The notes under the pieces: generated by a model | Seen by the model: only the letters and a program-made list of their open reading frames with translations | Databases searched by the model: none | What the model was told of the DNA's origin: nothing | Source: a virus | Taxonomy: Duplodnaviria > Caudoviricetes | Direction: 5' to 3' (one strand) | IMG/VR virus record: IMGVR_UViG_3300027374_000478 | Coordinates: 95,092-159,091 of that record | Length of the DNA: 64,000 nt | Made by a program: the position numbers and the translations under genes | Part shown: positions 1 to 64,000 of the stretch, one piece after another | Layout of the letters: every line of letters starts with the position of its first letter | Numbering within the stretch: position 1 is the first letter of the stretch

Positions 1-2
1 CA

Positions 3-1115
3 ACAAGAGATGAAGAAGGTAAAATAACATATAAAAATATTTCTTATGATTTAAGAGGAAAGGGTTATAAAGATTTACCAGAAAAGTTAAAAGAAGATTT
101 TGATAATTGCCCTGTTGATATAAGGAAGCATTTGGATTGTACAGATGAGGAAGTGGGCAGACATATTGTCAGGTATAATTCTGGAAGGCCAATGGTGGTA
201 GCTCAGAAAATATCAGCTTATATGCATAATACAGCAAAATATGTGAAGAAGTTGTCTGGACATGCTTTCTTCAATGACTGTGCTAATTATTCTGAAACTG
301 CTGACAAGAATGGAACAGTTGATAAAGTGGTATCTGAGACGGTTATGGGATTGAATTTTTTTGAATCTTGGAATAAACAGGCAAAAAAAATAGGTAAGCA
401 TTTGAACGAAAATGCAACAAAAGATATGTTTGATAATTTTTCGTTGTATTTAGACAGGTTATTGGAAGTGGTTACACCACAAACTGGAGTGTTATTTTCT
501 GCGAAAAATGCGATTATATGGTTTATGCTTTTTGATAGGTTTGATAAAAAAGGATTCGACGATAATAAATTTCAAATGTTTTTAGAGCATTATGAAGAAA
601 TAAAAAAAATAAAAGTAAAAGTCAATCATGAGTATGAACTTGTTAAAGGAAGTGGAGAGTATACAAGCAATATTTCGTTTGCAGAACTTGATGGTTGTAA
701 ATCTACTAAAGATAAAGGGGTAATAGAAGATAAATTACATATTTTGGAAACTTTACTTAATGATTTTTTACATATAAATAAATCTGAATCGCATTTTGAT
801 TTAGAATCTTTTATATCTGAAAATTTAAATATGGATGTAGAAGAAATAAAAGATGATATCGAATTTTATAATGAATCATTAGATGATTTGGCAAAAAAAA
901 CGATTAAAAATGGTTCTAAACTGTTGCAGATTGAAAATAGACCATCTTTATTAGCAATGGTGGTTTATTCATACAAAGAAGATATTGATTTGGATGAATG
1001 GCTGACAAAATATGCAAAAGATAACAATACATATTTTGTGGATCAAAAAAAGAATTTCTTTTTTATGAAAAAGGATTTTGAACATTATTATAGAAAACGA
1101 AAACTGAGTGCATAA
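3..1115 (+). CDS. 5'-truncated protein, possibly DUF262/ParB-like family
   Basis: Frame open from position 3 to stop at 1115; N-proximal DLRGKGYKDLPEKLKEDF..RYNSGRPM resembles the end of DUF262 domains (recollection only). Confidence 0.45.
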   Translation, partial: TRDEEGKITYKNISYDLRGKGYKDLPEKLKEDFDNCPVDIRKHLDCTDEEVGRHIVRYNSGRPMVVAQKISAYMHNTAKYVKKLSGHAFFNDCANYSETADKNGTVDKVVSETVMGLNFFESWNKQAKKIGKHLNENATKDMFDNFSLYLDRLLEVVTPQTGVLFSAKNAIIWFMLFDRFDKKGFDDNKFQMFLEHYEEIKKIKVKVNHEYELVKGSGEYTSNISFAELDGCKSTKDKGVIEDKLHILETLLNDFLHINKSESHFDLESFISENLNMDVEEIKDDIEFYNESLDDLAKKTIKNGSKLLQIENRPSLLAMVVYSYKEDIDLDEWLTKYAKDNNTYFVDQKKNFFFMKKDFEHYYRKRKLSA

Positions 1116-1129
1116 GGAGGGTAATTGTT

Positions 1130-1393
1130 ATGAAATATATTAGTGATGATGGAAGGGTATTCGATACAGAACAGGAATATTGTAAACATGAACAACAGAT
1201 CAGAAAAGCAAAAGAGGATGAGAGAATTAAGAAAGAGAAGTTAGAATCTGAACGCAAAACTTTGATGGATCAGATTTGTCAGAAGTGTAAGGAGTTAAGT
1301 GAACTTACACAAACTTATTATGACAAATTTGGTATAACAATGGGAGAATATCTTCCATTTGGAGAGTTTTTAAAAATTTTGTATGAGTCTTAA
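1130..1393 (+). CDS. hypothetical phage protein
   Basis: ORF with AGGAGG RBS; its stop codon starts a cassette-boundary site. Confidence 0.75.
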   Translation: MKYISDDGRVFDTEQEYCKHEQQIRKAKEDERIKKEKLESERKTLMDQICQKCKELSELTQTYYDKFGITMGEYLPFGEFLKILYES

Positions 1394-1432
1394 AAGTCGT
1401 ATTTTAATTATAATTAAATAGGAGTAGAAGAG

Positions 1433-1632
1433 ATGGATAAAAAGTGTTTTGTATATAGGTGTAAATGTTGTGGCGCTACATTTTTTATAAATGCAAAAGA
1501 TATAACTGTAGCAGAATCTACAACATTAAAAAAAATAAAAAATTAGATAAACTTCAAATTCATAAATGTGATGAAAATACATCTCTTGTTGGAATTGGAG
1601 AATTAATTGGAGCAACAGATATTATAAGATGA
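1433..1632 (+). pseudogene. Small Zn-ribbon protein frameshifted in a poly-A run
   Basis: MDKKCFVYRCKCCGATF.. stops near 1546; another frame continues KLDKLQIHKCDENTSLVGIGELIG to TGA 1630-1632. Confidence 0.6.
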
Positions 1633-1662
1633 AAATTTGATTTTGTGGTGTGAGGTGATAGG

Positions 1663-1995
1663 ATGACGGAGAATGAAGCAAAGAAACTAATTGCAAAGTT
1701 TTGTGAAGATAGAATGAATTTTGCTAGGGGAAAGGATATGAGCGATAAAGAATTGGAGGATTTCTGCAAATTTTCGGATGCACTAACTCTTTCCATATCT
1801 TCTCTTGAAGAAATCCAGCAATACCGAGCAATCGGCACAGTCGAGGAATGCTGGGAGACAAGGGAAAGGCAGAGGGGGAAGAAAAGGGTTTTAGATTCAT
1901 ATTGCGGTTTTAATAGTTATGAATGCCCCGTTTGCGGCACAGAGCCGGTCGGTGGGAGTAATTATTGCCACAAATGCGGTCAGAGATTGGAGTGA
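1663..1995 (+). CDS. Zn-ribbon phage protein
   Basis: C-terminal CPVC..CHKCGQRL; GAGGTG RBS. Confidence 0.75.
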   Translation: MTENEAKKLIAKFCEDRMNFARGKDMSDKELEDFCKFSDALTLSISSLEEIQQYRAIGTVEECWETRERQRGKKRVLDSYCGFNSYECPVCGTEPVGGSNYCHKCGQRLE

Positions 1996-2001
1996 TACCC
2001 A

Positions 2002-2205
2002 ATGACCTACCAAATAGCAGACCAAAGACACCCATTCAGGGGGCTTGACAATAAAATCTGCAAAAATCCTACATATTGGTGCAGACTACATCAGGTTTGG
2101 ATGTCTGATGATGATGTAAAGAAGAAACAATGTAAATGTAAACAGACTTTTGACATGGTTGGTACATATTGTTGCGGAAATTTAGTCAAGAAGTCAATAA
2201 AATGA
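2002..2205 (+). CDS. small Cys-rich hypothetical protein
   Basis: 67-aa ORF ending inside a boundary site. Confidence 0.55.
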   Translation: MTYQIADQRHPFRGLDNKICKNPTYWCRLHQVWMSDDDVKKKQCKCKQTFDMVGTYCCGNLVKKSIK

Positions 2206-2266
2206 AACTTTCAAGTGCAAAAAGAGAAGTATATATTAAACACACAAATAGAAAAGGAGAGATATT

Positions 2267-3037
2267 ATGTGTAATTTTAAAAGTGGAATTATTTTGAAGA
2301 ACAGGGTTGTTTTAGCACCAGAAGGAAATGAAAGTCATTTGGATTTGTTAGAGAGTCTTGGGATTGAGGATACTCACATGAATGCATCTAAAACATTTGT
2401 AAGAGCAGAGTTAATTCCTAAAAATAATGATAAAATGACCAATGTAAAAGACTGGAGATATAAGGTCGATCAGGATATTGTACCTGATTGGTACGAAAGA
2501 GACCCAGAGAGATATGAGCAGGATTTTAGAAATGCAGTTGAAGAATATATGAATGAGTGGAGAAAACAGTTCAAATTCATTTGCGGGCATTATTGGACAA
2601 GTGTACAGGATGGAGATTGTACATATTACTTCATGAATGGAATTCTTAAAAAGTCAGAGTTTGGTAAAACAAATAATTATGTAGAATCTTATGTACGAAA
2701 TGATCTTATTAATAGTGAATTGTCTGAGGATTTAAAGAAAGAATTTGGAGATAAACTTGTTCCGATTTCTCTTGATTTGACTTCTATGGATGGATTTAAA
2801 GATTATGGAAGTGTTGAAGGTGATATTTTAGCAATCCCAAATATTCAGTTGCTTATGAAGTTTGGTGAAAGTATTCCATTGATTGATAATTGGTATTGGC
2901 TTGCTAATCCTAATCAGACACCGAAGAGAAACGATGCCCGCTATGTTCGGTACGTTATCTCCGATGGCGATGTGCGCTGCGGCGATTGCGGCTGGAATGA
3001 CTGGGGCGTGCGTCCGTTTTTCATCCTTCAATCTTAA
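2267..3037 (+). CDS. DGR target protein with C-terminal C-type-lectin-like (DUF6273-like) variable domain
   Basis: WYWL..P..YVRYV..GVRPFFIL C-terminus; 3' end carries the VR that matches the TR. Confidence 0.9.
   Translation: MCNFKSGIILKNRVVLAPEGNESHLDLLESLGIEDTHMNASKTFVRAELIPKNNDKMTNVKDWRYKVDQDIVPDWYERDPERYEQDFRNAVEEYMNEWRKQFKFICGHYWTSVQDGDCTYYFMNGILKKSEFGKTNNYVESYVRNDLINSELSEDLKKEFGDKLVPISLDLTSMDGFKDYGSVEGDILAIPNIQLLMKFGESIPLIDNWYWLANPNQTPKRNDARYVRYVISDGDVRCGDCGWNDWGVRPFFILQS
2936..3018 (+). repeat. DGR variable repeat (VR) with GC-rich IMH end
   Basis: 83-bp ungapped match to 3529-3611; 16 mismatches, all opposite TR adenines. Confidence 0.97.
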
Positions 3038-3058
3038 ATCTTTGAATCTTGCAAAAAA

Positions 3059-3111
3059 TCATCGGGTAGCCAGTAATCAGGAATGCGTCAGCATCCCGTA
3101 GGCAGCCGATG
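3059..3111 (+). other. GC-rich stem-loop downstream of VR (candidate DGR target-recognition hairpin)
   Basis: tcatcgg..ccgatga outer stem with inner ggaatgc/gcatccc hairpin; position matches known DGR hairpins. Confidence 0.6.
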
Positions 3112-3138
3112 AGCGACTGAAAGGAGCGGGGAAAACCA

Positions 3139-3507
3139 GTGAGCGAAGCGAAACTGGATGTTATTGTAAAAGCAATAAATCTTATGGAATATACTATGAC
3201 AATTACATCAAACCGAAAGAGGTATTCAGTTAAGCATTTAACATTGGTAAAACGCATCCAAAATCGCTGTATGGATATATATGAATATTTGCTTGATGCA
3301 AATAGGCTGAAATTGGATACTTCAAAATCGGAACGCCAAGAATTACAAACAAAAGCAATTTCATGTTGTGATAAGTTGTCTTGTTATGTGGAACTTTCTA
3401 TGAAATTGAAATTAATTGGAAGTGATACAGTAGGATATTGGCAGAAACAAATAAATGATGTGAAATATATGAGTATTGCATGGCGTTCAAAAGATAAAGA
3501 GAGATAA
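3139..3507 (+). CDS. avd: DGR accessory variability determinant (four-helix bundle)
   Basis: 122-aa helical protein between VR and TR; C-terminal YWQKQI..VKYMSIAW pattern. Confidence 0.85.
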   Translation: MSEAKLDVIVKAINLMEYTMTITSNRKRYSVKHLTLVKRIQNRCMDIYEYLLDANRLKLDTSKSERQELQTKAISCCDKLSCYVELSMKLKLIGSDTVGYWQKQINDVKYMSIAWRSKDKER

Positions 3508-3528
3508 TTTTAGGTTGTTTGTTGTATG

Positions 3529-3611
3529 ACCCACTATGTTCAGTACGTTAACTCCAATGGCAATGTGAACTACAACGATTGCAACTGGAATGACAAAGGC
3601 GTGCGTCCGTT
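3529..3611 (+). ncRNA. DGR template repeat (TR)
   Basis: AAC/AAT-rich copy of the VR lying between avd and RT. Confidence 0.95.
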
Positions 3612-3730
3612 CTGGATCGGAAGACGAATGAAAGTAAGAGAAACACTGAAATTAGAGTCCCGATATCAAAAGAATAAATAACCTTTCCTGATTCAAAAAT
3701 GTCAGGATAAATACAAAGGAACAAAATACT

Positions 3731-4774
3731 ATGATAGAAGATAAAACAGATTTTGAAAAAGTAGTAGATTTCGGTAATTTATATCAAGCATATTTAAAAT
3801 CTAAATCAGGTAAAGGTTTTTCAAAAAGCAGTCAAAAATTCCAAGTATTAGCTCTTGATGGAATTCATCAAATAAAGAGAAGATTAGAAACTAAAACATA
3901 TCAAGTATCAAAATACAATGAATTTATAATATATGAACCGAAAGAGAGAGTCATTAAAGCATGTTCGTTTGTAGATAAAATTGTACAGCATAGTTTGTGT
4001 GATAATGTACTGATTCCAAGATTGAATAAAGAGTTTATTCAAACAAATTATGCTGGACAGATTGGCAAAGGTACATTGTATGGATTGGATTGCTTAAAAG
4101 CTCAGATGTATCTTGCATATCAGAAGTATGGATATGATTGTTGGATTATAAAAGCTGATGTTAGCAAGTTCTTTTACAATATCAATCACGATATTTTGAA
4201 GGATATTTTGAAATATTTTATAGAAAATAAAGAAGTGTATTGGCTGTGTGAGAAGTTTATTGATAGTACTGAGGGAGTAGGACTTCCATTAGGTAATCAG
4301 GTTAGTCAAGTATTTGCACTTTTATATTTATCAGTGTTAGATCACTTTATCACAGGAGAACTTGGAGTTAAATATTATGGTAGATATATGGATGATTTTT
4401 ATTTGATAGTACAAAATAAAGAATATGCGAAATGGTGTTTAGCAGCTATTTATGAGTTTGTGTATTCATTAGGTCTTGAATTAAACAGTAAGACTCAGGT
4501 CATTCCTTTTAAAAATGGAATCAAATTTTGTGGTTTTCATACATATGTGACTTCAGGTGGTAAAGTAATCCGAAAGCTGAAGAACGAAAATAAACGTGCC
4601 GCTAAAAAGAAATTTAAGAAAATGGTTGGATTAGTGAGGTGTGGAAAACTTAGCAAAGAGAAATTTTATGAGAGTTACAATGCTTGGAAAAATCATATAT
4701 CACATGGCAATTGTGTGAAATTTGGATATGAGATGGATAGATATATAGAAAAATTATTTATAGGAGAAAAATGA
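3731..4774 (+). CDS. DGR reverse transcriptase
   Basis: GLPLGNQVSQ (DGR-type SQ), YGRYMDD, KADVSKFF, FCG motifs; next to TR. Confidence 0.95.
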   Translation: MIEDKTDFEKVVDFGNLYQAYLKSKSGKGFSKSSQKFQVLALDGIHQIKRRLETKTYQVSKYNEFIIYEPKERVIKACSFVDKIVQHSLCDNVLIPRLNKEFIQTNYAGQIGKGTLYGLDCLKAQMYLAYQKYGYDCWIIKADVSKFFYNINHDILKDILKYFIENKEVYWLCEKFIDSTEGVGLPLGNQVSQVFALLYLSVLDHFITGELGVKYYGRYMDDFYLIVQNKEYAKWCLAAIYEFVYSLGLELNSKTQVIPFKNGIKFCGFHTYVTSGGKVIRKLKNENKRAAKKKFKKMVGLVRCGKLSKEKFYESYNAWKNHISHGNCVKFGYEMDRYIEKLFIGEK

Positions 4775-5004
4775 TGGAATATATTTTGTTTTCATTTATA
4801 TTAGCTGGAACACCTGCTTTATATACTGGATATTGTAATAAATTGAGAGACTTAATTCGATTAATTTTCATCATAACATTTATCGTAATCTATTATATTA
4901 ATAAATGGGAAACCGCAGATATTAATGTGGGATTATTCGTTTGTTGGTGTGCAGTATGGACGATATTTTGGGATAATTTATATAAGAAACTTAAAAGGAA
5001 ATGA
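4771..5004 (+). CDS. small membrane protein
   Basis: Hydrophobic segments; ATGA overlap with RT stop. Confidence 0.6.
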   Translation: MMEYILFSFILAGTPALYTGYCNKLRDLIRLIFIITFIVIYYINKWETADINVGLFVCWCAVWTIFWDNLYKKLKRK

Positions 5005-5038
5005 AACACGAGTTTCAAAGAAAGGAGAAATAGAACAT

Positions 5039-5476
5039 ATGGGAGAAACAAGATATCCGTTAGGAGATAAGAAAGTGGTTAGGTTTGGATATGATGACTA
5101 TAGATATGGTTGTTTATGCACATTTCCATTCAATTATCAGGATCATAAATTGAGTATGGGAGATGTGGAGTCTCTTGCTCTTTTAGGGGCTACTTTGTGT
5201 ATGTATAGAAATGGAGGATTACAAAAAGTAGAATATGCTGATAAAGATGAGTATGTTATTCCTGATTGTCTTCCGTTGTGGGTTAGAAATGAAATTAGAA
5301 AAGTATTGGGTGATTATCCAGAAAAGTTTGATAGTGAAGAATATGATGTTGACCATTTGCCAGCATCTATAAATGAAGAGGAGCGCAAAAAAATTCTTTT
5401 AAAGAGATTTAAGGATATAAAAAAGTGGGCGAAAAAATCTATTAAAGAAATAGAAAATGAAGAATATGAGTTGTAG
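5039..5476 (+). CDS. hypothetical protein (single-gene cassette)
   Basis: AAGGAG RBS after site 5002; next site at 5478. Confidence 0.7.
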   Translation: MGETRYPLGDKKVVRFGYDDYRYGCLCTFPFNYQDHKLSMGDVESLALLGATLCMYRNGGLQKVEYADKDEYVIPDCLPLWVRNEIRKVLGDYPEKFDSEEYDVDHLPASINEEERKKILLKRFKDIKKWAKKSIKEIENEEYEL

Positions 5477-5514
5477 ATAAAATTTCCGTTTCAATTGATG
5501 AGAAAGGCGAAAAG

Positions 5515-5805
5515 ATGAAAGTATTAAAAGAGAATAATTTTTCTGGGACATTTCCTATGAAAATAACATGTAAAAGAGTCGTAGATGAATATGGATTTGC
5601 ATATGGAAAGAAAGAAGATTTTTGTGGAAGTGAACTTGAAATTGATTCAGATGATATAAAGAAACATAGGTGGAGCAAGTATCCAGATTATAGTGGAACA
5701 GATTATGGAATTATTTGTCCTGTGTGTGGTCAGTTTATCTCTATTGATGAGAATAAAATACCCAAATATGTTATTGAAAATGTGGAAGAAATTTATATTG
5801 GATGA
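5515..5805 (+). CDS. Zn-binding hypothetical protein (single-gene cassette)
   Basis: CPVCG motif; flanked by sites 5478 and 5803. Confidence 0.7.
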   Translation: MKVLKENNFSGTFPMKITCKRVVDEYGFAYGKKEDFCGSELEIDSDDIKKHRWSKYPDYSGTDYGIICPVCGQFISIDENKIPKYVIENVEEIYIG

Positions 5806-5838
5806 AACGAAGGTTTCAAGTAAAAGTGAGGTGGTAAT

Positions 5839-6162
5839 TTGGAAAATATTTTAAGTAAAAATAATGACGGATCAATAGATGTCATGGACAGATATGGATT
5901 TACGGAATATACAGTTGCCAAGAATGAAAATGGTATAGTAGCTAGATTGGCAAATCAGTTATATGAATATGAGAATTTCTTTACAGAAAGGCTTAAAGAT
6001 GTATTGATGAATTACTTTGATGTTCCATCTGACACATATGCGTATAATCTAACAAGACATAAAACTGCTTTTTCTGAAGGAACCATATCTCTTGATGATT
6101 TTGAAGAATTTGATGAAGAAATCATTGATGATATTGTGAAGTATATCAAAGACAATATTTAG
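5839..6162 (+). CDS. hypothetical protein (single-gene cassette)
   Basis: GAGGTGG RBS, TTG start; flanked by sites 5803 and 6167. Confidence 0.7.
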   Translation: MENILSKNNDGSIDVMDRYGFTEYTVAKNENGIVARLANQLYEYENFFTERLKDVLMNYFDVPSDTYAYNLTRHKTAFSEGTISLDDFEEFDEEIIDDIVKYIKDNI

Positions 6163-6202
6163 CCAATAGAAGAAACATTTTAACTGGAGGTGATGATTTG
6201 GT

Positions 6203-6376
6203 ATGAAGATCGCTATAGAAATACCAAAAGAATATGAAATTGATTTTAAAGCAGATAAATTCAAAGATTTCTTTTCAAGAGTAATAGCAGATATGAATTG
6301 TTTGTGTGGTAATTATGAAACAGAAATAGCACATATGCTAATTAAAGCGTTTAATAATGGAGAAATAATAAAATAG
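6203..6376 (+). CDS. small hypothetical protein
   Basis: GGAGGTG RBS; MKIAIEIPKEYE.. 57 aa (below ORF-track cutoff). Confidence 0.65.
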   Translation: MKIAIEIPKEYEIDFKADKFKDFFSRVIADMNCLCGNYETEIAHMLIKAFNNGEIIK

Positions 6377-6549
6377 GCATCCTGATACTTTGGCGAGTGG
6401 GCAAGATGCCTATAAGCAACAAAACGGATAACCGCTTTGATAAGTCTTAGTATATCAATTCTATTAGATTTAATCAAGTCGGTAATTCCACAAATAAAAA
6501 ATAGAATATAGGTGGTGATGTAGTAACGATTATTAATCGAATCTGGCAA

Positions 6550-7029
6550 ATGCCAAACAGCAAAACTTTTTCAATCAAACCGATTGAAGAACTTATACAT
6601 AAATATGCGTATGGGCAGATTATAGATCTGTTTGCAAACAGTAATAAAATAGCAACAATTACAAACGATTTAGACACACAATATGATACTGATTATCATA
6701 TGGATACATTAGATTTTCTTAAAATGTTTGATGATTGTTCCGTTGATACTATATTGTATGATCCACAATACAGTGCTCGCCAAGTATCGGAATGTTATAG
6801 AAAATTGGAAAGAACTGTAAATATGCAAACAACTCAAGCTTCATATTGGTCAAAACAGAAAGAACAAATAGGAAGAATTGTAAAGAAAGATGGAATAGTT
6901 ATTACTTGTAGCTGGAACAGTGGTGGCATTGGAAAGAAATATGGATTTGATATTGAAGAGATATTATTAGTGCCACATGGAGGATGGCACAATGACACGA
7001 TTGTTGTTGTAGAGAGAAAAGTAAAATAA
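6550..7029 (+). CDS. small adenine-specific DNA methyltransferase-like protein (catalytic motif reads DPQY)
   Basis: DLFAN.., TNDLD, YDPQYS motifs; true start may be a few codons upstream. Confidence 0.7.
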   Translation: MPNSKTFSIKPIEELIHKYAYGQIIDLFANSNKIATITNDLDTQYDTDYHMDTLDFLKMFDDCSVDTILYDPQYSARQVSECYRKLERTVNMQTTQASYWSKQKEQIGRIVKKDGIVITCSWNSGGIGKKYGFDIEEILLVPHGGWHNDTIVVVERKVK

Positions 7030-7169
7030 AGTATTCCTAAAGAGTAAAACGATAGGATAGTGGTTGTGGTTCTCAGCCGTTGTATCAGAATTTTTTTGAT
7101 ACATAAATGGGTATTTTACCCGATGAATTAAATCTTTTATTGCCATAGATGGCAAAAATATAAATACAG

Positions 7170-7231
7170 AAAGGATACGAATGTTCACTGGTGAAGAAAG
7201 CTGCGCAGCTACTAAGTAATGGTGAACAAAA
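7170..7231 (+). promoter_or_regulatory. Palindrome-containing leader element A
   Basis: AAAGGA, then stem 7182-7189/7221-7228 enclosing AGCTGCGCAGCT; 12-codon uORF 7181-7219. Confidence 0.6.
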
Positions 7232-7876
7232 ATTAAGGTATTAGAATTATTCGCAGGTACAAGAAGTATTGGTAAAGCATTTGAAGCAAGAGGTCATAAA
7301 GTTTTCAGTGTTGAATGGAATAAAGATTTTGAAAACATCGACCTATATGAAGATATTAGTAAAGTTACAGCACAAGACATTTTAAACAAGTTTGGAAAAC
7401 CTGATGTTATTTGGGCGAGTCCTGACTGTACGACTTTCAGCATTGCGGCAATTAGTCATCACAGAAGAAAGAATCCAGAAACAGGAAGTCTTGAACCTAT
7501 CAGTGATTATGCAAAGTTCTGTGATAAAGTAGATCAACATGTTATTTCGCTTATCAAAGAATTAAATCCTACATACTACTTCATCGAAAATCCCCGTGGT
7601 GGCATGAGAAAGATGTCTTGGATGCAAGACTTACCACGATATACGGTTACATATTGTCAGTATGGCGATGAAAGAATGAAACCTACTGATATCTGGACTA
7701 ATCATCCAAATCCTAAGTTTAAACCCATGTGTAAGAATGGCGATCCATGTCATGTATCTGCTCCAAGGGGAGCTAAAACAGGAACACAGGGACTTAAAGG
7801 TAGTATTGAACGAAGTAAAATTCCATCAGCATTATGTGAGCATATTGTTGATATTTGTGAAAAAAACATTAGGTAA
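7232..7876 (+). CDS. C5 cytosine DNA methyltransferase-like protein (ATT start, or a 1-nt frameshift after ATG 7219)
   Basis: Frame of ORF 7604 extends to 7232: IKVLELFAGTRSIG (motif I), WASPDC (IV), IENP (VI). Confidence 0.8.
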   Translation: MKVLELFAGTRSIGKAFEARGHKVFSVEWNKDFENIDLYEDISKVTAQDILNKFGKPDVIWASPDCTTFSIAAISHHRRKNPETGSLEPISDYAKFCDKVDQHVISLIKELNPTYYFIENPRGGMRKMSWMQDLPRYTVTYCQYGDERMKPTDIWTNHPNPKFKPMCKNGDPCHVSAPRGAKTGTQGLKGSIERSKIPSALCEHIVDICEKNIR

Positions 7877-7930
7877 TATTTCAACGGGAGTCATGAACCC
7901 ATGAAAGATTCACAAAATAACAAATTAGAG

Positions 7931-7990
7931 AAAGGATATAACAAGTAATTCCGGATAAATTAGCGTTGCAACGCCTTGTAGATAAGGCAT
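7931..7990 (+). promoter_or_regulatory. Double-palindrome leader element B
   Basis: ACAAG/CTTGT stem enclosing TCCGGA and GCGTTGCAACGC; close sequence match to element D at 18530. Confidence 0.65.
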
Positions 7991-9379
7991 TTGGAAAGTA
8001 ATAATAAAAGATTTAGTTTATCAAAAAATTGGAAACTGGTAAATTTCTGTGAGTTTGATAAGTATGCGACTAAAAGCTATTGTGCAATTCACAGAGTAGA
8101 TGAGAATTTAAACCTTGGTGATATTACTGAGGTTGATGGAACAAAATTAGAAGATTTTAATATGATTTGTGGAGGGAGTCCTTGTCAGGATTTCAGCGTA
8201 GCTGGTAAACAAAAGGGTTCTGTGTGGACTTGTAATGGTTGTGGACATGAATATAACCCTCTAACGGTACATTGGAGTCAGAGAGATAAATGTCCTAATT
8301 GTGGAAGTAATAATATTGAAAAAACAAGATCGTCACTTCTTGTTGAGTATTTGAGAGTAATCCGAGGAAATAAACCTAATTTTGGAATGTATGAAAATGT
8401 TAAAAATATTGTGGGTAAACAATTCAGAGATACTACATTCAAATTATTTGAAGATGAGTTACATGAGTATGGCTACAATACATATTGGAAAGTGCTGAAC
8501 GCAAAAGATTATGGTATTCCTCAAAACAGAGAGCGAGTATATCTGATCTTTATCAAGAAAGACTTAGACAACGGTAAGTTTGTGTTCCCTAGAGAATTTG
8601 ATAATGGAATTCGTTTGAAAGATGTTTTGGAAGATGAGGTAGATGAAAAATATTATATTTTTGATGATAAAGTGCAGAGATTTTTAACAAATCTAAATAC
8701 TAATACTTCTTTACTATATGATCCGTGTCAGGTAAAAAGAGAGGGTAAATCAAGGGAATATAATGATTACTGTCCAACTCTCACTTCAAGAGACTATAAA
8801 GATCCCAGATTGGTAAATGAAAATGTAGTAAAACAAGTCGGAAATATTTCTGATTGCAATGGGAATTGGAAGAATCCACAAGTGGGGAGAATTTATGATC
8901 CCGATGGTTGTTCACCGACATTAAATACTTGTGGCGGAGGTAGCCATGAACCTAAGATTGTTCAGGTTGGTAATGTAAATCCATCTGGTAAAGGTATGAA
9001 TGGTAATGTATTTTCAGAAGATGGACTAGCACCAACTTTAACAACAAATAAAGGTGAAGGAAATAAAATTTTAACAGGTATTAGAATCCGCAAACTAACG
9101 CCAAAAGAAACTTTCAGGCTTATGGGATTTTCTGATTCGGCATATGACGCTGCAAGCAAAGTTGTTAGCAACAGCCAGCTTTATAAACAATCAGGGAATT
9201 CAATAGTAGTAGATGTTTTATATTACATATTAGTTGAGTTATATAAGGCAATGCCGTACCTATTTGATGATTTAAAACTGAGCAGTTTCTTCTCAGGTAT
9301 TGGTGCATTTGAGGCTAGTTTGGACAGATTGTATGAAAGCATTAATACTGGAAATTTTACCAAACCACAAGCGGAGTAA
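7991..9379 (+). CDS. Circularly permuted C5 cytosine DNA methyltransferase with Zn-ribbon insertion
   Basis: GGSPCQDFS (IV), ENV (VI), PQNRERVY (VIII), RKLTPKE (IX), YKQSGNS (X), then motif I FFSGIGAFE at the C-terminus. Confidence 0.9.
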   Translation: MESNNKRFSLSKNWKLVNFCEFDKYATKSYCAIHRVDENLNLGDITEVDGTKLEDFNMICGGSPCQDFSVAGKQKGSVWTCNGCGHEYNPLTVHWSQRDKCPNCGSNNIEKTRSSLLVEYLRVIRGNKPNFGMYENVKNIVGKQFRDTTFKLFEDELHEYGYNTYWKVLNAKDYGIPQNRERVYLIFIKKDLDNGKFVFPREFDNGIRLKDVLEDEVDEKYYIFDDKVQRFLTNLNTNTSLLYDPCQVKREGKSREYNDYCPTLTSRDYKDPRLVNENVVKQVGNISDCNGNWKNPQVGRIYDPDGCSPTLNTCGGGSHEPKIVQVGNVNPSGKGMNGNVFSEDGLAPTLTTNKGEGNKILTGIRIRKLTPKETFRLMGFSDSAYDAASKVVSNSQLYKQSGNSIVVDVLYYILVELYKAMPYLFDDLKLSSFFSGIGAFEASLDRLYESINTGNFTKPQAE

Positions 9380-9392
9380 ATTCTGCTTGTGG
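9352..9392 (+). promoter_or_regulatory. Candidate programmed -1 ribosomal frameshift signal
   Basis: In-frame A_AAT_TTT heptamer 9352-9358, 6-nt spacer, 12-bp hairpin 9365-9392; -1 frame open to 9951. Confidence 0.75.
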
Positions 9393-9951
9393 CGAAGAAG
9401 TAATATGTATTGATGATACACAAGGTTTTGATGGTGCTAGATTTTACAAAGATTATGTTCCAACATTGCGAAGTCAAAGAAGCGGATTAAAAGTTGCTTG
9501 TATTAAAGATAAAGAATATTTAGATATTTGTATCAACGATAGAGGAAAGGTAAATAAAAAACCACAGATAACATATGGGCATTCGCCAACACTTATTTCT
9601 GAATTTCATGGGAATTTACCAAAAGTTGTTGAGGTAAGAGGTGCCGCTATGCGTGGTAGGTACAATTCAGATGGAAAAACAGAACAGAAAATAGAAGTAA
9701 GAGATGATGAGTTGTCTAATGCAATTACAACTGTACAGAAAGACTCGTTAATTGTAGAAAATAAGTCTTGGTTCGAAAAGAAATATACAGAGTTTTATGA
9801 GAAATATGGTTATATTCCAGAATATTTTGTTCCATATAACGGAACTGAATGTAAAGATTATGCATCGACTTTAACTGCAAATTCTAATACAAGTCCAACA
9901 CATTCTGGGACGATTTTAATTATGGAGATTGGCAAAGAAAAGAAGTCTTAA
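9358..9951 (+). CDS. -1 frame extension of the C5 MTase (target-recognition-like repeats)
   Basis: Repeated PTL/STL/AITT segments like the MTase variable region; no own RBS. Confidence 0.7.
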   Translation, partial: YQTTSGVNSACGEEVICIDDTQGFDGARFYKDYVPTLRSQRSGLKVACIKDKEYLDICINDRGKVNKKPQITYGHSPTLISEFHGNLPKVVEVRGAAMRGRYNSDGKTEQKIEVRDDELSNAITTVQKDSLIVENKSWFEKKYTEFYEKYGYIPEYFVPYNGTECKDYASTLTANSNTSPTHSGTILIMEIGKEKKS

Positions 9952-9971
9952 AACCCACGTTTCAAAGGAAG

Positions 9972-10670
9972 GTGATTAATATAAATATTGAGCATAATTG
10001 GATAGAAACATTTATAACAGAAAGTAAGAAAAAAGAATTAGAAATAAGAAGGAAAATTGATAAACAAAAAACAATCATGAAAACAATTACTAATGAAGAA
10101 TCTAGCGTTGTGGATGATTTTTGCATGACTTTACAAAGACGTTCTTCGAGTTGGGGTGATTTTATTGTAAGTTTGGATAAAGTAAATGAAGCATTATTAG
10201 CTGGAATACCATTAAGAGAAATAATTTATAACTATTTAGAAAATAAAAAATGTTCAAGTTATGGAGGAGAGAATATGATGGATCATTATGTCGGAGCATT
10301 TAATACAGAAATGTTACCAATTGAAAAAATTTTAACATGTAGAGAGAAAGATATTAGAATTGTAGATGTAAATCTAATTGTGCCAGACAAGGTTGTAGAA
10401 GTTACATTTGCAGATGGAACAAAAGAGAAATCTGTATGTAGAGAACCTGATACATTCAGTTTGGAATCTGCAATTTCTATCTGTATTTCCAAGAAGATTA
10501 TGGGTGGATCATCTGCTTATAATAATGCGATTAGACGTGGTATGAAGGTCTATGAGAAGAAGTTAGAGTATGCAAAGAATAACACAAATCTTCCAGATAA
10601 TCCAGACTACAAGCGGATCAATGAATTTGTAGCAAGTGTGAATGAGAGAGTTGTGAAAGGAGAAGTATGA
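9972..10670 (+). CDS. hypothetical, probably chimeric protein
   Basis: 232-aa ORF with an internal GGAGGAG RBS/ATG near 10275. Confidence 0.6.
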   Translation: MININIEHNWIETFITESKKKELEIRRKIDKQKTIMKTITNEESSVVDDFCMTLQRRSSSWGDFIVSLDKVNEALLAGIPLREIIYNYLENKKCSSYGGENMMDHYVGAFNTEMLPIEKILTCREKDIRIVDVNLIVPDKVVEVTFADGTKEKSVCREPDTFSLESAISICISKKIMGGSSAYNNAIRRGMKVYEKKLEYAKNNTNLPDNPDYKRINEFVASVNERVVKGEV

Positions 10671-11380
10671 AGAGACAGATTAGAAGAAATGTTTTTGAAA
10701 CAAATTCGAGTTCTATGCATAGTTTAACAGTTATGAAGAGAGATGATAAATATACTCCAGAAGAATTTTTAGACGGAATATATTTATGTAAAGACGAAGA
10801 TACAGGCGAGGAATCTTGTGTTTGGGAGCCTTGGGATCACGATTTGGAATTTGGTAGGAGTCCATTTAGGGCTTTGGGAACATTTACAGATAAATGGTTG
10901 TATGCGTGTGCTTCGTTGGTTCATGACTATAATGATGATGTTTATAAAGAACTCGTTGCACTTGCATTGAAATATATACCAGGTCTTAAAAAGATCAAAC
11001 TGCCAATGGACAGTGATAGTATTGCAGATAAAAATGATGAAGAACATAAAAACGATGACTATTATCAGAAGTATGGTAAGACAGAAGATGAACTAAAAGA
11101 ATATTTATCACAGAAAGAAAAGGATTGGGGTTTTGAACTTGAGTATTGGAAATCTTCAAATGGCTGGTGGCATTATGACAAACCATGTACAGGATATGTT
11201 GATGAAGATATTCTAAGTGGATTTTTAGAGCATGAAGGTATTTCTCTTGAAGAATATCTTATAAATAAGAAATATGTCGTCATTCAAGACGGTGATGAAT
11301 ATTGCTATTGGGACAATATGAAGCAAACAGGGCTAGTAAATATGGATATGATTGATCATGAATATCCAAGAGAGGATTAA
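10667..11380 (+). CDS. FETNSSS-motif protein 1
   Basis: N-terminus MKRQIRRNVFETNSSSMHSL. Confidence 0.85.
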   Translation: MKRQIRRNVFETNSSSMHSLTVMKRDDKYTPEEFLDGIYLCKDEDTGEESCVWEPWDHDLEFGRSPFRALGTFTDKWLYACASLVHDYNDDVYKELVALALKYIPGLKKIKLPMDSDSIADKNDEEHKNDDYYQKYGKTEDELKEYLSQKEKDWGFELEYWKSSNGWWHYDKPCTGYVDEDILSGFLEHEGISLEEYLINKKYVVIQDGDEYCYWDNMKQTGLVNMDMIDHEYPRED

Positions 11381-11387
11381 GGGATCA

Positions 11388-11834
11388 ATGAAAAGGAAGA
11401 TTAGAAAAGGTGTATTTGAAACAAATTCGTCTTCGGTTCACAGTTTGGTTATTTCTAATGAGGGCAGGGAACCGAGTGAATTCAAACTGAATAAGGATGG
11501 AGAAATAGAAATTGATTTTGGACAGTTTGGAAAAGACAAACGTATTTATACATCACAATATGACAAACTTTCCTATCTGATTACTTGTTTATATTATCTG
11601 TCAGGATATGATATATCTGATATTTATGACAAGTGGGAATTTAGAGAAATTCAGGATGCTATTTGTAAATATACAGGTGCGACAGGAATTAAGATTTTAG
11701 GAGAACAGGAACCAGAGATTGATCATCAGTCGCAGCCCTATGGCAATATTGAAATTGTCAATGTTTATGATGAGGATGCGGTTATCAATTTTGTATTCAA
11801 TAAGTATGTGTCATTAAAAACAGATTGTGATTAA
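11388..11834 (+). CDS. FETNSSS-motif protein 2
   Basis: N-terminus MKRKIRKGVFETNSSSVHSL. Confidence 0.85.
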   Translation: MKRKIRKGVFETNSSSVHSLVISNEGREPSEFKLNKDGEIEIDFGQFGKDKRIYTSQYDKLSYLITCLYYLSGYDISDIYDKWEFREIQDAICKYTGATGIKILGEQEPEIDHQSQPYGNIEIVNVYDEDAVINFVFNKYVSLKTDCD

Positions 11835-11850
11835 GGAGGAAGTTTATTTT

Positions 11851-12222
11851 ATGAAGAGGGAAGTAAGACGTGGAGTATTCGAGACAAATAGTAGTTCAGT
11901 ACATAGTTTAACAATGTGTTCTGGAGAAGAGTACAAAAAGTGGGAGAACGGCGAAGTATTATATTGGGAAGAGGAAAATAAATTTGGAACCAAAGAAGAA
12001 ATCATTGAAGAAATGAAAAAAATGAAGTGGCATGATGGAACACCACGATATGAAAAGGTTAATTGGGAAAATGAGGATACAGTAGATGATATTTTTTCAG
12101 ATGAAGGAATCAAAACTTGTGAAAAATATTTTGAAAATGATTGGTATGAGACATATGAGAAAAAGTATACCACTCAAAACGGTGAAGAAGTTGTAGCATT
12201 TGGATATTACGGTCACGATTAA
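11851..12222 (+). CDS. FETNSSS-motif protein 3
   Basis: N-terminus MKREVRRGVFETNSSSVHSL; AAGGAGG RBS. Confidence 0.85.
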   Translation: MKREVRRGVFETNSSSVHSLTMCSGEEYKKWENGEVLYWEEENKFGTKEEIIEEMKKMKWHDGTPRYEKVNWENEDTVDDIFSDEGIKTCEKYFENDWYETYEKKYTTQNGEEVVAFGYYGHD

Positions 12223-12228
12223 GAAAGG

Positions 12229-13131
12229 ATGGTAGAAATGAATCTGTTGGGAATTTATAAGAATGGGAATTTTACCACTAAGTTATTCTCAGATGGAACC
12301 AAGATTAGAGAAACAGAAGATGATGAGTTTATCCCTGATTTTGCAGAGAATATGGATATCAAGATAAGTAATTATTGTGATATGGGATGTAATTTCTGTC
12401 ATGAGGGTAGCACAAAGAATGGTAAACATGGAGATATTCTGAACCAGAAGTTTATTGAAACTTTACATCCGTATCAGGAGGTTGCGCTTGGTGGTGGTGA
12501 TGCAACGAGCCATCCAGATCTGATTCCATTTTTACATAAGCTGAAGGATAGGAAAGCCGTTGTAAATATGACCGTAAACCAGCGACACTTTGAACAGAAA
12601 CAGGAATTGATTAAGAAGTTGGTTGATGAAAAACTAATATATGGTCTTGGTGTATCTCTTGTAAATCCAACAGATGAATTTATATCACTAATTCAGCAAT
12701 ATCCAAATGCAGTTATACATGTGATTAACGGTATTCTCAAGCCTTCAGACGTAGAAATGTTATTTGATAAGAATTTGAAGATGCTTATCCTTGGATATAA
12801 GCAGTTAAGGCGTGGTGGTGAATGGTATAGTGAGGATCACGAAAATATCATTATTAAGCAAATGTGGCTGAAAGAAAATCTTGGTGGAATCATTGAGCGT
12901 TTCAAAGTAGTGAGTTTCGATAATCTGGCTATTGATCAGCTTGAAGTTAAGAGATTAATGAGCCAGGAAGAGGGGGATGAGTTTTACATGGGGGATGATG
13001 GCAGCATGACATATTATATTGATATGGTTGAACAGAAATTTGCAAGAAGTTCTACTGCCGATTTTGATAAGAGATATGATTTATTGGACTCTGTAGATGA
13101 AATGTTCAAAAAGATAGTATCTGAACAATAA
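12229..13131 (+). CDS. radical SAM protein
   Basis: CDMGCNFC (CxxxCxxC), ALGGGD. Confidence 0.9.
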   Translation: MVEMNLLGIYKNGNFTTKLFSDGTKIRETEDDEFIPDFAENMDIKISNYCDMGCNFCHEGSTKNGKHGDILNQKFIETLHPYQEVALGGGDATSHPDLIPFLHKLKDRKAVVNMTVNQRHFEQKQELIKKLVDEKLIYGLGVSLVNPTDEFISLIQQYPNAVIHVINGILKPSDVEMLFDKNLKMLILGYKQLRRGGEWYSEDHENIIIKQMWLKENLGGIIERFKVVSFDNLAIDQLEVKRLMSQEEGDEFYMGDDGSMTYYIDMVEQKFARSSTADFDKRYDLLDSVDEMFKKIVSEQ

Positions 13132-13135
13132 AAAT

Positions 13136-13183
13136 ATACCATATATAGTGTTCGGTTGGATGAATGGTTGCTATATATGGTAT
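13136..13183. promoter_or_regulatory. tandem NrdR-box-like pair 1
   Basis: ATACCATATATAGTGT (13136) and TTGCTATATATGGTAT (13168), 32 bp apart. Confidence 0.6.
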
Positions 13184-13225
13184 AGAAATGAAATCGAGAT
13201 TTTAAGGCAGAAAAAGAGGTGATAG

Positions 13226-14347
13226 ATAACGAGAGTTTACAAAGAGAAACAGTTCTTAATATTTGATTTTGAAGATGGAAGGACTGTCAAATATGATTTT
13301 GCCACAAAAACTTGTATAGGGATCAAAGGTAAACCAGTAAAAGGATTGCAGAGCCAATTATCAGGCATAACAATGAATCAGATAATTGAGTATTGTGCTG
13401 ATGAAAAATATGCTAAATTTCTCAAATTTGTACAGAATAGATACCCAAATTACATATCAAATATAGGTACAATTCTTTCAAAAGTTCCACAGTATTCAAA
13501 ATTTGAACAGATATTTTCAGCAGGATTCGATAGTATTGTAGATAGAAATTTTACAAAAACAATCAATGATATTCCAAAATCTTTAATCAAAATAGCGAGA
13601 GATAGACAAATAAAAATATCAGATAGATTTTGTGATTATTGGAAAAGAAATCCTGATGCTCATTTTCTGGCGTATCAGCTTGATTATATATCTTTAACAG
13701 ATGAAGACATCAATAAAATTTTAATGAGAGAAAGTTATGATTATGTTGATGGGATTAGTAATTACTTTTCCTATTTTAATAAGTTGATTGAAGAATATGG
13801 ATATAATCCGAAAGCATTGTTGCTGTATCTTGACACTCTAAAAACTTTTGAAGCAATAGAAGATATGCGTCATTTACTTGGTGAATTGGTAGATTATGCA
13901 AGAATGATGAATACGATCAGTCCAAAATTTGATAAATATCCACGGAATTTTCTTACTACACATAAGATTGCATGTAGAAATTATAATAGATTAAAGAAAG
14001 AATTTTCTGAGGAGATATTTAAGACAAGAATAAATAAGAATTTGGAATGTATATTTGGGGATTATCAGTTTATTTATCCTGATAGCACACAAGAAATTAA
14101 AGATGAGGCAGTAGCACAAAATAACTGTGTGGCTTCTTACATAGATAAAGTTATTGATGGAGAATGTCATATTATGTTCTTGCGTAAGAAATCTAATCCT
14201 AAAGAGAGTCTTGTCACTATTGAGATACGAAACAATCATATTGTACAAGCCAGAAGAAGATTTAACGATCCTGTAACATCAGAAGACCAAGAAGCAATTG
14301 ATAAATGGAATAAAAAATTTGCAGATAAAGAAAGGAAAACAGCATGA
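13226..14347 (+). CDS. PcfJ-domain protein (ATA start)
   Basis: EA..QNNCVASY..IMFLRK..LVTIEIR..QAR motif; frame opens at ATA 13226 after GAGGTG. Confidence 0.8.
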   Translation: MTRVYKEKQFLIFDFEDGRTVKYDFATKTCIGIKGKPVKGLQSQLSGITMNQIIEYCADEKYAKFLKFVQNRYPNYISNIGTILSKVPQYSKFEQIFSAGFDSIVDRNFTKTINDIPKSLIKIARDRQIKISDRFCDYWKRNPDAHFLAYQLDYISLTDEDINKILMRESYDYVDGISNYFSYFNKLIEEYGYNPKALLLYLDTLKTFEAIEDMRHLLGELVDYARMMNTISPKFDKYPRNFLTTHKIACRNYNRLKKEFSEEIFKTRINKNLECIFGDYQFIYPDSTQEIKDEAVAQNNCVASYIDKVIDGECHIMFLRKKSNPKESLVTIEIRNNHIVQARRRFNDPVTSEDQEAIDKWNKKFADKERKTA

Positions 14348-14778
14348 TTACAAAAGGAAATGAGATTAGGCTGATTAAGCCGATGGGAGTATTTGATAAT
14401 ATCGGAGAAGTTTGCGAAGTGACAGATGTATCAGAAGATGGCGTTATCAGTTTTAAATTTGGTGGCTGTCATCTTGGGTGTATGTCTTATAACGAATTTG
14501 AAAAGTATTTTGAATTAGTAGAGAAGGAAGTATCAGAAGAAGAAAGTGATGAAGATGCTGATTCTATGGCAGAAAATAAAGAAGTGTATGACTTAATTGA
14601 GTGGTGTAAAGAGAATGATAAACCATTTTATCTAAAGCTATATTTAAATGTACTGGAAAAGAGAAATGGTATTACACAGTCAATTCTTGGAATGTATAAA
14701 AATAGGTTATGTTTGGTGCAGTTTAAGAATAAAACTTTCAAGGATTCAGATTTTAGTGGATTAAAAATTATGCTTTAA
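14344..14778 (+). CDS. hypothetical, possibly truncated/chimeric protein
   Basis: ORF runs through weak sites 14725/14740 into the end of the retron RT. Confidence 0.55.
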   Translation: MITKGNEIRLIKPMGVFDNIGEVCEVTDVSEDGVISFKFGGCHLGCMSYNEFEKYFELVEKEVSEEESDEDADSMAENKEVYDLIEWCKENDKPFYLKLYLNVLEKRNGITQSILGMYKNRLCLVQFKNKTFKDSDFSGLKIML

Positions 14779-15739
14779 TAGTAGCATTGCGAACATGATT
14801 ATAAATATTACTGAATTTTGTTGGTTCAGTTTGTTGTGCGGCCACTATTAAACCCTGAAGTCTCTTTTGAGAGTGTTCGTCATTTGGATTATTCTTATAA
14901 TTACGCAATTCATTCATTACTTTATGGCTTAATGAGTTAGGAATATTGAGGTTCCCATTAGGAGAAATGATAGTTCCAGTAACAGATTTTGGATAAGTAT
15001 TTGTATAGTATTTTACTTTTGATCTTGAAAGCCTATATAAATATTTAGAAATAATATTATAAATTATTTCTTTGTGCTTGTGTGAAATTTCGTGTTGTGA
15101 AGAAAAGGTAATATCATCTACATATATAGACATAATTATCTCATTTTTATCACAAAAATTTTGTAGTTCATCAAACATATTATGATTCGCTAAATAAGAT
15201 AGAATTTGACTTGCAGGAGAACCGGAAATTAAATGATTTGTAGTTTTTATTCCCTTAGATAAAAGGAATTGCTCAATAGGTTCTGATTCCTGAATATCAC
15301 ATAAAGTTAAGTCAATAGTAACAAAATTAGTGAGAATATTGGCTATATCAGAAGGTGTTTTTAAATCAACTTTAAAAAAATTATACACTGTTTCACGAGT
15401 TATACATGGGAAAAATGCTGTTAAATCTATTTTAAAAAGAAAATTGCAGTTTTGGTGTATAGCAGCATTATCAACATAAGATTTTCCTTTTATACCAGAG
15501 AATGCATTTGAAGGAACTTCTATTTTATTTAATTCGCATTTTATGTTTTTCTGAATTTTTTTAAGAGAATCCGAAGGAGCTTCAATTAAACGAGGTTTTG
15601 GATTTGCTTGTATATATGGATTAATCTGCTTTGCAACAAAATTTTGATTTAGATATTCTTTTGTAGGAACTTTTAAAAGTATCATTAAATATTTTTTGGT
15701 GGATAATTTATACAAATTTGATTTTGTTGGATCTATCAT
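14768..15739 (-). CDS. retron-type reverse transcriptase
   Basis: NAAIH (region X NAxxH), KIDLTAFFP, SGSPASQ, YVDD, SVTG (region Y VTG). Confidence 0.9.
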   Translation of the reverse strand: MIDPTKSNLYKLSTKKYLMILLKVPTKEYLNQNFVAKQINPYIQANPKPRLIEAPSDSLKKIQKNIKCELNKIEVPSNAFSGIKGKSYVDNAAIHQNCNFLFKIDLTAFFPCITRETVYNFFKVDLKTPSDIANILTNFVTIDLTLCDIQESEPIEQFLLSKGIKTTNHLISGSPASQILSYLANHNMFDELQNFCDKNEIIMSIYVDDITFSSQHEISHKHKEIIYNIISKYLYRLSRSKVKYYTNTYPKSVTGTIISPNGNLNIPNSLSHKVMNELRNYKNNPNDEHSQKRLQGLIVAAQQTEPTKFSNIYNHVRNATIKA

Positions 15740-15771
15740 AAATAACCTCAATATTCAAATAAATGCTGGTG

Positions 15772-15951
15772 TTAGTTAGAAACAATGCTGATTAACGAGC
15801 GAATAATATCAGCTAATGTTTCAGAACTACAGTTAGACATAATCAGTGCAAGTAGAACAATTAATGATACAGAAATAATCACCATTTTTTTAGTAATACG
15901 AACCTTTTTGTGGATGTCAATAGTGATTTCAAATTTATCCGCCTTTTTCAT
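15772..15951 (-). CDS. 59-aa single-pass membrane peptide, putative retron effector
   Basis: AAGGAGGTG RBS; basic N-terminus, VIISVSLIVLLALIM hydrophobic span; between ncRNA and RT. Confidence 0.7.
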   Translation of the reverse strand: MKKADKFEITIDIHKKVRITKKMVIISVSLIVLLALIMSNCSSETLADIIRSLISIVSN

Positions 15952-16047
15952 TGGCTTCACCTCCTTGTTATTATATTGGCTCCATAATGGAGTCTCCCCA
16001 GTCCTCAAATAACAAAGAGATATGATTATAGCGTATATCTACCTTAC

Positions 16048-16270
16048 ACCAGCAAAATTCTTCTCCCCGTAAAAGCACTTTATTATACTTCTCTTGAAAG
16101 AAGTATGTAAAGAGCATGTGATGACCTGTGCTGTCGGGGAGGATGGCACAGGATGATACCGGTGGTACAGAGCCTGTCCATCCTAAAAAATGCTCATAAA
16201 TCATTGAGCATCCATTCGTTATATAAAATAACGAACCAAACGGGAGTAAATCTGCTATATAACACTGATA
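16048..16270 (-). ncRNA. putative retron msr-msd RNA
   Basis: Terminal inverted repeats (~16240-16257 / ~16050-16070) enclose at least four hairpins; directly downstream of a sigma-A promoter. Confidence 0.7.
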
Positions 16271-16276
16271 CCTATA

Positions 16277-16305
16277 ACTATATACCAATTTGTACCAAAT
16301 GTCAA
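16277..16305 (-). promoter_or_regulatory. sigma-A promoter of retron operon
   Basis: TTGACA-17bp-TATAGT on the minus strand. Confidence 0.8.
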
Positions 16306-16403
16306 TGAAAAAACAAACATAAGTTCTACAAAATTTTTATAAAGAGGTGACAAATTATGTGATAAAAAAGGATAAAAACAATTATAGATAAGAAATATAA
16401 TAT

Positions 16404-16528
16404 ACACTTGGCTATCTACCAGAGTGTTCAATCACTCAATCAGATAAATTTTGTTGTTTTCATTTTAACCTCTTTTTTTTGGAATGTTCAAGTTTGTGGC
16501 TTGAGCATTCTGATAGGTAGTCAAGTGT
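16404..16528 (+). ncRNA. Long RNA stem upstream of homing endonuclease-like gene
   Basis: 16404-16431 pairs with 16501-16528: 27 of 28 pairs, four of them G-U. Confidence 0.55.
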
Positions 16529-16551
16529 GGAAAGGAATATATGGAGGTGGT

Positions 16552-17319
16552 ATAACGGACAGATTAGGCGAAACAAAAAGTAATAATAAAGGTACTTTAA
16601 TGAAAATAGTTTCTTATAGAAGTAGCGAGGATCTTGATGTTGAGTTTATAGATGATTTCCATCATATAAAGAAACATCAAACATATGTAAATTTTCGAAG
16701 AGGACAAATCAAAAATCCATATGATAAAACAGTATTTGGCATTGGTTATTTAGGTGCAGGAAAACACAAAATGCAATATCTAGATACAAAGACAAATACT
16801 AAAACATATATGTCTTGGAAGAATATGCTTGATAGATGTTATGGAAAACAAAATAGAGATTTACATCCAGCATATTTCGATATATCTACTGTTTGTAATG
16901 AATGGCTCAATTTCCAAACATTTGCTGACTGGTATGAAGAAAGAGAATATAAATGCGATGGCAGATTACATTTGGATAAAGATATTTTACATCCAGGGAA
17001 TAAGGTATATTCTCCAGATAACTGCATTTTAGTTCCTCAAAGAATTAATATGCTATTTGTAAATAAACCAAATAACCGTGGTCTTCCTAATGGCATTAAA
17101 AAGTGTGTCAGAGGATACTCTGCAAAATATAATCATGAAGAACTTGGTAGTTATTTGACACTTGAAGAAGCATATTCTGTTTATGTTAAAAAGAAGAAAG
17201 AAGATATTATTAAAATTGCCAACGAGTACAAAAATATTATTCCTGATTATGTTTATGAAGCACTTATTCAGTATGAATTCAATATTGAAAATGATAAGAA
17301 TTACTGCAAGATAGCATGA
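16552..17319 (+). CDS. HNH-type homing endonuclease-like protein (ATA start)
   Basis: Y.SWKNMLDRCY, VCNEWLNFQTF..W, LDKDIL.PGNKVYSP.NC motifs. Confidence 0.8.
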   Translation: MTDRLGETKSNNKGTLMKIVSYRSSEDLDVEFIDDFHHIKKHQTYVNFRRGQIKNPYDKTVFGIGYLGAGKHKMQYLDTKTNTKTYMSWKNMLDRCYGKQNRDLHPAYFDISTVCNEWLNFQTFADWYEEREYKCDGRLHLDKDILHPGNKVYSPDNCILVPQRINMLFVNKPNNRGLPNGIKKCVRGYSAKYNHEELGSYLTLEEAYSVYVKKKKEDIIKIANEYKNIIPDYVYEALIQYEFNIENDKNYCKIA

Positions 17320-17369
17320 GCATAACCCAAGGAAAAATCTGTTTTATCACAAGTTTGGAGGTGATATAA

Positions 17370-17615
17370 ATAATTACAAGAGAAGTAGATATTGAAATGA
17401 ATCCACGAGAATTAGTTGAAGAATTTTGGAACATGGACTCAGAACAGCAAGCGAAGTTTTTTAATGAATTAGCAAATATTATTGAAGAAAATCAAGGTAG
17501 AGGTGTAATGCAATTAGATTACATATCATTTGAGCCTTCATTGTATCCATATGGAGCAAGACTAATCAGTATGTTGGCTGAACGAGTAAAAGAAGGAAAT
17601 AGAAAATCTAAATAA
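17370..17615 (+). CDS. hypothetical protein (ATA start likely)
   Basis: GGAGGTG RBS before ATA 17370, in frame with ATG 17397. Confidence 0.65.
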   Translation: MITREVDIEMNPRELVEEFWNMDSEQQAKFFNELANIIEENQGRGVMQLDYISFEPSLYPYGARLISMLAERVKEGNRKSK

Positions 17616-17620
17616 CACGG

Positions 17621-17675
17621 AAAGGAATAAAGGTGCTGCTGCCGTGAGATGATCATACCTTTCTGGGTGAAGAAA
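17621..17675 (+). promoter_or_regulatory. Palindrome-containing leader element C
   Basis: AAAGGA, then AAAGGT/ACCTTT stem enclosing ATGATCAT. Confidence 0.5.
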
Positions 17676-18394
17676 ATAAAATACGTTGGAAGTAAAAACA
17701 GAATAAGCAAGTATATTGTACCTATTATTCAAAAGTGTATTGACGAAAATAATATAAAAATATATTATGAGCCGTTTGTTGGTGGGGCCAATATGATTGA
17801 CAAGATTAAATGTGAAAATCGTATTGGTAATGATATACATAAAGAATTGATTGCAATGTGGAATGAAATTCAGAATGGTTGGGAAATACCATTGCATATT
17901 TCAGAAGAAGAATATAATAAAGTTAGAAATAGTAAAAAAGATTATCCAGATTATTATGTAGGTCTTATAGGGTTTAATGCAACTTTTGGGTCTAAATATT
18001 TTGGTGGGTATGCAAGAGGATTTAAAGCAGACAAAGTTACACCAAGAGACATCCCAAATGAAGCATTAAGAAACTTATCAGAACAAATTCCCAATATACA
18101 AAATATTAAATTTTTATGTAGCGATTATAGAAACAATGAGTATGCTAATTTACGGGATGCAGTTATTTATTGTGATCCTCCGTATCAAGGTACAACTAAA
18201 TATGCTACAGATTCATTTGATTATGATATGTTTTGGGATTGGTGTAGAAAAATGAGTAAAGAAAATTGGCTTTTGTTAGTGAATATAATGCTCCTTCGGA
18301 TTTTGAATGTATTTGGTGCAAAAATGTTACCACAAGTTTAAAAGTTCATGAACATGAAAGCAGAGTAGAGAAATTATTCACATATAAGAAATAG
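17676..18394 (+). pseudogene. D12-class N6-adenine methyltransferase, frameshifted near 18270
   Basis: KYVGSK, EPFVGG, YCDPPY; C-terminal VSEYNAP..EKLF lies in another frame. Confidence 0.8.
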
Positions 18395-18529
18395 AAATAT
18401 TCCTTGAAAAGCCAATTTCATCGGTAAAATTATCATCTGTATAGAATGTAAAAGATAGTAACCAAAAGAAATTATATTTTTATTGGCAGTTGCAAATGTT
18501 AATAAAAATCAGCAATTCAGCAAACTATG

Positions 18530-18589
18530 AAAGGAGTTATACAAGTAATTCTAGGTAAAATGTATGCGCATACCTTGTAAGTACAATAA
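18530..18589 (+). promoter_or_regulatory. Double-palindrome leader element D
   Basis: AAAGGAG, TACAAG/CTTGTA stem enclosing CTAG and GTATGCGCATAC. Confidence 0.65.
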
Positions 18590-19633
18590 TTGCAAGGAAA
18601 AGATAAAAATATAAATTCAAAATCTGCTGATCTGATGGAGTTAATCAGTAATGCTCCACAAAATCAAACAATAGGAGATAATTTAGTAAGAGCGTGGTCA
18701 AAGATAAACAACGATAAATACAAGAAAATTGTATGTGCTTTATCTGGCGGATCAGACAGTGATGTAATGGCAGATATTATTTGGCAATGTGATAAAGATG
18801 GTAAGGTAGAATATGTTTGGTTTGATACTGGTTTAGAATATCAGGCTACAAAAAACCATCTGAACTTGTTAAGAGAGAAGTATAATATAGAAATTAAACC
18901 ATATAAAGCAATCGTTCCTATCCCTACAAGTTGTAAAAAATATGGACAACCATTTGTTTCAAAAAATGCTTCTGAAATGATTGATAGATTACAATGTCAT
19001 GGATTCCAATGGGAAGATGAACCATTAGACATATTATTGCAAAGATATTGTGAATGGAATACAAAGAAACAAGATTGGGTTGGATGTAAAGGTGCGTTAA
19101 TGTGGTGGTGTAATGCAAATGAATCAGTCCAATTTAATATTGCATATAACAAATATCTAAAGGAGTTCATGATTCAAAATCCTCCAAAGTTCAAAATTTC
19201 TTCAAAGTGTTGTAAATATGCAAAGAAAGATGTATTACATAAGCTTGTTGCAAATGAAGGATATGATTTAAATGTATTTGGGGTTAGAAGGGCTGAAGGA
19301 GGTATTAGGCAAACAGCATATAAATCCTGTTTTGATGAAAATGGAGAAGGCTATGATAATTACAGACCTTTGTTTTGGTACACAAATTCAGACAAAGAAG
19401 ATTATGAAAACCATTATGGAATTGTACATAGTAAGTGTTATACGGAATATGGGTTAGAGAGAACGGGTTGTGCTGGTTGCCCATTTGGAAGAGATTTTGA
19501 GCAGGAGTTGGAAGTTATAGAGAAGTATGAACCAAAGCTATTTGTTGCTGTGAATAATATTTTTGGTGACAGTTATGAGTACACAAGAAAGTATAGAGAA
19601 TTCTGTAAGGAGATGGACGAGAAGAAAAAATAA
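18590..19633 (+). CDS. PAPS reductase family protein
   Basis: SGGSDS, FDTGLEY, CC..AKK, GVRRAEG, RTGCAGCPF motifs. Confidence 0.85.
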   Translation: MQGKDKNINSKSADLMELISNAPQNQTIGDNLVRAWSKINNDKYKKIVCALSGGSDSDVMADIIWQCDKDGKVEYVWFDTGLEYQATKNHLNLLREKYNIEIKPYKAIVPIPTSCKKYGQPFVSKNASEMIDRLQCHGFQWEDEPLDILLQRYCEWNTKKQDWVGCKGALMWWCNANESVQFNIAYNKYLKEFMIQNPPKFKISSKCCKYAKKDVLHKLVANEGYDLNVFGVRRAEGGIRQTAYKSCFDENGEGYDNYRPLFWYTNSDKEDYENHYGIVHSKCYTEYGLERTGCAGCPFGRDFEQELEVIEKYEPKLFVAVNNIFGDSYEYTRKYREFCKEMDEKKK

Positions 19634-19727
19634 ATAAGTAAGGTAAGTGGCAATGAAAATTTCGATTCATTGTATGTCAAAAAGTAGAAGCAAAATAAGC
19701 ATATGCAAAAATTAGAATAATAAAACC

Positions 19728-19781
19728 AGGAGGAAATGAGGTTTCTGCGCAGAATAAATCATGATTTACTCCTAAATAAGA
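19728..19781 (+). promoter_or_regulatory. Double-palindrome leader element E
   Basis: AGGAGGAAAT/ATTTACTCCT outer pairing; TTCTGCGCAGAA and TAAATCATGATTTA inside. Confidence 0.7.
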
Positions 19782-20663
19782 ATGGAATATCAAAAGAAAA
19801 TCAAATGTGAATTATATAGGGACTCTATGCAGAATTATAAGAAGTATGCAATTCCACCTGCTCAGTTAATTATTGCAGATGTTCCATATAATGTAGGAAA
19901 TAATTTTTACGGTTCAAATCCGATGTGGTACAACGGAGGAGACAACAAAAAAGGTGAAAGTAAATTAGCTGGTAAAGCAGCTTTCAATTCTGATTTTAAT
20001 TTTAATCTATATGAATATTTTCATTTTTGTTCCAAGATGCTTAAAAAAGATGATACTAGACCTGTTCCGAGAGGACGCAGTAGTGACTCACCTTGTATGA
20101 TTGTATTCTGTTCTTTTGAACAGATTCAGACACTTATTAAGGCGGCAGAAAGGCATGGGTTCATTCATTACATACCACTAATCTTTTGCAAGAATTATAG
20201 TCCACAGGTACTCAAAGCTAACATGAGGGTTGTGGGAGCTGCTGAATACGCACTCCTATTATATAGAGATAAATTGCCAAAATTCAGAAATGGTCTTCAA
20301 GTTGATGAAAATGGTAAGAACATTCCAGGAACAGGACATATGATCTTTAACTGGTTTGATGGTGGAGATGAGGATGAGTGGGGAAGAACTTATCATAGCA
20401 ACAGTACATATATGATGTGGGAAAAAGATAAGTCTAAGGAAGTTCCCAAAATCCATCCGGCTCAGAAGCCAGTAGCAGTTCTGAAACGTTTGATTGAGAT
20501 ATTTACTGATCCTGGTGATGTGGTTATTGATCCATGTGCAGGTTCTGGTACAACACTAAGAGCAGCTTATGAACTTGGCAGAAGTGCTTTCGGTTTTGAA
20601 ATTGACCGTAATTTCTACCAGAGAGCAAAAGATGAAATGTTGAATTTTGCAAAAGAAGAGTAG
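19782..20663 (+). CDS. N4/N6 (beta-class) DNA methyltransferase
   Basis: ADVPY, HPAQKP, DPCAGSGTT, GFEID motifs. Confidence 0.9.
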   Translation: MEYQKKIKCELYRDSMQNYKKYAIPPAQLIIADVPYNVGNNFYGSNPMWYNGGDNKKGESKLAGKAAFNSDFNFNLYEYFHFCSKMLKKDDTRPVPRGRSSDSPCMIVFCSFEQIQTLIKAAERHGFIHYIPLIFCKNYSPQVLKANMRVVGAAEYALLLYRDKLPKFRNGLQVDENGKNIPGTGHMIFNWFDGGDEDEWGRTYHSNSTYMMWEKDKSKEVPKIHPAQKPVAVLKRLIEIFTDPGDVVIDPCAGSGTTLRAAYELGRSAFGFEIDRNFYQRAKDEMLNFAKEE

Positions 20664-20864
20664 ATACATATAGACTTAAAACATCGGTTTCATTGGGAGT
20701 TATCAGTTCATAACTGGTAGTTCTCATTCGGGAGATAGTTGCCTTACCAATTCTAACGACTCCCAACAAACGGTAGGAATGGCGTTTACGACAGGCGGTA
20801 GTGTAGCTCCTTCCTTGTACGAGAACAAGGGCAAACTACATTAAAGAATATTTGGAGGTATAAA

Positions 20865-21083
20865 ATGGATAAGAGGGAAATAGATGGTGTAGAAATTAAT
20901 GGTAAAAGTATTATTACTTCATTAAAAATTATTAAGCAGGTTTGCAAGGACAACCTTAATGAGAAAGGAAATTGTGGTAATTGTCCATTTTTTGTAGACC
21001 AAAGTGATTGCTGTGGAATCGAAAATATGACACCTGATAATTGGAAGATTTTAGAATATACAAAGTTTCAAGCATTAGGATAA
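20865..21083 (+). CDS. small Cys-rich hypothetical protein
   Basis: GGAGG RBS; CGNCPF motif; stop starts site 21081. Confidence 0.7.
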   Translation: MDKREIDGVEINGKSIITSLKIIKQVCKDNLNEKGNCGNCPFFVDQSDCCGIENMTPDNWKILEYTKFQALG

Positions 21084-21115
21084 ATTTTTCATTTCAAAGG
21101 AAGGAGAAACAAGTA

Positions 21116-21358
21116 ATGAAGGTTAATCTACACAGAGTTAATTATGATGGTTCAGAGAATAGTAATGGAAATTGGTGGGTATGGAAAGAGATATGTGATA
21201 AATGTGGAAAAACAGTTTCAGACGAAGATATATTACACTCGTTTCCTGGAGATGAATCAGAATTAGATTTTTGTGTAGATTGTTATCATTATTTATTGGA
21301 TAATGGTATTTCATACGAACAGGCTATTGGTTTGTATGGTAAAAACTCAAACGGTTAA
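21116..21358 (+). CDS. small Zn-finger protein (single-gene cassette)
   Basis: CDKCG..CVDC; flanked by sites 21081 and 21356. Confidence 0.7.
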   Translation: MKVNLHRVNYDGSENSNGNWWVWKEICDKCGKTVSDEDILHSFPGDESELDFCVDCYHYLLDNGISYEQAIGLYGKNSNG

Positions 21359-21403
21359 AACAACTCTTTCATTGGGAAAAATTTAAAGAAATGAGGTCAT
21401 AAA

Positions 21404-22504
21404 ATGATTAAGAAAATTGATAAGAAGAACAAATTTATATCTATGTTTAATCCCAATACAGGATTTTACATGAGAAGTGGAGTTATTGAAGATGGCAAAG
21501 ACACAAGCAAAGATCCTTTTATGACTTCATTTCCAGAATTATTAGACATAGGAGTAATGGGACATTGTGTTCATGGAGACAGTGGTCTATGTATTAAATC
21601 TGGCGTTCAGTGTTATCAGAATGGTTTAAAGACAAAATATCCAAATATGTCTTTTGAAAATTTCAAGAGAATTGTGGACGAGTGTAAGGGTAAAACTTTT
21701 CAGTTTGCTTTAGGTGGTAGAGGTGATGTGGATCAGCATGAAGATTTTGAAAAGATTCTAAGATATAGTAGAGAAAATGGTATCGTGCCAAACTTTACAT
21801 CATCTGGTCTTGGATTTACTGTAGAGATTGTTTCACTTTGTAAAGAGCTTTGTGGAGCTGTTGCAATCAGTTGGTATCGTCAGGAACATACATATAAAGC
21901 AATTCAGATGTTGTTAGACGCAGGAATTAAAACTAATATTCATTATGTGTTAGGTAATAATTCTATTGATGAAGCAATTAAGAGATTAAAAAGCAATGAT
22001 TTCCCTAAAGGCATCAATGCGATAATTTTTTTGTTGCATAAGCCGGTAGGATTAGGGCAGGAAAATAATGTGTTAGATATAGAAGATAAAAGAGTAAGAG
22101 AATTCTTTCATATTATTGATACTCAGCAGTTCGATTTCAAAATTGGTTTTGACTCTTGTACAGTTCCAGCACTTATCAATATGACTTCAAATATAAATGA
22201 GGATAGTTTTGATACTTGTGAAGGTGGTAGATGGTCTGCTTATATTACATCAGATATGAAAATGCTACCTTGTAGCTTTGATAATCAAGATATGAGATGG
22301 GCATATGATATTTCAAATGATACAGTACAGAACGCCTGGAACAGTAAACAGTTTGAGGATTTTAGAGATCATTTTAGAAATTCATGTAGTGGTTGTAGTA
22401 GGCAGTGTGAATGTAGGGGAGGTTGTCCTATTAGAAGACAGATAGTTTTATGTGACAGGAAGGAGAAAGATTTATATGAAAGTACGCAGCGATTTTGTGA
22501 CTAA
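21404..22504 (+). CDS. radical SAM/SPASM domain protein
   Basis: Variant Cys motif CVHG....C......C, ALGGRG, C-terminal CEGG..PC..CSGC.....CRGGCP. Confidence 0.9.
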   Translation: MIKKIDKKNKFISMFNPNTGFYMRSGVIEDGKDTSKDPFMTSFPELLDIGVMGHCVHGDSGLCIKSGVQCYQNGLKTKYPNMSFENFKRIVDECKGKTFQFALGGRGDVDQHEDFEKILRYSRENGIVPNFTSSGLGFTVEIVSLCKELCGAVAISWYRQEHTYKAIQMLLDAGIKTNIHYVLGNNSIDEAIKRLKSNDFPKGINAIIFLLHKPVGLGQENNVLDIEDKRVREFFHIIDTQQFDFKIGFDSCTVPALINMTSNINEDSFDTCEGGRWSAYITSDMKMLPCSFDNQDMRWAYDISNDTVQNAWNSKQFEDFRDHFRNSCSGCSRQCECRGGCPIRRQIVLCDRKEKDLYESTQRFCD

Positions 22505-22814
22505 TTCATCAAGTAGCAGTTTTATAATTGCAAAAAGAGAAAATTGCACTATTGATGAAATAAGAAATAATTTAAATGAGAATAAAGAAAATATTAAATA
22601 CATATTGGAAATGTTTGATATGGATACTGATGGTAAATCAGTTGAAAAATTCATAAATGATTTATCCAATCAGTTATTTAGAGAACCATCAGACTTGCAT
22701 CTTGGAGATTGGATTGCATCAGCAGTTGAATATTGCAATGAAGATGATGAGTTTGGAGCGTTTATGTATGATTATGGATATAAACTTGGCACAGAAAACT
22801 TTAAGGTGGGATAA
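22476..22814 (+). CDS. FVTNSSSS-motif protein 1
   Basis: N-terminus MKVRSDFVTNSSSSSFII. Confidence 0.85.
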   Translation: MKVRSDFVTNSSSSSFIIAKRENCTIDEIRNNLNENKENIKYILEMFDMDTDGKSVEKFINDLSNQLFREPSDLHLGDWIASAVEYCNEDDEFGAFMYDYGYKLGTENFKVG

Positions 22815-22819
22815 AAAAT

Positions 22820-23416
22820 ATGAAGATAAGAACTGATTTTGTTACAAATAGCAGTAGTTCTAGTTTCGTTTGCGAAATATGTGGTCGTACTGAAAGTGGG
22901 TGGGATATGTGTTTGTCAGATACAGAAATGATGGAATGTGTTAATGGTCATACATTTTGTTGTGATGAATCTCTTCCAAAACCTACAAAAGAAGAAATGG
23001 TTAAAATGATTATAGAGAACGAGTGGAACAAAGACGCTTGGAGTTCTGATTTAAAAGACTACAAAGATTATTCGGAAGATGAATTACTTGTAATGGAAGA
23101 AGATGAGTTATGGGGATTTTGCTGTGAAGATAGTGGATGCTATGAAGTTCCTGAGTGTGTATGCCCTATTTGCCAATTTATTGAATACTCAGAATATGAT
23201 CTTAGTGCTTACTTATTAAAGCAATATGGTGTACCCAGAGAGGATGTATTTGCAGAGGTTAAGAAACTGAATAAAAGAAGAAAGAAATTATATGAAAATG
23301 AATATATTACACATGTTTGTAAGCAGTTCAATTTGAATCCAACAGAAATCGTTGCAGGGTGGAAAGAAAAATTTGGTACTTATGAGAAATTTAAAGTGTG
23401 GTTAAATGAAAAATAG
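22820..23416 (+). CDS. FVTNSSSS-motif protein 2 with Cys clusters
   Basis: N-terminus MKIRTDFVTNSSSSSFVCEICG; CVNGHTFC, CPIC. Confidence 0.85.
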   Translation: MKIRTDFVTNSSSSSFVCEICGRTESGWDMCLSDTEMMECVNGHTFCCDESLPKPTKEEMVKMIIENEWNKDAWSSDLKDYKDYSEDELLVMEEDELWGFCCEDSGCYEVPECVCPICQFIEYSEYDLSAYLLKQYGVPREDVFAEVKKLNKRRKKLYENEYITHVCKQFNLNPTEIVAGWKEKFGTYEKFKVWLNEK

Positions 23417-23457
23417 TCTTGAAATTTTGCTTTTATTGGATGAGGAAGGAGGAAATA

Positions 23458-23817
23458 TTGGATAGAGAAAAATTTATTTCTCAGCTACCTATAACTGAGA
23501 AAAATATAGACAAGCAATGGATTATGAGTGTAATGAAACAGTCTGTAGATTCCAATTTACATGATGGTAATCCAAGAGGGCATAGAAACTTAATTATTGT
23601 CATGGAAGAACTCGCTGAGTTAAGTAAAGAAATTTCAAAAGAACTTAGAGGGAAAGGCGATCAATATAATATTCTTGAAGAATTGGCTGATGTGCAGCTT
23701 AGTATTTATTATGTTCAAGAAGTTTGTGGTGTCAACAATGACGACTTACATAAAGCAATGAATATTAAAATGAGAAGACTTGAGGAAGTTTTGAATAAAA
23801 AAGGGAAGTATCAATAA
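23458..23817 (+). CDS. MazG-like nucleotide pyrophosphohydrolase
   Basis: MEELAEL..EELADV motif. Confidence 0.75.
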   Translation: MDREKFISQLPITEKNIDKQWIMSVMKQSVDSNLHDGNPRGHRNLIIVMEELAELSKEISKELRGKGDQYNILEELADVQLSIYYVQEVCGVNNDDLHKAMNIKMRRLEEVLNKKGKYQ

Positions 23818-23839
23818 AGAACAAAGAATAAAAAAACAT

Positions 23840-23893
23840 GGGAGGCAAAGAGGTTTGTCATGACAGAAAAGTGCGCTTTACTCCTAAATAATA
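23840..23893 (+). promoter_or_regulatory. Double-palindrome leader element F (palindrome order swapped relative to E)
   Basis: GGAGG..GAGGTT-TGTCATGACA-AAAGTGCGCTTT-ACTCCTAAATA. Confidence 0.7.
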
Positions 23894-25069
23894 TTGAAAA
23901 TAGCAATTATAGATGCGGATCTGATAGGTAGGGACAAGCACAGGTTTCCTAATCTAGTTTGTATGAAACTATCAGGTTATTATAAAGAACTTGGTGCTGA
24001 AGTTGAATTGAAAATGGATTATGAAGAATTAGCAGCATGTGATAAAGTATTCATTTCCAAAGTGTTTACTGACACACCAATAGATGAAGAGATTTTGAAA
24101 CTTTCAAATGTAGAATATGGCGATACAGGATTCTTTTATGACAAAGCTCCGAAACTTCCTAATGAAGTAGAACATCATATGCCGGATTATAATTTGTATG
24201 ATGAGTGGGTGAATGACAGATTAAACGAAGGTGGTAAGAGAAAGGATTTTACATATTATCTTGATTATTCAATTGGCTTTATGAGTCGTGGATGCATCAG
24301 ACAATGTAGTTTCTGTGTGAATAAGAATTATAAATCATGTGAAGTTCACAGTCATTTATCTGAGTTTCTGGATGAGAGCAGACCATATATCTGTTTGTTG
24401 GATGACAATGTACTGGCTTGCAAGGACTGGAGAAATATATTTGAAGAACTTATTGCGACAGGTAAGAAATTTCAGTTCAAACAAGGTTGTGACGAGAGAC
24501 TTCTTACAGATGAAAAATGTGAGGTTCTGTTTGAGAGATCAAAGTGGATAGGGGACAGGATATTTGCATTTGACAATATTAAAGATAGAGAAGTAATAGA
24601 AAGAAAGTTACAGATGATAAGGAGACACACTAATGATCAGATTAAATTCTATACATTTTGTGCGTACAATCATGATAACATAGGTGTTTATGATGAGGAG
24701 TTTTGGGTTAAGGATATAGAAGATCTGTTTGAGCGAATCAAAATTCTAATGACTTATGGGTGCTTGCCTTATGTAATGAGATTCAAAGATTATGTTCTGA
24801 GTCCATATAAAGGGATTTATATCAATGTTGCGAGTTGGTGTAATCAGCCAAGTCTATTTCGTAAGATGAGTTTTGCTGAGTACAGTATGGCGAGAGGTAT
24901 GAGTAATGAAAACTACAAAAAATATAAAATGGATTTTGATTTATACTTAGCAGATGGCAATAAGAAAGGTTCGTCATGGAGATATTACGAAGAATTCACA
25001 CGCAAATATCCAGAGATTGCAGAGAAGTATTTTCATATGAAGTGGAATTATTCAAATAGGAACAGTTAA
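23894..25069 (+). CDS. radical SAM protein
   Basis: SRGCIRQCSFC, LLDDN; N-terminal FPNLVCMKLS. Confidence 0.85.
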   Translation: MKIAIIDADLIGRDKHRFPNLVCMKLSGYYKELGAEVELKMDYEELAACDKVFISKVFTDTPIDEEILKLSNVEYGDTGFFYDKAPKLPNEVEHHMPDYNLYDEWVNDRLNEGGKRKDFTYYLDYSIGFMSRGCIRQCSFCVNKNYKSCEVHSHLSEFLDESRPYICLLDDNVLACKDWRNIFEELIATGKKFQFKQGCDERLLTDEKCEVLFERSKWIGDRIFAFDNIKDREVIERKLQMIRRHTNDQIKFYTFCAYNHDNIGVYDEEFWVKDIEDLFERIKILMTYGCLPYVMRFKDYVLSPYKGIYINVASWCNQPSLFRKMSFAEYSMARGMSNENYKKYKMDFDLYLADGNKKGSSWRYYEEFTRKYPEIAEKYFHMKWNYSNRNS

Positions 25070-25082
25070 GATGGAGTGAATT

Positions 25083-25394
25083 ATGTCAAAAGTAAATTAC
25101 AGAAAATGTGATATTTGTGGTGATATTTTAAAGAAAGATATAAGAGTTTATGGTTTTGTTAATGGTTATAGGATCTGGAATAGGTTATTCAACAAATTAG
25201 ACATCTGTAATTCATGTATGAAAAAAATTAGGCATCTTTCTACAGATGTTAAAGATGAAAAAGAATATGTTGATGAATTGTTTGACAAACATGAGCCATA
25301 CGAAAATTGTGATAATGAATCGGCATATTTGCAAGGTGCTGAAGATATGTTGAATATTCTTAGTCATAAAAGATTGAAGAATATTAAAAAGTAA
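25083..25394 (+). CDS. Zn-finger hypothetical protein
   Basis: CDICG..DICNSC. Confidence 0.7.
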   Translation: MSKVNYRKCDICGDILKKDIRVYGFVNGYRIWNRLFNKLDICNSCMKKIRHLSTDVKDEKEYVDELFDKHEPYENCDNESAYLQGAEDMLNILSHKRLKNIKK

Positions 25395-25525
25395 TATTCC
25401 ACACGGAATATAAAATGTATTCCGAAATTCCAATTTGGATATCGGATAGGCGGTTTTCTAGCCCGTTACATACGCATATGCCTATGTAGAATGTCTTTTA
25501 AAAGGCAATAGAACCAGAGTTTCAA

Positions 25526-25560
25526 GGCAGATACCATAATTTTGATTTATAATATCTGCC
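25526..25560. terminator. hairpin, probable terminator of the minus-strand gene
   Basis: GGCAGATA..TATCTGCC inverted repeat between convergent genes. Confidence 0.5.
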
Positions 25561-25578
25561 AGAAAAAGTTTGTTTATA

Positions 25579-26067
25579 TTAGCTGTTTAAGGTATCTATT
25601 TTTCCCTCAATAGTATGAAGTAGCCTGCGAAAATCAATTATGATTGGAATTTCATAAGGATATAATTCGTCCTCATTTAATGGTAATTTTATTTTTAAAA
25701 GCATATCATGGATGTCTGATAGTTCTTGCAATTGTAAATTATTTCGATCAATATAGCAAGACACCTTATTTGTTAAATCAGTGAGACCAGCAATATTACC
25801 ATAACGAAGGATATCAATTTGATTGACATATTCATCTGATTTTGGTAGAGAATTGTTCCAACTAATTATTTGTTTTTGACTTTCTAATTCAGCGTTAATT
25901 TTTGCTAATATTTGAGAAGTATCAGCATCCTTTTCTTTTAGACTTTTTTCAATTTCTAAACGTATATCATTTTTGGATTTTTTGTTACTTCTGTAACTTA
26001 TGTATGCCACAATTATTGGAGAAATAATAACGAGAATATCCTTTATTGCAGTTAAATATGCATCCAT
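25579..26067 (-). CDS. N-terminally membrane-anchored hypothetical protein (moron-like)
   Basis: One TM helix; AAGGAG RBS and TG-N-TATAAT promoter on minus strand. Confidence 0.75.
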   Translation of the reverse strand: MDAYLTAIKDILVIISPIIVAYISYRSNKKSKNDIRLEIEKSLKEKDADTSQILAKINAELESQKQIISWNNSLPKSDEYVNQIDILRYGNIAGLTDLTNKVSCYIDRNNLQLQELSDIHDMLLKIKLPLNEDELYPYEIPIIIDFRRLLHTIEGKIDTLNS

Positions 26068-26240
26068 ATGTGTTCTCTCCTTAATTCTTAATTGGATTCT
26101 CAGTGTTTATAGAATTATATCACAAAAATGCATGGAAATCTATATGAAATAAAAATTGATTAAAATGGAGAAAAAGAAGATGTGAGAAAAAGAAAGTAAT
26201 AAAATTTTTGAATTGAGATAAAGAATAGAGGTGACAAACT

Positions 26241-27071
26241 ATAAATAATTATATTCCAATAAATTTTACATATTATGATCCACGAAGCAGTTTGTTTAAG
26301 TCTGGTAGAAGTGACAAAGAAAGGATTACAGTTTATACTTGCAATAATTCAGAAAATTGTGATGCTTGTAAGAGAAACAAGTGTGTAATGTTAAATGGAT
26401 TATATTCGCATTCTTGTCCTTATGGACAAATGAGAAGAGAAGAAGGATATACAAAAGCTGCAAGAAGATGTGGTGATTTAATACGAAAGAGAAAAGAAGA
26501 GTATGGAGATGTTGCACATTCCAAAGGAGATTTAAAATTTTTGTGTTACATTGGTGACTATGTGTTTCTTCCATTACCACATTTGATTAATTATTCAAAT
26601 TCAATTAGAGATAAAAACTTCTTTAAAGGTGACGGAGATATTATTAAAAAGGAAGATTTTACACCTGAGTTTATTGTAGAACTTATAAAATATAGACCAG
26701 AGGCATTAATGGGTGGCGAGATTACTTCCTATCAGAAGAAAGAAGTCCCTAAATTCTGTAACCAGCTTAAACGATATATGTCAGATATGTATGAAAAAGT
26801 AAAAACGATATATCCAGAGATAGAAGATAGAATTGAGGATATAGATTATAGAGATAAAATGGCAAAGGTGGTTACATTGCTTCCTGGAAAGGTAAAACTT
26901 AGCACAAAGATACTGGAATGGGACGGAAGTGTAATAAAAGCAGAGGGAAACCAACTTACATTTTGGGGACTGTCTAGAGAAACTGTTATAATTACTCCTG
27001 ATGAAAACACTTATGTTCAAATTGTAGATAATGCAACAGTTACAGACGATACAGAATTTAAAGATGAATGA
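26241..27071 (+). CDS. hypothetical Cys-rich phage protein (ATA start)
   Basis: GAGGTG RBS; frame open from ATA 26241. Confidence 0.7.
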   Translation: MNNYIPINFTYYDPRSSLFKSGRSDKERITVYTCNNSENCDACKRNKCVMLNGLYSHSCPYGQMRREEGYTKAARRCGDLIRKRKEEYGDVAHSKGDLKFLCYIGDYVFLPLPHLINYSNSIRDKNFFKGDGDIIKKEDFTPEFIVELIKYRPEALMGGEITSYQKKEVPKFCNQLKRYMSDMYEKVKTIYPEIEDRIEDIDYRDKMAKVVTLLPGKVKLSTKILEWDGSVIKAEGNQLTFWGLSRETVIITPDENTYVQIVDNATVTDDTEFKDE

Positions 27072-27102
27072 GGCAATAAAAGGTTAATTTTAAGGAGAAA
27101 TT

Positions 27103-27525
27103 ATGGATAATAACTATACAAGAGTTATTAATGTAGAAGAATTTCAGCAAAAGATATTAGATTATAAATCTTCTGATGAATTAGATAAAACGATTAGCAA
27201 CACTGTTTTTGTTGGGAAACCAGAATGTAAGAGTGCGGTTGCTCACGGAATGGCACTTGCTTCAATGCTAACAAGCACTTGCGAAACAATGTATGTAAAA
27301 GACAGAGAGGATAAGGAAGAACAAATGGAAGAAAATAAGAAAATAAATACTGTAGCAGTGAGATGGTGGGATGGATATAAAGAAGATTTCAGAGCAACAG
27401 AGATACGTTTTGGATCAGATTTACTCTGGATGAGACTTGAAGATGGAAATAACCGTCACATTCCTTTAAGAATGGTTCGTTGGTTTGGTACATCTATTGA
27501 GAGTCATCAAAATACAGGGATGTAA
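27103..27525 (+). CDS. hypothetical protein
   Basis: AAGGAG RBS directly after site 27077. Confidence 0.7.
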   Translation: MDNNYTRVINVEEFQQKILDYKSSDELDKTISNTVFVGKPECKSAVAHGMALASMLTSTCETMYVKDREDKEEQMEENKKINTVAVRWWDGYKEDFRATEIRFGSDLLWMRLEDGNNRHIPLRMVRWFGTSIESHQNTGM

Positions 27526-27729
27526 GATATTTTGATATGGATAGAAATGACTTATTAGTAGAATCTTCTAATGGCAAAGACCCAGAACCATGTAGTGATT
27601 ATGATAAAGAAACTGGTTATTGTAAAAGTTTTGGTAAACCGTGTGATGCATGTTATGAAAATAGTTTAAAGAAATGGTTTTATTACTATTGAAATCTTGG
27701 TTTCAAGTGGCGGGAGGTGATGCAATAAC

Positions 27730-28044
27730 TTGAACACAATATATACAGTAATGGTAATGACAGATTTGACTTATGATGAACAAACGAAATTTCCTAAGTT
27801 TGGTTCTGAAAATCTTGTTGGCTGGTATTTTGAATTTGAAGACGCTTATTCATCTGTATCTGGAAATTGTTGTGATATAAATGAAACTTGTTATAAGTAT
27901 GCACTTATTGAAGAATGTAAAGAAGGTTTATATAATCCGGCAAGCAAGAGATGGTGGTTTGAATATAATCATGAAAAAGATAGATATTTCCAGATTAAGG
28001 AGCCTGATTTTATAAAAGGATTTTGTGGATTTACTATTGGGTAA
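27730..28044 (+). CDS. hypothetical protein
   Basis: GGAGGTG RBS after site 27690. Confidence 0.7.
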   Translation: MNTIYTVMVMTDLTYDEQTKFPKFGSENLVGWYFEFEDAYSSVSGNCCDINETCYKYALIEECKEGLYNPASKRWWFEYNHEKDRYFQIKEPDFIKGFCGFTIG

Positions 28045-28056
28045 GAGAGGTGATAA

Positions 28057-28806
28057 ATAATTAGTAAGATTAAAGATTTATTTTCAACAATTGAATTAAA
28101 AGCAAAAATAGAAAAAGAGTTAAAAGTTATTACTAATAAGCTAAATTCACAGGCGAATAGTATAGATATATCTGAACTAAATGACCATACATATGAGGAA
28201 TGTAGAAACTTATATAAGCATATTCAATATTACATTGATGATAAAAATTTACTGAATCAATTATCTACGATCGTTGAGAAGAAAAGATTGAAAAAATATC
28301 CAGAATTATTAAAACCTACATATTATCCAGAAATTGATTCATTAGATATTTTTGATTCAGAGAAGATTAGATTAGACAAAGCTGCACGATGGAATGTTAG
28401 AAATTATATGAATGAAAATAATATCAAAAAAATGACATATCCATTATCTATTGAAGACTTGGAATTGTTAAAAAGTATTGATATTGTTGAAAAGAAATAT
28501 AATTTCAGATGTAAAAGTTGTGGAAGTTCATGCGATATAATTTCCGAAAGTGATTTAGAAAAGTACAAAATATTTTGGGAACTTATTGAACTTGAAAAAC
28601 AGAAGAAAATCACGAGTGAGCAATTAGATGAGTTGGATCAGTTAGAAAAAGATGGATTTTATGAAATCTATTTGTGTTGTATGGACGAAGACGAGTGTGA
28701 TGATGTTGAAATCACAAATGAAAAAGAATTATCTGATTACATGAGAAATGTAGAAATAGTTTATAAGGTAGTAAAGAGTCCGAATCTAACATATGAGAAA
28801 TTATAG
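28057..28806 (+). CDS. hypothetical protein (ATA/ATT start)
   Basis: Frame open 77 codons upstream of TTG 28288; GAGGTG RBS. Confidence 0.7.
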   Translation: MISKIKDLFSTIELKAKIEKELKVITNKLNSQANSIDISELNDHTYEECRNLYKHIQYYIDDKNLLNQLSTIVEKKRLKKYPELLKPTYYPEIDSLDIFDSEKIRLDKAARWNVRNYMNENNIKKMTYPLSIEDLELLKSIDIVEKKYNFRCKSCGSSCDIISESDLEKYKIFWELIELEKQKKITSEQLDELDQLEKDGFYEIYLCCMDEDECDDVEITNEKELSDYMRNVEIVYKVVKSPNLTYEKL

Positions 28807-28825
28807 AAAAAGGAGAAGAAGTAGT

Positions 28826-29005
28826 ATGGATAAGAATCAGATATATGAAACAGCATTTGAAACAATTAAAGAATCTACAGAATGGGGATTAGAAGATGAA
28901 AGTAAAACATATGGACACTAGATCGATGGTGTAGTGGCGATGACAGATAATCTTATTGATAAACTTAAAGAAGAAAAGAATGGTAGACCTGTAGAGAAGT
29001 ATTAA
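28826..29005 (+). pseudogene. small ORF with internal TAG
   Basis: AAGGAG RBS; TAG at 28919; frame continues to TAA that starts site 29003. Confidence 0.55.
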
Positions 29006-29022
29006 AAGCACGATTTCAAGGT

Positions 29023-29271
29023 TTGAGGGGTGATATTATAGAAGAAAATATAAACAAGGCATTTAAACCAATGAAGATGATAGCAGAGAAAATACCTACT
29101 GTTGCTATTTGCGGGATGGGAAAGTCAATAAATAATTTAGCAAAAGAAATTATAAAGGCTGAAGAAGAATATATAAAAATGGAACAGATGAAGGTTTTGG
29201 GCTTAAATGAGGAAATATTGAACTGTAGATCCGCTCTAACGTTAGAAGAATTGAATAAAAATGTTTTCTGA
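29023..29271 (+). CDS. hypothetical protein, probably frameshifted near 29260
   Basis: An overlapping frame continues MFSEIDTE..KYCKNPMERKQL for about 55 codons. Confidence 0.5.
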   Translation: MRGDIIEENINKAFKPMKMIAEKIPTVAICGMGKSINNLAKEIIKAEEEYIKMEQMKVLGLNEEILNCRSALTLEELNKNVF

Positions 29272-29411
29272 AATTGATACAGAAATAATTGACACAGAGA
29301 GCATTTCAAATCTTAAAAAGAGAATAAAGTATTGCAAAAACCCTATGGAACGAAAACAGTTAGAACAAAGATTGAATGTTTTGTATAAAGAGCAAAAAAG
29401 GAAGAGAAAAA

Positions 29412-29765
29412 ATGTTAAAAACAAGTGAAGTAATCAATCATATAGAAAAAATGTATGATATTAAATTGATGGATTATCAGAAAGAATTTGTTAAGCATGT
29501 TATCCAGGGAGATGTGATTTATACTCCAAGATGTTTTGGAAGAAGCATGATTTATAATGGTTATGCTGATTATTTGAAAAATGTTATCGGCAAAGAAACC
29601 GACTATTCTATAGATCCAAATGATTTTGATAAGGTTTATACATATAGGGATGTACCAAATGGTACTTTATATCCAAGCGAGCATATTGAAAGTGCTATGA
29701 ATAAAAATAAGAAACTGTTTGAAAAAGAATATGAATGTAACTATGGATTAAATGTGAGGTCTTAA
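29412..29765 (+). CDS. hypothetical protein
   Basis: IKLMDYQKEF..PRCFGRS; stop starts site 29763. Confidence 0.65.
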   Translation: MLKTSEVINHIEKMYDIKLMDYQKEFVKHVIQGDVIYTPRCFGRSMIYNGYADYLKNVIGKETDYSIDPNDFDKVYTYRDVPNGTLYPSEHIESAMNKNKKLFEKEYECNYGLNVRS

Positions 29766-29798
29766 AACCGAAATTTCAATGTAAGAAAGGATTATAAA

Positions 29799-30209
29799 AT
29801 GGCAGAATTACATTTAAGAGGCTGGCTAGTTTGTGATGATGGAGTAGCAATTCAACCAGTTAAAGGAATAAGTTGGGGTGATATTATTGCGAAAGAAGTT
29901 GCAAAATTTTTAAATGGTACATGGTCGGATTATGGACTTGGTAAAATGTGTGCAGTTCATCCACATTGTAGATTGAGAATATGGTATTCAGATTTTGAAG
30001 GGACACTTGAAGAAATAATGGAACAGTTTGATATGAAGTTATATGGTGGCAAAGTAGAATCTGAATATCATCAAACAGGTTACTCAGAATATACAATTAC
30101 AGGAATAGATGTTGATAACTTTACTATTGGTGGTCATGACTTAGAAACGGAACTGTCATCTCATATCGGTGAGTTTTGTCACTTTATTTTAGAAACTGAT
30201 ATAGAGTAA
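29799..30209 (+). CDS. hypothetical protein (single-gene cassette)
   Basis: Flanked by sites 29763 and 30211. Confidence 0.7.
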   Translation: MAELHLRGWLVCDDGVAIQPVKGISWGDIIAKEVAKFLNGTWSDYGLGKMCAVHPHCRLRIWYSDFEGTLEEIMEQFDMKLYGGKVESEYHQTGYSEYTITGIDVDNFTIGGHDLETELSSHIGEFCHFILETDIE

Positions 30210-30258
30210 ATGAATGCGTTCTTTCATGGCAAAAATATAAAGAAAAGGAGAAAATAGA

Positions 30259-30474
30259 TTGAAAGTTGGGGATAAGGTAATTGTAAAAGATAATCTGAAA
30301 GACGAATTAAAGAAATTAACATTTGATAATGGCACTTGCGAAAGTATGCACGAGAGATTTGTAAATACAGAACAAGAAATATTCGCTTTATGGAAAAATG
30401 ATGATGGACAAGAGTACGCAACAGTAGATTTGTGTTGTGAAATTCCAGTACAGTGCTTAGAAGTTATTGATTGA
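30259..30474 (+). CDS. small SH3-like hypothetical protein
   Basis: MKVGDKVIVK start; AAGGAG RBS. Confidence 0.65.
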   Translation: MKVGDKVIVKDNLKDELKKLTFDNGTCESMHERFVNTEQEIFALWKNDDGQEYATVDLCCEIPVQCLEVID

Positions 30475-30500
30475 ACCAAATTTTATTGAAGGAGGAATAT

Positions 30501-30803
30501 ATGTTTAAGTATTGGAAAGTTGGAAACGATGGAAAATATTATTATGTGTACAATGAATCCATTGAAGAAATAAAGGAAGAATTTGATATTCAAGATCCGA
30601 ATTTCAAATTTATAGAAAGTGACGAATGGACTGCCGAAAATTATGCTGAGATTCTTAGTGATGAATTAGAGAATGCAAATTATCATAGATGGACAGAACT
30701 GCCATGTACTATTTTAAATGCTTTGGAGAAGTCTAATCTTTCAAAAGAAAAGATTGATTCAGTTATGAAAGAGATTGCGGAAGGTATTTATAAAATGATA
30801 TAA
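30501..30803 (+). CDS. hypothetical protein
   Basis: AAGGAGG RBS. Confidence 0.7.
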   Translation: MFKYWKVGNDGKYYYVYNESIEEIKEEFDIQDPNFKFIESDEWTAENYAEILSDELENANYHRWTELPCTILNALEKSNLSKEKIDSVMKEIAEGIYKMI

Positions 30804-30836
30804 ACATATATGAATTTTGAAAAGGAGAATAGCTAA

Positions 30837-31484
30837 TTGGGAATTATAAAATTGATTAAAAAAGATACAAACATATCAGAACTTAAAATGTCAAAAATGC
30901 CGTGGGATGTAATGCTTTATGGGAAACCATATCAGGTTGTGAGTATTAAGGGGTATGTTCATACAATCGGGGGTAGACGAGGAGAAAATGATTTATGGAT
31001 GTATCCAAGAGATGAGAGTCCTACATATGAAAATCTGATTGAATTTCAGTGTGAAGACTTTGGAGTATGTTGGGGAATTAAATATGAACCACATAATTAT
31101 GTAAGAAATAAGTGGGATGAATCAGAATGTTATACAAGCGGCGGTGCTATGATTACAAGAAATGGAGAAAACTTCTATTTTTGCAGAGGAGGCATTGATG
31201 AAGCTGAATGGAGAATAAAACATTTAGACGAGCATCCATTAGACTTGAATGAATATGGATATGCAGAGAAAATGATTGGCAGAAAGGTTTGGTGGCGAAG
31301 CGAACCAGCAATTATAACTGATTGGATTGATGATGGACAAGCATGTGTGATCCTTGAACCTGATGGTATTGAAAAATTTACAACACCTTCGGAATTTGCT
31401 GAGGAAGAAGGCGATGATTATTATGAAGATGGTTTTGTAAAGGCAGAAATTTTTGACCAACATATCTGGTGGCATAGAGACTGA
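30837..31484 (+). CDS. hypothetical protein
   Basis: 215-aa ORF, AAGGAG RBS. Confidence 0.7.
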   Translation: MGIIKLIKKDTNISELKMSKMPWDVMLYGKPYQVVSIKGYVHTIGGRRGENDLWMYPRDESPTYENLIEFQCEDFGVCWGIKYEPHNYVRNKWDESECYTSGGAMITRNGENFYFCRGGIDEAEWRIKHLDEHPLDLNEYGYAEKMIGRKVWWRSEPAIITDWIDDGQACVILEPDGIEKFTTPSEFAEEEGDDYYEDGFVKAEIFDQHIWWHRD

Positions 31485-31489
31485 AATGT

Positions 31490-31537
31490 ACACAATATAT
31501 AGCGTATAGCGGATAAAGCAAACACTATATATTGGCA
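31490..31537. promoter_or_regulatory. tandem NrdR-box-like pair 2
   Basis: ACACAATATATAGCGT (31490) and ACACTATATATTGGCA (31522), 32 bp apart. Confidence 0.7.
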
Positions 31538-31645
31538 TGATAAGCTGTTGAAATTCTTATTTTATTGAGCTAGTTAAATTATTGTATGAAATAATCTTCT
31601 GTGGTATGATTTTTGTAATATATACTATGGAAGGAGAAAAATTTT

Positions 31646-33553
31646 ATGAATATACCAATTATTTTAAAAGAATTAGCAAAAACAGGAGTTGTTGTATTGA
31701 CTGAAGAATCTGTGAAGTCTTTTGTTGAAACAAAAATTAAACCTATATTTGCAAATTGGGGAAAGGATGATTTAAGATCAGTCGAATTAGAAGAATGTTT
31801 GAGTGAATACTTATTAAGGTGTTATGGTAAGAATAATATTATGACAACAATAGTATTTGGGAGATTGCAGAAGACATTAGAAGATTTGTATATTCCATTG
31901 ACTGTAGAAGAATATAGGAATGAGGATGCAAAATGGGTTATAGATGAAAATTGTTATAATATCTTAGATAATTATTCTAGGATACTAATTGTTGATATGG
32001 CAGGCATGGGGAAATCTACTATTGTAAAATATTTTGCTTGTCAAGGAGTTAATTTAGATAAGTGTATTCCTATTGTGATTGAATTAAGAAAATTGGAGAA
32101 AAATCAGTCAATACTAGAATATATACAAACACAAATTAATTCTTTTGATAAAAATATAAGAATAGAAGAAATAGTAGATATATTAAAGAATGGGGATTTT
32201 GTGATTTTTTTTGATGGTTATGATGAAATTGCAAATGAGAACAAATCATATGTTTTAGATGAAATTCAAGAATTCACAAGTAAAGCAACCAATACAAAAA
32301 TAGTAATTACATCAAGAGAGGAGGATGATTTAAATTCATTAGGAGAATATAAGTGTGTAAATATAAAGCCGTTAACTAAAGAAGAGGCGTATGAGCTAAT
32401 AAAGAAGTATGACAATGGTGGAGATATTTCTAAAAAATTGATCAAAAGGCTAAAAGAAGATTCGTCAATGAAAGTTTTGGATGAATTTTTAAAAAATCCG
32501 CTGTTGGTGTCATTATTATACAAAACATTTGAATATAAAGAAGAAATTCCCTATAAAAAGATAGATTTTTATGAACAGGTATATGCTGCATTGTTTAATG
32601 ATCATGATAAAACAAAAGGTTCGGCATATGTTCATGAGAAGAAAACAAAACTGGATAGATTTCAGTTTGAACAAATTTTAAGAGTATTTGGGTTTTTAGC
32701 TTTAAAAGCTGATAAGGTAGACTATTCTTTCCAATTAGCACATCAACTATTAAAACAGTCAATTGAAAGATTTGGCTGGTTGAAAATTAGTGTTGATGAT
32801 TTCCTTTATGATATAACACACACGGTTCCATTTATTCAGAAAGATGGGAACGAGTATAAATGGGTTCATAAATCTTTTATGGAATATTTTGCAGCTTGTT
32901 TTATTTGTTATGATAACAAAATATTTTTAGAAAGAAATCTTAACAAAATGATTTATTGTAAAAATCCATTTAAGTATTATAATGTGCTAGATTTTTGCTA
33001 TGATATGGACACAATCTGTTTTAGAAGATATGCCATATTACCATTTTTAGAAAAATATATTGACTTATATGAGAATATGTTTGAAGATTCCTATTTCAAT
33101 AAATTTAAGAAAGAGGATATATATTTAGCAAAGGAAGTGTCAGCTATTGTTGATTATGCAAAAATATCACATGAATTCAATGGACTATCTGAAAGAATCG
33201 AAAGTATTACTGAATTTAATAACAGAGGGGATAATATAGTAATATGGTTTAATACTAGAAGTCTTGCATTATATATAATTATTAAAGATAAATGTATAGA
33301 ACTATTAGAGCCTACAACACAAAATGGAAATAAAATTGATAATATTAAGATTGAAGGCGTAGTTGATTTTAATGATGATATTAATAACTTTATGAATAGA
33401 GATGATGTAATATTTAGTATAATTGTAAATATGGTTTATGATTTTGTGATTAGAACGGATAATATGAAATTTAATTATAGTAAATGTAAAAAAATGATAG
33501 AGGAACTTAAAAAAGAAGAAGAGTTTATGAATAATACTATTTTTGATTTATAA
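31646..33553 (+). CDS. NACHT-family STAND NTPase, putative anti-phage protein
   Basis: LEDLYIPL, Walker A DMAGMGKST, Walker B FFDGYDE, ITSR, NPLL, WVHKSFMEYFAA; own TG-N-TATGAT promoter. Confidence 0.85.
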   Translation: MNIPIILKELAKTGVVVLTEESVKSFVETKIKPIFANWGKDDLRSVELEECLSEYLLRCYGKNNIMTTIVFGRLQKTLEDLYIPLTVEEYRNEDAKWVIDENCYNILDNYSRILIVDMAGMGKSTIVKYFACQGVNLDKCIPIVIELRKLEKNQSILEYIQTQINSFDKNIRIEEIVDILKNGDFVIFFDGYDEIANENKSYVLDEIQEFTSKATNTKIVITSREEDDLNSLGEYKCVNIKPLTKEEAYELIKKYDNGGDISKKLIKRLKEDSSMKVLDEFLKNPLLVSLLYKTFEYKEEIPYKKIDFYEQVYAALFNDHDKTKGSAYVHEKKTKLDRFQFEQILRVFGFLALKADKVDYSFQLAHQLLKQSIERFGWLKISVDDFLYDITHTVPFIQKDGNEYKWVHKSFMEYFAACFICYDNKIFLERNLNKMIYCKNPFKYYNVLDFCYDMDTICFRRYAILPFLEKYIDLYENMFEDSYFNKFKKEDIYLAKEVSAIVDYAKISHEFNGLSERIESITEFNNRGDNIVIWFNTRSLALYIIIKDKCIELLEPTTQNGNKIDNIKIEGVVDFNDDINNFMNRDDVIFSIIVNMVYDFVIRTDNMKFNYSKCKKMIEELKKEEEFMNNTIFDL

Positions 33554-33610
33554 TTATAGTCTATCACAAGCCATTATAAAGGAGTTTTGTAAGTAAAAAA
33601 TTCTTCTAAT

Positions 33611-33642
33611 CTACTTTGCAGGTATATAAGCTTGCAAAGTAG
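33611..33642. terminator. inverted repeat (terminator or operator)
   Basis: CTACTTTGCA..TGCAAAGTAG. Confidence 0.5.
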
Positions 33643-33906
33643 AGAAATATAAAGTGTAAACATATAATAAATTCTAAGTAAGTTCGTAGACAATTCCAAA
33701 TAATTACAACTGAACAGTTATATCCGTTTTGGGTGGTGAACAGCATACCCTTAGTTAAATTACGCCTAATTTAGCCATAAACCACTGATTAGCATAGATA
33801 TTGACATAAAGTTACTATCCTATGTTCCAGTCTGAAAAGGCTGTTGAAGTTATATATGATGTGAAAATATTTTAATAATTTTATTTTACAGGAGGACATT
33901 TATTTA

Positions 33907-34977
33907 ATGACAGAAACGAAGAAAAAGGGAAGACTATTTGATTTACCTGAGACAAAAGGATCATTCCAGTTGAAGGGCGTTGTTAGTGGCGTAGAGAAGG
34001 AAAACTTCTATAAGGAAATTAAGACCAAGAGCAACAAGGATATGAGAATGATTAACTTTGGAGTTGGATACGCTGAAGGCAGCACACTCTACGTTAATTT
34101 ACAGGGTATGGAGCAGGAAAATGTGTATTTCTCAAAGAAGGCTGAAAGGAAGGGCGATAAGCCTGAAACTGCAAAGGTTCCTTGGGCAGATAGATTTTCT
34201 TATAATCGTGATGGATTTCGTCTTATCGGTAAGAACATTGGAGTAAAGAAGAAGGTAGATGAGAATGGTAAGACCGTTAATGATAAAAAGGTCATGACAG
34301 ACTTTGATGCTTGCAAGGAAGTAAATGACAATCTGAAAGATGGAGCAAGTGTATTTATCAGAGGTAGTCTTGATTATAGTAGCTTCTTGGATAACAACGG
34401 TAATAAGAAGACATTTACCAAGTTGGTTCCTAATCAGATTTCACTTTGTTCAGAAATTGATTTTAATGATGAGAACTTCACTCAGCAGAATGACTTTATC
34501 CAGGTAATTGTGTTTATGGGTATTGAACAGGAAAAGGAAAATGATAAACCGACTGGAAGATTTATTGTATCCGCAAAGGTTATTACATACAGCAACATTG
34601 AGGATGTTGAGTTTATTATCGAGAATAAGGATTTGGCAAATAAGTTCAAGAAATCCTTAAAGCCATATAATGCGATTCAGGTCAGCGGTCATATGGTAGC
34701 GTCTACACAGACAGAAACAGTTGAAGATGATGATGACAACTGGGGTGAAGAAGTATCTATGGAGAAGGTTCTTGCACCTACTAAGAGGGAATTTATCATT
34801 ACCAACGCAAAGGGTTCTACTGTTGACAAGGAACTTTACACAGAAGCAAATGTTACAGAAGCTATGTCGAAGATTGCACAGGCAAACAAAGCTGAAAATG
34901 ATTTTGGTGGCGATACTGACAATGATGATTGGGGAGAAGTCAATCTTGATGCAGACGATGATGCAGCTTGGGAGTAA
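33907..34977 (+). CDS. putative single-stranded DNA-binding protein
   Basis: Beta-rich two-domain protein with acidic tail DADDDAAWE; first gene of the replication operon. Confidence 0.6.
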   Translation: MTETKKKGRLFDLPETKGSFQLKGVVSGVEKENFYKEIKTKSNKDMRMINFGVGYAEGSTLYVNLQGMEQENVYFSKKAERKGDKPETAKVPWADRFSYNRDGFRLIGKNIGVKKKVDENGKTVNDKKVMTDFDACKEVNDNLKDGASVFIRGSLDYSSFLDNNGNKKTFTKLVPNQISLCSEIDFNDENFTQQNDFIQVIVFMGIEQEKENDKPTGRFIVSAKVITYSNIEDVEFIIENKDLANKFKKSLKPYNAIQVSGHMVASTQTETVEDDDDNWGEEVSMEKVLAPTKREFIITNAKGSTVDKELYTEANVTEAMSKIAQANKAENDFGGDTDNDDWGEVNLDADDDAAWE

Positions 34978-35049
34978 TTCTTGGACTAAGGAACGTCAGA
35001 GATGGCGTTCCACAACTCTTAAAAATAATACTATTTCGGAGGTAATTTA

Positions 35050-36210
35050 ATGGCAAAGGCTAGAAAAGCGTCAGTAACACAGAGTAAGTTAGGAATGATT
35101 TTATATGGAGAACAGTTTACAGGTAAATCTACTATGGCTATGCAGTTAGCATATTTCAAGCGTCCAGACGGAAAGCCGTTTAGGGTACTGTATCTTGATC
35201 CTGAGACTGGTTCTATTGATGATTATTTGGGTGAATTAGAAGCAAACGGTGTAGACCTTGAAAATATTTATATCGTATATACACAGTCTCTTGGAGAAGT
35301 AAGGGAGTACATTGCAAAGGTAAAAAATGGTGAGGATTTGTATGTTCTTGATGAAGAGACTGGCGATGAAACAGATGAAGTTCTTCTTGATGCAGACGGT
35401 GAACCTTTTAGGGCAGATGCGATTGTTGTTGATGGTACAAGCATTTTAAATTTGACAACCAAACAGGGATTGATTGAGTTTTCCAAGAAGAGAAATAAGA
35501 TAAAGGCTGATAAGGACGGTCTTGTAGGTGATGCTCGGCTTGTAAAGATTGAGGGAGCCGGTATGGAACTGAAGGATTATCAGACTATCAACTTTAAGGG
35601 ACAGGACTTGATTCTTGATTTGATGGCATCTGGTGTTCACTACATTGTAACCGCAAGAGAAACAGATGAGAAAGAGACAATTAAACAGGCAGATGGTTCT
35701 ACTATGAGTGTTACAACGGGTAGAAAGATCCCTGATGGCTTTAAGGGTATGACATACAATGTCAAAACAGAAGTTCGTATGTTCAGAAATGAAGATGGTG
35801 TCGTATGCGCTCATGTCAAGAAGGATAGGACACATACGCATGAAGACAACATTATAATTGAAGATCCTACGCTGGTCGATTGGCAAGCAGTTATTGATAA
35901 GACAGCAGATAAAAAGGCATTTGTTGTTAAAAATGACTTGACTAAGGCTGTTGATGTTGAGCAGAACATTTATAGTAAGGAGATTCTTGGTAAGGTAGGC
36001 GAACCTGCAAATGAGGAGTCTGCTGAAGAAAATAATTCTGGTGTAGATATTGAGGCAATGAAGAAAGAAATCATTGCTAAACGAAATGCACTACCACCTA
36101 TGGAAAAGAAAGCAATGAAAGAAAAGTTGGAAGCAGAAGGACTACCTACAGCATATAAGAATGTGACGGATGCTACTGTTTTGCAGAAAGTTCTCGATAT
36201 GTTTCAGTAA
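35050..36210 (+). CDS. AAA ATPase (AAA_24/Sak4-like)
   Basis: YGEQFTGKST, LDPETGS, IVVDG. Confidence 0.8.
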   Translation: MAKARKASVTQSKLGMILYGEQFTGKSTMAMQLAYFKRPDGKPFRVLYLDPETGSIDDYLGELEANGVDLENIYIVYTQSLGEVREYIAKVKNGEDLYVLDEETGDETDEVLLDADGEPFRADAIVVDGTSILNLTTKQGLIEFSKKRNKIKADKDGLVGDARLVKIEGAGMELKDYQTINFKGQDLILDLMASGVHYIVTARETDEKETIKQADGSTMSVTTGRKIPDGFKGMTYNVKTEVRMFRNEDGVVCAHVKKDRTHTHEDNIIIEDPTLVDWQAVIDKTADKKAFVVKNDLTKAVDVEQNIYSKEILGKVGEPANEESAEENNSGVDIEAMKKEIIAKRNALPPMEKKAMKEKLEAEGLPTAYKNVTDATVLQKVLDMFQ

Positions 36211-36236
36211 TCAATTTTTTATGTAAAGGTGGACTA

Positions 36237-36929
36237 ATGCGGTATATAAAAGAAGAACAACACATGGGAATAAAAAGAAAATGCGGATGTTGCAAAGAAT
36301 ACTTTTACATAAACAATAACAATATTGACGATGCAATCTACTATGATAAACAAACATATCATAGTATTTGCTTTATCAATATATGCAACAAACGCTCAAA
36401 AATGAAGAGAGAAGATATTTCACAAAAATGGACATGGATTCTGGATCATTTAGATCAGATAAGAAAAGAATCCTATCAACATTTAAGTTTGTCAGTTACG
36501 AAAGAAAATGTTTTCGAGTTCATAAAGGATGCATATGATGTCACAATTGTACCAACAACTGTATGGCAAAAACTAGGTGAAATTTATAATGGTACATTTA
36601 AGGGAATGTCCGTTGGAATACCGCCAGAACATTTGCTTGATATGTGGAAAAGAAAGATTGATATGTTGAATGGTATTGAAGATAGGAACAAAACAAAAGG
36701 AATCGTAATGAGTTCTGATAAGCGTATCAACTATGACTTATCAATTTTGATTAATAAATATGACAGCTATTTAAAGTGGCTTGAAAAACAGAAGATTATA
36801 GCATCAGAAAAAGAAATAGAAAAAAGCGATAATATTGTTGGTAAAAGTATTGGATATACCGCTTCAAATAAATCTGGAAAAAATGATTCAGACGATATAT
36901 CTGCTTTGGTTGATGATATTTTCGGATGA
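36237..36929 (+). CDS. replication accessory protein (putative helicase loader)
   Basis: N-terminal CxxC..YHxxC; directly upstream of helicase. Confidence 0.5.
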   Translation: MRYIKEEQHMGIKRKCGCCKEYFYINNNNIDDAIYYDKQTYHSICFINICNKRSKMKREDISQKWTWILDHLDQIRKESYQHLSLSVTKENVFEFIKDAYDVTIVPTTVWQKLGEIYNGTFKGMSVGIPPEHLLDMWKRKIDMLNGIEDRNKTKGIVMSSDKRINYDLSILINKYDSYLKWLEKQKIIASEKEIEKSDNIVGKSIGYTASNKSGKNDSDDISALVDDIFG

Positions 36930-36946
36930 TTGGTGGTGATAATTGA

Positions 36947-38494
36947 TTGGCAGAAGAACATAGTGCTTCAAACATACAAGCTGAGATATGCTTCGTAGGC
37001 GCACTACTAAAAGATCCTGATTCATTTGTTAATTATGGTAATTTTATGAGAAGCAAATACGACTTCTCAGATCCGGCAGTAAAATTCTTTTATGACAGTT
37101 TTGAAACATATTATTTGACTTTTTCACAGACAGTAGATGAGACAAAAATGAATGTGTTTATGAGTCAGAATTCAGAAAGATTAAGCACATATAAACAATA
37201 CAAAGGTTGGAAAACTATACAGCAATATATGAATCTTGCAGATGAAAACGACTGTAAGAATTATTTTGATACAGTCAAAAAGTATTCTCTTGTAAGGGAA
37301 TATGGAAGAAATGGATTCCCAGTTGAAAAGATTCTGTCTCATAAGAACTTCGATAAGATGTCACCCAATGATATATATAGAATTATCCGCACAAAGGCAG
37401 ACAAAATACACACAGTAATCAATGCAGGAGAAGAGGCAGTAGAACTTACAGATAATAACACAATACAGATTGATAAGTATCTTGAAAAGCCAAATTTCGG
37501 TTTACCGTTTCCCTGGTATATGTATAATGAATATTTCCTTGGTATGAGAGATACAAAACTGTTATTTGAAGGTTTCTTGTCTAATGAGGGCAAAACAAGA
37601 AAACTGGTATTATTAGCAGCCTATGTTGCGCTTGTACAGAATGAAAATTTTTTTCTTATGAGTAATGAAATGGATGAAGAAGATTTGAGAAGCTGTTTAA
37701 TAACAACGGTAATCAACAATAAGGAATTTCAGGATTTACATGGTGTTGTACTTGAAAAGCCAGAGAAAGAAATTGTTCTTGGTGTGTACCATGATAAAAA
37801 GGGAGAAATCATTAGAAGAAAAATAGATGATTTTGGTATCTATATAGAATCTAATGAAGAATATATTAAAAGAGTACAGTCAGAATCAGACGAATATTGG
37901 CAAGTAAAAACTGTAACAGAATGGATCGACAGCTCTGACCGTAAGGGTAAAGTGCTGTTTAAAGATGTTGGTAATGATTACAGTCCAGAGCAGATTGAGT
38001 TTGAACTGCGTAAAGCAAAGATGGTTCAAAACATCAAATATTATGGATATGACACATTAAAAGGGTATAACACAGATGATTGGTCACAAATAAAACAGTT
38101 CGCCACAAGACTGAAAGAATTGACAAAAGAATTAAGAATGAGTGGTTATGCGGTATTCCAGTTGAGCGATGATACTGTGTTTACAGATATTTTTAGTCTA
38201 AGTAGTAACAATATTGCAAATGCAAAGCAGATAAAGCACGTTGCTGACATCTTGAATATTGGTAAGAAACTGAATAAGGACGAATATCACAAATATCAAA
38301 TGGTTGCTGAAAATGATAGTTGGGGTGAGCCTGTTACAGAAGATTTAGACTTAAAAAAGCAATACTTTTGTATTAAACCTGATAAAAACAGGGCTGGTAG
38401 TAAAGACAAAGTTATGTTGTTTGAAATAGATCTCAATTTTAATATTTGGAGAAATATAGGTTATATCATTAAAAAACCGAAAAGTACAGAATAA
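36947..38494 (+). CDS. DnaB-like replicative helicase
   Basis: SNEGKTR Walker A variant, SNEM, YDTLK, FQL, DKNRAG. Confidence 0.8.
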   Translation: MAEEHSASNIQAEICFVGALLKDPDSFVNYGNFMRSKYDFSDPAVKFFYDSFETYYLTFSQTVDETKMNVFMSQNSERLSTYKQYKGWKTIQQYMNLADENDCKNYFDTVKKYSLVREYGRNGFPVEKILSHKNFDKMSPNDIYRIIRTKADKIHTVINAGEEAVELTDNNTIQIDKYLEKPNFGLPFPWYMYNEYFLGMRDTKLLFEGFLSNEGKTRKLVLLAAYVALVQNENFFLMSNEMDEEDLRSCLITTVINNKEFQDLHGVVLEKPEKEIVLGVYHDKKGEIIRRKIDDFGIYIESNEEYIKRVQSESDEYWQVKTVTEWIDSSDRKGKVLFKDVGNDYSPEQIEFELRKAKMVQNIKYYGYDTLKGYNTDDWSQIKQFATRLKELTKELRMSGYAVFQLSDDTVFTDIFSLSSNNIANAKQIKHVADILNIGKKLNKDEYHKYQMVAENDSWGEPVTEDLDLKKQYFCIKPDKNRAGSKDKVMLFEIDLNFNIWRNIGYIIKKPKSTE

Positions 38495-38509
38495 TTTGGA
38501 GGGTGGCAC

Positions 38510-39535
38510 TTGGATGTAAAAGAATTAAAGAATTACATATATGAAAACAGATATGTTGAGCAAATCCTAGAATCCATTGGTTGCCACCATATCAAATATC
38601 ATGCTTCAAACGGCTATTGGACTTGTGCAAACGCAACAGGAGATAACAATGGGGCAATTGTTTTATATAACAGCGAATATTTAATGTGTCAGAACTATAC
38701 AAGACAGATGATTAGAACTAATCGAAAAACAGATATTATTGATTTGGTGTGTTATACAAAGGATTTAACTTTCCCTAAAGGTTTGCAGTTTATATGTGAT
38801 GAAATTGGAATGTCTTATTACCACGACTTTGAAGAAGACATTCCAGAAAGTTTTAAGATTCTGAAAATGATAGATGACATGAGTTCTAATACAAATATAG
38901 AAAAAGAGAAACCATTAAAACCAATCAGTGAAAGTGTGCTTTCCTATTATAAAAGATATGGAAACGATTTGTTTTATGAAGATAACATAGATTATTCCAC
39001 GCAAAAAGAATTTGAGATTGGCTTTGATGAAGAAAGTAACAGATACACAATTCCTATTCGCTCAGAGCTTGGTGATTTGGTAGGAATTAAAGGAAGATAT
39101 TTTTATAGAGAAGTTCCTGAAGGAGAAAACAAATATATTTATTTAGAACCATGTGCAAGATCGAAAATTATTTATGGATTATATAAGACTATTGATTATA
39201 TAAAATCATCTGGAAAGATATTTGTAGGAGAAAGTGAGAAATTTTCACAACAGCTATGGAGTTATGGATATAGAAATAGTGGAGGAACTGGAGGCAAGGA
39301 ATTATCACAACATCAGATAGATATGCTTGTTAGGCTTGGAGTAATGATTATTTTCTGTTTTGATAAGGATGTTACAAAAGATGGATTGGAAAAGTTAGCT
39401 GATAGATTTCCTGATGGGGTTCCTCTGTTCTATATATATGATGAAGACAATGTTTTGAACGAACATGAATCACCTTCGGATAACCCTACAAAGTGGCAGT
39501 ATATGGTAGAACATAATGTTTACAAATTGAGATAG
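38510..39535 (+). CDS. DNA primase (TOPRIM)
   Basis: IPIR..G.LVGIKGR, YGLY, VGESEK, FCFDKD. Confidence 0.8.
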   Translation: MDVKELKNYIYENRYVEQILESIGCHHIKYHASNGYWTCANATGDNNGAIVLYNSEYLMCQNYTRQMIRTNRKTDIIDLVCYTKDLTFPKGLQFICDEIGMSYYHDFEEDIPESFKILKMIDDMSSNTNIEKEKPLKPISESVLSYYKRYGNDLFYEDNIDYSTQKEFEIGFDEESNRYTIPIRSELGDLVGIKGRYFYREVPEGENKYIYLEPCARSKIIYGLYKTIDYIKSSGKIFVGESEKFSQQLWSYGYRNSGGTGGKELSQHQIDMLVRLGVMIIFCFDKDVTKDGLEKLADRFPDGVPLFYIYDEDNVLNEHESPSDNPTKWQYMVEHNVYKLR

Positions 39536-39541
39536 AGAGGT

Positions 39542-41317
39542 GTGAATTTGCAATATAAATTATATGAAAACGGAAATAATGATACTTCTAATGTGTTAGC
39601 AGAAGTTCTTAAAAATAGAGGAATAGATGATTATAACAGATATTTAAACTTAAATGAGAGTGTCGTTGAACCATATCAGAATTTAGACCATATTGAAGAA
39701 GCAGTAAATCTATTCATGAAGCATTTTAATCAAAAAAGTAAGATTGGAATATTGGTGGATGAAGATCCAGACGGATTTTGTTCTGCAGCAATGATGTATT
39801 TATACATCAAACAAATGGATAGTAAATATCCTGTTGGTTATATATTGCATGGAAGAGCAAAGGCACATGGGTTATCAGACGATGTAGTTATTCCTAAAGA
39901 TATACAGTTATTGATTATTCCAGATGCCGGAACAAATGATAATGAGCAGTGTAAAGAATTATCTGGGAGTGGTATTGATATTTTGATTTTAGATCATCAT
40001 GAAAAGGAAGAAAATAATCCATATGCACTGATTGTCAATAATCAAATGAGTAATGATTATTCCAATAAAAATTTGTGCGGAGCTGGAGTTGTATATCGTT
40101 TCCTTCAAGCATTGGATGAAGAAAATTGGGATGAATTTGCAGATGATTATTTAGATTTGTGCGCATTGGCGAATATCAGTGATGTAATGGATATGCGTTC
40201 TTTTGAAACACGCTATTTAACAGACATGGGGTTATTAAATATTCAAAATAAGTGTTTTAAAGCTCTTATAGATGCACAGGATTATAGTATGAGTGGCAAA
40301 ATCAATGTGCATAACGTACAGTGGTATATTACACCTATCTTAAATGGGATGATTAGAATCGGTTCCCCAGAGGAAAAAGAATTACTATTTAGAGCATTTA
40401 TTGAACAGGATGAGTTTTTTGAATATAAGAAACGTGCCACTAAAGATAAACCTGCTGAAACAATACAGGAAAGTATATATGATAGGGCAGCCAGACTTTG
40501 CAAGAATGCAAAAAGTAGACAAGATAAGCAAAAAGAAAAATGTGTATCACAAATTGCAGAGATTGCACGACATATTCCACAAGAAGATAAAGTTGTTATG
40601 ATTGATACCTCTGATATTCTTGATAATGGCTTAACTGGCGTTGTTGCTATTAAAATTGCTGAAATGTTTAATAAACCATGTATCTTACTAAACAAATTTT
40701 TAGATAAGAAAACAGGGAAGATTACATATGGCGGTAGTGCGAGAAATATTGATAACAGTCCTATTGATAGTTTCAAGGATATAGTCAACAGTACAAATAT
40801 ATTGGATGGTAGAGGTCATGCCAATGCTTTCGGTGTTGTCGGTTTAGAGATAGATAAAAAAGATGACGCATTAAATAGACTCAATGATATTTTGCGAGAT
40901 GTCGAGTATGATTCTACATACCGAGTTGATTTCATTATGGACATTGATGATGTGAATATAAAAATTGTTACTGAATTAGCAAGGCTTGAGGATATTATTG
41001 GACAAGGTATTGAGGAACCAATGCTTGCTGTTGAAAATATCAGCCTTGCAAAAGAACAGTTTGAGATATTTGGTAAAAATGAAGATACCATCAGTTTTAT
41101 GATTGATGATATTAAATATATCCAATTCAAATGTAAAGAAGGTAATCAACTGTATGACTGGCTTCAAAATGCCTGGGATGAAAATGATAGTGTTGTCTTT
41201 AATATTGTGGGGAAACCATCAATTAACGAATATAACGGTGTCATAACACCGCAAATAATTATAGAAGATGTTGTGGTGGTAAGTACGAATAATTCAGATG
41301 ACGAGGAAGAATGGTAG
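39542..41317 (+). CDS. recJ: RecJ-like ssDNA exonuclease
   Basis: DEDPDG, DAGTN, LDHH, GSAR, GHANAFG. Confidence 0.9.
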   Translation: MNLQYKLYENGNNDTSNVLAEVLKNRGIDDYNRYLNLNESVVEPYQNLDHIEEAVNLFMKHFNQKSKIGILVDEDPDGFCSAAMMYLYIKQMDSKYPVGYILHGRAKAHGLSDDVVIPKDIQLLIIPDAGTNDNEQCKELSGSGIDILILDHHEKEENNPYALIVNNQMSNDYSNKNLCGAGVVYRFLQALDEENWDEFADDYLDLCALANISDVMDMRSFETRYLTDMGLLNIQNKCFKALIDAQDYSMSGKINVHNVQWYITPILNGMIRIGSPEEKELLFRAFIEQDEFFEYKKRATKDKPAETIQESIYDRAARLCKNAKSRQDKQKEKCVSQIAEIARHIPQEDKVVMIDTSDILDNGLTGVVAIKIAEMFNKPCILLNKFLDKKTGKITYGGSARNIDNSPIDSFKDIVNSTNILDGRGHANAFGVVGLEIDKKDDALNRLNDILRDVEYDSTYRVDFIMDIDDVNIKIVTELARLEDIIGQGIEEPMLAVENISLAKEQFEIFGKNEDTISFMIDDIKYIQFKCKEGNQLYDWLQNAWDENDSVVFNIVGKPSINEYNGVITPQIIIEDVVVVSTNNSDDEEEW

Positions 41318-41325
41318 GTGATTGA

Positions 41326-44300
41326 TTGTTTACACTTTTACATATACATACAACTAAAGGTTCTCTGTTAGATTCCATATTGACTGTTGAAGAGGCTGTT
41401 AAATTTGCAAGTGAAAACGGTATGAAAGCTATGGCTATAACGGATCATGGGAGTATGGCTTCATTTGTAGATTTTGTTAAAGAGTGCAATAAATATAATA
41501 TTAAACCCATAATCGGAAATGAGATTTATGAAGTAGATGATATGTGGAAAAAGGCAGATACAAAAGAGTACACTCAGCCACGCTATCATTTAATTTTACT
41601 TGCAAGGACTCAGGAAGGATATAAAAACCTTATCAAAATCACATCTGTATCAAGAACAGAGGGTCTTTATAAGAAACCAAGAATTGATATTAAGTATATA
41701 CAAGAAAATGGTCTTGGGAAAGGTATTATCTGCTTAACAGCTTGTCAAGCTGGGCGGTTGAGTAGATACCTTGTAAATGACAAATATGAAGAAGCAGAAC
41801 AATATATTAATAAACTGAAAAATACATTTGATTATGTCGTTTGCGAACTTCAATCACATAATACAGAAGATCAGGCAAATGCAAATCAACTGATTTATGA
41901 TTTCTCACAGAAACACAATCTGCCATATACGATTACGACAGACGCACATATGTTAAGTGATTCCTTCAAAGAATCACACGCAATGTTTGTTGAAATAGGG
42001 GAAGGGAGAGAAGTGGGAGAAAGTTATACAGACTGCTATTTACAGACTGAGAATGAGATATACGAAAAGTTATCTGACCAATTTTCAGAAGACATTATAA
42101 GAAAAGGCATTGAAGAGTCTGTAAATATAACAGACATTATTGAAAACATTGATATTGGTCTGAATAAAGGTAACATCATGCCAAAAATAAATATTGAAAA
42201 TGGCTATGATAATCACGAAGAATATTTGAGATATTTGGTATTCAAAACCTTTAATGAAAAATTTGGTCATATGTCTAAGGAAGATCAGGAGATAAGAAGA
42301 CAAAGGCTTGAAACAGAACTGCCAGTATTATATGCAGTTGACTATACGGATTATTTCATTATGCTGTATATGCTTGCAAAAGAGGCAAGAAAAAGAAAAA
42401 TACCATTGGGGTATTCCAGAGGTTCAGGAGCAAACTGTTTATGTCTATTTATGTTGAATGTGACACAGATAGACAGTGTTAGATGGGATTTAGACTTTTC
42501 ACGTTTCGCAAACCTTGGCAGAAAATCTATGGCAGATTTCGACTGGGACATATCAAAGCGAAGAAGAAAAGAAATGGTTGAAATATCTGAGGAGTTATTT
42601 GGGAAAGAAAACGTGGCTCCTATTGCTACATTCAATACACTAAGTACAAAAGTTGCAATTCGTGATATTGGAAAGGTATTGGACGAGAAAGACTATTCCC
42701 CATACTACAAACAGATTCCGTATAAATTGCGTGACGAAGTTGCAAAGATGATCCCTACAATCAAGACGCTAAATGATTTAGGAGAAGAGGAAGAGAAAGA
42801 CGTTCTGCTCAAAGATATTCTCAATAAGAATGAAAAGTTGAAAGAAGTATATGAAAAGTTCCCACTTTGGTTCAAGTATGTCATGGATGTTGAGGGTTTA
42901 CCTAAGTCAATGGGAAGACACGCAGCAGGAACACTTATAACACCTACTCCAGTTACAGATTATTGTCCATTATGTTATGATTCTGAAAAAAATATTATGA
43001 TCGAGTTAGAGATGCATAATGCTATGGATGATTTGGGGCTTGTCAAGATGGACTATCTTGGTCTGGAGACTCTTGATATTGTTGATGACACGCTAAAAAT
43101 GGCTGGTATTACATGGGATGATGTTGATATTAACCATTTGAATTTAGAAGATAAAGAAGTTTTTGAAAAAGTATATAAGAATGGCAATACAGTTGGTATC
43201 TTTCAGATGGAATCGGCAGAAGGAAGACGAATGTGTATTGAAGCAAAAGCGGATAATGTAGAGGATGTTATTGTTGTCAATGCAGCCAATCGTCCAGGAA
43301 CAAAAGAGAGTTTTCCAACATATTGTCAAAATAAACTAAATCCAGAAAATGTAAGCATTTTGCATGAAGATTTAAGAGAGTTGTTTGGAAAAACACATTA
43401 TATATTGCTGTATCAGGAACAGGCATTGCAATTATTCAGACACGCAGGGTTCCCAGAAGAACAGGTTGATAATGCAAGAAGAGCTATCGGTAAGAAAAAG
43501 AAAGAAGTAATGGAACAGCTTGAAGTAGATTTCAGAGCTGGTCTTACTCAAAAAGGATGGAACAATGAACAGTTGATTGAGATTTGGCAGTTAATGCTAA
43601 AACAGGCAGAATATTGTTTTAATCGTGGTCACGCTGTTGCATATGGTCTATTATCTTATCTTACTGCATATTTGAAAACTCACTACACAATTTATTTTAT
43701 GGCAGCACTACTTACATCTAAAAGCGACAAGGTACAGAAAATTAGTATCGTAATCAACGACTGCAAGAGATTGGGTATCAAAGTGTCTCCACCAAATGTT
43801 AATAAATCAGATATTGAGTTTACTGCCCTACCAGAAAATAATGAGATTTTGTTTGGATTATTGGCTGTAAAAGGTCTTGGCGAGTCTATTGTTGATAAGA
43901 TTATTGAAAATAGGCCATATCAGAGTATGAATGATTTTATTGAGAAAGTTGCTGATAAGACAGCAATCATTACACTAATTAAAGCTGGTGCTATTCCAAC
44001 AAAAGATAAAATGCTTTCTTTGAAGAAATATGCAAATAGACTTTTTGAAAGAAAAGAATATAAGCCAGTAACTACATTGCCATCTCCATATTCAAAACTT
44101 ATACCTTTTGGATTGAATGTTGATGATTACAGGGACGGTAAAAAAGTAAATAAGGAAGCATTACTGATAGATTATAACAAAGCAAAAGAGAAATTATTTA
44201 TAGAAGAACAGAATCAAAAATATAAGAATCACATGATAGAGTTTCAAGAAAAATATGCAAAAGATGAATATATGTGGGAATTTGATACATTGTCTATGTT

Positions 44301-44643
44301 CCTGACGAATGATCCTTTGAAAGATGCCTACAAATATACAAAGACAGATTGGGATATGTTAGAGGACGGAGATAAGATTACATTGTTCTGTGTCATTGTT
44401 GATATTAAAAGAAAGAAAGATAAAAATGGAAATCAATTTGCATATTTAGACCTGTATACACCATTTGGTATTGTTGAAGCAACTATATGGTCAAGCCAGT
44501 TAAAACAGTATAGCGATGATATTAAGAAAGGAAATTGTCTTGCAATACTTGGAAGAAAGAGGGAAGAGCATTTCTTTGTAGAGAAAATAAAACCATATAA
44601 TACTTGGTTGGATCAGATGAGGAAGAAAGGAGTGGCAGTATAA
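41326..44643 (+). CDS. dnaE: DNA polymerase III alpha subunit
   Basis: PHP HIHT..SLLD, TDHG, RGSGA, ADFDWD, GRHAAG, KMDYLGL, FNRGHAVAY. Confidence 0.95.
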   Translation: MFTLLHIHTTKGSLLDSILTVEEAVKFASENGMKAMAITDHGSMASFVDFVKECNKYNIKPIIGNEIYEVDDMWKKADTKEYTQPRYHLILLARTQEGYKNLIKITSVSRTEGLYKKPRIDIKYIQENGLGKGIICLTACQAGRLSRYLVNDKYEEAEQYINKLKNTFDYVVCELQSHNTEDQANANQLIYDFSQKHNLPYTITTDAHMLSDSFKESHAMFVEIGEGREVGESYTDCYLQTENEIYEKLSDQFSEDIIRKGIEESVNITDIIENIDIGLNKGNIMPKINIENGYDNHEEYLRYLVFKTFNEKFGHMSKEDQEIRRQRLETELPVLYAVDYTDYFIMLYMLAKEARKRKIPLGYSRGSGANCLCLFMLNVTQIDSVRWDLDFSRFANLGRKSMADFDWDISKRRRKEMVEISEELFGKENVAPIATFNTLSTKVAIRDIGKVLDEKDYSPYYKQIPYKLRDEVAKMIPTIKTLNDLGEEEEKDVLLKDILNKNEKLKEVYEKFPLWFKYVMDVEGLPKSMGRHAAGTLITPTPVTDYCPLCYDSEKNIMIELEMHNAMDDLGLVKMDYLGLETLDIVDDTLKMAGITWDDVDINHLNLEDKEVFEKVYKNGNTVGIFQMESAEGRRMCIEAKADNVEDVIVVNAANRPGTKESFPTYCQNKLNPENVSILHEDLRELFGKTHYILLYQEQALQLFRHAGFPEEQVDNARRAIGKKKKEVMEQLEVDFRAGLTQKGWNNEQLIEIWQLMLKQAEYCFNRGHAVAYGLLSYLTAYLKTHYTIYFMAALLTSKSDKVQKISIVINDCKRLGIKVSPPNVNKSDIEFTALPENNEILFGLLAVKGLGESIVDKIIENRPYQSMNDFIEKVADKTAIITLIKAGAIPTKDKMLSLKKYANRLFERKEYKPVTTLPSPYSKLIPFGLNVDDYRDGKKVNKEALLIDYNKAKEKLFIEEQNQKYKNHMIEFQEKYAKDEYMWEFDTLSMFLTNDPLKDAYKYTKTDWDMLEDGDKITLFCVIVDIKRKKDKNGNQFAYLDLYTPFGIVEATIWSSQLKQYSDDIKKGNCLAILGRKREEHFFVEKIKPYNTWLDQMRKKGVAV

Positions 44644-45555
44644 ATAGATAATTATAAGGTATATGCTCATGTCAATAAAATAAATGGTAAATTATATATT
44701 GGTCAAACTGGACAAGAAAATATTAAAGATAGATGGGATAGTGGACACGGGTATAAAAGTTGTGTCGCGTTCAATAGGGCTATAGAAAAATATGGTTGGG
44801 ATAATTTTCAGCATTTAATATTGTTTGAAAATTTATCTCTTCCAATGGCAAATATTATTGAAGCAGAATTGATTAAAAAATATAAAACTACAAATAGTGA
44901 ATTTGGATATAATATTACTTCTGGTGGAATGAATTATAAAATGAGTGCAGCAACAAAAGAAAAAATAAGACAAGCACATTTAGGGAAACATAATTCAGAA
45001 AAATCTAAAGAAAAACTAAGAAGAACATGGGAAATTAAAGGACATCCATTGCAAGGTAAACATCATACAGAAGAAACTAAAAAGAAAATTGGTGATGCCA
45101 ATAGATGGAGATTAAAAACAGAAAAAACTATTGAAAAATTGAGGATTGCAATGACTGGAAGAAAAGGCGCAACACATACAGAAGAAACAAAGCAACTTTT
45201 ATCTGAATTAGCAAAAGAGAGATGTTCTAAACCAGAAGATAATCCGTTTTATGGAAAACGTCATACAGAAGAATCAAAGAGACAAATGAGTGTGGCTCAT
45301 AAAAACATTCCAAAAGAAAAACATGGGAGATATGGTAAATCAGTATCGCAAAATACAATAGAGGCGATTAGGAAGGCACATAATAAACAGGTTTTACAGT
45401 ATGACAAAGAAGGTAAATTTATTGCGCAATATGAATCGGTAGTAGAGGCAGCGAAAGCAATAGGATGCAGTAAAAGTGCAGTTAGTAAATGCTGTACTGG
45501 TATAAATCATACATGCAAAGGATACATATTTAAGTTTATGGAAGAGGTGACGTAA
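44644..45555 (+). CDS. GIY-YIG homing endonuclease with NUMOD3/NUMOD1 repeats (ATA start)
   Basis: Upstream frame gives YKVYAHVNKINGKLYIGQT; repeated GKHHTEETK. Confidence 0.85.
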   Translation: MDNYKVYAHVNKINGKLYIGQTGQENIKDRWDSGHGYKSCVAFNRAIEKYGWDNFQHLILFENLSLPMANIIEAELIKKYKTTNSEFGYNITSGGMNYKMSAATKEKIRQAHLGKHNSEKSKEKLRRTWEIKGHPLQGKHHTEETKKKIGDANRWRLKTEKTIEKLRIAMTGRKGATHTEETKQLLSELAKERCSKPEDNPFYGKRHTEESKRQMSVAHKNIPKEKHGRYGKSVSQNTIEAIRKAHNKQVLQYDKEGKFIAQYESVVEAAKAIGCSKSAVSKCCTGINHTCKGYIFKFMEEVT

Positions 45556-45559
45556 TTAG

Positions 45560-47812
45560 TTGGATAATGATGAATTATATACATTTAAAGTAATAATTAG
45601 TACAGAAAAATATTACAACGAAGACACGACTTGGGGATCATATATAGGTTATACAGATGATGATATACCATTCTGTGTAAGAGAAAGTAATAATTCACTT
45701 ATGGAAGATAATTTTAAGCCCAAGAATTTTTGTAATATTGTTGGTAAAATGCAACAGTTATCTATTGGATGTGAATATCAGATAAAAGCCAAACATGAAT
45801 TTAATAAAACATATGGACATCAATATCAACCAATTACCATATATGCAATAATGCCACAAACAAGGGATATGCAATTACTGTTCTTGAAGACAATTATACC
45901 AGAATGGATGGCAGAAAATTTAATAGAAGCATATCCTAATTTGGTTAATGATGTTGCTAATGGAGAATTAAAAGAAATAGAGTATGACAAAATAAAAGGC
46001 GTAAGAGAAATTACATGGCGAAGAGTTAGAGAAAAAATCATTAATAATTTTTTAATATCTGACATTCTCATAATGCTAAAGCCAGTTGGTGTTACATACA
46101 CAATGATTAAAAAACTTTTATCTGATGAACCAAACCATATTCTCTTAAAAAAACAATTGGAAGATAATATTTATTTGCTATGCAAAATTAACGGTCTTGG
46201 GTTTAAAAAAGTCGATGACTTGGCATTAAAATTGAAGCCAGAACTCATAAATACAACTGAAAGATTGGTTGCGTTTATAAAATACTATTTCACAGATTTG
46301 GGAGAAAGTAGTGGTCATACTTGGTGTTCAGTTAAAATTCTAAAGTCGGCAATAAGTAATAGTGTTCCTGAGTGTGCCGATAAAACGGATTGGTTATTGG
46401 AAAACAATGAGTTTTTACACATATCAGAAGATAGAGTAGGGCTGAAATATTATCACGATATCGAAATGCAGATTTATAATATACTGCTTGAAAAGTCTAA
46501 GAAACAGACGGACATTAATATCTCTGATGAAAGAATAGAACAGGCGATCAGACATGCAGAAGAAGAACAAGGATTTCAATATGTAGTAGAACAGCTTGAC
46601 ACAATCAATAAAAGTTTACATAGAACAATCAGCCTAATAACTGGAAAAGCTGGCACTGGTAAGACTTCCATTATGAGAGCGATTGTAAAAGCATATACAG
46701 AGAACCAATTTACATTAACGGCATCTGCTTTATCAGCTATGGCAGCACAGAGAATAACTGAAGCAACATCATTTCCTGCTATGACGATTCATAGGACATT
46801 AGGATGTAAAGGTTTGAATAAGTTTGATTTTAATAAGGATAATCACTTGATTACAAGCGTTGCATTTCTTGATGAGGGAAGTATGGTAAATGCCAGTTTA
46901 TTTCTCCATTGGTTAGAAGCTATTGATGATAACACAAGAATTATTATTTCTGGTGATCACAAGCAGTTACCGCCAATAGGATTTGGTAATGTATTTTCAG
47001 ATTTGATAGAAATGTTTGATGATACAGTGGTAAGCAAATTAGTGAAACCGATGAGACAAGCTGAGAAATCTGGTATTTTAGTAGACGCAAATCTAATCCG
47101 TGAAAATATCAACCCTATAACTGAAAAGTTACAACCGAGAATTATTCATGGTGAGTTACAAGATATGTATTATATGTTCCGTACAAATAGACAGTCATTG
47201 TTTGATATTGCAGTTAAGACATTCCTAAAATCAGTAGAATCTGATGGAATTGATAATGTTGTTATTGCAGTTCCACGAAGAAAAGATTGCTTGAATAGTA
47301 CAAATGAGTTAAATAAAACGATTCAGGAAAAGTTGTTAGGAGATGTATTGCAAAGTATATCTGGTTTTGAGATGACATTTAAATTGGGTGCTAAAGTAAT
47401 GCAGACAGTAAATGATTACGATAAGAATGTGTTTAATGGAGAAATAGGATATATAACAGAAATCAGTGAGAGACAAAATGGTAAAAAGAAAGAAGAGTAT
47501 TGCGTAGTAACATATACTGATATTTTTGGTAAGGATAAATTGATTGAGTACACAAAGAAAGAACTGGCAGCTTTGGATCTTGCTTATGCGATGACGGTAC
47601 ATAAGTTACAGGGAGCCGGTAGAAAGATTGTGATTGGTATTATTGATAATACGCACCATCAGCTTTTAGACAACTGTATGTTATATACACTACTGACAAG
47701 AGCAAAGAAGAGATGCTTATTATTGGCAGAGCCACAAGCATTTTTACAGTGTATTCGCACAAGTCATAATAAACGGAACACATGGATGATGTTAGAAGAA
47801 AAAGTAGCATAA
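45560..47812 (+). CDS. recD2: RecD2-like SF1 helicase
   Basis: GKAGTGKT, LDEGSM, GDHKQLPPIG, AYAMTVHKLQG, YTLLTRAK. Confidence 0.9.
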   Translation: MDNDELYTFKVIISTEKYYNEDTTWGSYIGYTDDDIPFCVRESNNSLMEDNFKPKNFCNIVGKMQQLSIGCEYQIKAKHEFNKTYGHQYQPITIYAIMPQTRDMQLLFLKTIIPEWMAENLIEAYPNLVNDVANGELKEIEYDKIKGVREITWRRVREKIINNFLISDILIMLKPVGVTYTMIKKLLSDEPNHILLKKQLEDNIYLLCKINGLGFKKVDDLALKLKPELINTTERLVAFIKYYFTDLGESSGHTWCSVKILKSAISNSVPECADKTDWLLENNEFLHISEDRVGLKYYHDIEMQIYNILLEKSKKQTDINISDERIEQAIRHAEEEQGFQYVVEQLDTINKSLHRTISLITGKAGTGKTSIMRAIVKAYTENQFTLTASALSAMAAQRITEATSFPAMTIHRTLGCKGLNKFDFNKDNHLITSVAFLDEGSMVNASLFLHWLEAIDDNTRIIISGDHKQLPPIGFGNVFSDLIEMFDDTVVSKLVKPMRQAEKSGILVDANLIRENINPITEKLQPRIIHGELQDMYYMFRTNRQSLFDIAVKTFLKSVESDGIDNVVIAVPRRKDCLNSTNELNKTIQEKLLGDVLQSISGFEMTFKLGAKVMQTVNDYDKNVFNGEIGYITEISERQNGKKKEEYCVVTYTDIFGKDKLIEYTKKELAALDLAYAMTVHKLQGAGRKIVIGIIDNTHHQLLDNCMLYTLLTRAKKRCLLLAEPQAFLQCIRTSHNKRNTWMMLEEKVA

Positions 47813-47816
47813 AAAT

Positions 47817-47864
47817 TGTCTATATATAGCGGTTTGCAAAACTCAAAACCACTATATATAGACT
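47817..47864. promoter_or_regulatory. tandem NrdR-box-like pair 3
   Basis: TGTCTATATATAGCGG (47817) and CCACTATATATAGACT (47849), 32 bp apart. Confidence 0.6.
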
Positions 47865-47907
47865 GAAATGGCAATGAAATAGGACTTTTATGGTATATAT
47901 TTAAAAA

Positions 47908-48897
47908 CTAATTATTTATTGTATTTTTAGATTGAAGAAGATTATAAAATGATTTTCCCAGTTCTGTAAGTACTAACACTTCTCTTTCATTTATTACTTT
48001 TCGTTTGATTAATTCAAAATTGCAATAATAAATATATATATTATTTAGAAAATATTTTTTTAAGTTAAGAATTGGTAAAATTAAGGAAGGAGATGGTAAT
48101 GGGATACCACTAATAAAATTGTCATAATTTAAAACAAAAAAATCAAATGCACTAACTGAGTGTATAAATATGTTGTCGGAAGTATAGGGAAATTTTTTCT
48201 TTTTAAATAGTTCTATTATTTTGGTAAAATAGTAGTCTCCATATTGATCATTTTCTATTAGTTCCAACTGGTTTTGTAGGACAAGTATTTCTTTGCTTAA
48301 ACTTTGTACTTTCCTATTTAATAAAGAATTTTCTTTCATTATAAAAACATTATCTTTTAGTAGTTTATTTGAATTATTTTCGTTGTTATATCTTGTCCAG
48401 CCAATTAAATCATAAGAATTGAGAAATTCATTAAGGGTAGAATGTATGACAAGTTTTATATCTTTACAATCATCAACCATACGAATAATTTTTGACATAA
48501 CCAATGATTTAAAAGATTGATATTTATCAAGTGCTTTTTGTTCCATTACATCAGATAAACCAAATAAATTAATTTTTGTGGTCAAAAATGATTCACTTAA
48601 TACAACAGCAAAAACGGGGATACCTTTGTATAAAGCATATTCATATTCAAGTTGGGTATAACTTTTTCCTGATTTAGTTTCAATAGTACCATAACGTCCA
48701 CCAAGAATAAGCATATATACATCGGATCCATCAATCCATTTATAAATTGTTTTCAGTTGTGATTCATTCCCTGCTTTAAATAATTCCATGCCAGCAGGAA
48801 TATGACCCGCATCAAGAATGGCTTCAACGGCAGCTTGACGTTCTTCTTTTAAATCATTATATGTAGATGAAACAAAAACTTGTAATTTTTTATTCAT
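47908..48897 (-). CDS. DUF4062 (TIR/NDT-like) domain protein, putative defence gene
   Basis: QVFVSSTY.DLKEERQ..GMELF..GGRYG..SYTQLEYEYA; own promoter; flanked by sites 47875 and 48992. Confidence 0.85.
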   Translation of the reverse strand: MNKKLQVFVSSTYNDLKEERQAAVEAILDAGHIPAGMELFKAGNESQLKTIYKWIDGSDVYMLILGGRYGTIETKSGKSYTQLEYEYALYKGIPVFAVVLSESFLTTKINLFGLSDVMEQKALDKYQSFKSLVMSKIIRMVDDCKDIKLVIHSTLNEFLNSYDLIGWTRYNNENNSNKLLKDNVFIMKENSLLNRKVQSLSKEILVLQNQLELIENDQYGDYYFTKIIELFKKKKFPYTSDNIFIHSVSAFDFFVLNYDNFISGIPLPSPSLILPILNLKKYFLNNIYIYYCNFELIKRKVINEREVLVLTELGKSFYNLLQSKNTINN

Positions 48898-49024
48898 TAG
48901 TATTACCCCTTAGATATGATAGGAAAATTATACCACAAATGCAGAATGTAGTAAATATAAAAACATTTGATTGGAACAACGCCAAATTAAATGAAAGATA
49001 GGTTTCAACAGTAAAAACAAAACG

Positions 49025-49081
49025 AAAGGAGCATAGAGATTTGTGCGCACAGAAAATCATGGTTTGCTCTAAGTAGTTAAA
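49025..49081 (+). promoter_or_regulatory. Double-palindrome leader element G
   Basis: AAAGGAGCA..TGTGCGCACA-AAATCATGGTTT-GCTCT; aligns with E and F. Confidence 0.7.
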
Positions 49082-49950
49082 ATGACACAAAAATTAGAAA
49101 TTCCTTGCAGTTATCAAGGGGTAAACAACGATTAGCAAAACAGATTGTAGATATATTTTTTGATGAAAATAAAATTGATGATAGTACACAGTTTTATGAT
49201 ATTTGCTGTGGGAGTGGGGCGATTAGTATAGAACTACTTAACCGTGGAATCAAGCCACATAATATACATATGGTAGATAAATCACCTTGGGGATTAGTTT
49301 GGCAAATGATTGGTGATGGGTCTTTTGATTTATCTGTATTTAAATATTTTACCGAAACTATTCCAAAAGATATTACAAAGATAAAACAATATGCATCAAA
49401 TATCATTAGTAATCCAGTAAATAAAAGTATGTTACCTTATCATTTCTTGTTTTTACAGGCTTGTGCTTTTGGGTCAACAGCAACTTGGGTAGAGAATAGT
49501 AAATGGTGTAAAGCAGGAGGTTTAAGAGATTATTGGCTCCCAACAGAAGCAAGTAATAGAAAAAGTCCAGTAAATCCTATGATGCCAATGCCGGATAATT
49601 TATATAGAAGAGTGGAATTGTTATGTAATCAAGCAAAAGGGCTATATGGATATTGTATGGATGTTTTTGATTTCGTTTATGATCTTGATGAAGAATGGGA
49701 CATTAAAAAGAATAAGAACATTGTCATATACATAGATCCCCCATACCAAAATACACAACAGTACGGATATTCATTTAATATTTATGAACTTGAGGGTCAA
49801 ATATGGAATAATGCACCAATTTATATATCTGAAGGTATTCAATTACAATGTGCTAAAAAAACGTATTTACTTTCAAAAGGCAGAACAAAGGGAAATATTA
49901 ATGGAAATAGTAAAAAGAAACCAGTGGAAGAATGGTTAAACAAATTTTAA
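49082..49950 (+). pseudogene. D12-class adenine methyltransferase, frameshifted in a G run near 49120
   Basis: MTQKLEIPCSYQG then GKQRLAK in another frame; DICCGSG, YIDPPY. Confidence 0.75.
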
Positions 49951-49991
49951 TGCAAGCAATGAAACGCTCGTTTAAAAGGATAAACAAAAAA

Positions 49992-50210
49992 ATGTATAAA
50001 GAATTAATTTATGAAACTAAAGAATTTGCAATACTAAAAATTCATGAACGTGTATGTTCAAAAAATAAGATAATTACGTCATATCCGTATCAAAAAGGTA
50101 GTTTAAAGGTTGTTTTTTACATACCAGATAGGGGAGAGGTGGGAATTGAATATATTACAAAGATAGACAAACTTCCGTCTGTTTCTAAAAGTAGAATAAA
50201 TATGTGGTGA
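49992..50210 (+). CDS. hypothetical protein
   Basis: AAAGGA RBS after site 49960. Confidence 0.55.
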   Translation: MYKELIYETKEFAILKIHERVCSKNKIITSYPYQKGSLKVVFYIPDRGEVGIEYITKIDKLPSVSKSRINMW

Positions 50211-50425
50211 ACTAAGAGAAGAATTATACATAGTATATCAAAAGTTAAAATGAGGAAGACGAGATAGAGCAAAGATATAATGACTATGATGACATATTGG
50301 AAAGTTTTGACTGTTTGAATGAACAGATAGATAAATTGAAAGAACACATCAATAAGAATGCTGATGAAACTGACTTTACGGAAGGTACGATAAAGGTATT
50401 TAAAATGATTGAGAGGTAACACAAA

Positions 50426-50830
50426 ATGTTATGGTCATGGAATGAAACAGAAAATGAAACTTGGACGCATGGTACATTTGAAACAAAAGAAGAAGCAATA
50501 CAGGATGCTTTAGGTTGCAAAGAATGGATTGAGAGAAGTTTATCTACAGATAATCCAACAATTTATCTTGGTGAATGTGAACTTGTTCCTTTGAGAACTG
50601 ATCCTGATCCAGATAGGATTATGGAGGAGTTGAACGAGGCATATAGGGACGATTCTGGATGTGATACATATATTTATGATGGTGTAACAGATGAAGACAG
50701 AAAATGGTTAGAGGATAAGCTATCTGAATTGATGTTTGAATTTAATCAGAAGATTGGTTTGAATCCTGGATGGTTTAAAATTGTTGCTATGGAAGAAATT
50801 AATTTGAAAGATTATAAGGAAAAGCAATAG
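50426..50830 (+). CDS. hypothetical phage protein
   Basis: GTFETKEEAI motif; stop starts site 50828. Confidence 0.7.
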   Translation: MLWSWNETENETWTHGTFETKEEAIQDALGCKEWIERSLSTDNPTIYLGECELVPLRTDPDPDRIMEELNEAYRDDSGCDTYIYDGVTDEDRKWLEDKLSELMFEFNQKIGLNPGWFKIVAMEEINLKDYKEKQ

Positions 50831-50867
50831 AACCACGCTTTCAATGGAATATATGAGGTGAAAATAT

Positions 50868-51182
50868 ATGTTTAATCCATGTATAGAATACTGTTATAAC
50901 ATACTTGGAAAGCAATATTCATCTGATTGTGATGATAAGTGTGAGTATGCAAAAGCCGTGAAAGAACGCAATTTTTTAAATGAAGAGTTAAATACTCGAA
51001 AAATTACAACACTAGCAGAATTAGCCTCTCAGTTTTGTTGTTTAACTGAATGTGAAAATTGTCCTGTAATGATTCATGAATACGAAAGAAGAACAAAATT
51101 AGATAAAGAAATATTACATGAGCCGTGTTGTACTAACTTATATAAATGGATTATTGAACAAGGAAAACTAATTAATAAATAG
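50868..51182 (+). CDS. Cys-rich hypothetical protein (single-gene cassette)
   Basis: Flanked by sites 50828 and 51184. Confidence 0.7.
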   Translation: MFNPCIEYCYNILGKQYSSDCDDKCEYAKAVKERNFLNEELNTRKITTLAELASQFCCLTECENCPVMIHEYERRTKLDKEILHEPCCTNLYKWIIEQGKLINK

Positions 51183-51223
51183 TTGAATCAAGTCTTTTAA
51201 AGATAAGGAATGATAAATTTAAA

Positions 51224-51457
51224 ATGGATGAAAAACAAACAAATCTTATAATGTATAGATATATTAATGCTAGAAGTATGAAAGATCAAACATTAGCAAG
51301 AGAAATTTGTAAAAAAATTGGTATTGAATATGATATACCGATTTTAGAAAATGACGTAATTAGTATATTAGAAGATAATATTGCTGCTGTGAAAAAATAT
51401 TCGAGGTGTAGGTATTGTGAACAGATCGGAAATTATAAGAAGACAATACTCAGATAG
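51224..51457 (+). CDS. hypothetical protein
   Basis: 77-aa ORF. Confidence 0.5.
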   Translation: MDEKQTNLIMYRYINARSMKDQTLAREICKKIGIEYDIPILENDVISILEDNIAAVKKYSRCRYCEQIGNYKKTILR

Positions 51458-51599
51458 AGGTCAATCAGAATTTAGTCATAGATATGCTTGCTGGGCGAAT
51501 AATCATAACGGCTGGGCAAAGATGAAAAAGAAAAATAGAAGATTATTCAAAAAGAAATTCAGAGAAGAAACAAGAAAAGAAATAGACTTACAATTATAA
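51417..51599 (+). CDS. small basic hypothetical protein
   Basis: GAGGTG RBS, GTG start. Confidence 0.55.
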   Translation: MNRSEIIRRQYSDRGQSEFSHRYACWANNHNGWAKMKKKNRRLFKKKFREETRKEIDLQL

Positions 51600-51613
51600 G
51601 GAGGAGAAAAGGA

Positions 51614-52366
51614 ATAGAAATAAATAAAATTTATCAAAGTGATAATTTACAACTAATGCACTTATTAGGTGATAACAGTATAGATTTAATCTATTGTGAT
51701 ATTTTATATAATACTGGAAAAAAGTTTGATGATTTCAATGATAATCTTGGATCAAATGATGAGGCGATTCAATGGTATCATCCAAGGTTTTTAGAAATGA
51801 AACGAATTTTGAAAGAAACAGGATTGTTATATATACATTGTGATTGCAACTTATCACACTACATAAAAGTAGAATTGGACAACATTTTTGGAGAAAATAA
51901 TTTTAGGAATGAGATTATTTGGTGGTATAATTCAGCACCACGAAAAAAGAAAGACTTTGGTAAAAGGCATGATACAATCTTCAGATATAGCAAATCAGAC
52001 AATTACTATTTCAATGGAGATAGTAAATATATAAGACAAGAATATTCAAAAACAGCTCCTCGTGGATACGAAAAAGAAAAATATTATGATGATCGTGGCA
52101 AGATTATGGATGATGTATGGAAGATAAATATGCTTGGTCAAAATGATAAAACAGAGAGAATTGGATATTCAACGCAAAAACCAAAAGAACTATTGTATAA
52201 AATTATTGATTCAAGTTGTCCCATAGATGGGGTTGTTGCAGATTTCTTTTGTGGAAGTGGTACAACGTGTGTTGCAGCAAAAGAACTTGGAAGAAAATAT
52301 ATAGGATGTGACATAAATCAAAAAGCAATAGAAATTAGTATTAACAGATTGGATAAAATAATTTAG
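51614..52366 (+). CDS. N4/N6 DNA methyltransferase (ATA start; catalytic motif reads DILY)
   Basis: INKIYQSDNL, IDLIYCDILY, FRNEIIW, YSTQKP, DFFCGSGTT. Confidence 0.85.
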   Translation: MEINKIYQSDNLQLMHLLGDNSIDLIYCDILYNTGKKFDDFNDNLGSNDEAIQWYHPRFLEMKRILKETGLLYIHCDCNLSHYIKVELDNIFGENNFRNEIIWWYNSAPRKKKDFGKRHDTIFRYSKSDNYYFNGDSKYIRQEYSKTAPRGYEKEKYYDDRGKIMDDVWKINMLGQNDKTERIGYSTQKPKELLYKIIDSSCPIDGVVADFFCGSGTTCVAAKELGRKYIGCDINQKAIEISINRLDKII

Positions 52367-52396
52367 CATTTTTACAATAAAAAGTAGAAAATAAAA

Positions 52397-52786
52397 ATGA
52401 ATGGTAAAGAATATCAGGAATAGCAATGAGAACGAATGATGGGAACGCAACAAAAAAGATTGTTAAACCTAACACTATTAGGAAATGTAGAAAATAGGAT
52501 AGTAGAAAATACTGGAGCAGTACTAAACGCATGTCTAGATTTATCTGGAGGAGTTGGAGAGTTTAATGATATGATTAAGAAGTGGATTTTTCATGAGAAA
52601 GATTTAGATGAGACACATCTCAAAAAGGAAATGGGAGATATTATGTGATATATTGCTATGATGTGTCACGCTTTTAGATGGGATCTGGATGATATCCTAC
52701 AGATGAACGTTGATAAATTGAAAGCAAGGTATCCAGAAGGTTTTGATGTTGTTAAAGCTAGCAATAGAGAAAATGGGGATGTGTAA
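52397..52786 (+). pseudogene. MazG-like pyrophosphohydrolase with frameshift and internal TGA
   Basis: MNGKEYQE / AMRTNDG..GEFNDMIKK..KEMGDIM*YIA..NVDKLKARYPEGF. Confidence 0.8.
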
Positions 52787-52819
52787 TATAAATAAAATTA
52801 CTGCTTAAGAGGGAGAAAA

Positions 52820-52987
52820 GTGAGAGATATTAAAAACAAAACAATTAAAATTTTAGACGAGTTAAAGGAAAAGAATCCTGGGCAAAAAATTATTGTAGAA
52901 ACTCCTAATGGAACAGTATCATTGAAGATTTCTGATGCACTAATTTATGAGGGGATAAATGGAGAAATAGTAATAGACAGTGAATAA
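52820..52987 (+). CDS. small hypothetical protein
   Basis: GAGGGAG RBS, GTG start; stop starts site 52985. Confidence 0.55.
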   Translation: MRDIKNKTIKILDELKEKNPGQKIIVETPNGTVSLKISDALIYEGINGEIVIDSE

Positions 52988-53017
52988 ATTGTGTGTTTCA
53001 AAGGAAGGAGAATGTGA

Positions 53018-55018
53018 TTGGATAAAGTAAAGAGAATAAAAGAATTAACCCAACAGCTTAATCAGTACAGAGACTCATATTATAACAATTCTGTATCAGA
53101 AATTTCAGATCATGAATATGATGATTTATTTGATGAGTTAAAAAGACTGGAAGAAGAAACAAATATTGTAATGGCTAATTCACCAACATATACAGTTGGA
53201 TATGAAGTCAAGTCAAAACTTGAAAAGGTGAAACACTCGCATCTTATGCTTTCACTTGATAAAACAAAGTCAGTAGATGATTTAAAGAAATTTGCTGGCG
53301 ACAAAAATTGTATACTCATGTGCAAAATGGACGGATTAACTGTATTACTTACTTATGAGAATGGCGAGTTAATTCAGGCAGAGACTCGTGGAAATGGTGA
53401 AGAGGGAGAAATTATAACACACAATGCAAAGGTGTTTGAAAATATTCCATTACACATAGATTATACAGGACATTTGGAAGTTGAGGGTGAAGCCATTATT
53501 ACATATAGTGACTTTGAAAAGATTAACAGTAAACTTCCTGAGAACGAAAAATATAAGAATCCACGAAATCTTGTAAGTGGATCAGTTAGGCAATTAGATA
53601 GTGGAGTAGCAGCACAGAGACATATTAAATTTATTGTGTGGAAAGTTCCTTTTGTAGAAAAAGAAAAGTATTCAATAAATACAATGGTTGATAGATTTTC
53701 TTTAGTAGAAGCACTTGGTTTTGAAACGGTTCCACAGATTATTATAAAAAGTTGGGAAGAACATTATGAGGAATATATTAATTCATTGAAAGAGATTGCA
53801 AAAATGAAAGAATTTCCGATAGACGGACTGGTTATGACTTACAATGATATTACCTATGGAGAATCTCTAGGAACAACAGGACACCACCCAAAACATTCAT
53901 TAGCATTTAAATTCTATGATGATATTTATCCAACAAAATTAATAAGTGTAGAATTTACGATGGGTAAGACCGGAGTTTTAACACCAACAGCAGTTTTTGA
54001 ACCGATAGAAATTGATGGGACTGTGGTTGAGAGGGCATCATTACACAATTTATCTGTAATGAGAGAATTAGGAGTAGAATTCATTGGTCAAGAAATAAAT
54101 GTTTTTAAAGCAAATCAGATAATACCACAAGTTTATAGTGCAGAACCAATTTTGCCATTTAAAGACCCAGAAGATAAAGAGGAAATAGAAAGTATCATTA
54201 TTCCAGATAAATGTCCTATCTGTGGTGATAATACAGATATTCCAAAAGATAATGACACAGAAATTCTTATATGTACCAACCCAAATTGTAAAGGAAAATT
54301 GCTTGGAAAGTTATCACATTTTGTAAGTAAAAATGCAATTAATATAGATGGCTTATCTGAACAGACACTACAGAAATTTATTGATTTAGGATGGTTGAAC
54401 TCATTCAGAGATATTTATTATCTATCAGAGTATAAAGAAGAAATATATAAACTTGATGGCTTTGGTAAGAAATCTGTAGATAAACTGTTACAGGGCATTG
54501 AAAAAAGTAGAAATACTACATTGGATAGATTTATTTATGGATTATGTATTCCGTTGATTGGTAGGACAGCAAGTAAAACTATTGCCAAAGAATTCAATAA
54601 TCAAGCAGAAGAATTTTATGATATCTGGTGTCATGGTTATGACTTTACTAAATTAGATGATTTTGGTGATATAATGAATAACTCGATGCAAGATTTCGTC
54701 AGAGATAATTATAGATGGATTGCGGAGCTGATTGTAGAATTTAATTTTAGAGAGTCAGATAATAATGGTAATGTAAAACAAGTGTTAGGAGGTAAAACTT
54801 TTGTAATTACAGGGAGTTTAAAGTTTTATAAGAATCGTGAAGAATTAGTTGCCACAATTGAGAGAAACGGAGGAAAAGTATCTGGTTCTGTGTCAGTAAA
54901 AACATCATATTTGATAAACAATGATGTTACAAGTACATCTGGAAAGAATAAAAAGGCTCATGATTTAGGGATACCAATTATAAGCGAAGGTGAATTTGTT
55001 CAAATGATCACATCTTAA
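53018..55018 (+). CDS. ligA: NAD-dependent DNA ligase
   Basis: MLSLDK, KMDG, TRGNG..GE, NPRN, Zn finger, BRCT. Confidence 0.95.
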   Translation: MDKVKRIKELTQQLNQYRDSYYNNSVSEISDHEYDDLFDELKRLEEETNIVMANSPTYTVGYEVKSKLEKVKHSHLMLSLDKTKSVDDLKKFAGDKNCILMCKMDGLTVLLTYENGELIQAETRGNGEEGEIITHNAKVFENIPLHIDYTGHLEVEGEAIITYSDFEKINSKLPENEKYKNPRNLVSGSVRQLDSGVAAQRHIKFIVWKVPFVEKEKYSINTMVDRFSLVEALGFETVPQIIIKSWEEHYEEYINSLKEIAKMKEFPIDGLVMTYNDITYGESLGTTGHHPKHSLAFKFYDDIYPTKLISVEFTMGKTGVLTPTAVFEPIEIDGTVVERASLHNLSVMRELGVEFIGQEINVFKANQIIPQVYSAEPILPFKDPEDKEEIESIIIPDKCPICGDNTDIPKDNDTEILICTNPNCKGKLLGKLSHFVSKNAINIDGLSEQTLQKFIDLGWLNSFRDIYYLSEYKEEIYKLDGFGKKSVDKLLQGIEKSRNTTLDRFIYGLCIPLIGRTASKTIAKEFNNQAEEFYDIWCHGYDFTKLDDFGDIMNNSMQDFVRDNYRWIAELIVEFNFRESDNNGNVKQVLGGKTFVITGSLKFYKNREELVATIERNGGKVSGSVSVKTSYLINNDVTSTSGKNKKAHDLGIPIISEGEFVQMITS

Positions 55019-55083
55019 ATATAGAAGAAATAAATGTAACTCGTAAACACATCAAATAAAATTCAAATTTCAACGGAGGACAA

Positions 55084-55767
55084 ATGAATATAAAGACTAA
55101 AATTTTGCTATCAGTAGTGATAGTTTCTTTAAGTGCGCGTGTCGTCCCCTTAGAGGGACATAGTGAAAATTCAAAAACTGAATCTGTGGCAGTACAAGAA
55201 ACAGCAATATTCACAGGAATTAGTGCTGAAAATTTTGTAATAGAACAACCAGTATCAATAAATTTTGAAATTGATAATGCTATCGAAGAAATGAATTATG
55301 AAATGACTGAAATAGAAACCATCACAGATAAGAAAGAATGGTTCATTGCTTATAAAAATATTATTGAGGAATATTCGTACATAATTGATCCACCTGAAAC
55401 CATATATGATTATTTTTCGGAAGAAGAATTGGATTTGCTTTTTCATGTTGTACAAGCAGAGGTTGGAGATGAATATTCATTTGAATCTAAAGTCAATGTT
55501 GCAAATGTAATATTTAACAGATTTTATCATGAAAGATTTCCTAATACATTATCAGATATTTTAGTGTGTGATCAATTTTCACCTATTGCTGACGGTAGAT
55601 ATAGAGAAGTAGAAGTTACAGAAGATACTATTCTTGCGTGTGAATATGCTTTTATGCTGGAAGATACTACGGATGGATGTTTATTCTTCGATAGTAATAA
55701 TGCATTAAACTATCAATTTGTATTTGATGATGGAGCACACAACTTTTACAAATATAGGGAGGAGTAA
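55084..55767 (+). CDS. SleB/Hydrolase_2-family cell wall hydrolase
   Basis: Signal peptide; VQAE..VANVIFNR..FPNT..QFSP..H.FY. Confidence 0.8.
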   Translation: MNIKTKILLSVVIVSLSARVVPLEGHSENSKTESVAVQETAIFTGISAENFVIEQPVSINFEIDNAIEEMNYEMTEIETITDKKEWFIAYKNIIEEYSYIIDPPETIYDYFSEEELDLLFHVVQAEVGDEYSFESKVNVANVIFNRFYHERFPNTLSDILVCDQFSPIADGRYREVEVTEDTILACEYAFMLEDTTDGCLFFDSNNALNYQFVFDDGAHNFYKYREE

Positions 55768-55769
55768 AA

Positions 55770-56006
55770 TTGCAGAAAATTAAGATTAAACTAACAACAC
55801 CAGAGTTTATTGCAGAATTTATTAATACTTGTTCAAGGTATGATTGTGACATTAATTTATATGATGGAAGAAATATTATTGATGCAAAATCGCTAATTGG
55901 AGTATTCGCTATTGCACAAGGGAAACCATTGGAAGTACAAGCAATCAGTTCTGACGAAAGTGTTATTTCATCGTTTATCGAAGATATGAGAAAGTTTGAG
56001 GTGTAA
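55770..56006 (+). CDS. HPr-like protein 1
   Basis: IDAKSLIGV Ser46 motif; no His15. Confidence 0.8.
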   Translation: MQKIKIKLTTPEFIAEFINTCSRYDCDINLYDGRNIIDAKSLIGVFAIAQGKPLEVQAISSDESVISSFIEDMRKFEV

Positions 56007-56013
56007 AAGTAGA

Positions 56014-56835
56014 ATGATAAAAGCAGATGAATATATGATTGAAACTATTAAGCACATTTTGAATGATGGCTATAAAGATGTAAATCCAAGACCACATTAT
56101 GAGGATGGAACACCAGCACATACATTGTCAGTAAATGGTGTTGTTCATACATATGACATTAGCAAAAATGAGTTTCCAATTACTACATTAAGACCAATTT
56201 ATTTTAAAAAAGCAATTGGCGAAATCCTTTGGATATATCAGGACGAAAGCAATAATCTTAATTTATTAAGAGATAAATATGGAGTAGATTGGTGGGATTC
56301 TTGGGATATTGGTGATAGAACAATCGGTTCATGTTATGGAGAAACTGTCAGAAAACATAATCTCGTAAAACCTATTTTGGATGAAATAATCAATGATCCA
56401 TATGGGAGAAGGCATATTATCAATTTATGGCAGAAAGAAGATTTTAAAAATCCTCACGGATTAAAACCGTGTTGCTATCAAACACAGTTCTTAGTTCGTG
56501 GAGAATATATTGATATGATTATGTATCAGCGCAGTTCTGATTGGTTGACAGCAGGTAATATTAATCAGATGCAATATGTAGCATTAATGATGATGGTAGC
56601 AAGACATTGTGGGTATAAGTCTGGAGTATTCACGCATTTTATTGCTAACCAGCAAATTTATGATAGACATGTAGATAATGCATTAGAAATGTTAAAAAGA
56701 GAACCGATAGACTGCAACCCTGTATTAGAGTTGAATCCTGATAAAAAAGATTTTTACTCAATTACGGTTGATGATTTTGTTTTAAAAGGATATGAGTCGA
56801 ATAAGCCACAATTAAAATTTGAATTGGGAATTTAA
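56014..56835 (+). CDS. thyA: thymidylate synthase
   Basis: GRRHII, LKPCC, YQRSSD, QIYDRH. Confidence 0.93.
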   Translation: MIKADEYMIETIKHILNDGYKDVNPRPHYEDGTPAHTLSVNGVVHTYDISKNEFPITTLRPIYFKKAIGEILWIYQDESNNLNLLRDKYGVDWWDSWDIGDRTIGSCYGETVRKHNLVKPILDEIINDPYGRRHIINLWQKEDFKNPHGLKPCCYQTQFLVRGEYIDMIMYQRSSDWLTAGNINQMQYVALMMMVARHCGYKSGVFTHFIANQQIYDRHVDNALEMLKREPIDCNPVLELNPDKKDFYSITVDDFVLKGYESNKPQLKFELGI

Positions 56836-56852
56836 AAGGAGAAGATACATAT

Positions 56853-56948
56853 ATGATTATTGTTTTACTAGGGGCTTCCGGATCAGGGAAGTCAACAATT
56901 GAAAATGAACTGGCGAAACATCATGGCTTTGAAAAGATTATTTTATAG
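56853..56948 (+). pseudogene. Guanylate-kinase-like N-terminal fragment truncated at a boundary site
   Basis: MIIVLLGASGSGKSTIENELAKHHGFEKIIL*; site TGAAA-AGATTA-TTTTA at 56930 spans the break. Confidence 0.75.
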
Positions 56949-56965
56949 GAGGGAAGATTACACTT

Positions 56966-57496
56966 TTGGATAAACGTGTTTTTATAATCAATGGTTCTGG
57001 AGGTGTCGGGAAGGACACCTTTGTAGAGCTAGTATCAACAGAACTGAATAACAAACTCAAAAAATTTCATACGGTTGTTAATTTTTCATCTGTAGATAAG
57101 GTAAAAGAAATAGCGAAAAAAATTGGATGGAATGGAAAGAAAACTGAAAGAGACAGAAAATTTTTATCAGATTTAAAATTGTTAACAAGTGAATATTGTG
57201 ATATGTCTTTTAAGAGTGTAAAAAATAAGGTAAATGAATTTTTTGAAGACAAAGAAAGTAGATTCTTATTTTTGCATATCCGTGAACCAAAAGAGATCCA
57301 AAGGGCAGCAAAAGAGTTTAATGCAAAAACAATTTTAATAGTACGGGATGCGATAAAGCACATCACCTCTAATATGGCAGACGAGAATGTTTTTAATTAT
57401 GAATATGATTATATAATTGAAAACAATGGAACAAAAGAAGAGTTAAATAATAAAGCAAAAGATTTTGTGAAAGGAGAGACAGTTAATGAAGCGTAG
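56966..57496 (+). CDS. P-loop nucleotide kinase-like protein
   Basis: INGSGGVGKDTF, HIREP.E, YDYIIENNG. Confidence 0.75.
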   Translation: MDKRVFIINGSGGVGKDTFVELVSTELNNKLKKFHTVVNFSSVDKVKEIAKKIGWNGKKTERDRKFLSDLKLLTSEYCDMSFKSVKNKVNEFFEDKESRFLFLHIREPKEIQRAAKEFNAKTILIVRDAIKHITSNMADENVFNYEYDYIIENNGTKEELNNKAKDFVKGETVNEA

Positions 57497-57944
57497 TATA
57501 TATCTTGCTGGTGCAATGGGCTGCTATTTTAACACAGAACAACACGGTTATCCTAAAAAATGGAGAGACCATGTAAAAAGATATGTAAAGAGATTCTATA
57601 GTGATATCACAATCGTATCTCCTACAGATTATTATGAAATAGGTAAAAATTATCATAAAACTGAATCAGAGGTTATGCGATTTGATCTTAGGATGGTTAG
57701 AGAGGCAGATATTGTATTATGCAATCTAAGAGATCTACATGCTTCTATCGGAACTTCAGATGAAATTTTGTATGCGTTTATTAGCGGAAAACCTGTAATA
57801 GGATTCTTAGAAGATGAGTCAGCAGTAAAAAATATTCATCCATGGAAAGTTGAGCAAATCGATAGAATTGAAACTGGAGAAAAAGCACTGGAAAATGCAT
57901 TAAGTTACATTTATAGATACTATATAGATAGATACAATTATTAA
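57486..57944 (+). CDS. nucleoside 2-deoxyribosyltransferase-like protein
   Basis: IYLAG, DL..V..ADIV, SIGTSDE...A...GKPVI. Confidence 0.8.
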   Translation: MKRSIYLAGAMGCYFNTEQHGYPKKWRDHVKRYVKRFYSDITIVSPTDYYEIGKNYHKTESEVMRFDLRMVREADIVLCNLRDLHASIGTSDEILYAFISGKPVIGFLEDESAVKNIHPWKVEQIDRIETGEKALENALSYIYRYYIDRYNY

Positions 57945-57960
57945 GAAAGGCAAGTTATTA

Positions 57961-58791
57961 ATGAATTTTCAAAAAGAGAATATTATATCATGCAAAGAAT
58001 ATTGCTCAATAAAAAAGAAAGAATTAAAGTCAAAATTAGATAATGTAAAACAGATTCCAACATTAGCAGTAGTACAAATTGATGATAATAAGTCTTCAAA
58101 TGCTTACATAAATGGTAAAAAGAAAGATTGTGAAGAGGTTGGTATTAAGTTTGTTCATTTTAAATTAGAGTCTTCAAAATACACACAGGAAGACTTGTGT
58201 AATATTTTAATATCACTGAGTAATGATGAGTTAATGAATGGGATTATTGTTCAACTACCAATACCAGAAAAGTACAATGTTGAAGAGTTGTTAGCTAATA
58301 TAACTCCTGATAAAGATGTTGATGGATTTAGAAAAGACAGTTGTTTTGAATCTTGTACACCAAAAGGAATTATAGAGTGGCTGGAATATAATAAATATGA
58401 TTTTACTGGAAAACAAGTAACAGTATTAGGACGCAGTAAGATAGTGGGAAAGCCACTTGTAAATATGTTGATCGATAGAGGGAGTACGGTTATAAGCTGC
58501 AATAGTCACACGAAAAATATAGAAAAATATACACAGGATTCCGATTTGGTTATTTCAGCTGTGGGAAAAGCAAATCTATTCTGTTGTGAAATGCCAGAGA
58601 ATGGAATAGTAGTAGATGTTGGAATTAATCATGATATTGACGGAAAATTATGTGGTGATATTAATCGTAATTATGTAAATAATAATATAAAAAATACATA
58701 TGTGACACCTGTTCCCGGAGGGGTTGGTTTATTAACAAGAGTTGCATTATTAGATAATATTACAAAATCATGTGAAATGAGAAAGGATTAA
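57961..58791 (+). CDS. folD: methylenetetrahydrofolate dehydrogenase/cyclohydrolase
   Basis: GIIVQLP, KDVDG, CTP.G, GRSKIVGKP, DVGIN, TPVPGGVG. Confidence 0.93.
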   Translation: MNFQKENIISCKEYCSIKKKELKSKLDNVKQIPTLAVVQIDDNKSSNAYINGKKKDCEEVGIKFVHFKLESSKYTQEDLCNILISLSNDELMNGIIVQLPIPEKYNVEELLANITPDKDVDGFRKDSCFESCTPKGIIEWLEYNKYDFTGKQVTVLGRSKIVGKPLVNMLIDRGSTVISCNSHTKNIEKYTQDSDLVISAVGKANLFCCEMPENGIVVDVGINHDIDGKLCGDINRNYVNNNIKNTYVTPVPGGVGLLTRVALLDNITKSCEMRKD

Positions 58792-58792
58792 A

Positions 58793-59041
58793 ATGGGAAA
58801 TACAATTAAAGTAAAACTGGATAGTATAGAAAATGCACAGAAATTTGTAGAAATATGCAACCAATTTGAAAATATAGATATTGATTATATTGTTGGAAAA
58901 TATACTGTTGATGCTAAATCTATTATGGGCGTTTTATCCACATCATTAGGACGTGTAGCAAGTGTGAATTTTAATAAAGGAAATCAAAAATCAATTGATT
59001 TGTTTTGTGGTTTAATTAGCAATTGGATTATGGGGGAATAG
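58793..59041 (+). CDS. HPr-like protein 2
   Basis: VDAKSIMGVLS; no His15. Confidence 0.8.
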   Translation: MGNTIKVKLDSIENAQKFVEICNQFENIDIDYIVGKYTVDAKSIMGVLSTSLGRVASVNFNKGNQKSIDLFCGLISNWIMGE

Positions 59042-59045
59042 GAGT

Positions 59046-59288
59046 ATGAGAATAAAATTAAATACAGTAAGTGATGTAAATAGTTTTGTTAATGCCAGTA
59101 CAAAGTACTATGAAGGTGACATTGACGTAGAGCAAGGAAGGCAAATTATAGACGGTAAAAGTATTCTAGGGATATTTAGTTTGAATTTAATGAAACCACT
59201 AGAAGTCAATATAAACACTGATAATGTAAATACGGAACGTGATTTTTATAATTTTATCAAGAAATGGGAAGTGAATGATGTGGATTGA
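59046..59288 (+). CDS. HPr-like protein 3
   Basis: IDGKSILGIFSL; no His15. Confidence 0.8.
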   Translation: MRIKLNTVSDVNSFVNASTKYYEGDIDVEQGRQIIDGKSILGIFSLNLMKPLEVNINTDNVNTERDFYNFIKKWEVNDVD

Positions 59289-59445
59289 TATTGAACACCT
59301 GTTTTGCTGGCAAAGGAGAGATGATAAATGAAAATCAGTTTATTTGATGGATTTTTGAATTTGATCTTGATTGAAAGACAGTTGTAGGTATTGGAATTAT
59401 AAATTTTAGGACGTGCTTTATTTAATATGTGAGGAGGGATTATTT

Positions 59446-64000: not shown

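Follow-up and report, generated by a model that had tools for sequence, protein, structure and literature searches.

PeSLs, the repeated intergenic motifs of T4-type phages, are functional sigma-70-like promoters combined with terminator stem-loops, and homology-based recombination between them yields mini-circles (PMC2839356, PMC4122927). The SPBRE element of the SPbeta lineage is bound by a monomer (PMC10516654; 10.1101/2025.11.27.690993). Other described systems close to the one considered here are the pdif/dif modules of Acinetobacter plasmids, the integrons, and the heterospecific lox/FRT sites of recombinase-mediated cassette exchange. Here we analyse a window of 64,000 nucleotides from an SPbeta-like Lachnospiraceae phage of the mouse gut, in which short sites with inverted arms and a 6-nt centre recur between genes. 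These sites are very probably address-coded exchange junctions, of which we found no published description.

The pattern T[AG][AG]A[AT]-N6-TTT[CT]A has 30 matches on the + strand of the window against 9.2 +/- 2.9 in Markov-1 sequences, and 28 of these 30 are intergenic (binomial p about 3e-21, on the basis of an intergenic share of 15% of the sequence). The strict palindrome TGAAA-N6-TTTCA occurs five times where 0.42 are expected, a count reached in 0 of 100 shuffles, and TRRAA-N6-TTTCA occurs 26 times against 3.5 expected. When all 5-N(4-8)-5 palindromes are scanned without bias, TGAAA with spacing 6 ranks top in the genome analysed here (G0) and in G1, G2 and G3, and TAAAA with spacing 6 ranks top in G4; no palindrome is enriched in G5. 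The sites sit after a stop codon and ahead of the next ribosome-binding site, 8-33 nt from the start codon, and promoter or terminator features are absent from them. The units that they delimit open with a ribosome-binding site and have no evident promoter. The initial annotation had reported about 35 co-oriented sites, concentrated between genes and missing from the replication core. Strong intergenic enrichment is borne out, every example site that it listed is found in place, and the interval from 31549 to 47875 is free of supported sites, but the window holds only about 28 real sites. Co-orientation is weak, the core being nearly palindromic and the same asymmetric pattern having 26 matches on the - strand too. 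The left arm does serve as the upstream stop codon at 11 of 28 sites, although about one third is expected from frame alone. Matches at 21205 and 55430 (TGG, in-gene) look like chance occurrences.

Centres are unique within each genome and are kept at the same position across related phages. G0 and G1 have identical 6-nt centres at 26 sites, all 26 of them colinear, and G0 and G2 at 37 sites, again all colinear (37/37); by our own arithmetic, fewer than one pair of identical centres would be expected by chance in these comparisons. At least one relative carries the same centre for 26 of the 30 + strand matches. The base composition of the centres is even (A77 C70 G75 T84), on a strand of which C makes up 11%. 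The spacer is a position-specific address: it had been described as freely variable, and it does differ from site to site within one genome, yet at a given position it does not change between phages. A second clade likewise carries a colinear series, with centres of its own. SPbeta contains 34 TAAAA-N6-TTTTA sites, the next commonest arm being present six times, and has 40 centres in common with phi3T, with 39/39 steps colinear; both flanks are unrelated at five of these common centres and one flank at seven.

The purine at position 2 and the pyrimidine at position 15 are independent of each other (A,C 45; G,C 43; G,T 23; A,T 15), A is rare at position 6 and T at position 11, W is present at both position 0 and position 17, and enrichment of C at positions -1 to -3 mirrors that of G at positions 18 to 20. 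This symmetric degeneracy indicates that the element is recognized as double-stranded DNA. Positions 2 and 15 show no G-C/A-T covariation, which argues against a hairpin and upholds the objection already raised in the initial annotation. It is hardly probable that the sites are purely regulatory, either as operators or "stoperators" of a phage repressor or as an intercistronic RNA hairpin or processing signal, with mosaic borders coinciding with them only through selection that keeps recombinants broken at gene borders. The placement described above does fit such a role, L5 stoperators being placed in the same way, and so does the 5-6-5 geometry, which CRP-type and 434-type regulators have as well and which is not diagnostic of a recombinase as had been supposed. 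In SPbeta-like phages, moreover, one repressor has the recombinase fold and many sites in the genome (PMC10516654). A regulator or RNA signal, however, gives no reason why a position should retain its own centre from phage to phage while the genes on both sides are replaced, pairing covariation is lacking, and Rfam has no match for the site. In addition, the known SPbeta operator SPBRE adjoins TAAAA-N6-TTTTA sites in SPbeta yet is distinct from them, being a different, longer sequence (roughly ACAAATACAAAAAATATGTATA) at about ten promoters.

From one shared site to the next, the DNA of two relatives either agrees at 85-99% identity or gives no blastn match and differs in length. The DGR unit (2198..5002), for example, lies between TAAAA-TGAAAC-TTTCA (2198-2213; this and all following sites are on the + strand), the centre of which is also found in four relatives, and TGAAA-CACGAG-TTTCA (5002-5017). 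Along its whole length this unit matches G2 at 97% identity while the units on both sides have no homology, an instance of homology between relatives that stops at the sites. At 5002 the left flank is 99% identical to G2 and the right flank is unrelated, the right arm in G2 being TTTTA. The reverse is seen at TGAAA-CGAAGG-TTTCA (5803-5818), where the right flank is 99% identical to G2, the left flank is unrelated and the G2 left arm is TAAAA, and TAGAA-GAAACA-TTTTA (6167-6182) again has a left flank 99% identical to G2 and an unrelated right flank. At TAAAA-CATCGG-TTTCA (20677-20692), the left flank is 88% identical and the right unrelated in G1, and the opposite holds in G2. The first site after the replication core, TGAAA-TAGGAC-TTTTA (47875-47890), has its centre in nine relatives including G3, with a left flank of 89-100% identity, an unrelated right flank and a differing right arm; TGAAA-AGATTA-TTTTA (56930-56945) has its centre in G1, with 93% identity in the left flank.

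Elsewhere the site itself is the island. Both flanks are unrelated at TAAAA-TTTCCG-TTTCA (5478-5493), TGAAA-AGCCAA-TTTCA (18405-18420), TAGAA-CCAGAG-TTTCA (25509-25524), TGAAA-TCTTGG-TTTCA (27690-27705) and TAAAA-CCGAAA-TTTCA (29763-29778), the centres of which are present in G1 and G2, at TAAAA-CAACTC-TTTCA (21356-21371, the left end of radical SAM unit 2) and TAAAA-GGTTAA-TTTTA (27077-27092), with centres in G2, and at TGAAT-TAAATC-TTTTA (7124-7139) and TGAAT-GCGTTC-TTTCA (30211-30226), with centres in three relatives. Centres in seven relatives, with flanks unrelated in G1 and G2, are found for TGAAA-GATAGG-TTTCA (48992-49007) and TAGAA-CCACGC-TTTCA (50828-50843). Shared centres are also present in TAAAT-TTTTCA-TTTCA (21081-21096) and TAAAT-TGTGTG-TTTCA (52985-53000), both in G2, in TGAAT-CAAGTC-TTTTA (51184-51199; seven relatives), and in the last site before the replication core, TGAAA-TTCTTA-TTTTA (31549-31564; five relatives). 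Same-centre sites were not found in relatives for TAAAA-GTCGTA-TTTTA (1391-1406), which is intergenic with a left arm that is the upstream stop codon, or for TAAAA-TTCAAA-TTTCA (55057-55072), which is intergenic with the next start codon 12 nt on. Over all 98 shared-site pairs, 58 lack homology in either flank and 26 have it in one flank only (blastn or tblastx, within 450 nt). The islands are about 20 nt long, identity falling to background beyond about positions 0-19.

The arms themselves locate the exchange. In pairs with only the left flank different, the left arm differs in 19/26 and the right arm in 2/26 (Fisher p = 2e-6), and in pairs with only the right flank different the corresponding counts are 2/17 and 11/17 (Fisher p = 4e-3), the pairs in both sets not being phylogenetically independent. 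Because the variable arm positions go with their own flank, crossovers fall in positions 6-14, a window of about 9 nt, which places the exchange point between the arms. In clade 2, one right flank is joined to six unrelated left flanks exactly at a TTTAAC site. Contigs of other mouse-gut runs lose homology at 13212-13214, near TGAAA-TCGAGA-TTTTA (13189-13204), and a run X16 contig gains homology at 23423 in TGAAA-TTTTGC-TTTTA (23420-23435), with TAG replacing the preceding TGA, as does a contig of that run at 29005 in TAAAA-GCACGA-TTTCA (29003-29018); all three centres are present in G1 and G2 with unrelated flanks. The recombination junctions that the initial annotation had envisaged are thus supported, its own proposed tests having given positive results. 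On the other side, many ends of homology blocks between relatives lie away from any site; ends at sites far exceed what a uniform null predicts (8 vs 0.7; 6 vs 1.0) but do not clearly exceed what a gene-junction null predicts (8 vs 3.9; 6 vs 5.3).

Exchange at these points might also be achieved by short-homology recombination at an element that exists for another reason, as a binding site or expression signal, and with no dedicated recombinase, although we consider this unlikely. Single-strand annealing, template switching or microhomology-mediated joining would then set crossovers at the sites because their copies are 16-20 bp identical to counterparts in related phages. This is the logic of the PeSLs of T4-type phages, repeated regulatory motifs that can bring about the shuffling of modules (PMC2839356, PMC4122927). 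Such an account predicts conserved islands and in-register exchange wherever the site is the only sequence common to two diverged genomes, SPbeta has a Sak4-like annealing protein (yorG, by annotation), and recombinases are not consistently conserved together with the sites. Moreover, laboratory hybrids of SPbeta and phi3Ts have their joints at ordinary homologous regions in 15/16 cases (10.1101/2020.05.06.055103). A crossover window of about 9 nt is, however, very short for homology-driven exchange, all the more so with repeated use at dozens of sites and alleles, and ribosome-binding sequences a few nt away are equally shared yet are not break points. The centres, even in composition and each unique in its genome, look like products of selection and not of accident, the site lacks promoter or terminator features, and an annealing-protein gene was not found in the window.

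The initial annotation had preferred an integron- or pdif-like array, with units excised as circles and reinserted elsewhere so that order and content are shuffled within and between genomes. This now seems improbable. Recombinase-type sites do bound the units, which resemble integron cassettes in starting at a ribosome-binding site without an evident promoter. One unlike-site junction is seen in G1, where the TTTCCG site is followed directly by the right flank of the CCCACG site (TAAAA-CCCACG-TTTCA, 9949-9964, the left end of radical SAM unit 1, with its centre in two relatives), equivalent to precise loss or gain of 5494-9964, and one gene (89% identity over 404 nt) is found in one slot in G0 and in another in G1. 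That junction, however, is the only one among about 340 site haplotypes, 24 homologous units are in the same slot, site order is strictly kept in all the comparisons given above, including that of SPbeta with phi3T, and attC-like folded sites are absent. The phage recombinases score 17-40 bits on integron-integrase models with cut-offs of 265-435 bits. No site-to-site joint was seen in contigs of four runs, which is weak evidence because contigs drop rare forms. Conserved gene order and a single unlike-site junction fit in-register exchange from genome to genome, almost always between same-centre sites, rather than integron-style shuffling.

A recombinase beyond the window had been predicted, and two intact Xer-like tyrosine recombinase genes are indeed present there, an early-block Xer-like gene (G000 84250-85245, +) and a late-block YomM-like gene (G000 46508-47539, -), in both of which the R, H-x-x-R, H and Y residues are retained; no test ties either of them to the sites. 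An early-block tyrosine recombinase is present in each of G0 to G4, all of which have sites, and G5, which has the YomM-like recombinase, lacks both the early-block enzyme and the sites. Despite common arms, the early-block recombinase of G0 has 86% identity in G1 and 35% in G2, and an orthologue is undetectable in G3, G4 and SPbeta. Xer, Cre and FLP sites have arms of 11-13 bp. The strongly conserved arms here are only 5-6 bp, which counts against a tyrosine recombinase, and the chance that such an enzyme carries out the exchange is, in our view, about even.

We favour, as a complete statement including the enzyme, a reading on which we are evenly divided, namely that the sites are fixed crossover points at which a tyrosine recombinase exchanges DNA. 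The sites would split the early and accessory half of the phage into about 50 slots, with near-palindromic arms common to all of them (W-T-R-A-A-W ... T-T-T-Y-A-W, and weaker symmetric preferences beyond). The setting would be a cell that contains two related genomes, either those of co-infecting phages or those of a phage and a prophage. DNA would be exchanged between their same-centre sites, one parent supplying the left arm with everything leftward and the other the right arm with everything rightward. Flanking genes would thus be swapped with gene order retained, we propose because unlike-centre sites rarely recombine. As machinery, a site-specific tyrosine recombinase is the most likely; it would cut at the centre edges and need matching centres, this match being a mechanistic requirement rather than mere shared descent; the early-block Xer-like enzyme, the YomM-like enzyme and host Xer proteins are the candidates.

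Compared with known systems, these sites resemble the pdif/dif modules, on which host XerC/XerD act, in being many short inverted-arm sites with a 6-bp centre that varies between sites, flanking small gene modules found in different contexts. pdif sites, in contrast, are 28 bp long (11-6-11), their XerC and XerD arms are well conserved, their orientation alternates around the module, and the modules move between plasmids and positions, whereas the phage sites have short near-symmetric arms, a centre tied to one position and a fixed order. Integrons (IntI, attI, attC) likewise have promoterless gene units between recombination sites, and a tyrosine recombinase is proposed here too, but attC sites are long, imperfectly palindromic and recombine in the form of a folded single strand, and a cassette leaves as a circle and is put back at attI; the phage sites are 16-22 bp and of double-stranded type, they keep their order, and the recombinases do not belong to the integron integrases. 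Heterospecific lox/FRT sites share the design of identical arms with different spacers, only matching spacers recombining to give in-register replacement of the intervening DNA, a rule that the phage sites would follow. They were engineered in the laboratory, with arms of 13 bp and spacers of 8 bp, and we know of no natural genome-wide series of such sites. Like PeSLs, the phage sites belong to a motif that recurs between genes where the accessory DNA of a large phage is hyperplastic, and they mark gain, loss and replacement of small genes among related phages (PMC2839356, PMC4122927), but they have neither promoter/terminator anatomy nor stem covariation, and exchange is confined to same-centre sites. 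The SPBRE operators (MrpR/YopR/SroF) are a longer (15 to 24-26 bp), non-palindromic box to which a catalytically dead protein binds for repression, and yet they belong to the same phage lineage and are a repeated intergenic element with a reader of tyrosine-recombinase fold (PMC10516654; 10.1101/2025.11.27.690993).

All of the example sites named in the initial annotation, which had proposed an integron- or pdif-like cassette array, are present at their positions, and the strict palindrome TGAAA-N6-TTTCA is found 5 times where 0.42 occurrences are expected. The relaxed forms TRRAA-N6-TTTCA and T[AG][AG]A[AT]-N6-TTT[CT]A, the 16-nt pattern hereafter called a site, give 26 matches (3.5 expected) and 30 matches on the plus strand (9.2 expected), respectively. 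An iterated position-weight matrix drifted to AT-rich noise, and so the matrix was replaced by fixed patterns checked against related phages; for 26 of the 30 matches a site with the same 6-nt centre is present in a relative. When all 5-N(4-8)-5 palindromes are counted, TGAAA with a spacing of 6 ranks first in G0, the 159-kb virus record whose bases 95092-159091 form the window, and in its relatives G1, G2, and G3, and TAAAA with a spacing of 6 ranks first in a further genome, G4. Placement at gene boundaries was borne out, 28 of the 30 matches being intergenic in a sequence with 15% intergenic DNA (p ~3e-21), as was the absence of sites from the replication core. Across the whole of G0 the sites extend from about 72 to 152 kb, and they lie 8-33 nt upstream of the next start codon, before its ribosome-binding site. 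The left arm does coincide with the upstream stop codon at 11 of 28 sites, but this is only about the one-in-three share that frame alone would give, and the absence of TGG is also within expectation; the stop codon was therefore discarded as part of the signal. A separate 10-bp palindrome, C(T/A)ATATAT(A/T)G, occurs in pairs about 22 nt apart just upstream of sites 13189, 31549, and 47875 (window 13141-13185, 31493-31534, and 47820-47861, each after a long gene block), and the same box, CACAATATATAG, comes after the TCTCGA site in clade 2, a group with 74% identity in the DGR reverse transcriptase. These pairs may represent either a hairpin resembling a terminator or an additional element for protein binding.

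The logo of 126 relative-supported sites reads W-T-R-A-A-W-N6-T-T-T-Y-A-W, with a spacing that is always 6. Counting along the site, R at position 2 is mirrored by Y at 15, A is rare at 6 and T at 11, W is preferred at 0 and 17, and an enrichment of C at -1 to -3 is matched by G at 18 to 20. As read from the sequences, such mirror-symmetric degeneracy is the signature expected when a dimer reads double-stranded DNA. The base combinations at positions 2 and 15 (A,C 45; G,C 43; G,T 23; A,T 15) show independent variation, and hence no selection for pairing; this absence of covariation upholds the earlier argument against an RNA hairpin and speaks against a DNA hairpin as well. RNA structure was likewise rejected as the identity of the sites, there being no covariation and no Rfam family at threshold anywhere in the window. 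The four bases are used evenly in the centres, in a strand that is 11% C.

Three whole relatives were compared with G0, namely G1 and G2 (DnaE 99% identical) and G3 (DnaE 92%). Outside the replication core, these relatives are a patchwork in which stretches of 77-99% identity alternate with stretches of no similarity. Identical centres are shared by 26 G0 sites with G1 and by 37 with G2, all of them colinear, where by our own arithmetic fewer than one shared pair is expected by chance, and no centre is repeated within any one genome. The DNA between consecutive shared sites is either clearly homologous or else unrelated and different in length. For G0 and G2, the unit holding the DGR (2198..5002; 2788 versus 2790 nt) is 97% identical over its full length, the next two units have no similarity (5002..5478, 460 versus 309 nt; 5478..5803, 309 versus 1260 nt), and the unit 5803..6167 is again 99% identical (348 nt in both). 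Within 450 nt, 58 of the 98 shared-site pairs in the three genomes have no nucleotide or translated similarity in either flank, and a further 26 have similarity on one side only; the island of identity at shared sites covers only about positions 0-19. The centres are addresses, each specific to a position, and we consider it highly probable that recombination joins DNA at these sites and that their centres are position-specific. Site 20677 is separated from the next gene by a non-coding stretch of about 170 nt that is comparatively rich in G+C (window 20693-20860) and that G2 keeps at 90% over 146 nt; this stretch has no Rfam match and may be a small RNA or leader.

Where the exchange takes place is indicated by the variable arm positions 2, 3, 5, and 15, which go with the adjacent flank. 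In distinct haplotypes pooled over all relatives, the pairs being phylogenetically non-independent, the left arm differs in 19 of 26 cases and the right arm in 2 of 26 when the left flank alone is unrelated (Fisher p = 2e-6), and the left arm differs in 2 of 17 and the right arm in 11 of 17 when it is the right flank alone (Fisher p = 4e-3). Since arm variants follow their own flank, crossovers fall between positions 5 and 15, in a window of about 9 nt. On this comparison, strand exchange takes place inside the central region, as for a tyrosine recombinase, and the sites also have the layout that such enzymes use, two inverted arms separated by a centre of 6-8 bp. Their strongly conserved arm length is only 5-6 bp, with weaker mirror-symmetric preferences out to positions -3 and 20, and the monomer-binding arms of Xer, Cre, and FLP sites are about 11-13 bp. 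The main rival explanation, in which crossovers arise through short homology at a motif that is retained for some other reason, seems to us unlikely.

Junctions at individual sites are seen in clade 2, in which a single right flank is joined exactly at the TTTAAC site to six left flanks that are unrelated to one another and differ in their left arms, and a single left flank joins three unrelated right flanks at the TCTAAG site. In contigs from other mouse-gut runs, similarity starts or stops at 13212-14, 23423, and 29005, positions that coincide with three sites or lie no more than about 10 nt from them. The ends of similarity blocks coincide with sites far more often than under a uniform null but not clearly more often than under a gene-junction null, and the block-end test is not relied on. 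With coarse flank clusters, a four-gamete test found all four combinations at no site, with a maximum of three. In the group with 82% DnaE identity, the region around the polymerase gave only uninformative in-gene chance matches in conserved core genes, and an exact-pattern scan of IMG/VR for one site, with 14 specified bases, was too unspecific, returning 115 mostly random loci.

The proposed shuffling of cassettes was not supported by comparison with the relatives, because order is conserved: all shared sites are colinear, 24 homologous units occupy the same slot, and only one junction joins unlike sites. At that junction, which is in G1, the TTTCCG site directly adjoins the right flank found after CCCACG in G0; this amounts to an exact loss or gain of window 5494-9964, in which the centre has stayed with its left partner. 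G1 lacks the whole five-unit block concerned (5478..9949, including a zinc-ribbon C5 methylase), and the junction falls exactly at a site. One gene also occupies different slots in G0 and G1, and these two cases imply that excision-type events do occur, though rarely; exchange between like sites of different genomes predominates. In four runs no joint between two sites was found, although these were all contigs, in which RNA ends are not visible, and have no bearing on excision or RNA processing. A different kind of change is seen around a minus-strand RVT_1 reverse transcriptase gene (window 14768-15751), where a 1622-bp stretch (14780-16401) is replaced by 9 other letters in a contig from run X10. 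This stretch is not bounded by junction sites and, from its absence in that contig, looks like a separate insertion, e.g., a mobile or defence element bearing the reverse transcriptase.

The phage is a distant SPbeta-like temperate phage of mouse-gut Lachnospiraceae. Its genes switch from the minus to the plus strand at about 64.5 kb of G0, and the window encodes two reverse transcriptases, one of them belonging to the DGR, together with several DNA methylases, radical SAM enzymes, a STAND NTPase, a RecD-like helicase, NAD ligase, and NrdD. The DnaB-like helicase, primase, RecJ, and DnaE genes of the replication block match SPbeta yorI, yorJ, yorK, and yorL in the same order; megablast of this core against GenBank phages gave no match. 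Close relatives occur within Lachnospiraceae genomes or MAGs, among them those of Roseburia sp. 1XD42-69 and Acetatifactor muris, and the same DNA was found again in mouse-gut runs from 14 studies. Similar sites are present in more distant lineages. In clade 2 a separate set of centres runs in colinear order (GATTGA, TAGGCG, TCTAAG, TTTAAC, TTTACT, the DGR, TCTCGA, TATCCA, GTCCGT, GCAGAA, CCGTGA, and ATTAAG) at varying inter-site distances, and SPbeta has 34 TAAAA-N6-TTTTA sites, the next commonest arm occurring 6 times. SPbeta and phi3T have 40 centres in common, with 39 of 39 steps colinear; both flanks are unrelated at five shared sites and one flank at seven, in two of which the arm differs on the unrelated side. 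TAAAA-TATTCC-TTTTA, between SPbeta yorZ and yosA (NC_001884, ~116415), has flanks unrelated to those of phi3T. In a laboratory evolution study, the sole 'nonhomologous' SPbeta x phi3Ts junction is described as coming after yosA (10.1101/2020.05.06.055103), and this junction may lie on the palindrome at SPbeta 116415.

The initial annotation placed the responsible recombinase outside the window, and there are indeed two tyrosine recombinase genes in the whole of G0 whose cognate role is putative. Both proteins have about 330-345 residues, are Xer-like but far below the Xer cut-offs, and retain the catalytic residues. A serine recombinase can be dismissed because no such gene is present in the genome. 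The first candidate (G0 84250-85245, plus strand) is located in the site-rich early block, in a unit bounded by sites 83534 and 85503, and has syntenic homologues in G1 (86%), G2 (35%), and several clade-2 genomes (29-42%); the early-block tyrosine recombinases of G3 and G4 are other ones. An HNH endonuclease gene (G0 82973-83536) ends at site 83534, before this unit, and has two GmrSD-like genes directly upstream (region 78737-82856). The second candidate (G0 46508-47539, minus strand, late block) is a homologue of SPbeta yomM with 32% identity. A further genome, G5, has neither an enriched palindrome of any arm or spacing nor an early-block recombinase, and it does have a YomM-like gene, which weakens the case for the YomM-like recombinase as the enzyme. 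Co-occurrence mildly favours the early-block enzyme, in a tiny sample in which G5 is only 83% complete. The best mechanism, unproven and in our estimation evenly poised between right and wrong, is a tyrosine recombinase that requires matching centres. More tentatively, SPbeta-like phages from Bacillus to gut Lachnospiraceae might carry genome-wide heterospecific sites at which a phage tyrosine recombinase crosses like addresses only. All sites would then present common arms, the 6-nt position-specific centre would serve as the address, and a YopP-like, YomM-like, or early-block Xer-like enzyme would exchange only like addresses of co-resident genomes.

How phages swap genes so precisely at gene borders has been a matter of debate ever since modular evolution of phages was proposed, and the chief views invoke either conserved linker sequences or random breaks followed by selection. 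The linkers of this lineage are defined in anatomy, carry a position code, and confine crossovers to a window of about 9 nt. Should an enzyme read the sites, they would amount to a naturally occurring equivalent of recombinase-mediated cassette exchange and a new viral route for reassorting defence, counter-defence, and methylase genes without homology. Were addresses read genome-wide, the slots of the accessory genome would reassort one at a time, much as segments do in a segmented virus, and would do so even between flanking genes that have no homology. The presence of the same sites in SPbeta and phi3T makes the idea directly testable in Bacillus subtilis. In practical terms, the sites supply annotation boundaries for accessory units in these phages and suggest an orthogonal set of docking sites for phage engineering.

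A literature search of incomplete coverage found no published description of these sites, so their novelty is unproven. SPbeta has a known repeated element, SPBRE, which serves as operator for the recombinase-fold repressor MrpR/YopR/SroF (PMC10516654; 10.1101/2025.11.27.690993). It was rejected as the identity of the sites because the motif of ten MrpR-bound SPbeta promoter regions (PMC10516654) is a different sequence; this motif adjoins a palindrome at aimR. The PeSLs of T4-type phages are promoters and terminators that recombine with each other (PMC2839356, PMC4122927). In contrast to their sigma-70-like promoters and terminators, the present sites, 8-33 nt before a start codon, have no -35/-10 elements, T run, or stem covariation, and whereas any PeSL copies can recombine to give deletions, mini-circles, and shuffling, exchange here takes place only where two sites have the same centre, and order is kept. 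Nor do these sites fit an integron, because the G0 recombinases score 17-40 bits on integron-integrase models with cut-offs of 265-435 bits, and because the sites are colinear with a single unlike-site junction. Integron attC sites are long imperfect palindromes that fold as single strands, whereas the phage sites measure 16-22 bp and lack pairing covariation. The pdif sites are 28 bp, with XerC-6-XerD geometry, distinct conserved outer arms, and alternating orientation around modules; the phage sites, in contrast, are nearly symmetric, have weakly conserved outer arm positions, and do not alternate. In integrons and pdif modules, cassettes are moved between positions. A position code with conserved order is a feature of none of SPBRE, PeSLs, integrons, and pdif modules.

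Follow-up and report, generated by a model that had tools for sequence, protein, structure and literature searches.

Split ribosome-binding sites, in which a hairpin bridges the SD and the start codon, are known from genes 38 and 25 of phage T4 through work of the Gold and Nivinskas laboratories. In the com-mom system of phage Mu, mRNA structure at the start silences a modification gene that is harmful if over-expressed, and Com opens the hairpin. An unpaired SD near the 5' end of the Bacillus thuringiensis cryIIIA mRNA (STAB-SD) acts on mRNA decay. The PeSL cassettes of T4-type phages reportedly carry an early promoter (Arbiol et al. 2010) and are not known to follow a palindrome rule. Palindromic RNA dimerisation elements occur in HIV-1 (DIS), the oskar 3'UTR and the hatchet ribozyme, and the HIV-1 element changes between GCGCGC and GUGCAC among lineages while self-complementarity is kept (PMC7357161). 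In the guanidine-II (mini-ykkC) riboswitch, conserved ACGR loops pair together upon ligand binding (PMC7357161).

The whole stretch of DNA analysed here (the window; 64 kb), from a large phage of gut bacteria, contains seven leaders, designated A to G, all preceding DNA-modification genes (Table 1). Their places and genes agree with the initial annotation: the products are C5 methyltransferases (A and B), D12 methyltransferases (C and G), an N6/N4 methyltransferase (E), a PAPS-reductase-like protein (D) and a radical-SAM protein (F). The common design consists of a consensus SD, a helix-closed insert of 40-50 nt with two short palindromes, and a start codon (AUG, UUG, GUG or AUU) without an SD of its own, at 40-57 nt from the upstream SD. 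From sequence comparison, we consider it probable that the leaders act in cis, as RNA, to control translation initiation at phage DNA-modification genes, for the most part those of DNA methyltransferases. Two methyltransferase genes (6550-7029 and ~51614-52366) and two radical-SAM/SPASM genes (at 12229 and 21404) in the window have no such leader.

Judged by their sequences, the seven leaders are four classes with a common design (E/F/G, B/D, A and C) rather than a single family that aligns throughout. With a covariance model made from E/F/G-type leaders (R1), the matches in the window are E, F and G alone, at 47-53 bits, and the next match scores 14 bits. Of the family proposed initially, the groupings of E, F and G and of B with D stand, and a single alignment does not. 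GCGC is concentrated in the leaders, with 5 of the 18 window sites inside ~385 nt of leader sequence, compared to ~0.1 expected. Predicted monomer folding energies are ordinary (z-scores +0.2 to -2.3), and palindrome 1 is frequently absent from predicted minimum-energy folds; both points count against our explanation.

Table 1. Features of the seven leaders and their genes, in window coordinates.
Feature	Position	Strand	Sequence	Remark
Leader A	7170-7234	+		class A
Leader A SD	7170-7175	+	AAAGGA
Leader A closing helix	7182-7188 with 7222-7228	+	TGTTCAC with GTGAACA
Leader A wobble palindrome	7184-7195	+	TTCACTGGTGAA	central U·G
Leader A perfect palindrome	7199-7210	+	AGCTGCGCAGCT
Leader A uORF	7181 to 7217-7219	+	ATG to TAA	12 codons
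Gene A	7232-7876	+		PF00145 (C5 methyltransferase)
Leader B	7931-7993	+		class B/D
Leader B SD	7931-7936	+	AAAGGA
Leader B closing helix	7941-7945 with 7975-7979	+	ACAAG with CTTGT
Leader B first element	7950-7955	+	TCCGGA
Leader B palindrome	7963-7974	+	GCGTTGCAACGC
Gene B	7991-9379	+	start TTG 7991	PF00145 + zinc ribbon; C5 methyltransferase
Leader C	17620-17669	+		own class
Leader C SD	17620-17627	+	GAAAGGAA	second AAAGG also present
Leader C uORF	17633 to 17645-17647	+	GTG to TGA	4 codons; stops 1 nt before ATG 17649
Leader C palindrome	17649-17656	+	ATGATCAT	includes ATG 17649
Leader C anti-SD	17657-17663	+	ACCTTTC
Gene C	17649-18341	+	alternative start GTG 17667	PF02086 (D12 methyltransferase)
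Leader D	18530-18592	+		class B/D
Leader D SD	18530-18536	+	AAAGGAG
Leader D closing helix	18540-18545 with 18574-18579	+	TACAAG with CTTGTA
Leader D first element	18551-18554	+	CTAG
Leader D palindrome	18562-18573	+	GTATGCGCATAC
Gene D	18590-19633	+	start TTG 18590	PF01507 PAPS_reduct / phrog_424; PAPS-reductase-like
Leader E	19728-19784	+		class E/F/G; R1 53 bits
Leader E SD	19728-19733	+	AGGAGG
Leader E palindrome 1	19743-19754	+	TTCTGCGCAGAA
Leader E palindrome 2	19755-19768	+	TAAATCATGATTTA
Leader E anti-SD	19769-19773	+	CTCCT
Gene E	19782-20663	+	start ATG 19782	PF01555 (N6/N4 methyltransferase)
Leader F	23840-23896	+		class E/F/G; R1 47 bits
Leader F SD	23840-23845	+	GGGAGG
Leader F palindrome 1	23856-23865	+	TGTCATGACA
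Leader F wobble palindrome 2	23868-23879	+	AAAGTGCGCTTT	G-C, U·G, G-C
Leader F anti-SD	23880-23885	+	ACTCCT
Gene F	23894-25069	+	start TTG 23894	phrog_9298, radical SAM
Junction hairpin	17 nt upstream of leader G		TGAAA-N6-TTTCA
Leader G	49025-49084	+		class E/F/G; R1 50 bits
Leader G SD	49025-49031	+	AAAGGAG
Leader G palindrome 1	49042-49051	+	TGTGCGCACA
Leader G wobble palindrome 2	49054-49065	+	AAATCATGGTTT
Leader G anti-SD	49066-49070	+	GCTCT
Gene G	49082 onwards	+	start ATG 49082	PF02086, D12-type methyltransferase

As the initial annotation had noted for most of the leaders, the SD next to the start itself is poor: all seven genes are among the 23 of 64 long + strand frames without an SD-linked start (41 have one). 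Its strong SD ~45-55 nt upstream does not hold for leader C, where the distance from the SD is just 22 nt to ATG 17649, or 40 nt to GTG 17667. The start of gene A is most likely ATT 7232, because homologues have ATT or GTG at exactly this position; in leader A homologues, found in contigs of 95-177 kb, the closing helix covaries and the start position is kept. Short upstream frames bear on a very improbable alternative, in which the distant SD serves such a frame and the modification gene is translated by restarting ribosomes alone. The frame in A ends TAATG at a former ATG candidate, 13 nt before ATT 7232, the frame in C stops immediately ahead of a candidate start (Table 1), and 11-codon frames in G, in the commonest IMG/VR leader type, and in one further type open with UUG/GUG 4-10 nt past the SD and stop 4-9 nt short of the gene start. 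However, frame, length, and stop position are unconserved and the encoded peptides are unrelated. Moreover, no start codon follows the SD in B, D, and the phiRM10 type, and the frame of the commonest double-zinc-ribbon leader extends ~40 nt past the start.

The closing helix of class A covaries (AGUCUC/GAGACU, AGUCUU/AAGACU, GUACC/GGUAC, and UGUUCAC/GUGAACA), and it puts the SD, 5-6 nt before it, and the start, 0-5 nt after it, 6-10 nt apart. In leader A, the outer stem reported initially was confirmed, and a second palindrome had been missed (TTCACTGGTGAA), whose 5' half pairs with 7222-7228. Class A fits well the initial proposal that a loop-out brings SD and start together, with the SD 6 nt ahead of the covarying helix. 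That proposal fits B/D less well, where the effective SD-start spacing is 13-15 nt, and in E/F/G the SD:anti-SD fold would act as a lock and not as a bridge. The closing helix of E/F/G joins the SD to an anti-SD whose end lies ~8 nt ahead of the start, in the forms UAGGAG/CUCCUA, UGGAG/CUCCA, GGAGU/ACUCC, GGAGCA/UGCUCC, and AAAGGAA/UUCCUUU. Cognate 5' and 3' flanks form a mean of 7.1 contiguous bp, and reassigned partners were equal or better in 1 of 2000 permutations. An opened lock would still leave the SD ~13 nt or more from the start, which counts against our explanation. The minimum-energy fold of leader C pairs SD to anti-SD; the one distant gene C homologue found lacks a similar leader.

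The position of SD and start around the class A helix resembles that in T4 genes 38 and 25. In contrast to the T4 sites, the leaders here have a ~40 nt putative three-way-junction insert with two obligate palindromes, are recurrent, portable, and tied to methyltransferases, and in E/F/G add an anti-SD lock. As in Mu com-mom, a phage DNA-modification gene lies under mRNA structure at its translation start; Mu uses a single hairpin and the zinc-finger protein Com, whereas no Com-like partner was identified here, and this genome lacks the double-zinc-ribbon gene that stands behind the leader in many other phages. The leaders resemble STAB-SD, from a Firmicutes mRNA, in having a consensus SD that lies far ahead of the start codon and does not serve ordinary initiation, but the SD here is paired or bridged to the start.

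The strongest signal is self-complementarity through the palindrome centres, which favours the self-complementary elements that the initial annotation had given as its third option. Among 57 distinct aligned leaders, 570 of 570 cells pair in both palindromes, two central bases included, and 113 cells are altered on both sides. The shuffled mean was 79%, and 0 of 500 shuffles were as high, although these statistics overstate independence for 57 related sequences. Core sequences vary freely and self-complementarity is kept. The sole non-Watson-Crick cells are U·G, from ~8-10 independent events; two A·C-type exceptions were seen, both in other classes. In pattern scans that left core bases unspecified, the element 1 core was palindromic in 40 of 42 leader-like matches compared to 2 of 54 chance matches, and the element 2 centre was palindromic or wobble-palindromic in 41 of 42 compared to 2 of 54. 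All true prophage copies (17/17) obey the rule. Palindrome 2 of leader F is a wobble palindrome (AAAGTGCGCTTT) and not a bulged one, and it reads AAAGTATACTTT in the leader F copies of Eubacterium plexicaudatum ASF492 and a related phage contig, which precede a homologous radical-SAM gene. A plain three-way junction fails to explain this signal, because the two central bases cannot pair within the hairpin of a single molecule.

Short self-complementary elements of lineage-variable sequence are shared with HIV-1 DIS, oskar, and hatchet. The palindromes of those RNAs lie in larger purine-flanked loops, and no bacterial or phage mRNA leader is among them (PMC7357161), whereas here the entire 10-14 nt element is self-complementary, with dimerisation predicted. 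The guanidine-II riboswitch likewise has two small hairpins before the start, self-complementary loop centres, and translational control, but the leader cores here differ from one another, vary freely, and have no Rfam match.

Exact-centre symmetry is also a requirement of a symmetric DNA site. We hold it rather unlikely that the palindromes are restriction-modification-type symmetric targets of 4-6 bp whose methylation or binding controls the gene, as in the methylation-sensing sites suggested initially; they would be read by nucleases or methyltransferases of the phage itself or of the host, and the sole task of the RNA closing helix would be to hold the insert away from the ribosome-binding site as a loop. 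The cores are indeed classic Type II targets (GCGC, CGCG, CCGG, GGCC, CATG, GATC, TGCA, and CTAG; with flanks CTGCAG, CAGCTG, GCTAGC, GAATTC, GATATC, GACGTC, TCTAGA, CACGTG, and others), and their alleles are scattered among close phage relatives, much as in a balanced polymorphism. Six core types and at least seven methyltransferase genes occur in this phage, GATC lies ahead of a Dam-family gene, and GGCC and CGCG, the window's two most avoided 4-mers, are unused in its leaders. The suggestion is weakened by different cores on nearly identical methyltransferase genes, by one leader ahead of unrelated genes, and by departures from symmetry that consist only of U·G pairs on the sense strand. 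About a quarter of element-2 centres are common U·G variants that break DNA symmetry (GCTGGC, ACTGGT, GTCGGC, and TCCGGG), A·C variants are almost absent, and the commonest leader type has a non-palindromic element-2 centre, CGAG. Moreover, GCGC-core and CGCG-core phages have equal densities of those sites elsewhere, and leader orientation is fixed relative to SD and start.

Many gut-phage contigs in IMG/VR, and prophages of Lachnospiraceae/Clostridia, have leaders of the E/F/G type. These stand mostly ahead of methyltransferase genes, which come from at least six mutually unrelated families, and the F-type radical-SAM gene is a further target. Every copy is on the sense strand, with a strong SD on one side and the start of a same-strand ORF on the other; such an ORF starts within ~15 nt of 56 of 58 model matches and 16 of 17 genome matches. 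Leader E homologues precede the same N6_N4 methyltransferase at ~80 IMG/VR loci, and leader B is present in three IMG/VR contigs from related phages. Gene D homologues of other phages are preceded by hairpins of another kind that likewise sequester the SD, or by leader D in inverted form. The covariance-model search and tabulation of downstream genes proposed initially found the association with modification genes across other phages. The claim that leaders stand only ahead of such genes is correct within the window; elsewhere other gene types follow, namely a double-zinc-ribbon protein in 32 of 58 model matches, mostly in one phage group, and, more rarely, one HNH endonuclease, an excisionase-like HTH protein, and a possible sigma-like protein. 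These genes are without known DNA-modification link and count against our explanation.

One and the same leader stands ahead of numerous unrelated genes in mosaic regions, as would also be expected if it were mainly a portable junction for recombinational swapping of accessory genes, akin to T4-type PeSL cassettes or integron attC, with palindromes as recombination hotspots or footprints. A D-type leader is inverted between TTGCAA palindromes in two contigs, and the hairpin upstream of leader G (Table 1) could be such a junction. We nevertheless regard this account as decidedly unlikely: it leaves the fixed SD/anti-SD/start geometry, the covarying helix, and the U·G tolerance unexplained, hypervariable cores would lower homology rather than help, and the R/L-box attC signature is not visible in the leaders. 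It is, moreover, compatible with a translational role. PeSL are similarly short repeated stem-loops heading accessory genes in plastic genome regions, but they are without SD/start bridging.

None of the seven leaders matches an Rfam family, even at E<=10, and the literature searched holds no description of the main (E/F/G) type, in agreement with the initial view that the family is undescribed. These results also bear on the idea of a riboswitch in which a small molecule such as SAM or SAH opens or closes the SD:anti-SD helix. SAM is used by most target genes, and the ~50 nt size and SD sequestration resemble small SAM-class riboswitches. Besides the lack of an Rfam match, the hairpin tops are hypervariable, little junction sequence other than GAGGUU is conserved, some targets are proteins without a SAM link, and four unrelated leader classes have the design alone in common. 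The SAM/SAH sensing suggested initially finds no support here, and we judge a riboswitch extremely improbable.

The reading that fits best is that of a new type of leader for the translational control of DNA-modification genes. Architecture, spread, methyltransferase link, closing-helix covariation, and the palindrome rule are direct observations. The insert would fold into a small three-way junction, with the closing helix around two self-complementary elements. The closing helix of class A would leave the SD free and bring it within working distance of the start, so that initiation would depend on the fold; that of B/D would do so less tightly. In E/F/G, the fold would lock the SD, and the gene would be translated weakly or just when the lock opens. 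The inner elements appear to be maintained for self-complementarity as such, with sequence free to change, and part of each could also pair with a closing-helix strand, so that palindrome engagement would shift the balance between folded and open forms. Our preferred sub-model, though less likely than not, is that the palindromes anneal between two leader RNA copies, in which case translation would respond to the amount of leader RNA. We infer that the element acts on translation and would keep the synthesis of enzymes that do harm in excess low or gated.

All seven leaders proposed in the initial annotation, each running from a Shine-Dalgarno sequence (SD) to a start codon, were confirmed in the sequence, and domain and family assignments agreed with the identities given for the downstream genes A-G (see the table). 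The window, which is the final 64 kb of a 159,091-bp single-contig record, has 32% G+C and a purine-rich + strand. Megablast against the INPHARED phage set returned no near relatives. Among named relatives, the one closest to gene E belongs to the Ruminococcus gnavus phage phiRM10 (79% identity), and prophages of Lachnospiraceae and other Clostridia, Eubacterium plexicaudatum ASF492 among them, carry identical or similar leaders; together, these matches fit a Lachnospiraceae prophage origin. Perfect palindromes of at least 10 nt show no overall enrichment in the window (70 versus ~100 in shuffles), but the subset whose cores contain G+C is clustered in the leaders, and in the whole 159-kb genome G+C-core palindromes in leader context are confined to these seven places. 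Five of the 18 GCGC sites of the window fall inside ~385 nt of leader, where ~0.1 is expected. Of the 64 long + strand frames, 23 lack a start with an SD at the usual distance upstream, and all seven genes are among these.

Positions in the window of the seven leaders, their genes and neighboring features
Feature	Position	Strand	Remarks
Leader A	7170	+	C5 methyltransferase; class A
In-frame TGA, gene A	7223-7225	+	no ATG, GTG or TTG from here to motif I
ATT, gene A	7232	+	most likely start
Leader B	7931	+	C5 methyltransferase; class B/D
Leader C	17620	+	D12 methyltransferase; class C
Leader D	18530	+	PAPS-reductase-like gene; class B/D
Leader E	19728	+	N6_N4 methyltransferase; class E/F/G
Leader F	23840	+	radical SAM gene; class E/F/G
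Leader G	49025	+	D12 methyltransferase; class E/F/G
ATG, gene G	49082	+	
GGGG run, gene G	~49116-49119	+	frame changes here
TGAAA-N6-TTTCA hairpins	5002, 5803, 18405, 27690, 48992		non-palindromic loops; at gene boundaries; one ends 17 nt 5' of the leader G SD, one lies ~125 nt before leader D
Methyltransferase gene	6550-7029		no such leader
PcfJ-like gene	13346-14347		adjoins reverse transcriptase gene
Reverse transcriptase gene	14768-15751	-	PF00078, E 2e-15; 327 aa; inside modification-gene island
HNH endonuclease gene	16408-17319		phrog_953, E 4e-49; directly 5' of leader C and its D12 methyltransferase gene; no SD-linked canonical start
N6_N4 methyltransferase gene	~51614-52366		no such leader; ATA 51614 is 7 nt 3' of GGAGGAG; first canonical start ATG 51656

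The leaders had been described as one family, but they fall instead into four classes (E/F/G, B/D, A and C). A covariance model built from E/F/G-type leaders recovered only E, F and G in a search of the window (53, 47 and 50 bits), and the next match scored 14 bits. Leaders B and D do align, as had been noted, and B is present in three IMG/VR contigs of related phages. Class A is separate and, in contigs of 95-177 kb, conserved ahead of the same small C5 methyltransferase, and the sole detectable homologue of leader C has an ordinary upstream region, which makes C a singleton. The classes share a common design, in which a consensus SD is followed by a 40-50 nt insert, consisting of a closing helix and two short palindromes, and then by a start codon without an SD of its own. 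In the phiRM10-type leader, the SD AAAGGAG lies 47 nt upstream of the true ATG, with CCGGCCGG and GGTATACC between them.

Gene E has homologues in ~80 IMG/VR loci, almost all of them with such a leader, of at least six sequence types. Two pattern scans, blind to the downstream gene and with the cores (the central 4-6 nt of each palindrome) left unspecified, were followed by a covariance-model filter and gave 58 leader copies. Methyltransferases of several unrelated families (N6_N4, C5, phrog_757, phrog_2882, phrog_11619, PF02384 and an SNF2-N6_N4 fusion) follow 22 of these copies, and 32 precede a 203-aa double-zinc-ribbon protein, mostly in a single phage group; other targets are one NUMOD4/HNH endonuclease and one excisionase-like HTH protein. 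A genome set with one genome per prokaryote species contained 17 true copies, in Clostridia-type genomes except for two bins labelled Bacteroidales, ahead of 10 methyltransferases, 2 F-type radical-SAM proteins, 3 Cys-rich proteins and 1 possible sigma-like protein. Since the methyltransferases are of unrelated families and other genes are also targets, the link to DNA methyltransferases is strong across protein families, yet non-exclusive. This was the outcome of the covariance model and downstream-gene table that the initial annotation had advised: the association with methyltransferases holds across genomes, and the restriction to modification genes holds within the window but not elsewhere, where zinc-ribbon, HNH, HTH and sigma-like targets also occur. 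Two radical-SAM/SPASM genes of the window are without such a leader.

The double-zinc-ribbon protein, for which we found no informative relatives, is a candidate trans-acting partner in phages that encode it. As a trans regulator for the present phage it was rejected, as the genome has no homologue (tblastn, E≤1e-3). In nine IMG/VR contigs of ~50-60 kb, each with two leaders, its gene lies 3' of a G39P-type helicase-loader gene, one of the leaders (E/F/G-type) stands before it, and the other belongs to a same-strand methyltransferase or HNH gene located 3-4 kb further downstream.

Rfam 15, including its SAM-class, guanidine-II and methyltransferase-associated motifs, gave no match at gathering score in the whole window, and at E≤10 the surroundings of all seven leaders gave noise-level snoRNA, CRISPR and lncRNA matches far below thresholds. 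Thus, no existing family matched in the Rfam comparison that had been proposed, and with zero Rfam matches against it, a small-molecule riboswitch is extremely improbable. Guanidine-II likewise has two hairpins, but with conserved ACGR tetraloops, whereas the leaders have GCGC, CGCG, CCGG, GGCC, CATG and similar cores, never ACGR. Full-text literature searches found no description of the leader. A human-microbiome structured-RNA catalogue (PMC8040213) contains a few candidates close to methyltransferase genes, and the leader strings are absent from the 200 supplementary files searched, out of 408; the main text of PMC5737381 does not discuss a methyltransferase motif. We conclude that the leader is a real and widespread feature that is undescribed in Rfam and in the literature searched.

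The palindromes follow a strict rule. In element 1 (palindrome 1 of E/F/G-type leaders), the 4-nt core was palindromic in 40 of 42 leader-like matches versus 2 of 54 chance matches, and in element 2 (palindrome 2), the 6-nt centre was palindromic or deviated by U·G only in 41 of 42 versus 2 of 54. When 57 distinct leaders were aligned, all 570 positions scored for pairing paired, including both adjacent central bases (shuffled mean 79%; 0 of 500 shuffles as high), and 113 positions had changed on both sides. The central "pair" of element 2 occurs as AU, UG, CG, GC and UA, and the element sequences span CAGCTG, CTGCAG, GCTAGC, GTGCAC, TCATGA, ACATGT, ACCGGT, GATATC, GCCGGC, TCCGGA, GAATTC, CTATAG, GTATAC, GACGTC, TCTAGA and CACGTG. 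All departures in this alignment were U·G (GCUGGC, ACUGGU, GUCGGC, UCCGGG, UCAUGG and GUGCGC); two A·C-type exceptions occurred in other sets (CACG in one leader, and one class-A copy). Adjacent bases cannot pair in a hairpin, and stems of 3-4 bp capped by 4-nt loops have hardly any stability; moreover, monomer folds are unremarkable, and palindrome 1 is often missing from predicted folds. The pairing of central bases, the marginal hairpins and the unremarkable folds imply that the selected property is self-complementarity as such. An ordinary hairpin does not explain palindromes that are obligate yet hypervariable in their cores.

Core alleles GCGC, CGCG and CCGG are scattered over the methyltransferase-gene tree, where well-supported branches force at least 8, 6 and 3 changes, respectively, and some adjacent methyltransferase genes are ~1% different while the cores differ at all four positions. 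Such a distribution resembles either allelic variation maintained in the population and shuffled by recombination or very rapid switching. The palindromes could be symmetric DNA sites of the restriction-modification kind, as their cores are classic Type II targets. We consider this unlikely, because core identity shows no link to the downstream gene, the commonest leader type has a non-palindromic CGAG centre, and GCGC-core and CGCG-core phages have equal site densities; the same equality led us to reject the idea that cores are picked as "safe" in the host. The common U·G variants also speak against DNA sites, but they only weaken that explanation, since a strand-biased C-to-T mutation could yield them without RNA selection.

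The closing helix of class A covaries (AGUCUC/GAGACU, AGUCUU/AAGACU, GUACC/GGUAC and, in the window, UGUUCAC/GUGAACA), and the 5' half of palindrome 1 provides its 5' strand. The SD lies 5-6 nt 5' of this helix and the start codon 0-5 nt 3' of it, so that folding reduces the effective SD-start distance to 6-10 nt across five lineages, with compensatory helix changes. Class A thus has the form of a split ribosome-binding site (RBS) of the T4 gene 38/25 type (SD >15 nt away, conserved helix, effective spacing ~5-10 nt); folded B/D leaders have a spacing of 13-15 nt, and E/F/G leaders depart from this form because the SD itself is within the helix. There, the SD pairs with a downstream complementary segment (anti-SD) that ends ~8 nt 5' of the start. 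This helix has at least five covarying versions, and cognate leader flanks outpair reassigned partners (1 of 2000 permutations as good). A paired SD with covariation, as in SD-sequestering operators, was found for E/F/G and C. The 3' half of palindrome 2 is also a possible pairing partner for UAAAG, just 3' of the SD, so that the long SD helix and palindrome 2 compete, in agreement with the competition between SD pairing and a hairpin proposed earlier for leader E. In other phages, homologues of gene D are preceded by unrelated hairpins in which the SD is likewise buried.

Helix covariation, SD-start geometry and SD-burying hairpins point to translation initiation as the level at which the element works, and the feature is probably a leader for translational control, associated with phage DNA-modification genes. 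In function it is closest to the bridged RBSs of T4 genes 38 and 25, the Mu com-mom structure and generic SD-sequestering operators. Coupling to an upstream ORF, which fits A and C and is unconserved beyond them, is very improbable. Two other candidates were rejected: gene-60-type bypass, as take-off and landing codons are unmatched and there is no continuous upstream frame, and a promoter within the leader giving a leaderless mRNA, as -35/-10-like strings are weak and differ between classes and helix covariation would be unexplained.

A junction for gene exchange by recombination would be in keeping with the mosaic gene context and with a D-type leader copy inverted between TTGCAA palindromes, but it leaves the translational geometry unexplained, and we think it improbable as the main role, although recombination-junction and translational roles can coexist. 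In comparison with integron attC sites, the aligned leaders showed no R-box consensus by eye, and leader position is fixed relative to the SD and start. The inverted copies are in IMG/VR contigs 3300029305_001467 (our locus L336:473-600) and 3300032167_000162 (L338), ahead of a homologue 75% identical to gene D. The whole leader and first five codons are inverted between the TTGCAA copies, and in that orientation a local AAGGG lies three nt 5' of the gene's TTG start; the inversion could be fixed in evolution or could be an invertible switch.

Start codons of two methyltransferase genes in the window seem to be non-canonical. Class A homologues share an invariant start position, occupied by ATT or GTG and preceded by an in-frame stop three codons away. 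From this conservation, the ATT is the most likely start of gene A, and a one-base frameshift, which we had considered, is unnecessary. In the N6_N4 gene at ~51614, the conserved N-terminus (IEINKIYQSD...) precedes the first canonical start. Read from its ATG, gene G encodes MTQKLEIPCSYQG, then four more codons and a stop; in the -1 frame, the reading goes on as GKQRLAKQIVD, and the usual Y-x-G-G-K motif is restored. This frame change could be a homopolymer sequencing error, a pseudogene or programmed slippage.

For the palindromes themselves, we tentatively raise the possibility that they are RNA self-annealing modules, through which translation would fall or switch as leader RNA accumulates during replication. 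Such modules would account for central-base pairing, tolerance of U·G, and cores that change yet stay self-complementary. Two leader copies would anneal through their palindromes as 10-14 bp duplexes, annealing between leaders would compete with the closing helix and so form a switch, and fast-changing cores would be strain-specific labels against cross-pairing of co-infecting phages. Dimer formation has a predicted gain of -16 to -20 kcal/mol versus about -7 for shuffled sequences, as expected for any palindrome. We know of no precedent for RNA self-annealing in phage mRNAs. Kissing of both hairpins within one leader was rejected, as their cores are not complementary to each other. The closest analogues of the palindrome rule are RNA dimerisation elements; self-complementarity is kept through core change in the HIV-1 dimerisation site and the oskar 3'UTR (PMC7357161), and it is kept through sequence change here in 570 of 570 positions. 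If correct, self-annealing would constitute a dose-sensing mRNA dimer switch, a mode of control that is not known from bacterial or phage mRNAs.

Perfect self-complementarity with fast sequence turnover is unusual for an mRNA leader, and the palindrome rule points past an ordinary hairpin, to RNA-RNA self-recognition or a link to restriction-type DNA sites. The element is small (~50 nt) and modular and therefore easy to study with reporters and in vitro.

Phage methyltransferases are a main route of escape from host restriction and are harmful in excess. To our knowledge, the control of their synthesis has been worked out in detail only rarely, Mu mom being one example. A portable leader over many unrelated methyltransferase families in phages of gut Firmicutes would be a general device for anti-restriction control, and it would serve as a marker for anti-restriction genes in viromes.

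Follow-up and report, generated by a model that had tools for sequence, protein, structure and literature searches.

How does a phage DNA methyltransferase gene that is closed by a stop codon relate to the long open frame that follows it in the -1 register? This is the question raised by the locus described here, which lies in a window of 64 kb, the last part of a 159-kb provirus record (estimated completeness 92%). Nearly every gene in the window is on the + strand. The likely answer is that the 3' end of the gene, which encodes a multispecific C5 methyltransferase, carries a cassette for programmed -1 ribosomal frameshifting, although there are no direct data on frameshifting or on the existence of two proteins. 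The rival explanations are discussed together with the evidence that bears on them; in our judgement, each of them leaves several observations unexplained.

The methyltransferase gene

The product of the 0-frame gene (Table 1) matches Pfam family PF00145 with an E-value of 4e-59, and it matches TIGR00675 as well. The C5 motifs FxGxG, PCQ, ENV, QxRxR and GNS are all present in the translation, in a permuted order that places motif I after motif X. The chain begins at motif II (WKLVNFCEFDKYA) and continues through PCQ, a CxxC..CxxC zinc ribbon, ENV, QNRER, three target-recognition (TRD) modules of the TL type and motifs IX and X; motif I (FFSGIGAF) and its subsequent helix form the C-terminal end. 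In the usual notation the order is II-IV-(zinc ribbon)-VI-VIII-three internal TRD modules-IX-X-I. The permutation is considered to be real, because hundreds of homologues share this order together with the same N- and C-terminal ends. The stop codon of the short form is also kept in hundreds of homologues, at 72-100% identity. An alternative genetic code was ruled out, the density of table 11 ORFs being normal across the window.

The 462-residue form is inferred from its sequence to be a full methyltransferase in which a circular permutation has opened the chain between motifs I and II. Its core was modelled by way of a relative, P0001. The AF2 model of P0001, calculated with an alignment of 133 rows, has a core with pLDDT above 90, and the C-terminal motif I strand (residues 328-332) and the helix after it (residues 338-352) are both within this confident core. 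The best fold match of the model is M.HhaI (E = 7e-19). With a shallow alignment the mean pLDDT of the P0001 model was 44.

Table 1. Features of the methyltransferase locus, in window coordinates.
Feature	Position	Strand	Basis or remarks
0-frame C5 DNA methyltransferase gene, short isoform, 462 aa	7991..9379	+	PF00145, TIGR00675, homologues
Slippery heptamer A_AAT_TTT	9352..9358	+	0-frame X_XXY_YYZ register; invariant among relatives
Spacer ACCAAA, 6 nt	9359..9364	+	Sequence varies among relatives, length constant at 5-6 nt
Hairpin (stimulatory role putative)	9365..9392; arms 9365-9375 and 9382-9392	+	RNAfold, covariation, unrelated stems
0-frame stop TAA, ends the short isoform	9377..9379	+	Inside the hairpin loop
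-1 frame extension, 197 codons and stop	9358..9951	+	Entry from the upstream frame only; TRD homology
TRD module A (ICIDDTQGFDG..PTLRSQRSGLKV)	9400..9495	+	Internal in P0002, P0003 and P0012; in the extensions of L012, L068 and L085
TRD module B (ICINDRGKVNKKPQITYGHSPTL..GNLPKVV)	9526..9630	+	In the extensions of L029 and L032; internal in P0003
TRD module C (GAAMRGRYNSDGKTEQ..AITTVQKDSLIVE)	9640..9759	+	Internal in canonical methyltransferases and in permuted loci
TRD module D (SWFEKKYTEFYEKYGYIPEYF..ASTLTANSN..GTILI)	9766..9921	+	In the extensions of L013, L028, L140 and L144; in frame in P0001

The proposed frameshift signal

A GGA codon ends at 9352 and contributes the initial A of the heptamer, so that GGA AAT TTT corresponds to A_AAT_TTT in the X_XXY_YYZ register. 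A TAA at 9343-9345 closes the -1 frame, which is open from 9346 onwards and ends with the TAA at 9949-9951. Because the first of these stops shuts the -1 frame, the two frames overlap in 9346-9379 alone, around the heptamer. A long form produced by slippage there is predicted to have 456 + 197 = 653 residues.

RNAfold pairs the two arms of the hairpin over 11 bp, and a 12th pair (G-U) is possible. In a context of 76 nt the hairpin has a dG of -21.6 kcal/mol with z = -4.5, and none of 200 shuffled sequences folded equally well. The string AAATTTT occurs 79 times on the two strands of the window, and a stable fold comes after it at the 9352 site alone: the fold there has -18.2 kcal/mol, compared to a mean of -3.2 (sd 2.6) at the other sites. 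No Shine-Dalgarno-like enhancer is visible upstream of the heptamer. Re-pairing in the P site after a slip on A_AAU_UUU would be only 2/3, which is a point against the frameshift reading.

The stem-loop was also considered as a transcription terminator. This was ruled out: no run of T follows the stem, and the stem is situated within a conserved coding frame.

The initial annotation had described this architecture from sequence alone. It had an in-frame A_AAT_TTT with a 6-nt spacer, a 12-bp hairpin that contains the 0-frame stop, and a -1 frame open for 197 codons without a ribosome-binding site of its own. All of these elements held at the positions given for them, with the reservation about the twelfth base pair made above. 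The arithmetic of its two isoforms, of 462 and about 653 residues, held as well; the proteins themselves are inferred.

Conservation of the signal among relatives

Eighty viral loci were gathered, mostly phage contigs of about 150 kb, together with 56 loci from bacterial genomes, about twenty of which have the permuted end. The bacterial genomes are those of Lachnospiraceae, Blautia, Dorea, Coprococcus, Lacrimispora, Oscillospiraceae and other Clostridia. Additional loci were six for close protein homologues and L001, which encodes P0001. The window, L001 and those viral loci that have a readable end comprise a set of 81 junctions with 51 distinct junction sequences.

All three elements, the heptamer, the hairpin and a -1 ORF with a minimum of 50 codons, are present in 62 of the 81 junctions. 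Three others have the heptamer and the hairpin with a truncated -1 ORF, seven have the heptamer only, without hairpin or -1 ORF, five have no heptamer, and in four the 0 frame runs on. These counts are not independent events, because many of the loci are interrelated and come from one metagenome project. Further lineages among the Clostridia genomes also keep the signal and the -1 ORF, and the signal is retained in L108, which has a protein identity of only 38%. Permuted relatives that have no extension lack the hairpin and mostly lack the heptamer (the L017 class, L023, L004, L081, L084, L093 and L096-L103). The initial annotation had proposed that homologues fused in frame or devoid of the signal would refute its frameshift reading. 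This check was therefore answered by the 62 junctions, and the refutation fails for most relatives.

In an alignment of 30 distinct junctions the columns of the heptamer are invariant, whereas the adjacent codons vary freely. The stem begins 5-6 nt past the heptamer across the relatives, and the distance between the 0-frame stop and the initial base of the heptamer is 22-31 nt.

A change of frame at the level of the nucleic acid, either by transcriptional slippage or by phase variation of the DNA in the A3T4 run, would also connect the two frames. In its favour, three relatives of one sub-lineage (L047, L048 and L066) carry a poly-C tract here, 4-9 C in length, and with nine C the frames are joined. 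However, the length of the A3T4 tract is invariant in all assemblies, and neither mechanism needs a hairpin. Runs of three A and four T are far below the tract lengths at which slippage is known. This explanation is all but excluded.

Selection on the hairpin

The hairpin is maintained as a structure and not as a sequence. In the 30-junction alignment 93.8% of the cells are paired, compared to 36-49% if the 3' partners are slid by 1-3 columns, and both partners have changed in six stem pairs. A model-fitted alignment with the genome loci included has such two-sided changes in 9 of the 11 pairs; this alignment is biased towards the structure.

Furthermore, at least seven unrelated stems occupy the same offset, and in each of them the 0-frame stop is within or beside the loop. 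The stem of the main lineage is CCACAAGC/GCTTGTGG, with variants that include CTACAAG/CTTGTAG and TCACAAGC/GCTTGTGA. Unrelated stems at the same site are GGAGAAGAG/CTTCTTCTCC, CCGCCAA/TTGGCGG, CCGTCAG/CTGACGG, CTGCCGA/TCGGCAG and CCCTCGCA/TGCGAGGG, and the poly-C sub-lineage has CCATGTC/GACATGG. A covariance model built on the main stem missed the wholly different stems of L094, L095, L104 and L047, which were revealed by folding.

The arms of the hairpin are also coding, for PQA(E/D) in the 0 frame and for SACG in the -1 frame. Conservation within the main lineage could therefore reflect protein constraint in part. Protein constraint as the sole cause of stem conservation is disfavoured, because unrelated stems exist.

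Evidence for translation of the -1 frame

The extension carries the marks of a translated frame. Between relatives that have the same array of modules, the differences number 471, 175 and 1127 at the first, second and third codon positions, and the codon changes are synonymous in 916 cases versus non-synonymous in 591. The C-D modules of the window differ from those of L140 at 6, 2 and 21 sites by codon position (21 of 29 at the third) and from those of L144 at 15, 5 and 33 sites (33 of 53 at the third). No stop occurs in the extensions over 55-199 codons, in contrast to the two remaining frames of the C-D DNA with their 6 and 10 stops. Purifying selection is visible from the first codons past the stem.

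There is no suitable place for initiation within this frame. The first ATG, GTG or TTG in the -1 frame of the window is the TTG at 9466, which is within a PTLRSQ module and is not preceded by a Shine-Dalgarno sequence. The extensions of L014, L035, L060 and L070 have none of the three codons in 98 codons. In other extensions the first of them is 20-90 codons in, deep inside a module and without a Shine-Dalgarno sequence. Coding selection and the lack of starts thus support the conclusion that the -1 frame is translated without initiation of its own; there are no protein data.

These findings bear on the possibility that the extension is a separate gene, entered by termination-reinitiation at the stop in the loop or at a non-canonical start, with the hairpin regulating initiation. 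The stop and the extension do adjoin, and gene callers report downstream ORFs of 90-160 residues in relatives. However, there is no conserved ATG, GTG or TTG near the stop, the starts that are called land within TRD modules, and selection on the protein is already evident directly after the hairpin. The invariant heptamer at its fixed distance is left unexplained, and the in-frame fusions described below indicate that the extension works within the methyltransferase chain. A separate gene is very unlikely.

Modules of the extension

The initial annotation had noted repeats in the extension that resemble target-recognition sequences. This is supported by homology: the variable regions of 118 C5 methyltransferases match the extension, which is composed of four modules, A-B-C-D. 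Three enzymes of canonical order, P0002, P0003 and P0012, contain modules A, B and C as internal tandem units. Among the canonical methyltransferases compared, 39 have module C internally, as have 9 permuted loci, and the module C of the window is 70% identical to the C-terminal end of P0001. About nine types of module (A to I) can be distinguished, each with a TL/TT/TI hallmark. The extension is thus supported as an array of TRD modules, although activity of these modules as TRDs has not been shown. It has no match among PDB sequences, Pfam or NCBIfam, and no specificity can therefore be assigned to the modules. In a phage collection, the extension has no close relative at the DNA level and just two matches, both weak, at the protein level.

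The arrays differ between relatives whose core C-terminal ends are 92-99% identical to that of the window, which has A-B-C-D: L140 has G-C-D, L144 has E-C-D and L139 has E-C. Other loci have F-A (L012), B-G (L032) and H-C (L053). Since such similar cores carry different arrays, the exchange of arrays must be fast compared to the divergence of the core.

The inverted repeat could be conceived as primarily a recombination site in the DNA, at which TRD arrays are exchanged, frameshifting being incidental. It is in favour of this idea that the variable arrays start immediately past the repeat and that nearly identical cores carry the A-B-C-D, G-C-D, E-C-D and E-C arrays. A sequence-specific site, however, would not tolerate seven unrelated stems. 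The invariant heptamer, the spacing of 5-6 nt and the stop in the loop would all be unexplained, and there is no linked recombinase gene. The exchange of arrays needs no more than ordinary homologous recombination within the conserved junction, which is compatible with a programmed frameshift. A dedicated recombination site is thus very unlikely to be the main role of the repeat.

Natural in-frame fusions

In four relatives, which are exceptions, the two frames are fused, each by a different indel. L001, which encodes P0001, has lost 2 nt in the heptamer and the stem as well; in L037 the stop has disappeared with 5 nt of the loop; L066 carries a run of nine C; and L089 is without a heptamer. 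Because the fusions arose by four different indels, it is argued that the long protein is a real product. We read them as showing that the long chain is viable as a protein. In P0001 the internal TRDs have been lost and the C-terminal TRDs alone are kept. This arrangement would be expected if C-terminal TRDs can serve the core, which is possible, although P0001 may instead be undergoing decay.

The opposite view is that a frameshift mutation has become fixed, and that the extension is the unexpressed, decaying remnant of an in-frame fusion or of a second, tandem methyltransferase. The in-frame relatives (L001, L037, L066 and L089) are consistent with it. So are the truncated extensions of L029, L052, L058 and L080, the 1-nt deletion in the heptamer of L086, and the tandem canonical methyltransferase genes of L116, L121 and L128. 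A remnant would require the extension to have a dN/dS of about 1, however, which is not so: the third-position bias and the synonymous excess in the -1 frame extend across many lineages, and the frame is uninterrupted over the lengths given above while the other frames are not. Furthermore, a remnant does not account for the compensatory changes in the stem or for the short-form stop that is kept in hundreds of homologues. A decaying remnant is very unlikely.

Proposed mechanism and its implications

According to the programmed frameshift reading, when a ribosome is on A_AAU_UUU, its P site would contain tRNA-Asn paired to AAU and its A site tRNA-Phe paired to UUU, and the hairpin, 6 nt downstream, would be placed at the mRNA entrance and impede translocation. 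Some ribosomes would slip back by one base (AAU to AAA, UUU to UUU) and continue with TAC CAA.., giving the junction peptide ..TGNF-YQTTSGV... Ribosomes that do not slip would melt the hairpin and stop at the UAA in the loop, producing the 462-residue enzyme with three internal TRD modules. Those that slip would produce the 653-residue enzyme, in which the four extra modules (A-B-C-D) would hang from the helix after motif I.

It is inferred that, with the added modules, one and the same core can methylate additional targets, so that the phage genome is protected more broadly from host restriction enzymes, and that both sets of specificities are kept active by a fixed ratio of the short to the long form. 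The conserved junction is also the point where related phages have swapped their TRD arrays. The initial annotation had already suggested that the two isoforms differ in their ranges of specificity, and this remains an inference. There are no methylation data, and a widening of the methylation specificity by frameshifting is judged about as likely as not. Residues 359-482 of P0001, which correspond to its extension, have pLDDT below 50 even with 133 sequences, and there is therefore no evidence that a TRD tethered after motif I reaches the DNA cleft.

A bolder reading, about which we are more doubtful than confident, is that the junction is a portable docking point where fast-shuffling TRDs act in cis after motif I, and that the ratio of the isoforms sets the breadth of anti-restriction methylation. 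If this were true, TRD placement in C5 methyltransferases would be topologically free, and the specificity of DNA methylation would, for the first time, be seen to be under the control of translational recoding.

If the frameshift reading is true, many phages of gut Clostridia recode so that one catalytic core serves two sets of DNA-recognition modules, which bears on the escape of phages from restriction. It would also mean that gene callers truncate this methyltransferase, and it would account for hundreds of 'hypothetical' ORFs called downstream of such genes. The locus might then be a natural scaffold for engineering methyltransferase specificity.

Relationship to known systems

No report of frameshifting in a DNA methyltransferase was found in the literature searched. 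The sole methyltransferase in a 2016 recoding review is the yeast tRNA methyltransferase ABP140/TRM140, and the 'methyltransferases' in PRFect are the erm leader. Programmed frameshifting in phages is known mainly from the genes of tail chaperones, capsid proteins and polymerases.

In the dnaX gene (tau/gamma), an X_XXY_YYZ heptamer is followed after ~6 nt by a stem-loop of ~11 bp, and two products are made at a set ratio; the system is reviewed in PMC5009743. The methyltransferase locus resembles dnaX of E. coli in the heptamer, the spacer, the stem-loop and the prediction of two products from one gene. However, slippage in dnaX gives the shorter product, whereas here it would give the longer one. 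Moreover, dnaX has A_AAA_AAG and an upstream Shine-Dalgarno-like helper, while A_AAU_UUU here has no such element. The tail-assembly chaperones G/GT are similar in that some of the molecules receive a C-terminal domain through a -1 frameshift conserved among phages, and in that the position is conserved while the sequence drifts (Xu, Hendrix and Duda 2004, cited as ref. 30 in PMC10885494). They belong to another gene family with another role, whereas the part added here consists of shuffled DNA-recognition modules on an enzyme. The locus fulfils the sequence criteria for a cassette of the dnaX or tail-chaperone type: the heptamer is in the 0-frame register, a stable RNA structure that selection maintains is placed within the 5-9 nt expected downstream, and the -1 ORF overlaps the 0-frame gene end, is under coding selection and lacks initiation signals; its two products are predicted.

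Motif X precedes motif I also in M.BssHII, M.Alw26I, M2.Eco31I, M.Esp3I and M2.BsaI, for none of which has a frameshift been described. All natural permutants in REBASE in 2018 are reported to be cut in the variable region and are called Type H (PMC5944983), unlike the present enzyme with its cut between motifs I and II. M.AquI and M.EcoHK31I consist of two polypeptides, the recognition or small-domain parts coming from a separate reading frame. Their chains are initiated separately and assemble in trans, without a slippery site or a covalent fusion.

The enzymes of the SPbeta group (M.SPRI, M.Phi3TI, M.H2I and M.Rho11sI) likewise have one core and several tandem TRDs with Thr-Leu motifs, and the DNA of the core and one internal TRD of the present locus is 68-71% identical to the SPR, H2 and rho11s genes. 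These enzymes have the canonical I-X order and a single reading frame, with all TRDs between motifs VIII and IX. The present locus does not conform to this description: its core is permuted, and a second TRD array is placed past motif I, behind the frameshift. Enzymes of the SPbeta type have several independent TRDs, each giving one target specificity; in the present locus three internal and four C-terminal modules of the TL type are seen, which are shuffled among relatives.

Insertions and other changes at or near the slip site

Several loci of related methyltransferases (L-numbers) depart from the window's arrangement near the slip site. An open reading frame resembling an HNH-type endonuclease (CEICGS..HNH, with an AP2-like tail) is found in L062, L004 and L084, and in the homologous protein P0191. 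This frame sits as an insertion between ..LYE and SINTGNF, a few codons 5' of the slip site. The HNH-like frame of L062 and P0191 is read in frame, has a short duplication at its flanks and leaves the usual heptamer and hairpin in place 3' of it. In L004 and L084 the tail is replaced by the HNH-like frame, which is the +1 open reading frame directly after the methyltransferase stop. The HNH-like frame resembles a homing element that may be aimed at the conserved methyltransferase junction, a possibility inferred from the sequence alone.

The sub-lineage comprising L047, L048 and L066 lacks AAATTTT and has GAATTT and then a tract of 4 to 9 C instead. The tract is followed by a stop-containing hairpin and then by a -1 open reading frame carrying a target-recognition module of type A, the type that comes first in the window's extension. 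L066 is the C9 variant and is in frame. The tract could represent homopolymer phase variation, another slip site or an assembly error.

In L086, one Lachnospiraceae isolate genome, the heptamer has lost one T and reads AAATTTA. The loss shifts the upstream frame into the +1 frame, which has a stop just past the hairpin. Either the copy is broken or the sequence contains an error.

Coordinates of the features in the window and in related loci
Feature	Location	Position
C5-methyltransferase-like open frame	window	7226-7876 (+)
Three tandem genes with D1 repeat	window	10667-12222
HNH-like open reading frame	L062	1015-1783
Poly-C tract region	L047	2980-3110
Heptamer lacking one T	L086	2172-2218
Tandem canonical methyltransferase genes	L116, L121, L128	~1800 in each

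Other methyltransferase genes and neighboring repeats

Two canonical C5 methyltransferase genes, with motif I ahead of motif II, lie directly in tandem in L116, L121 and L128. Such a pair is what would be expected of a precursor of the window's permuted fusion, in which the chain is cut between these motifs; this origin is inferred from sequence alone.

The window contains a second methyltransferase-like frame of 216 codons, with the motifs LELFAGTRS, SPDCTTFS and ENPRG. Its DNA matches Bacillus phage genes annotated as 'C-5 cytosine-specific DNA methylase'. The frame has no ATG, GTG or TTG before codon 127, and therefore an unusual start or some other expression route is needed.

Further along the window, a 59-nt repeat (direct repeat family D1) is common to the 5' ends of three tandem genes and codes for M(K/R)R.(I/V)R(R/K)(N/G)VFETNSSS.HS.

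Follow-up and report, generated by a model that had tools for sequence, protein, structure and literature searches.

A radical SAM enzyme and co-encoded proteins sharing an N-terminal tag: a candidate protein maturation module of phages

To our knowledge, the maturation of whole proteins by radical SAM enzymes is known for few client classes, such as sulfatases, glycyl-radical enzymes and quinohemoprotein amine dehydrogenase. In the case of anSME and AtsB, one radical SAM enzyme matures folded clients, its target being a short motif with a Ser close to the N-terminus; glycyl-radical activases, such as PflA and NrdG, are small single-cluster enzymes whose target in a folded protein is a peptide loop. 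RiPP maturases (SuiB, which acts on SuiA in the streptide system, SkfB, CteB and PqqE) have short peptide substrates, and radical SAM epimerases (EpeE/YydG, PoyD) act on the backbone C-alpha hydrogens of peptides. The usual equipment for such chemistry consists of auxiliary clusters for formylglycine formation and a thiol hydrogen donor for epimerisation.

The locus analysed here lies in a 64 kb stretch of phage DNA (the window), belonging to a large prophage of a gut bacterium, and comprises four small genes, i.e. three encoding proteins with a common N-terminal tag and one encoding a radical SAM enzyme. No description of this module was found in the literature searched. Its best reading is probably a phage enzyme-plus-client protein maturation module, which would add another, very common client class to radical SAM protein maturation.

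The tag and the bodies that carry it

As the sequence-only reading had claimed, three tandem open reading frames on the plus strand share the start MKRx(I/V)Rxx-VFETNSSSxHSL and are followed by a CX3CX2C radical SAM gene. They encode a tagged client protein of type A in its long form (10667..11380; 237 aa, pI 4.6; N-terminus MKRQIRRNVFETNSSSMHSL, with the tag at residues 1-20), the type A core form (11388..11834; 148 aa, pI 4.8; MKRKIRKGVFETNSSSVHSL) and a type B client with a different body and the C-terminus FGYYGHD (11851..12222; 123 aa, pI 4.7; MKREVRRGVFETNSSSVHSL). The radical SAM gene extends over 12229..13131 on the same strand; judging from the homologues in the databases, its true start is probably the ATG at 12238, giving 297 aa. 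The tag-coding segments (10667..10726, 11388..11447 and 11851..11910, plus strand) form the direct-repeat family D1, and ETNSS occurs solely at the three tagged-gene sites in all six frames of the window. Since the three copies, aligned as DNA, vary in synonymous positions, with serine codons switching between TCN and AGY among other changes, the tag is conserved at the protein level and not by recent DNA duplication.

Upstream, the gene at 9972-10670 runs into the first tagged gene with an ATGA overlap and is translationally coupled to it; as no more than 7 of 82 related loci have this gene, there is no basis for regarding the ‘cassette 9949-13189’ as a conserved unit. The acidic character ascribed to the tagged proteins was found in all three, with a basic first decapeptide, and the C-terminal Asp ascribed to them is indeed present in this phage. 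As a general trait it fails, as relatives mostly end in N, D, H or G (KGN, DNH, GHD).

In the wider family, the tag (~20 residues) opens with a leader of basic character (M-K-R/K-x-I-R-x-x), followed by a core that is invariant (F-E-T-N-S-S-S-x-H-S). Among 146 representatives found by HMM, S14, S15 and H18 are kept in all 146, and R6 and E11 in 145 each; in 129 of them the distance from Met1 to the start of the tag is 9-10 residues, and an invariant Gly is absent. Tags of type A and type B from the same phage show an identity of 0.494 at variable positions, compared with 0.414 for the tags of other phages, a similarity matched by 0 of 2000 permutations, and 48% of the codons shared by same-phage tags differ in DNA. 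This within-phage similarity could stem from shared ancestry instead of co-adaptation to the enzyme.

The bodies had been described as otherwise unrelated, which applies to the 123-aa protein, a member of a separate body family, and not to the other two, which are remote homologues. The 237-aa and 148-aa proteins group in one BLAST-linked family, and their subfamilies, aligned after removal of the tag, reach an hhalign probability of 91.7% (E 8e-7, 66 columns). Judged by sequence, the clients in the window are two copies of one conserved family (type A) and one member of a second (type B). Homology of the two types of body was not accepted, as hhalign gives only a 14-column FGxFGxD hairpin with a probability of 3.7%.

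The 148-aa protein has a conserved GEFG hairpin, a KLSYL helix, IDHQS and a C-terminal Asp, and the type A body displays enzyme-like invariant polar residues (K60, Y63, D112 and H113). The AF2 monomer model of the 148-aa protein has a pLDDT of 89.5, with values above 90 in the body and of 49-62 in residues 1-20, and the tag would accordingly be modelled as a flexible tail in the free protein. PHROG 28997 (unknown function) matches the 148-aa protein (E 5.9e-8), the tag alone of the 123-aa protein (E 0.0036) and not the 237-aa protein. No matches for the three proteins were obtained in Pfam, NCBIfam and PDB sequence searches; no Pfam or NCBIfam family covers the clients, and 125 of 126 representative clients lack a sulfatase or any other Pfam family. 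No known fold was recovered with the 148-aa model in Foldseek against the PDB (best E 0.69) or in the VIA wide fold search (best Z 2.8), which does not make the fold new; BFVD returned only uncharacterised family members, and a Protein Atlas feature search with the tagged proteins returned solely their own viral clusters. The clients are folded, 90-300 aa long and members of conserved families. Reading the motif as PP-loop, SGNH, 2H-phosphoesterase, intein-like or an N-glycosylation sequon received no support from the tools used, and the tag lies outside the fold in the monomer model.

The three window proteins do not match the Tad2-like family (PF11195, anti-Thoeris sponges). A C-terminal Tad2-like domain is present in one relative (L214:8894-9679; 30.5 bits, cut-off 25), and an Atlas cluster with 97% Tad2-like members resembles the type A fold (TM 0.61). 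Because of this fusion, the system may bear on phage-host conflict.

The radical SAM enzyme and its predicted complex with the tag

The window enzyme matches PF04055 with 30.2 bits (Pfam gathering threshold 29.5) and PHROG 16999 (‘Fe-S oxidoreductase’; phrog_16999) with an E value of 4.4e-44, its residues 34-294 covering positions 5-286 of the 288 in the profile. The cluster motif is C50-x3-C54-x2-C57, and its three Cys are the only ones in the protein and are kept in 42-43 of 43 relatives, among which no extra Cys column is conserved except position 61, in about half of them. On this pattern of residues, the enzyme is assigned a single 4Fe-4S cluster without SPASM or auxiliary cysteines; an enzyme with one cluster and no further conserved Cys is not equipped in the usual way for formylglycine formation or epimerisation.

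The AF2 model of the enzyme (pLDDT 94.9) begins with a three-stranded sheet (residues 6-12, 15-20 and 25-29), followed by a partial TIM barrel. Compared with more than 40 radical SAM structures, it scores Z 10-18, and the closest folds are peptide maturases, i.e. SuiB (Z 18.0), SkfB (17.4) and EpeE (16.3). The alignment with SuiB spans 278 residues, N-terminal domain included, and those with SuiB and SkfB begin at residues 5-6 of the enzyme. A PDB profile search with the enzyme alignment returned marginal matches only.

Docking of the 148-aa protein to the enzyme together with 4Fe-4S and SAM placed the tag in the barrel, with a median ipSAE of 0.77 versus 0.02 for the best of three controls; the former value is the model's own confidence, obtained with our own alignments and with the ligands riding along, and its calibration is only roughly valid (58 of 80 solved complexes and 2 of 110 mismatched pairs attain the docking mark). 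Agreement between runs is at least 67% of contacts, with a partner pLDDT of at least 77. Only residues 1-23 of the partner form the predicted interface: residues 2-10 of the tag are paired with residues 20-34 of the enzyme, the leader lying on strand 25-29, and the remaining predicted contacts involve barrel residues 84, 86, 113-115, 138-141, 160-164, 184-188, 227-233, 251-263 and 274-276, a good number of these being invariant in the family.

Linkage and expression of the module across phages

The sequence-only reading would have been refuted if tag proteins usually occurred without a radical SAM neighbour, and the loci analysed do not refute it. Of 82 tag loci, 72 have the enzyme at most 6 kb away, in most cases immediately next to the tagged genes and in the order A(n)-B-rSAM, and 5 of 5 tested loci without a neighbouring enzyme have one elsewhere in the same phage record. 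Conversely, a tagged gene lies within 8 kb in 80/80 close enzyme loci and in 77/80 divergent ones (29-68% identity). Type A was found at 72 of 76 enzyme loci, often as the sole tagged gene; in the proposed module it would be the constant client, and type B as well as rarer bodies would be accessory ones. Furthermore, there is a natural type A-rSAM fusion (P0264, 486 aa), the enzyme half of which is 44% identical to the window enzyme. No other neighbouring gene recurs beside the module, and no nucleotide or DNA-modification, protease or exporter gene is kept.

The tag is present in more than 460 viral contigs; 3,625 clusters (50% identity) match a profile for which the three tags were combined with 148-like type A proteins, and about 7,400 enzyme relatives score among 8,000 candidates, the pairing of tag and enzyme recurring in hundreds of phages. 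Taken together, these data support a functional link between tag and radical SAM enzyme. Of the modification system originally proposed, this linkage has stood, and the notion of three unrelated clients has not.

Carriers of the module include large phages whose hosts are Firmicutes of the gut, Prevotella (Lak megaphages) or cyanobacteria. In Ma-LMM01, a cyanophage in culture, gp130 is a type A homologue and gp128 the enzyme; gp130, gp129 and gp128 are class B5 middle genes with similar levels (PMC5780444 Table S3), and the middle promoter of this trio is found solely upstream of gp130 (PMC5780444). The homologous genes are therefore co-expressed in this phage. The clients present themselves as uniformly acidic phage proteins expressed mid-infection, and a cultured phage carries the module, which makes it directly testable.

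Proposed maturation, its rivals and known systems

In the proposed mechanism, the co-encoded acidic clients would bear an N-terminal tag that is free and flexible before binding. The leader would be bound as an added beta-strand on the enzyme's own N-terminal three-stranded sheet, and the core threaded into the barrel beside SAM and the Fe-S cluster. There, the 5'-deoxyadenosyl radical would take a hydrogen from the core, leaving a covalent change, most likely at Ser14 or Ser15, both of which are strictly invariant. The matured proteins may then act in the middle phase of infection, with host take-over or anti-defence as possible roles. Binding in vivo and the covalent change at TNSSS are what we infer from the data above. 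We consider the chances about even that a minimal single-cluster enzyme installs a radical-derived covalent modification on the tag of whole folded proteins phage-wide; the modification would then be a protein-derived cofactor or warhead, possibly directed against host defence. Since the enzyme is unusually simple (one cluster, ~297 aa), the reaction is likely either new or a stripped-down form of known chemistry.

The near-constancy of type A and its enzyme-like residues also fit an obligate subunit rather than a substrate. Tagged proteins would then be enzyme subunits or specificity factors whose tail completes the active site, the target being a small molecule or nucleic acid set by the body. 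Type A is a near-constant partner and frequently has no other tagged gene beside it, its body resembles an enzyme or binding protein in its conserved polar residues, the tail touches invariant barrel residues in the predicted complex, viperin-like nucleotide enzymes are close in fold (Z 16.0) and the module lies among DNA methyltransferase genes. However, the simplest role for a strictly invariant peptide rich in Ser, placed in a radical SAM barrel, is that of a substrate, we know of no radical SAM enzyme that borrows active-site residues from a partner tail, nucleotide or DNA-modification genes are not kept beside the module, and the same tail sits on several unrelated bodies. We therefore regard a subunit role as possible but unlikely. 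The presence of one tag on non-homologous bodies also speaks against the tag being the proteins' own catalytic or self-processing motif, e.g. for Ser autocleavage to a pyruvoyl or N-terminal nucleophile enzyme, with the radical SAM enzyme serving another pathway step. The invariant E, S, S and H do resemble a catalytic constellation, and a D-H pair as well as a C-terminal Asp/Asn are conserved in type A; however, the tag is unpacked against the body in the monomer model, it is the tag rather than the body that docks into the enzyme, and no pyruvoyl or Ntn family was matched by sequence or fold, which leaves self-processing improbable.

Given that the nearest enzyme folds are RiPP maturases and that the tag docks leader-like, by a beta-strand, the modified N-terminal 20-mer might be cut off as the active product, with the bodies as mere carriers. 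We give such a pathway a very slim chance, as selection acts on the bodies, which form conserved families with invariant residues, the module retains no protease or exporter gene, and the product would be near-invariant over hundreds of phages, unlike RiPP cores. T4 capsid-targeting sequences are characteristically short N-termini common to phage proteins that otherwise differ, and the tag shares this appearance. Nevertheless, a sorting signal of this kind, as in T4 internal proteins, with an incidental radical SAM neighbour is highly improbable in view of the two-way enzyme linkage over very different phages, the type A-enzyme fusion, the docking result and the middle-class, rather than late-class, expression in Ma-LMM01.

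Two further systems involving radical SAM enzymes are distinct from the maturation module favoured here. In DNA hypermodification, the radical SAM isomerase gp53 of phage M6 is SPL-like and placed with a kinase and a transferase (PMC8989533), neither of these features being found here; the system of Kaur et al. 2020 has rSAM/SPASM genes, C-terminal FxSxx peptides and vWA-MoxR (PMC7159879). Among epimerases, EpeE has a hydrogen-atom-donor Cys, C223 (per the PDB entry title), with no conserved counterpart in the window enzyme. Glycyl-radical activases resemble the window enzyme in size and cluster content but are weaker in fold likeness (PFL-AE, Z 11.1), the NrdG2 NCBIfam model stays below threshold (22.2 bits, cut-off 131), and their target is a C-terminal RVxG loop with a Gly radical, as opposed to the N-terminal tag, which has no invariant Gly.

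The anSME analogy drawn at the outset is apt for clients with an N-terminal Ser motif and for a related fold (Z 14.2) but fails on the defining features: anSME needs two auxiliary clusters in its SPASM domain, absent here, its client motif in sulfatases is C/S-x-P/A-x-R rather than FETNSSSxHS, and the window clients match no sulfatase or alkaline-phosphatase family. Like anSME, SuiB, SkfB and PqqE are SPASM/twitch enzymes with a C-terminal Cys-rich auxiliary-cluster domain that the window enzyme lacks. RiPP systems differ further in their short, hypervariable substrates, as opposed to folded proteins of conserved families with an invariant tag, and perhaps in the recognition element, a leader-binding N-terminal domain of the PqqD-like winged helix-turn-helix type (three strands and three helices, ~85 residues), of which the window enzyme model shows three strands ahead of the barrel, a sheet of ~30 residues. 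Still, RiPP maturases are close in fold (besides SuiB and SkfB, PqqE with Z 14.6 and CteB with 13.8), and they share with the module an N-terminal sheet before the barrel, adjoining enzyme and substrate genes and, as predicted here, binding of the leader by beta-strand addition with the core in the barrel.

The tagged-gene module and its surroundings

Four closely packed genes occupy 10667-13131 on the plus strand of the window, each preceded by its own Shine-Dalgarno sequence. The products of the first three are acidic (pI 4.6-4.8; 237, 148 and 123 aa) and all open with the same tag, M-K-R-x-(I/V)-R-x-x-V-F-E-T-N-S-S-S-x-H-S-L, i.e. a basic leader followed by the core FETNSSSxHS; a six-frame search of the whole window found no ETNSS outside these three tags. 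The tag-coding stretches share 68-78 % DNA identity, with synonymous differences that include switches between TCN and AGY serine codons; selection therefore acts on the peptide. The fourth gene encodes a radical SAM protein (C50-x3-C54-x2-C57), with matches to PF04055 (30.2 bits vs a cut-off of 29.5) and phrog_16999 (4e-44); its database homologues have 297 aa and start at the fourth codon of the window ORF. Right after its stop codon, at the 3' end of the module, a 13-bp perfect inverted repeat (ATACCATATATAG ... CTATATATGGTAT; 13136-13184; 23-nt loop) may represent a terminator or regulatory hairpin. The window belongs to a 159-kb provirus record, and a Eubacterium plexicaudatum ASF492 contig is 99 % identical to it across the compared tag region.

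The region at 2267-4774 is a diversity-generating retroelement, consisting of a target gene (2267-3037; variable repeat 2937-3025), a template repeat (3530-3618) that is 80 % identical to the variable repeat, with the differences falling at template adenines, and a reverse transcriptase (3731-4774; RVT_1, 3e-15). A second reverse transcriptase (14768-15751; RVT_1, 2e-15) is encoded just downstream of the module on the opposite, minus strand. The module is surrounded by an anti-restriction-type region made up of three DNA methyltransferases (7991-9379, 17649-18341 and 19782-20663), i.e. of the C5 kind with a zinc-ribbon insert, the D12 Dam-like and the N6_N4 kinds, and a PAPS-reductase-like gene (18590-19633). 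A second FSGIGAFE-like motif was seen by eye shortly before the stop of the C5 methyltransferase ORF, and the following ORF (9466-9951) had no Pfam match; judged by eye, 9330-9951 may hold a second methyltransferase that is split or degenerate. A 232-aa gene (9972-10670), with a weak match to phrog_388 'nucleotidyltransferase' (0.002), ends in an ATGA overlap between its stop and the start codon of the first tagged gene; this upstream gene was found at only 7 of 82 related loci. Neither the downstream PcfJ-like gene (13346-14347; PF14284, 2e-20; phrog_9653, 2e-87) nor any other neighbourhood gene was found to be conserved with the module at related loci.

Linkage, spread and families of tagged proteins

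The tag was found on more than 460 viral contigs, and the co-occurrence with a radical SAM gene expected from the sequence-only reading holds in both directions. The enzyme is encoded within 6 kb of the tag at 72 of the 82 loci examined; among those lacking it at this distance, three are truncated by contig ends, and in all five tested the enzyme is present elsewhere in the same phage. Conversely, a tagged gene lies within 8 kb of the enzyme in 80/80 close and 77/80 divergent relatives (29-68 % identity). In one natural case, P0264, a type A client (see below) and the enzyme are fused into a single protein. Carriers include the Microcystis phages Ma-LMM01 and MaMV-DC, the Prevotella Lak megaphages and contigs of up to 673 kb; 3,625 representative clusters match (E up to 0.001) a profile derived from the three tags together with 148-like type A proteins. 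The module is mostly viral: a narrow pattern recovered only 25 loci, chiefly in Firmicutes MAGs, from 185,579 prokaryote species genomes.

RNA-seq of Ma-LMM01 places gp130, gp129 and gp128 in one middle-phase class, B5, at near-equal transcript levels and with a middle promoter upstream of gp130 alone among the three (PMC5780444 Table S3). According to the gene map, gp130 is a type A protein and gp128 the enzyme; the genes of this homologous module are thus expressed together, as one unit, while the phage infects a cultured host. In Microcystis phages, the gene immediately upstream of the tagged one encodes 267 aa and is annotated as 'histidyl tRNA synthetase' (gp131; 3971-4771 of the Ma-LMM01 locus L002); outside these phages, no such gene was seen close to the module.

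After removal of the tag from 212 distinct tagged proteins of 107 related loci, clustering of the remaining bodies gave two families covering 196 of them, i.e. type A (126 members, including the 237-aa and 148-aa window proteins) and type B (70 members, including the 123-aa protein). The three window proteins had been taken as otherwise unrelated. This stands for the 123-aa protein; the other two belong to one family, since their bodies, which gave no match in direct BLAST, align as subfamily profiles (probability 91.7 %, E 8e-7, 66 columns). Conserved elements of the type A bodies are a GEFG hairpin, a helix with K-x-x-Y, a D-H pair and Asn or Asp at the C-terminus; at most a short, non-significant FGxFGxD hairpin is common to types A and B. 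Bodies are acidic throughout (median pI: type A 4.4, type B 4.3). The commonest gene order is one or more type A genes, type B, enzyme; type A is the constant partner at divergent enzyme loci (72/76) and often the sole tagged gene.

Only one of 126 representatives contains a Pfam domain, a C-terminal Tad2-like one. This domain (PF11195) ends some type A tagged proteins, such as the one at 8894-9679 of locus L214, and a 62-member viral cluster in the ESM Atlas with this fusion architecture matches the type A fold (TM 0.61). At two further loci, L007 and L009, the first tagged gene encodes a long type A protein opening with MGCFESNSSS or MNCFESNSSS, without the basic leader that the other tagged genes there retain; the leader may therefore be dispensable for some clients.

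Predicted tag-enzyme complex and candidate modification site

Modelled as a monomer, the 148-aa protein has a confidently predicted body, but its residues 1-20 score low (pLDDT 49-62). When the complex was predicted from the enzyme and 148-aa alignments with 4Fe-4S and SAM, beside three controls, the median ipSAE was 0.77 (best control 0.02), a mark attained by 58/80 solved complexes and 2/110 mismatched pairs, a calibration that holds only roughly because custom alignments and ligands were used. At least 67 % of contacts agreed between runs, with a partner pLDDT of at least 77. The prediction supports binding of the 148-aa protein by the enzyme, and its interface is residues 1-23 only, so that the proposed docking of the motif into the enzyme is reproduced in the model. 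Residues 2-10 of the leader are paired with residues 20-34 of the enzyme, a region that includes an edge strand (25-29) and an acidic stretch, ETEDDE, facing the basic KRKIRK; the N-terminal mini-sheet is the putative leader dock. The core contacts the family-invariant barrel residues E84, A86, N113, T115, G139, G141, H164, D231, N232 and S275.

Tags of types A and B are more alike within a phage than between phages (identity 0.494 vs 0.414; 0/2000 permutations as high), and their DNA differs at 48 % of shared codons within one phage. The similarity fits co-adaptation to one enzyme; shared descent is a possible alternative.

In a set of 146 tags collected with an HMM instead of a pattern, S14, S15 and H18 are kept in all, R6 and E11 in 145, while N13 is replaced by Ala in six and S16 in nine. 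Because of these counts, we favour S14 or S15 as the putative site of hydrogen abstraction; the reaction could lead to a carbonyl, to a crosslink with H18, to cleavage of the backbone or to another product. On balance, the enzyme probably binds and covalently modifies the tag. The main rival, in which the tagged proteins would be subunits that complete the enzyme active site with their tail, appears unlikely.

Relation to known radical SAM systems

No description of the FETNSSS module was found in the searchable literature; it is a genuine phage module, widespread and uncharacterised. The acidity of the clients, the anti-restriction-type setting and the Tad2-like fusions hint, as a lead only, that mature clients serve host take-over or anti-defence.

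The AF2 model of the enzyme (pLDDT 94.9) shows an N-terminal three-stranded sheet followed by a partial TIM barrel. Among its structural neighbours, the peptide maturases SuiB (Z 18.0; rmsd 4.0 over 278 aligned residues) and SkfB (Z 17.4) rank highest; next come EpeE (16.3), viperin (16.0), PqqE (14.6), anSME (14.2), MoaA (13.9) and PFL-AE (11.1). Cysteine conservation in the family is limited to the three of the cluster, which leaves neither a SPASM or twitch domain nor a thiol hydrogen donor; lacking an auxiliary cluster, the enzyme falls outside the SPASM/twitch group. An identity as Cys-dependent epimerase was rejected. A glycyl-radical activase is ruled out by the absence of an invariant Gly in the tag and by sub-threshold model scores, and an anSME system by the client motif and client fold, which both differ. 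In the way it works, the module resembles a maturase and its cognate clients. By fold and docking mode its nearest counterparts are the RiPP radical SAM maturases, and by logic anSME and its sulfatases, i.e. one enzyme maturing whole client proteins.
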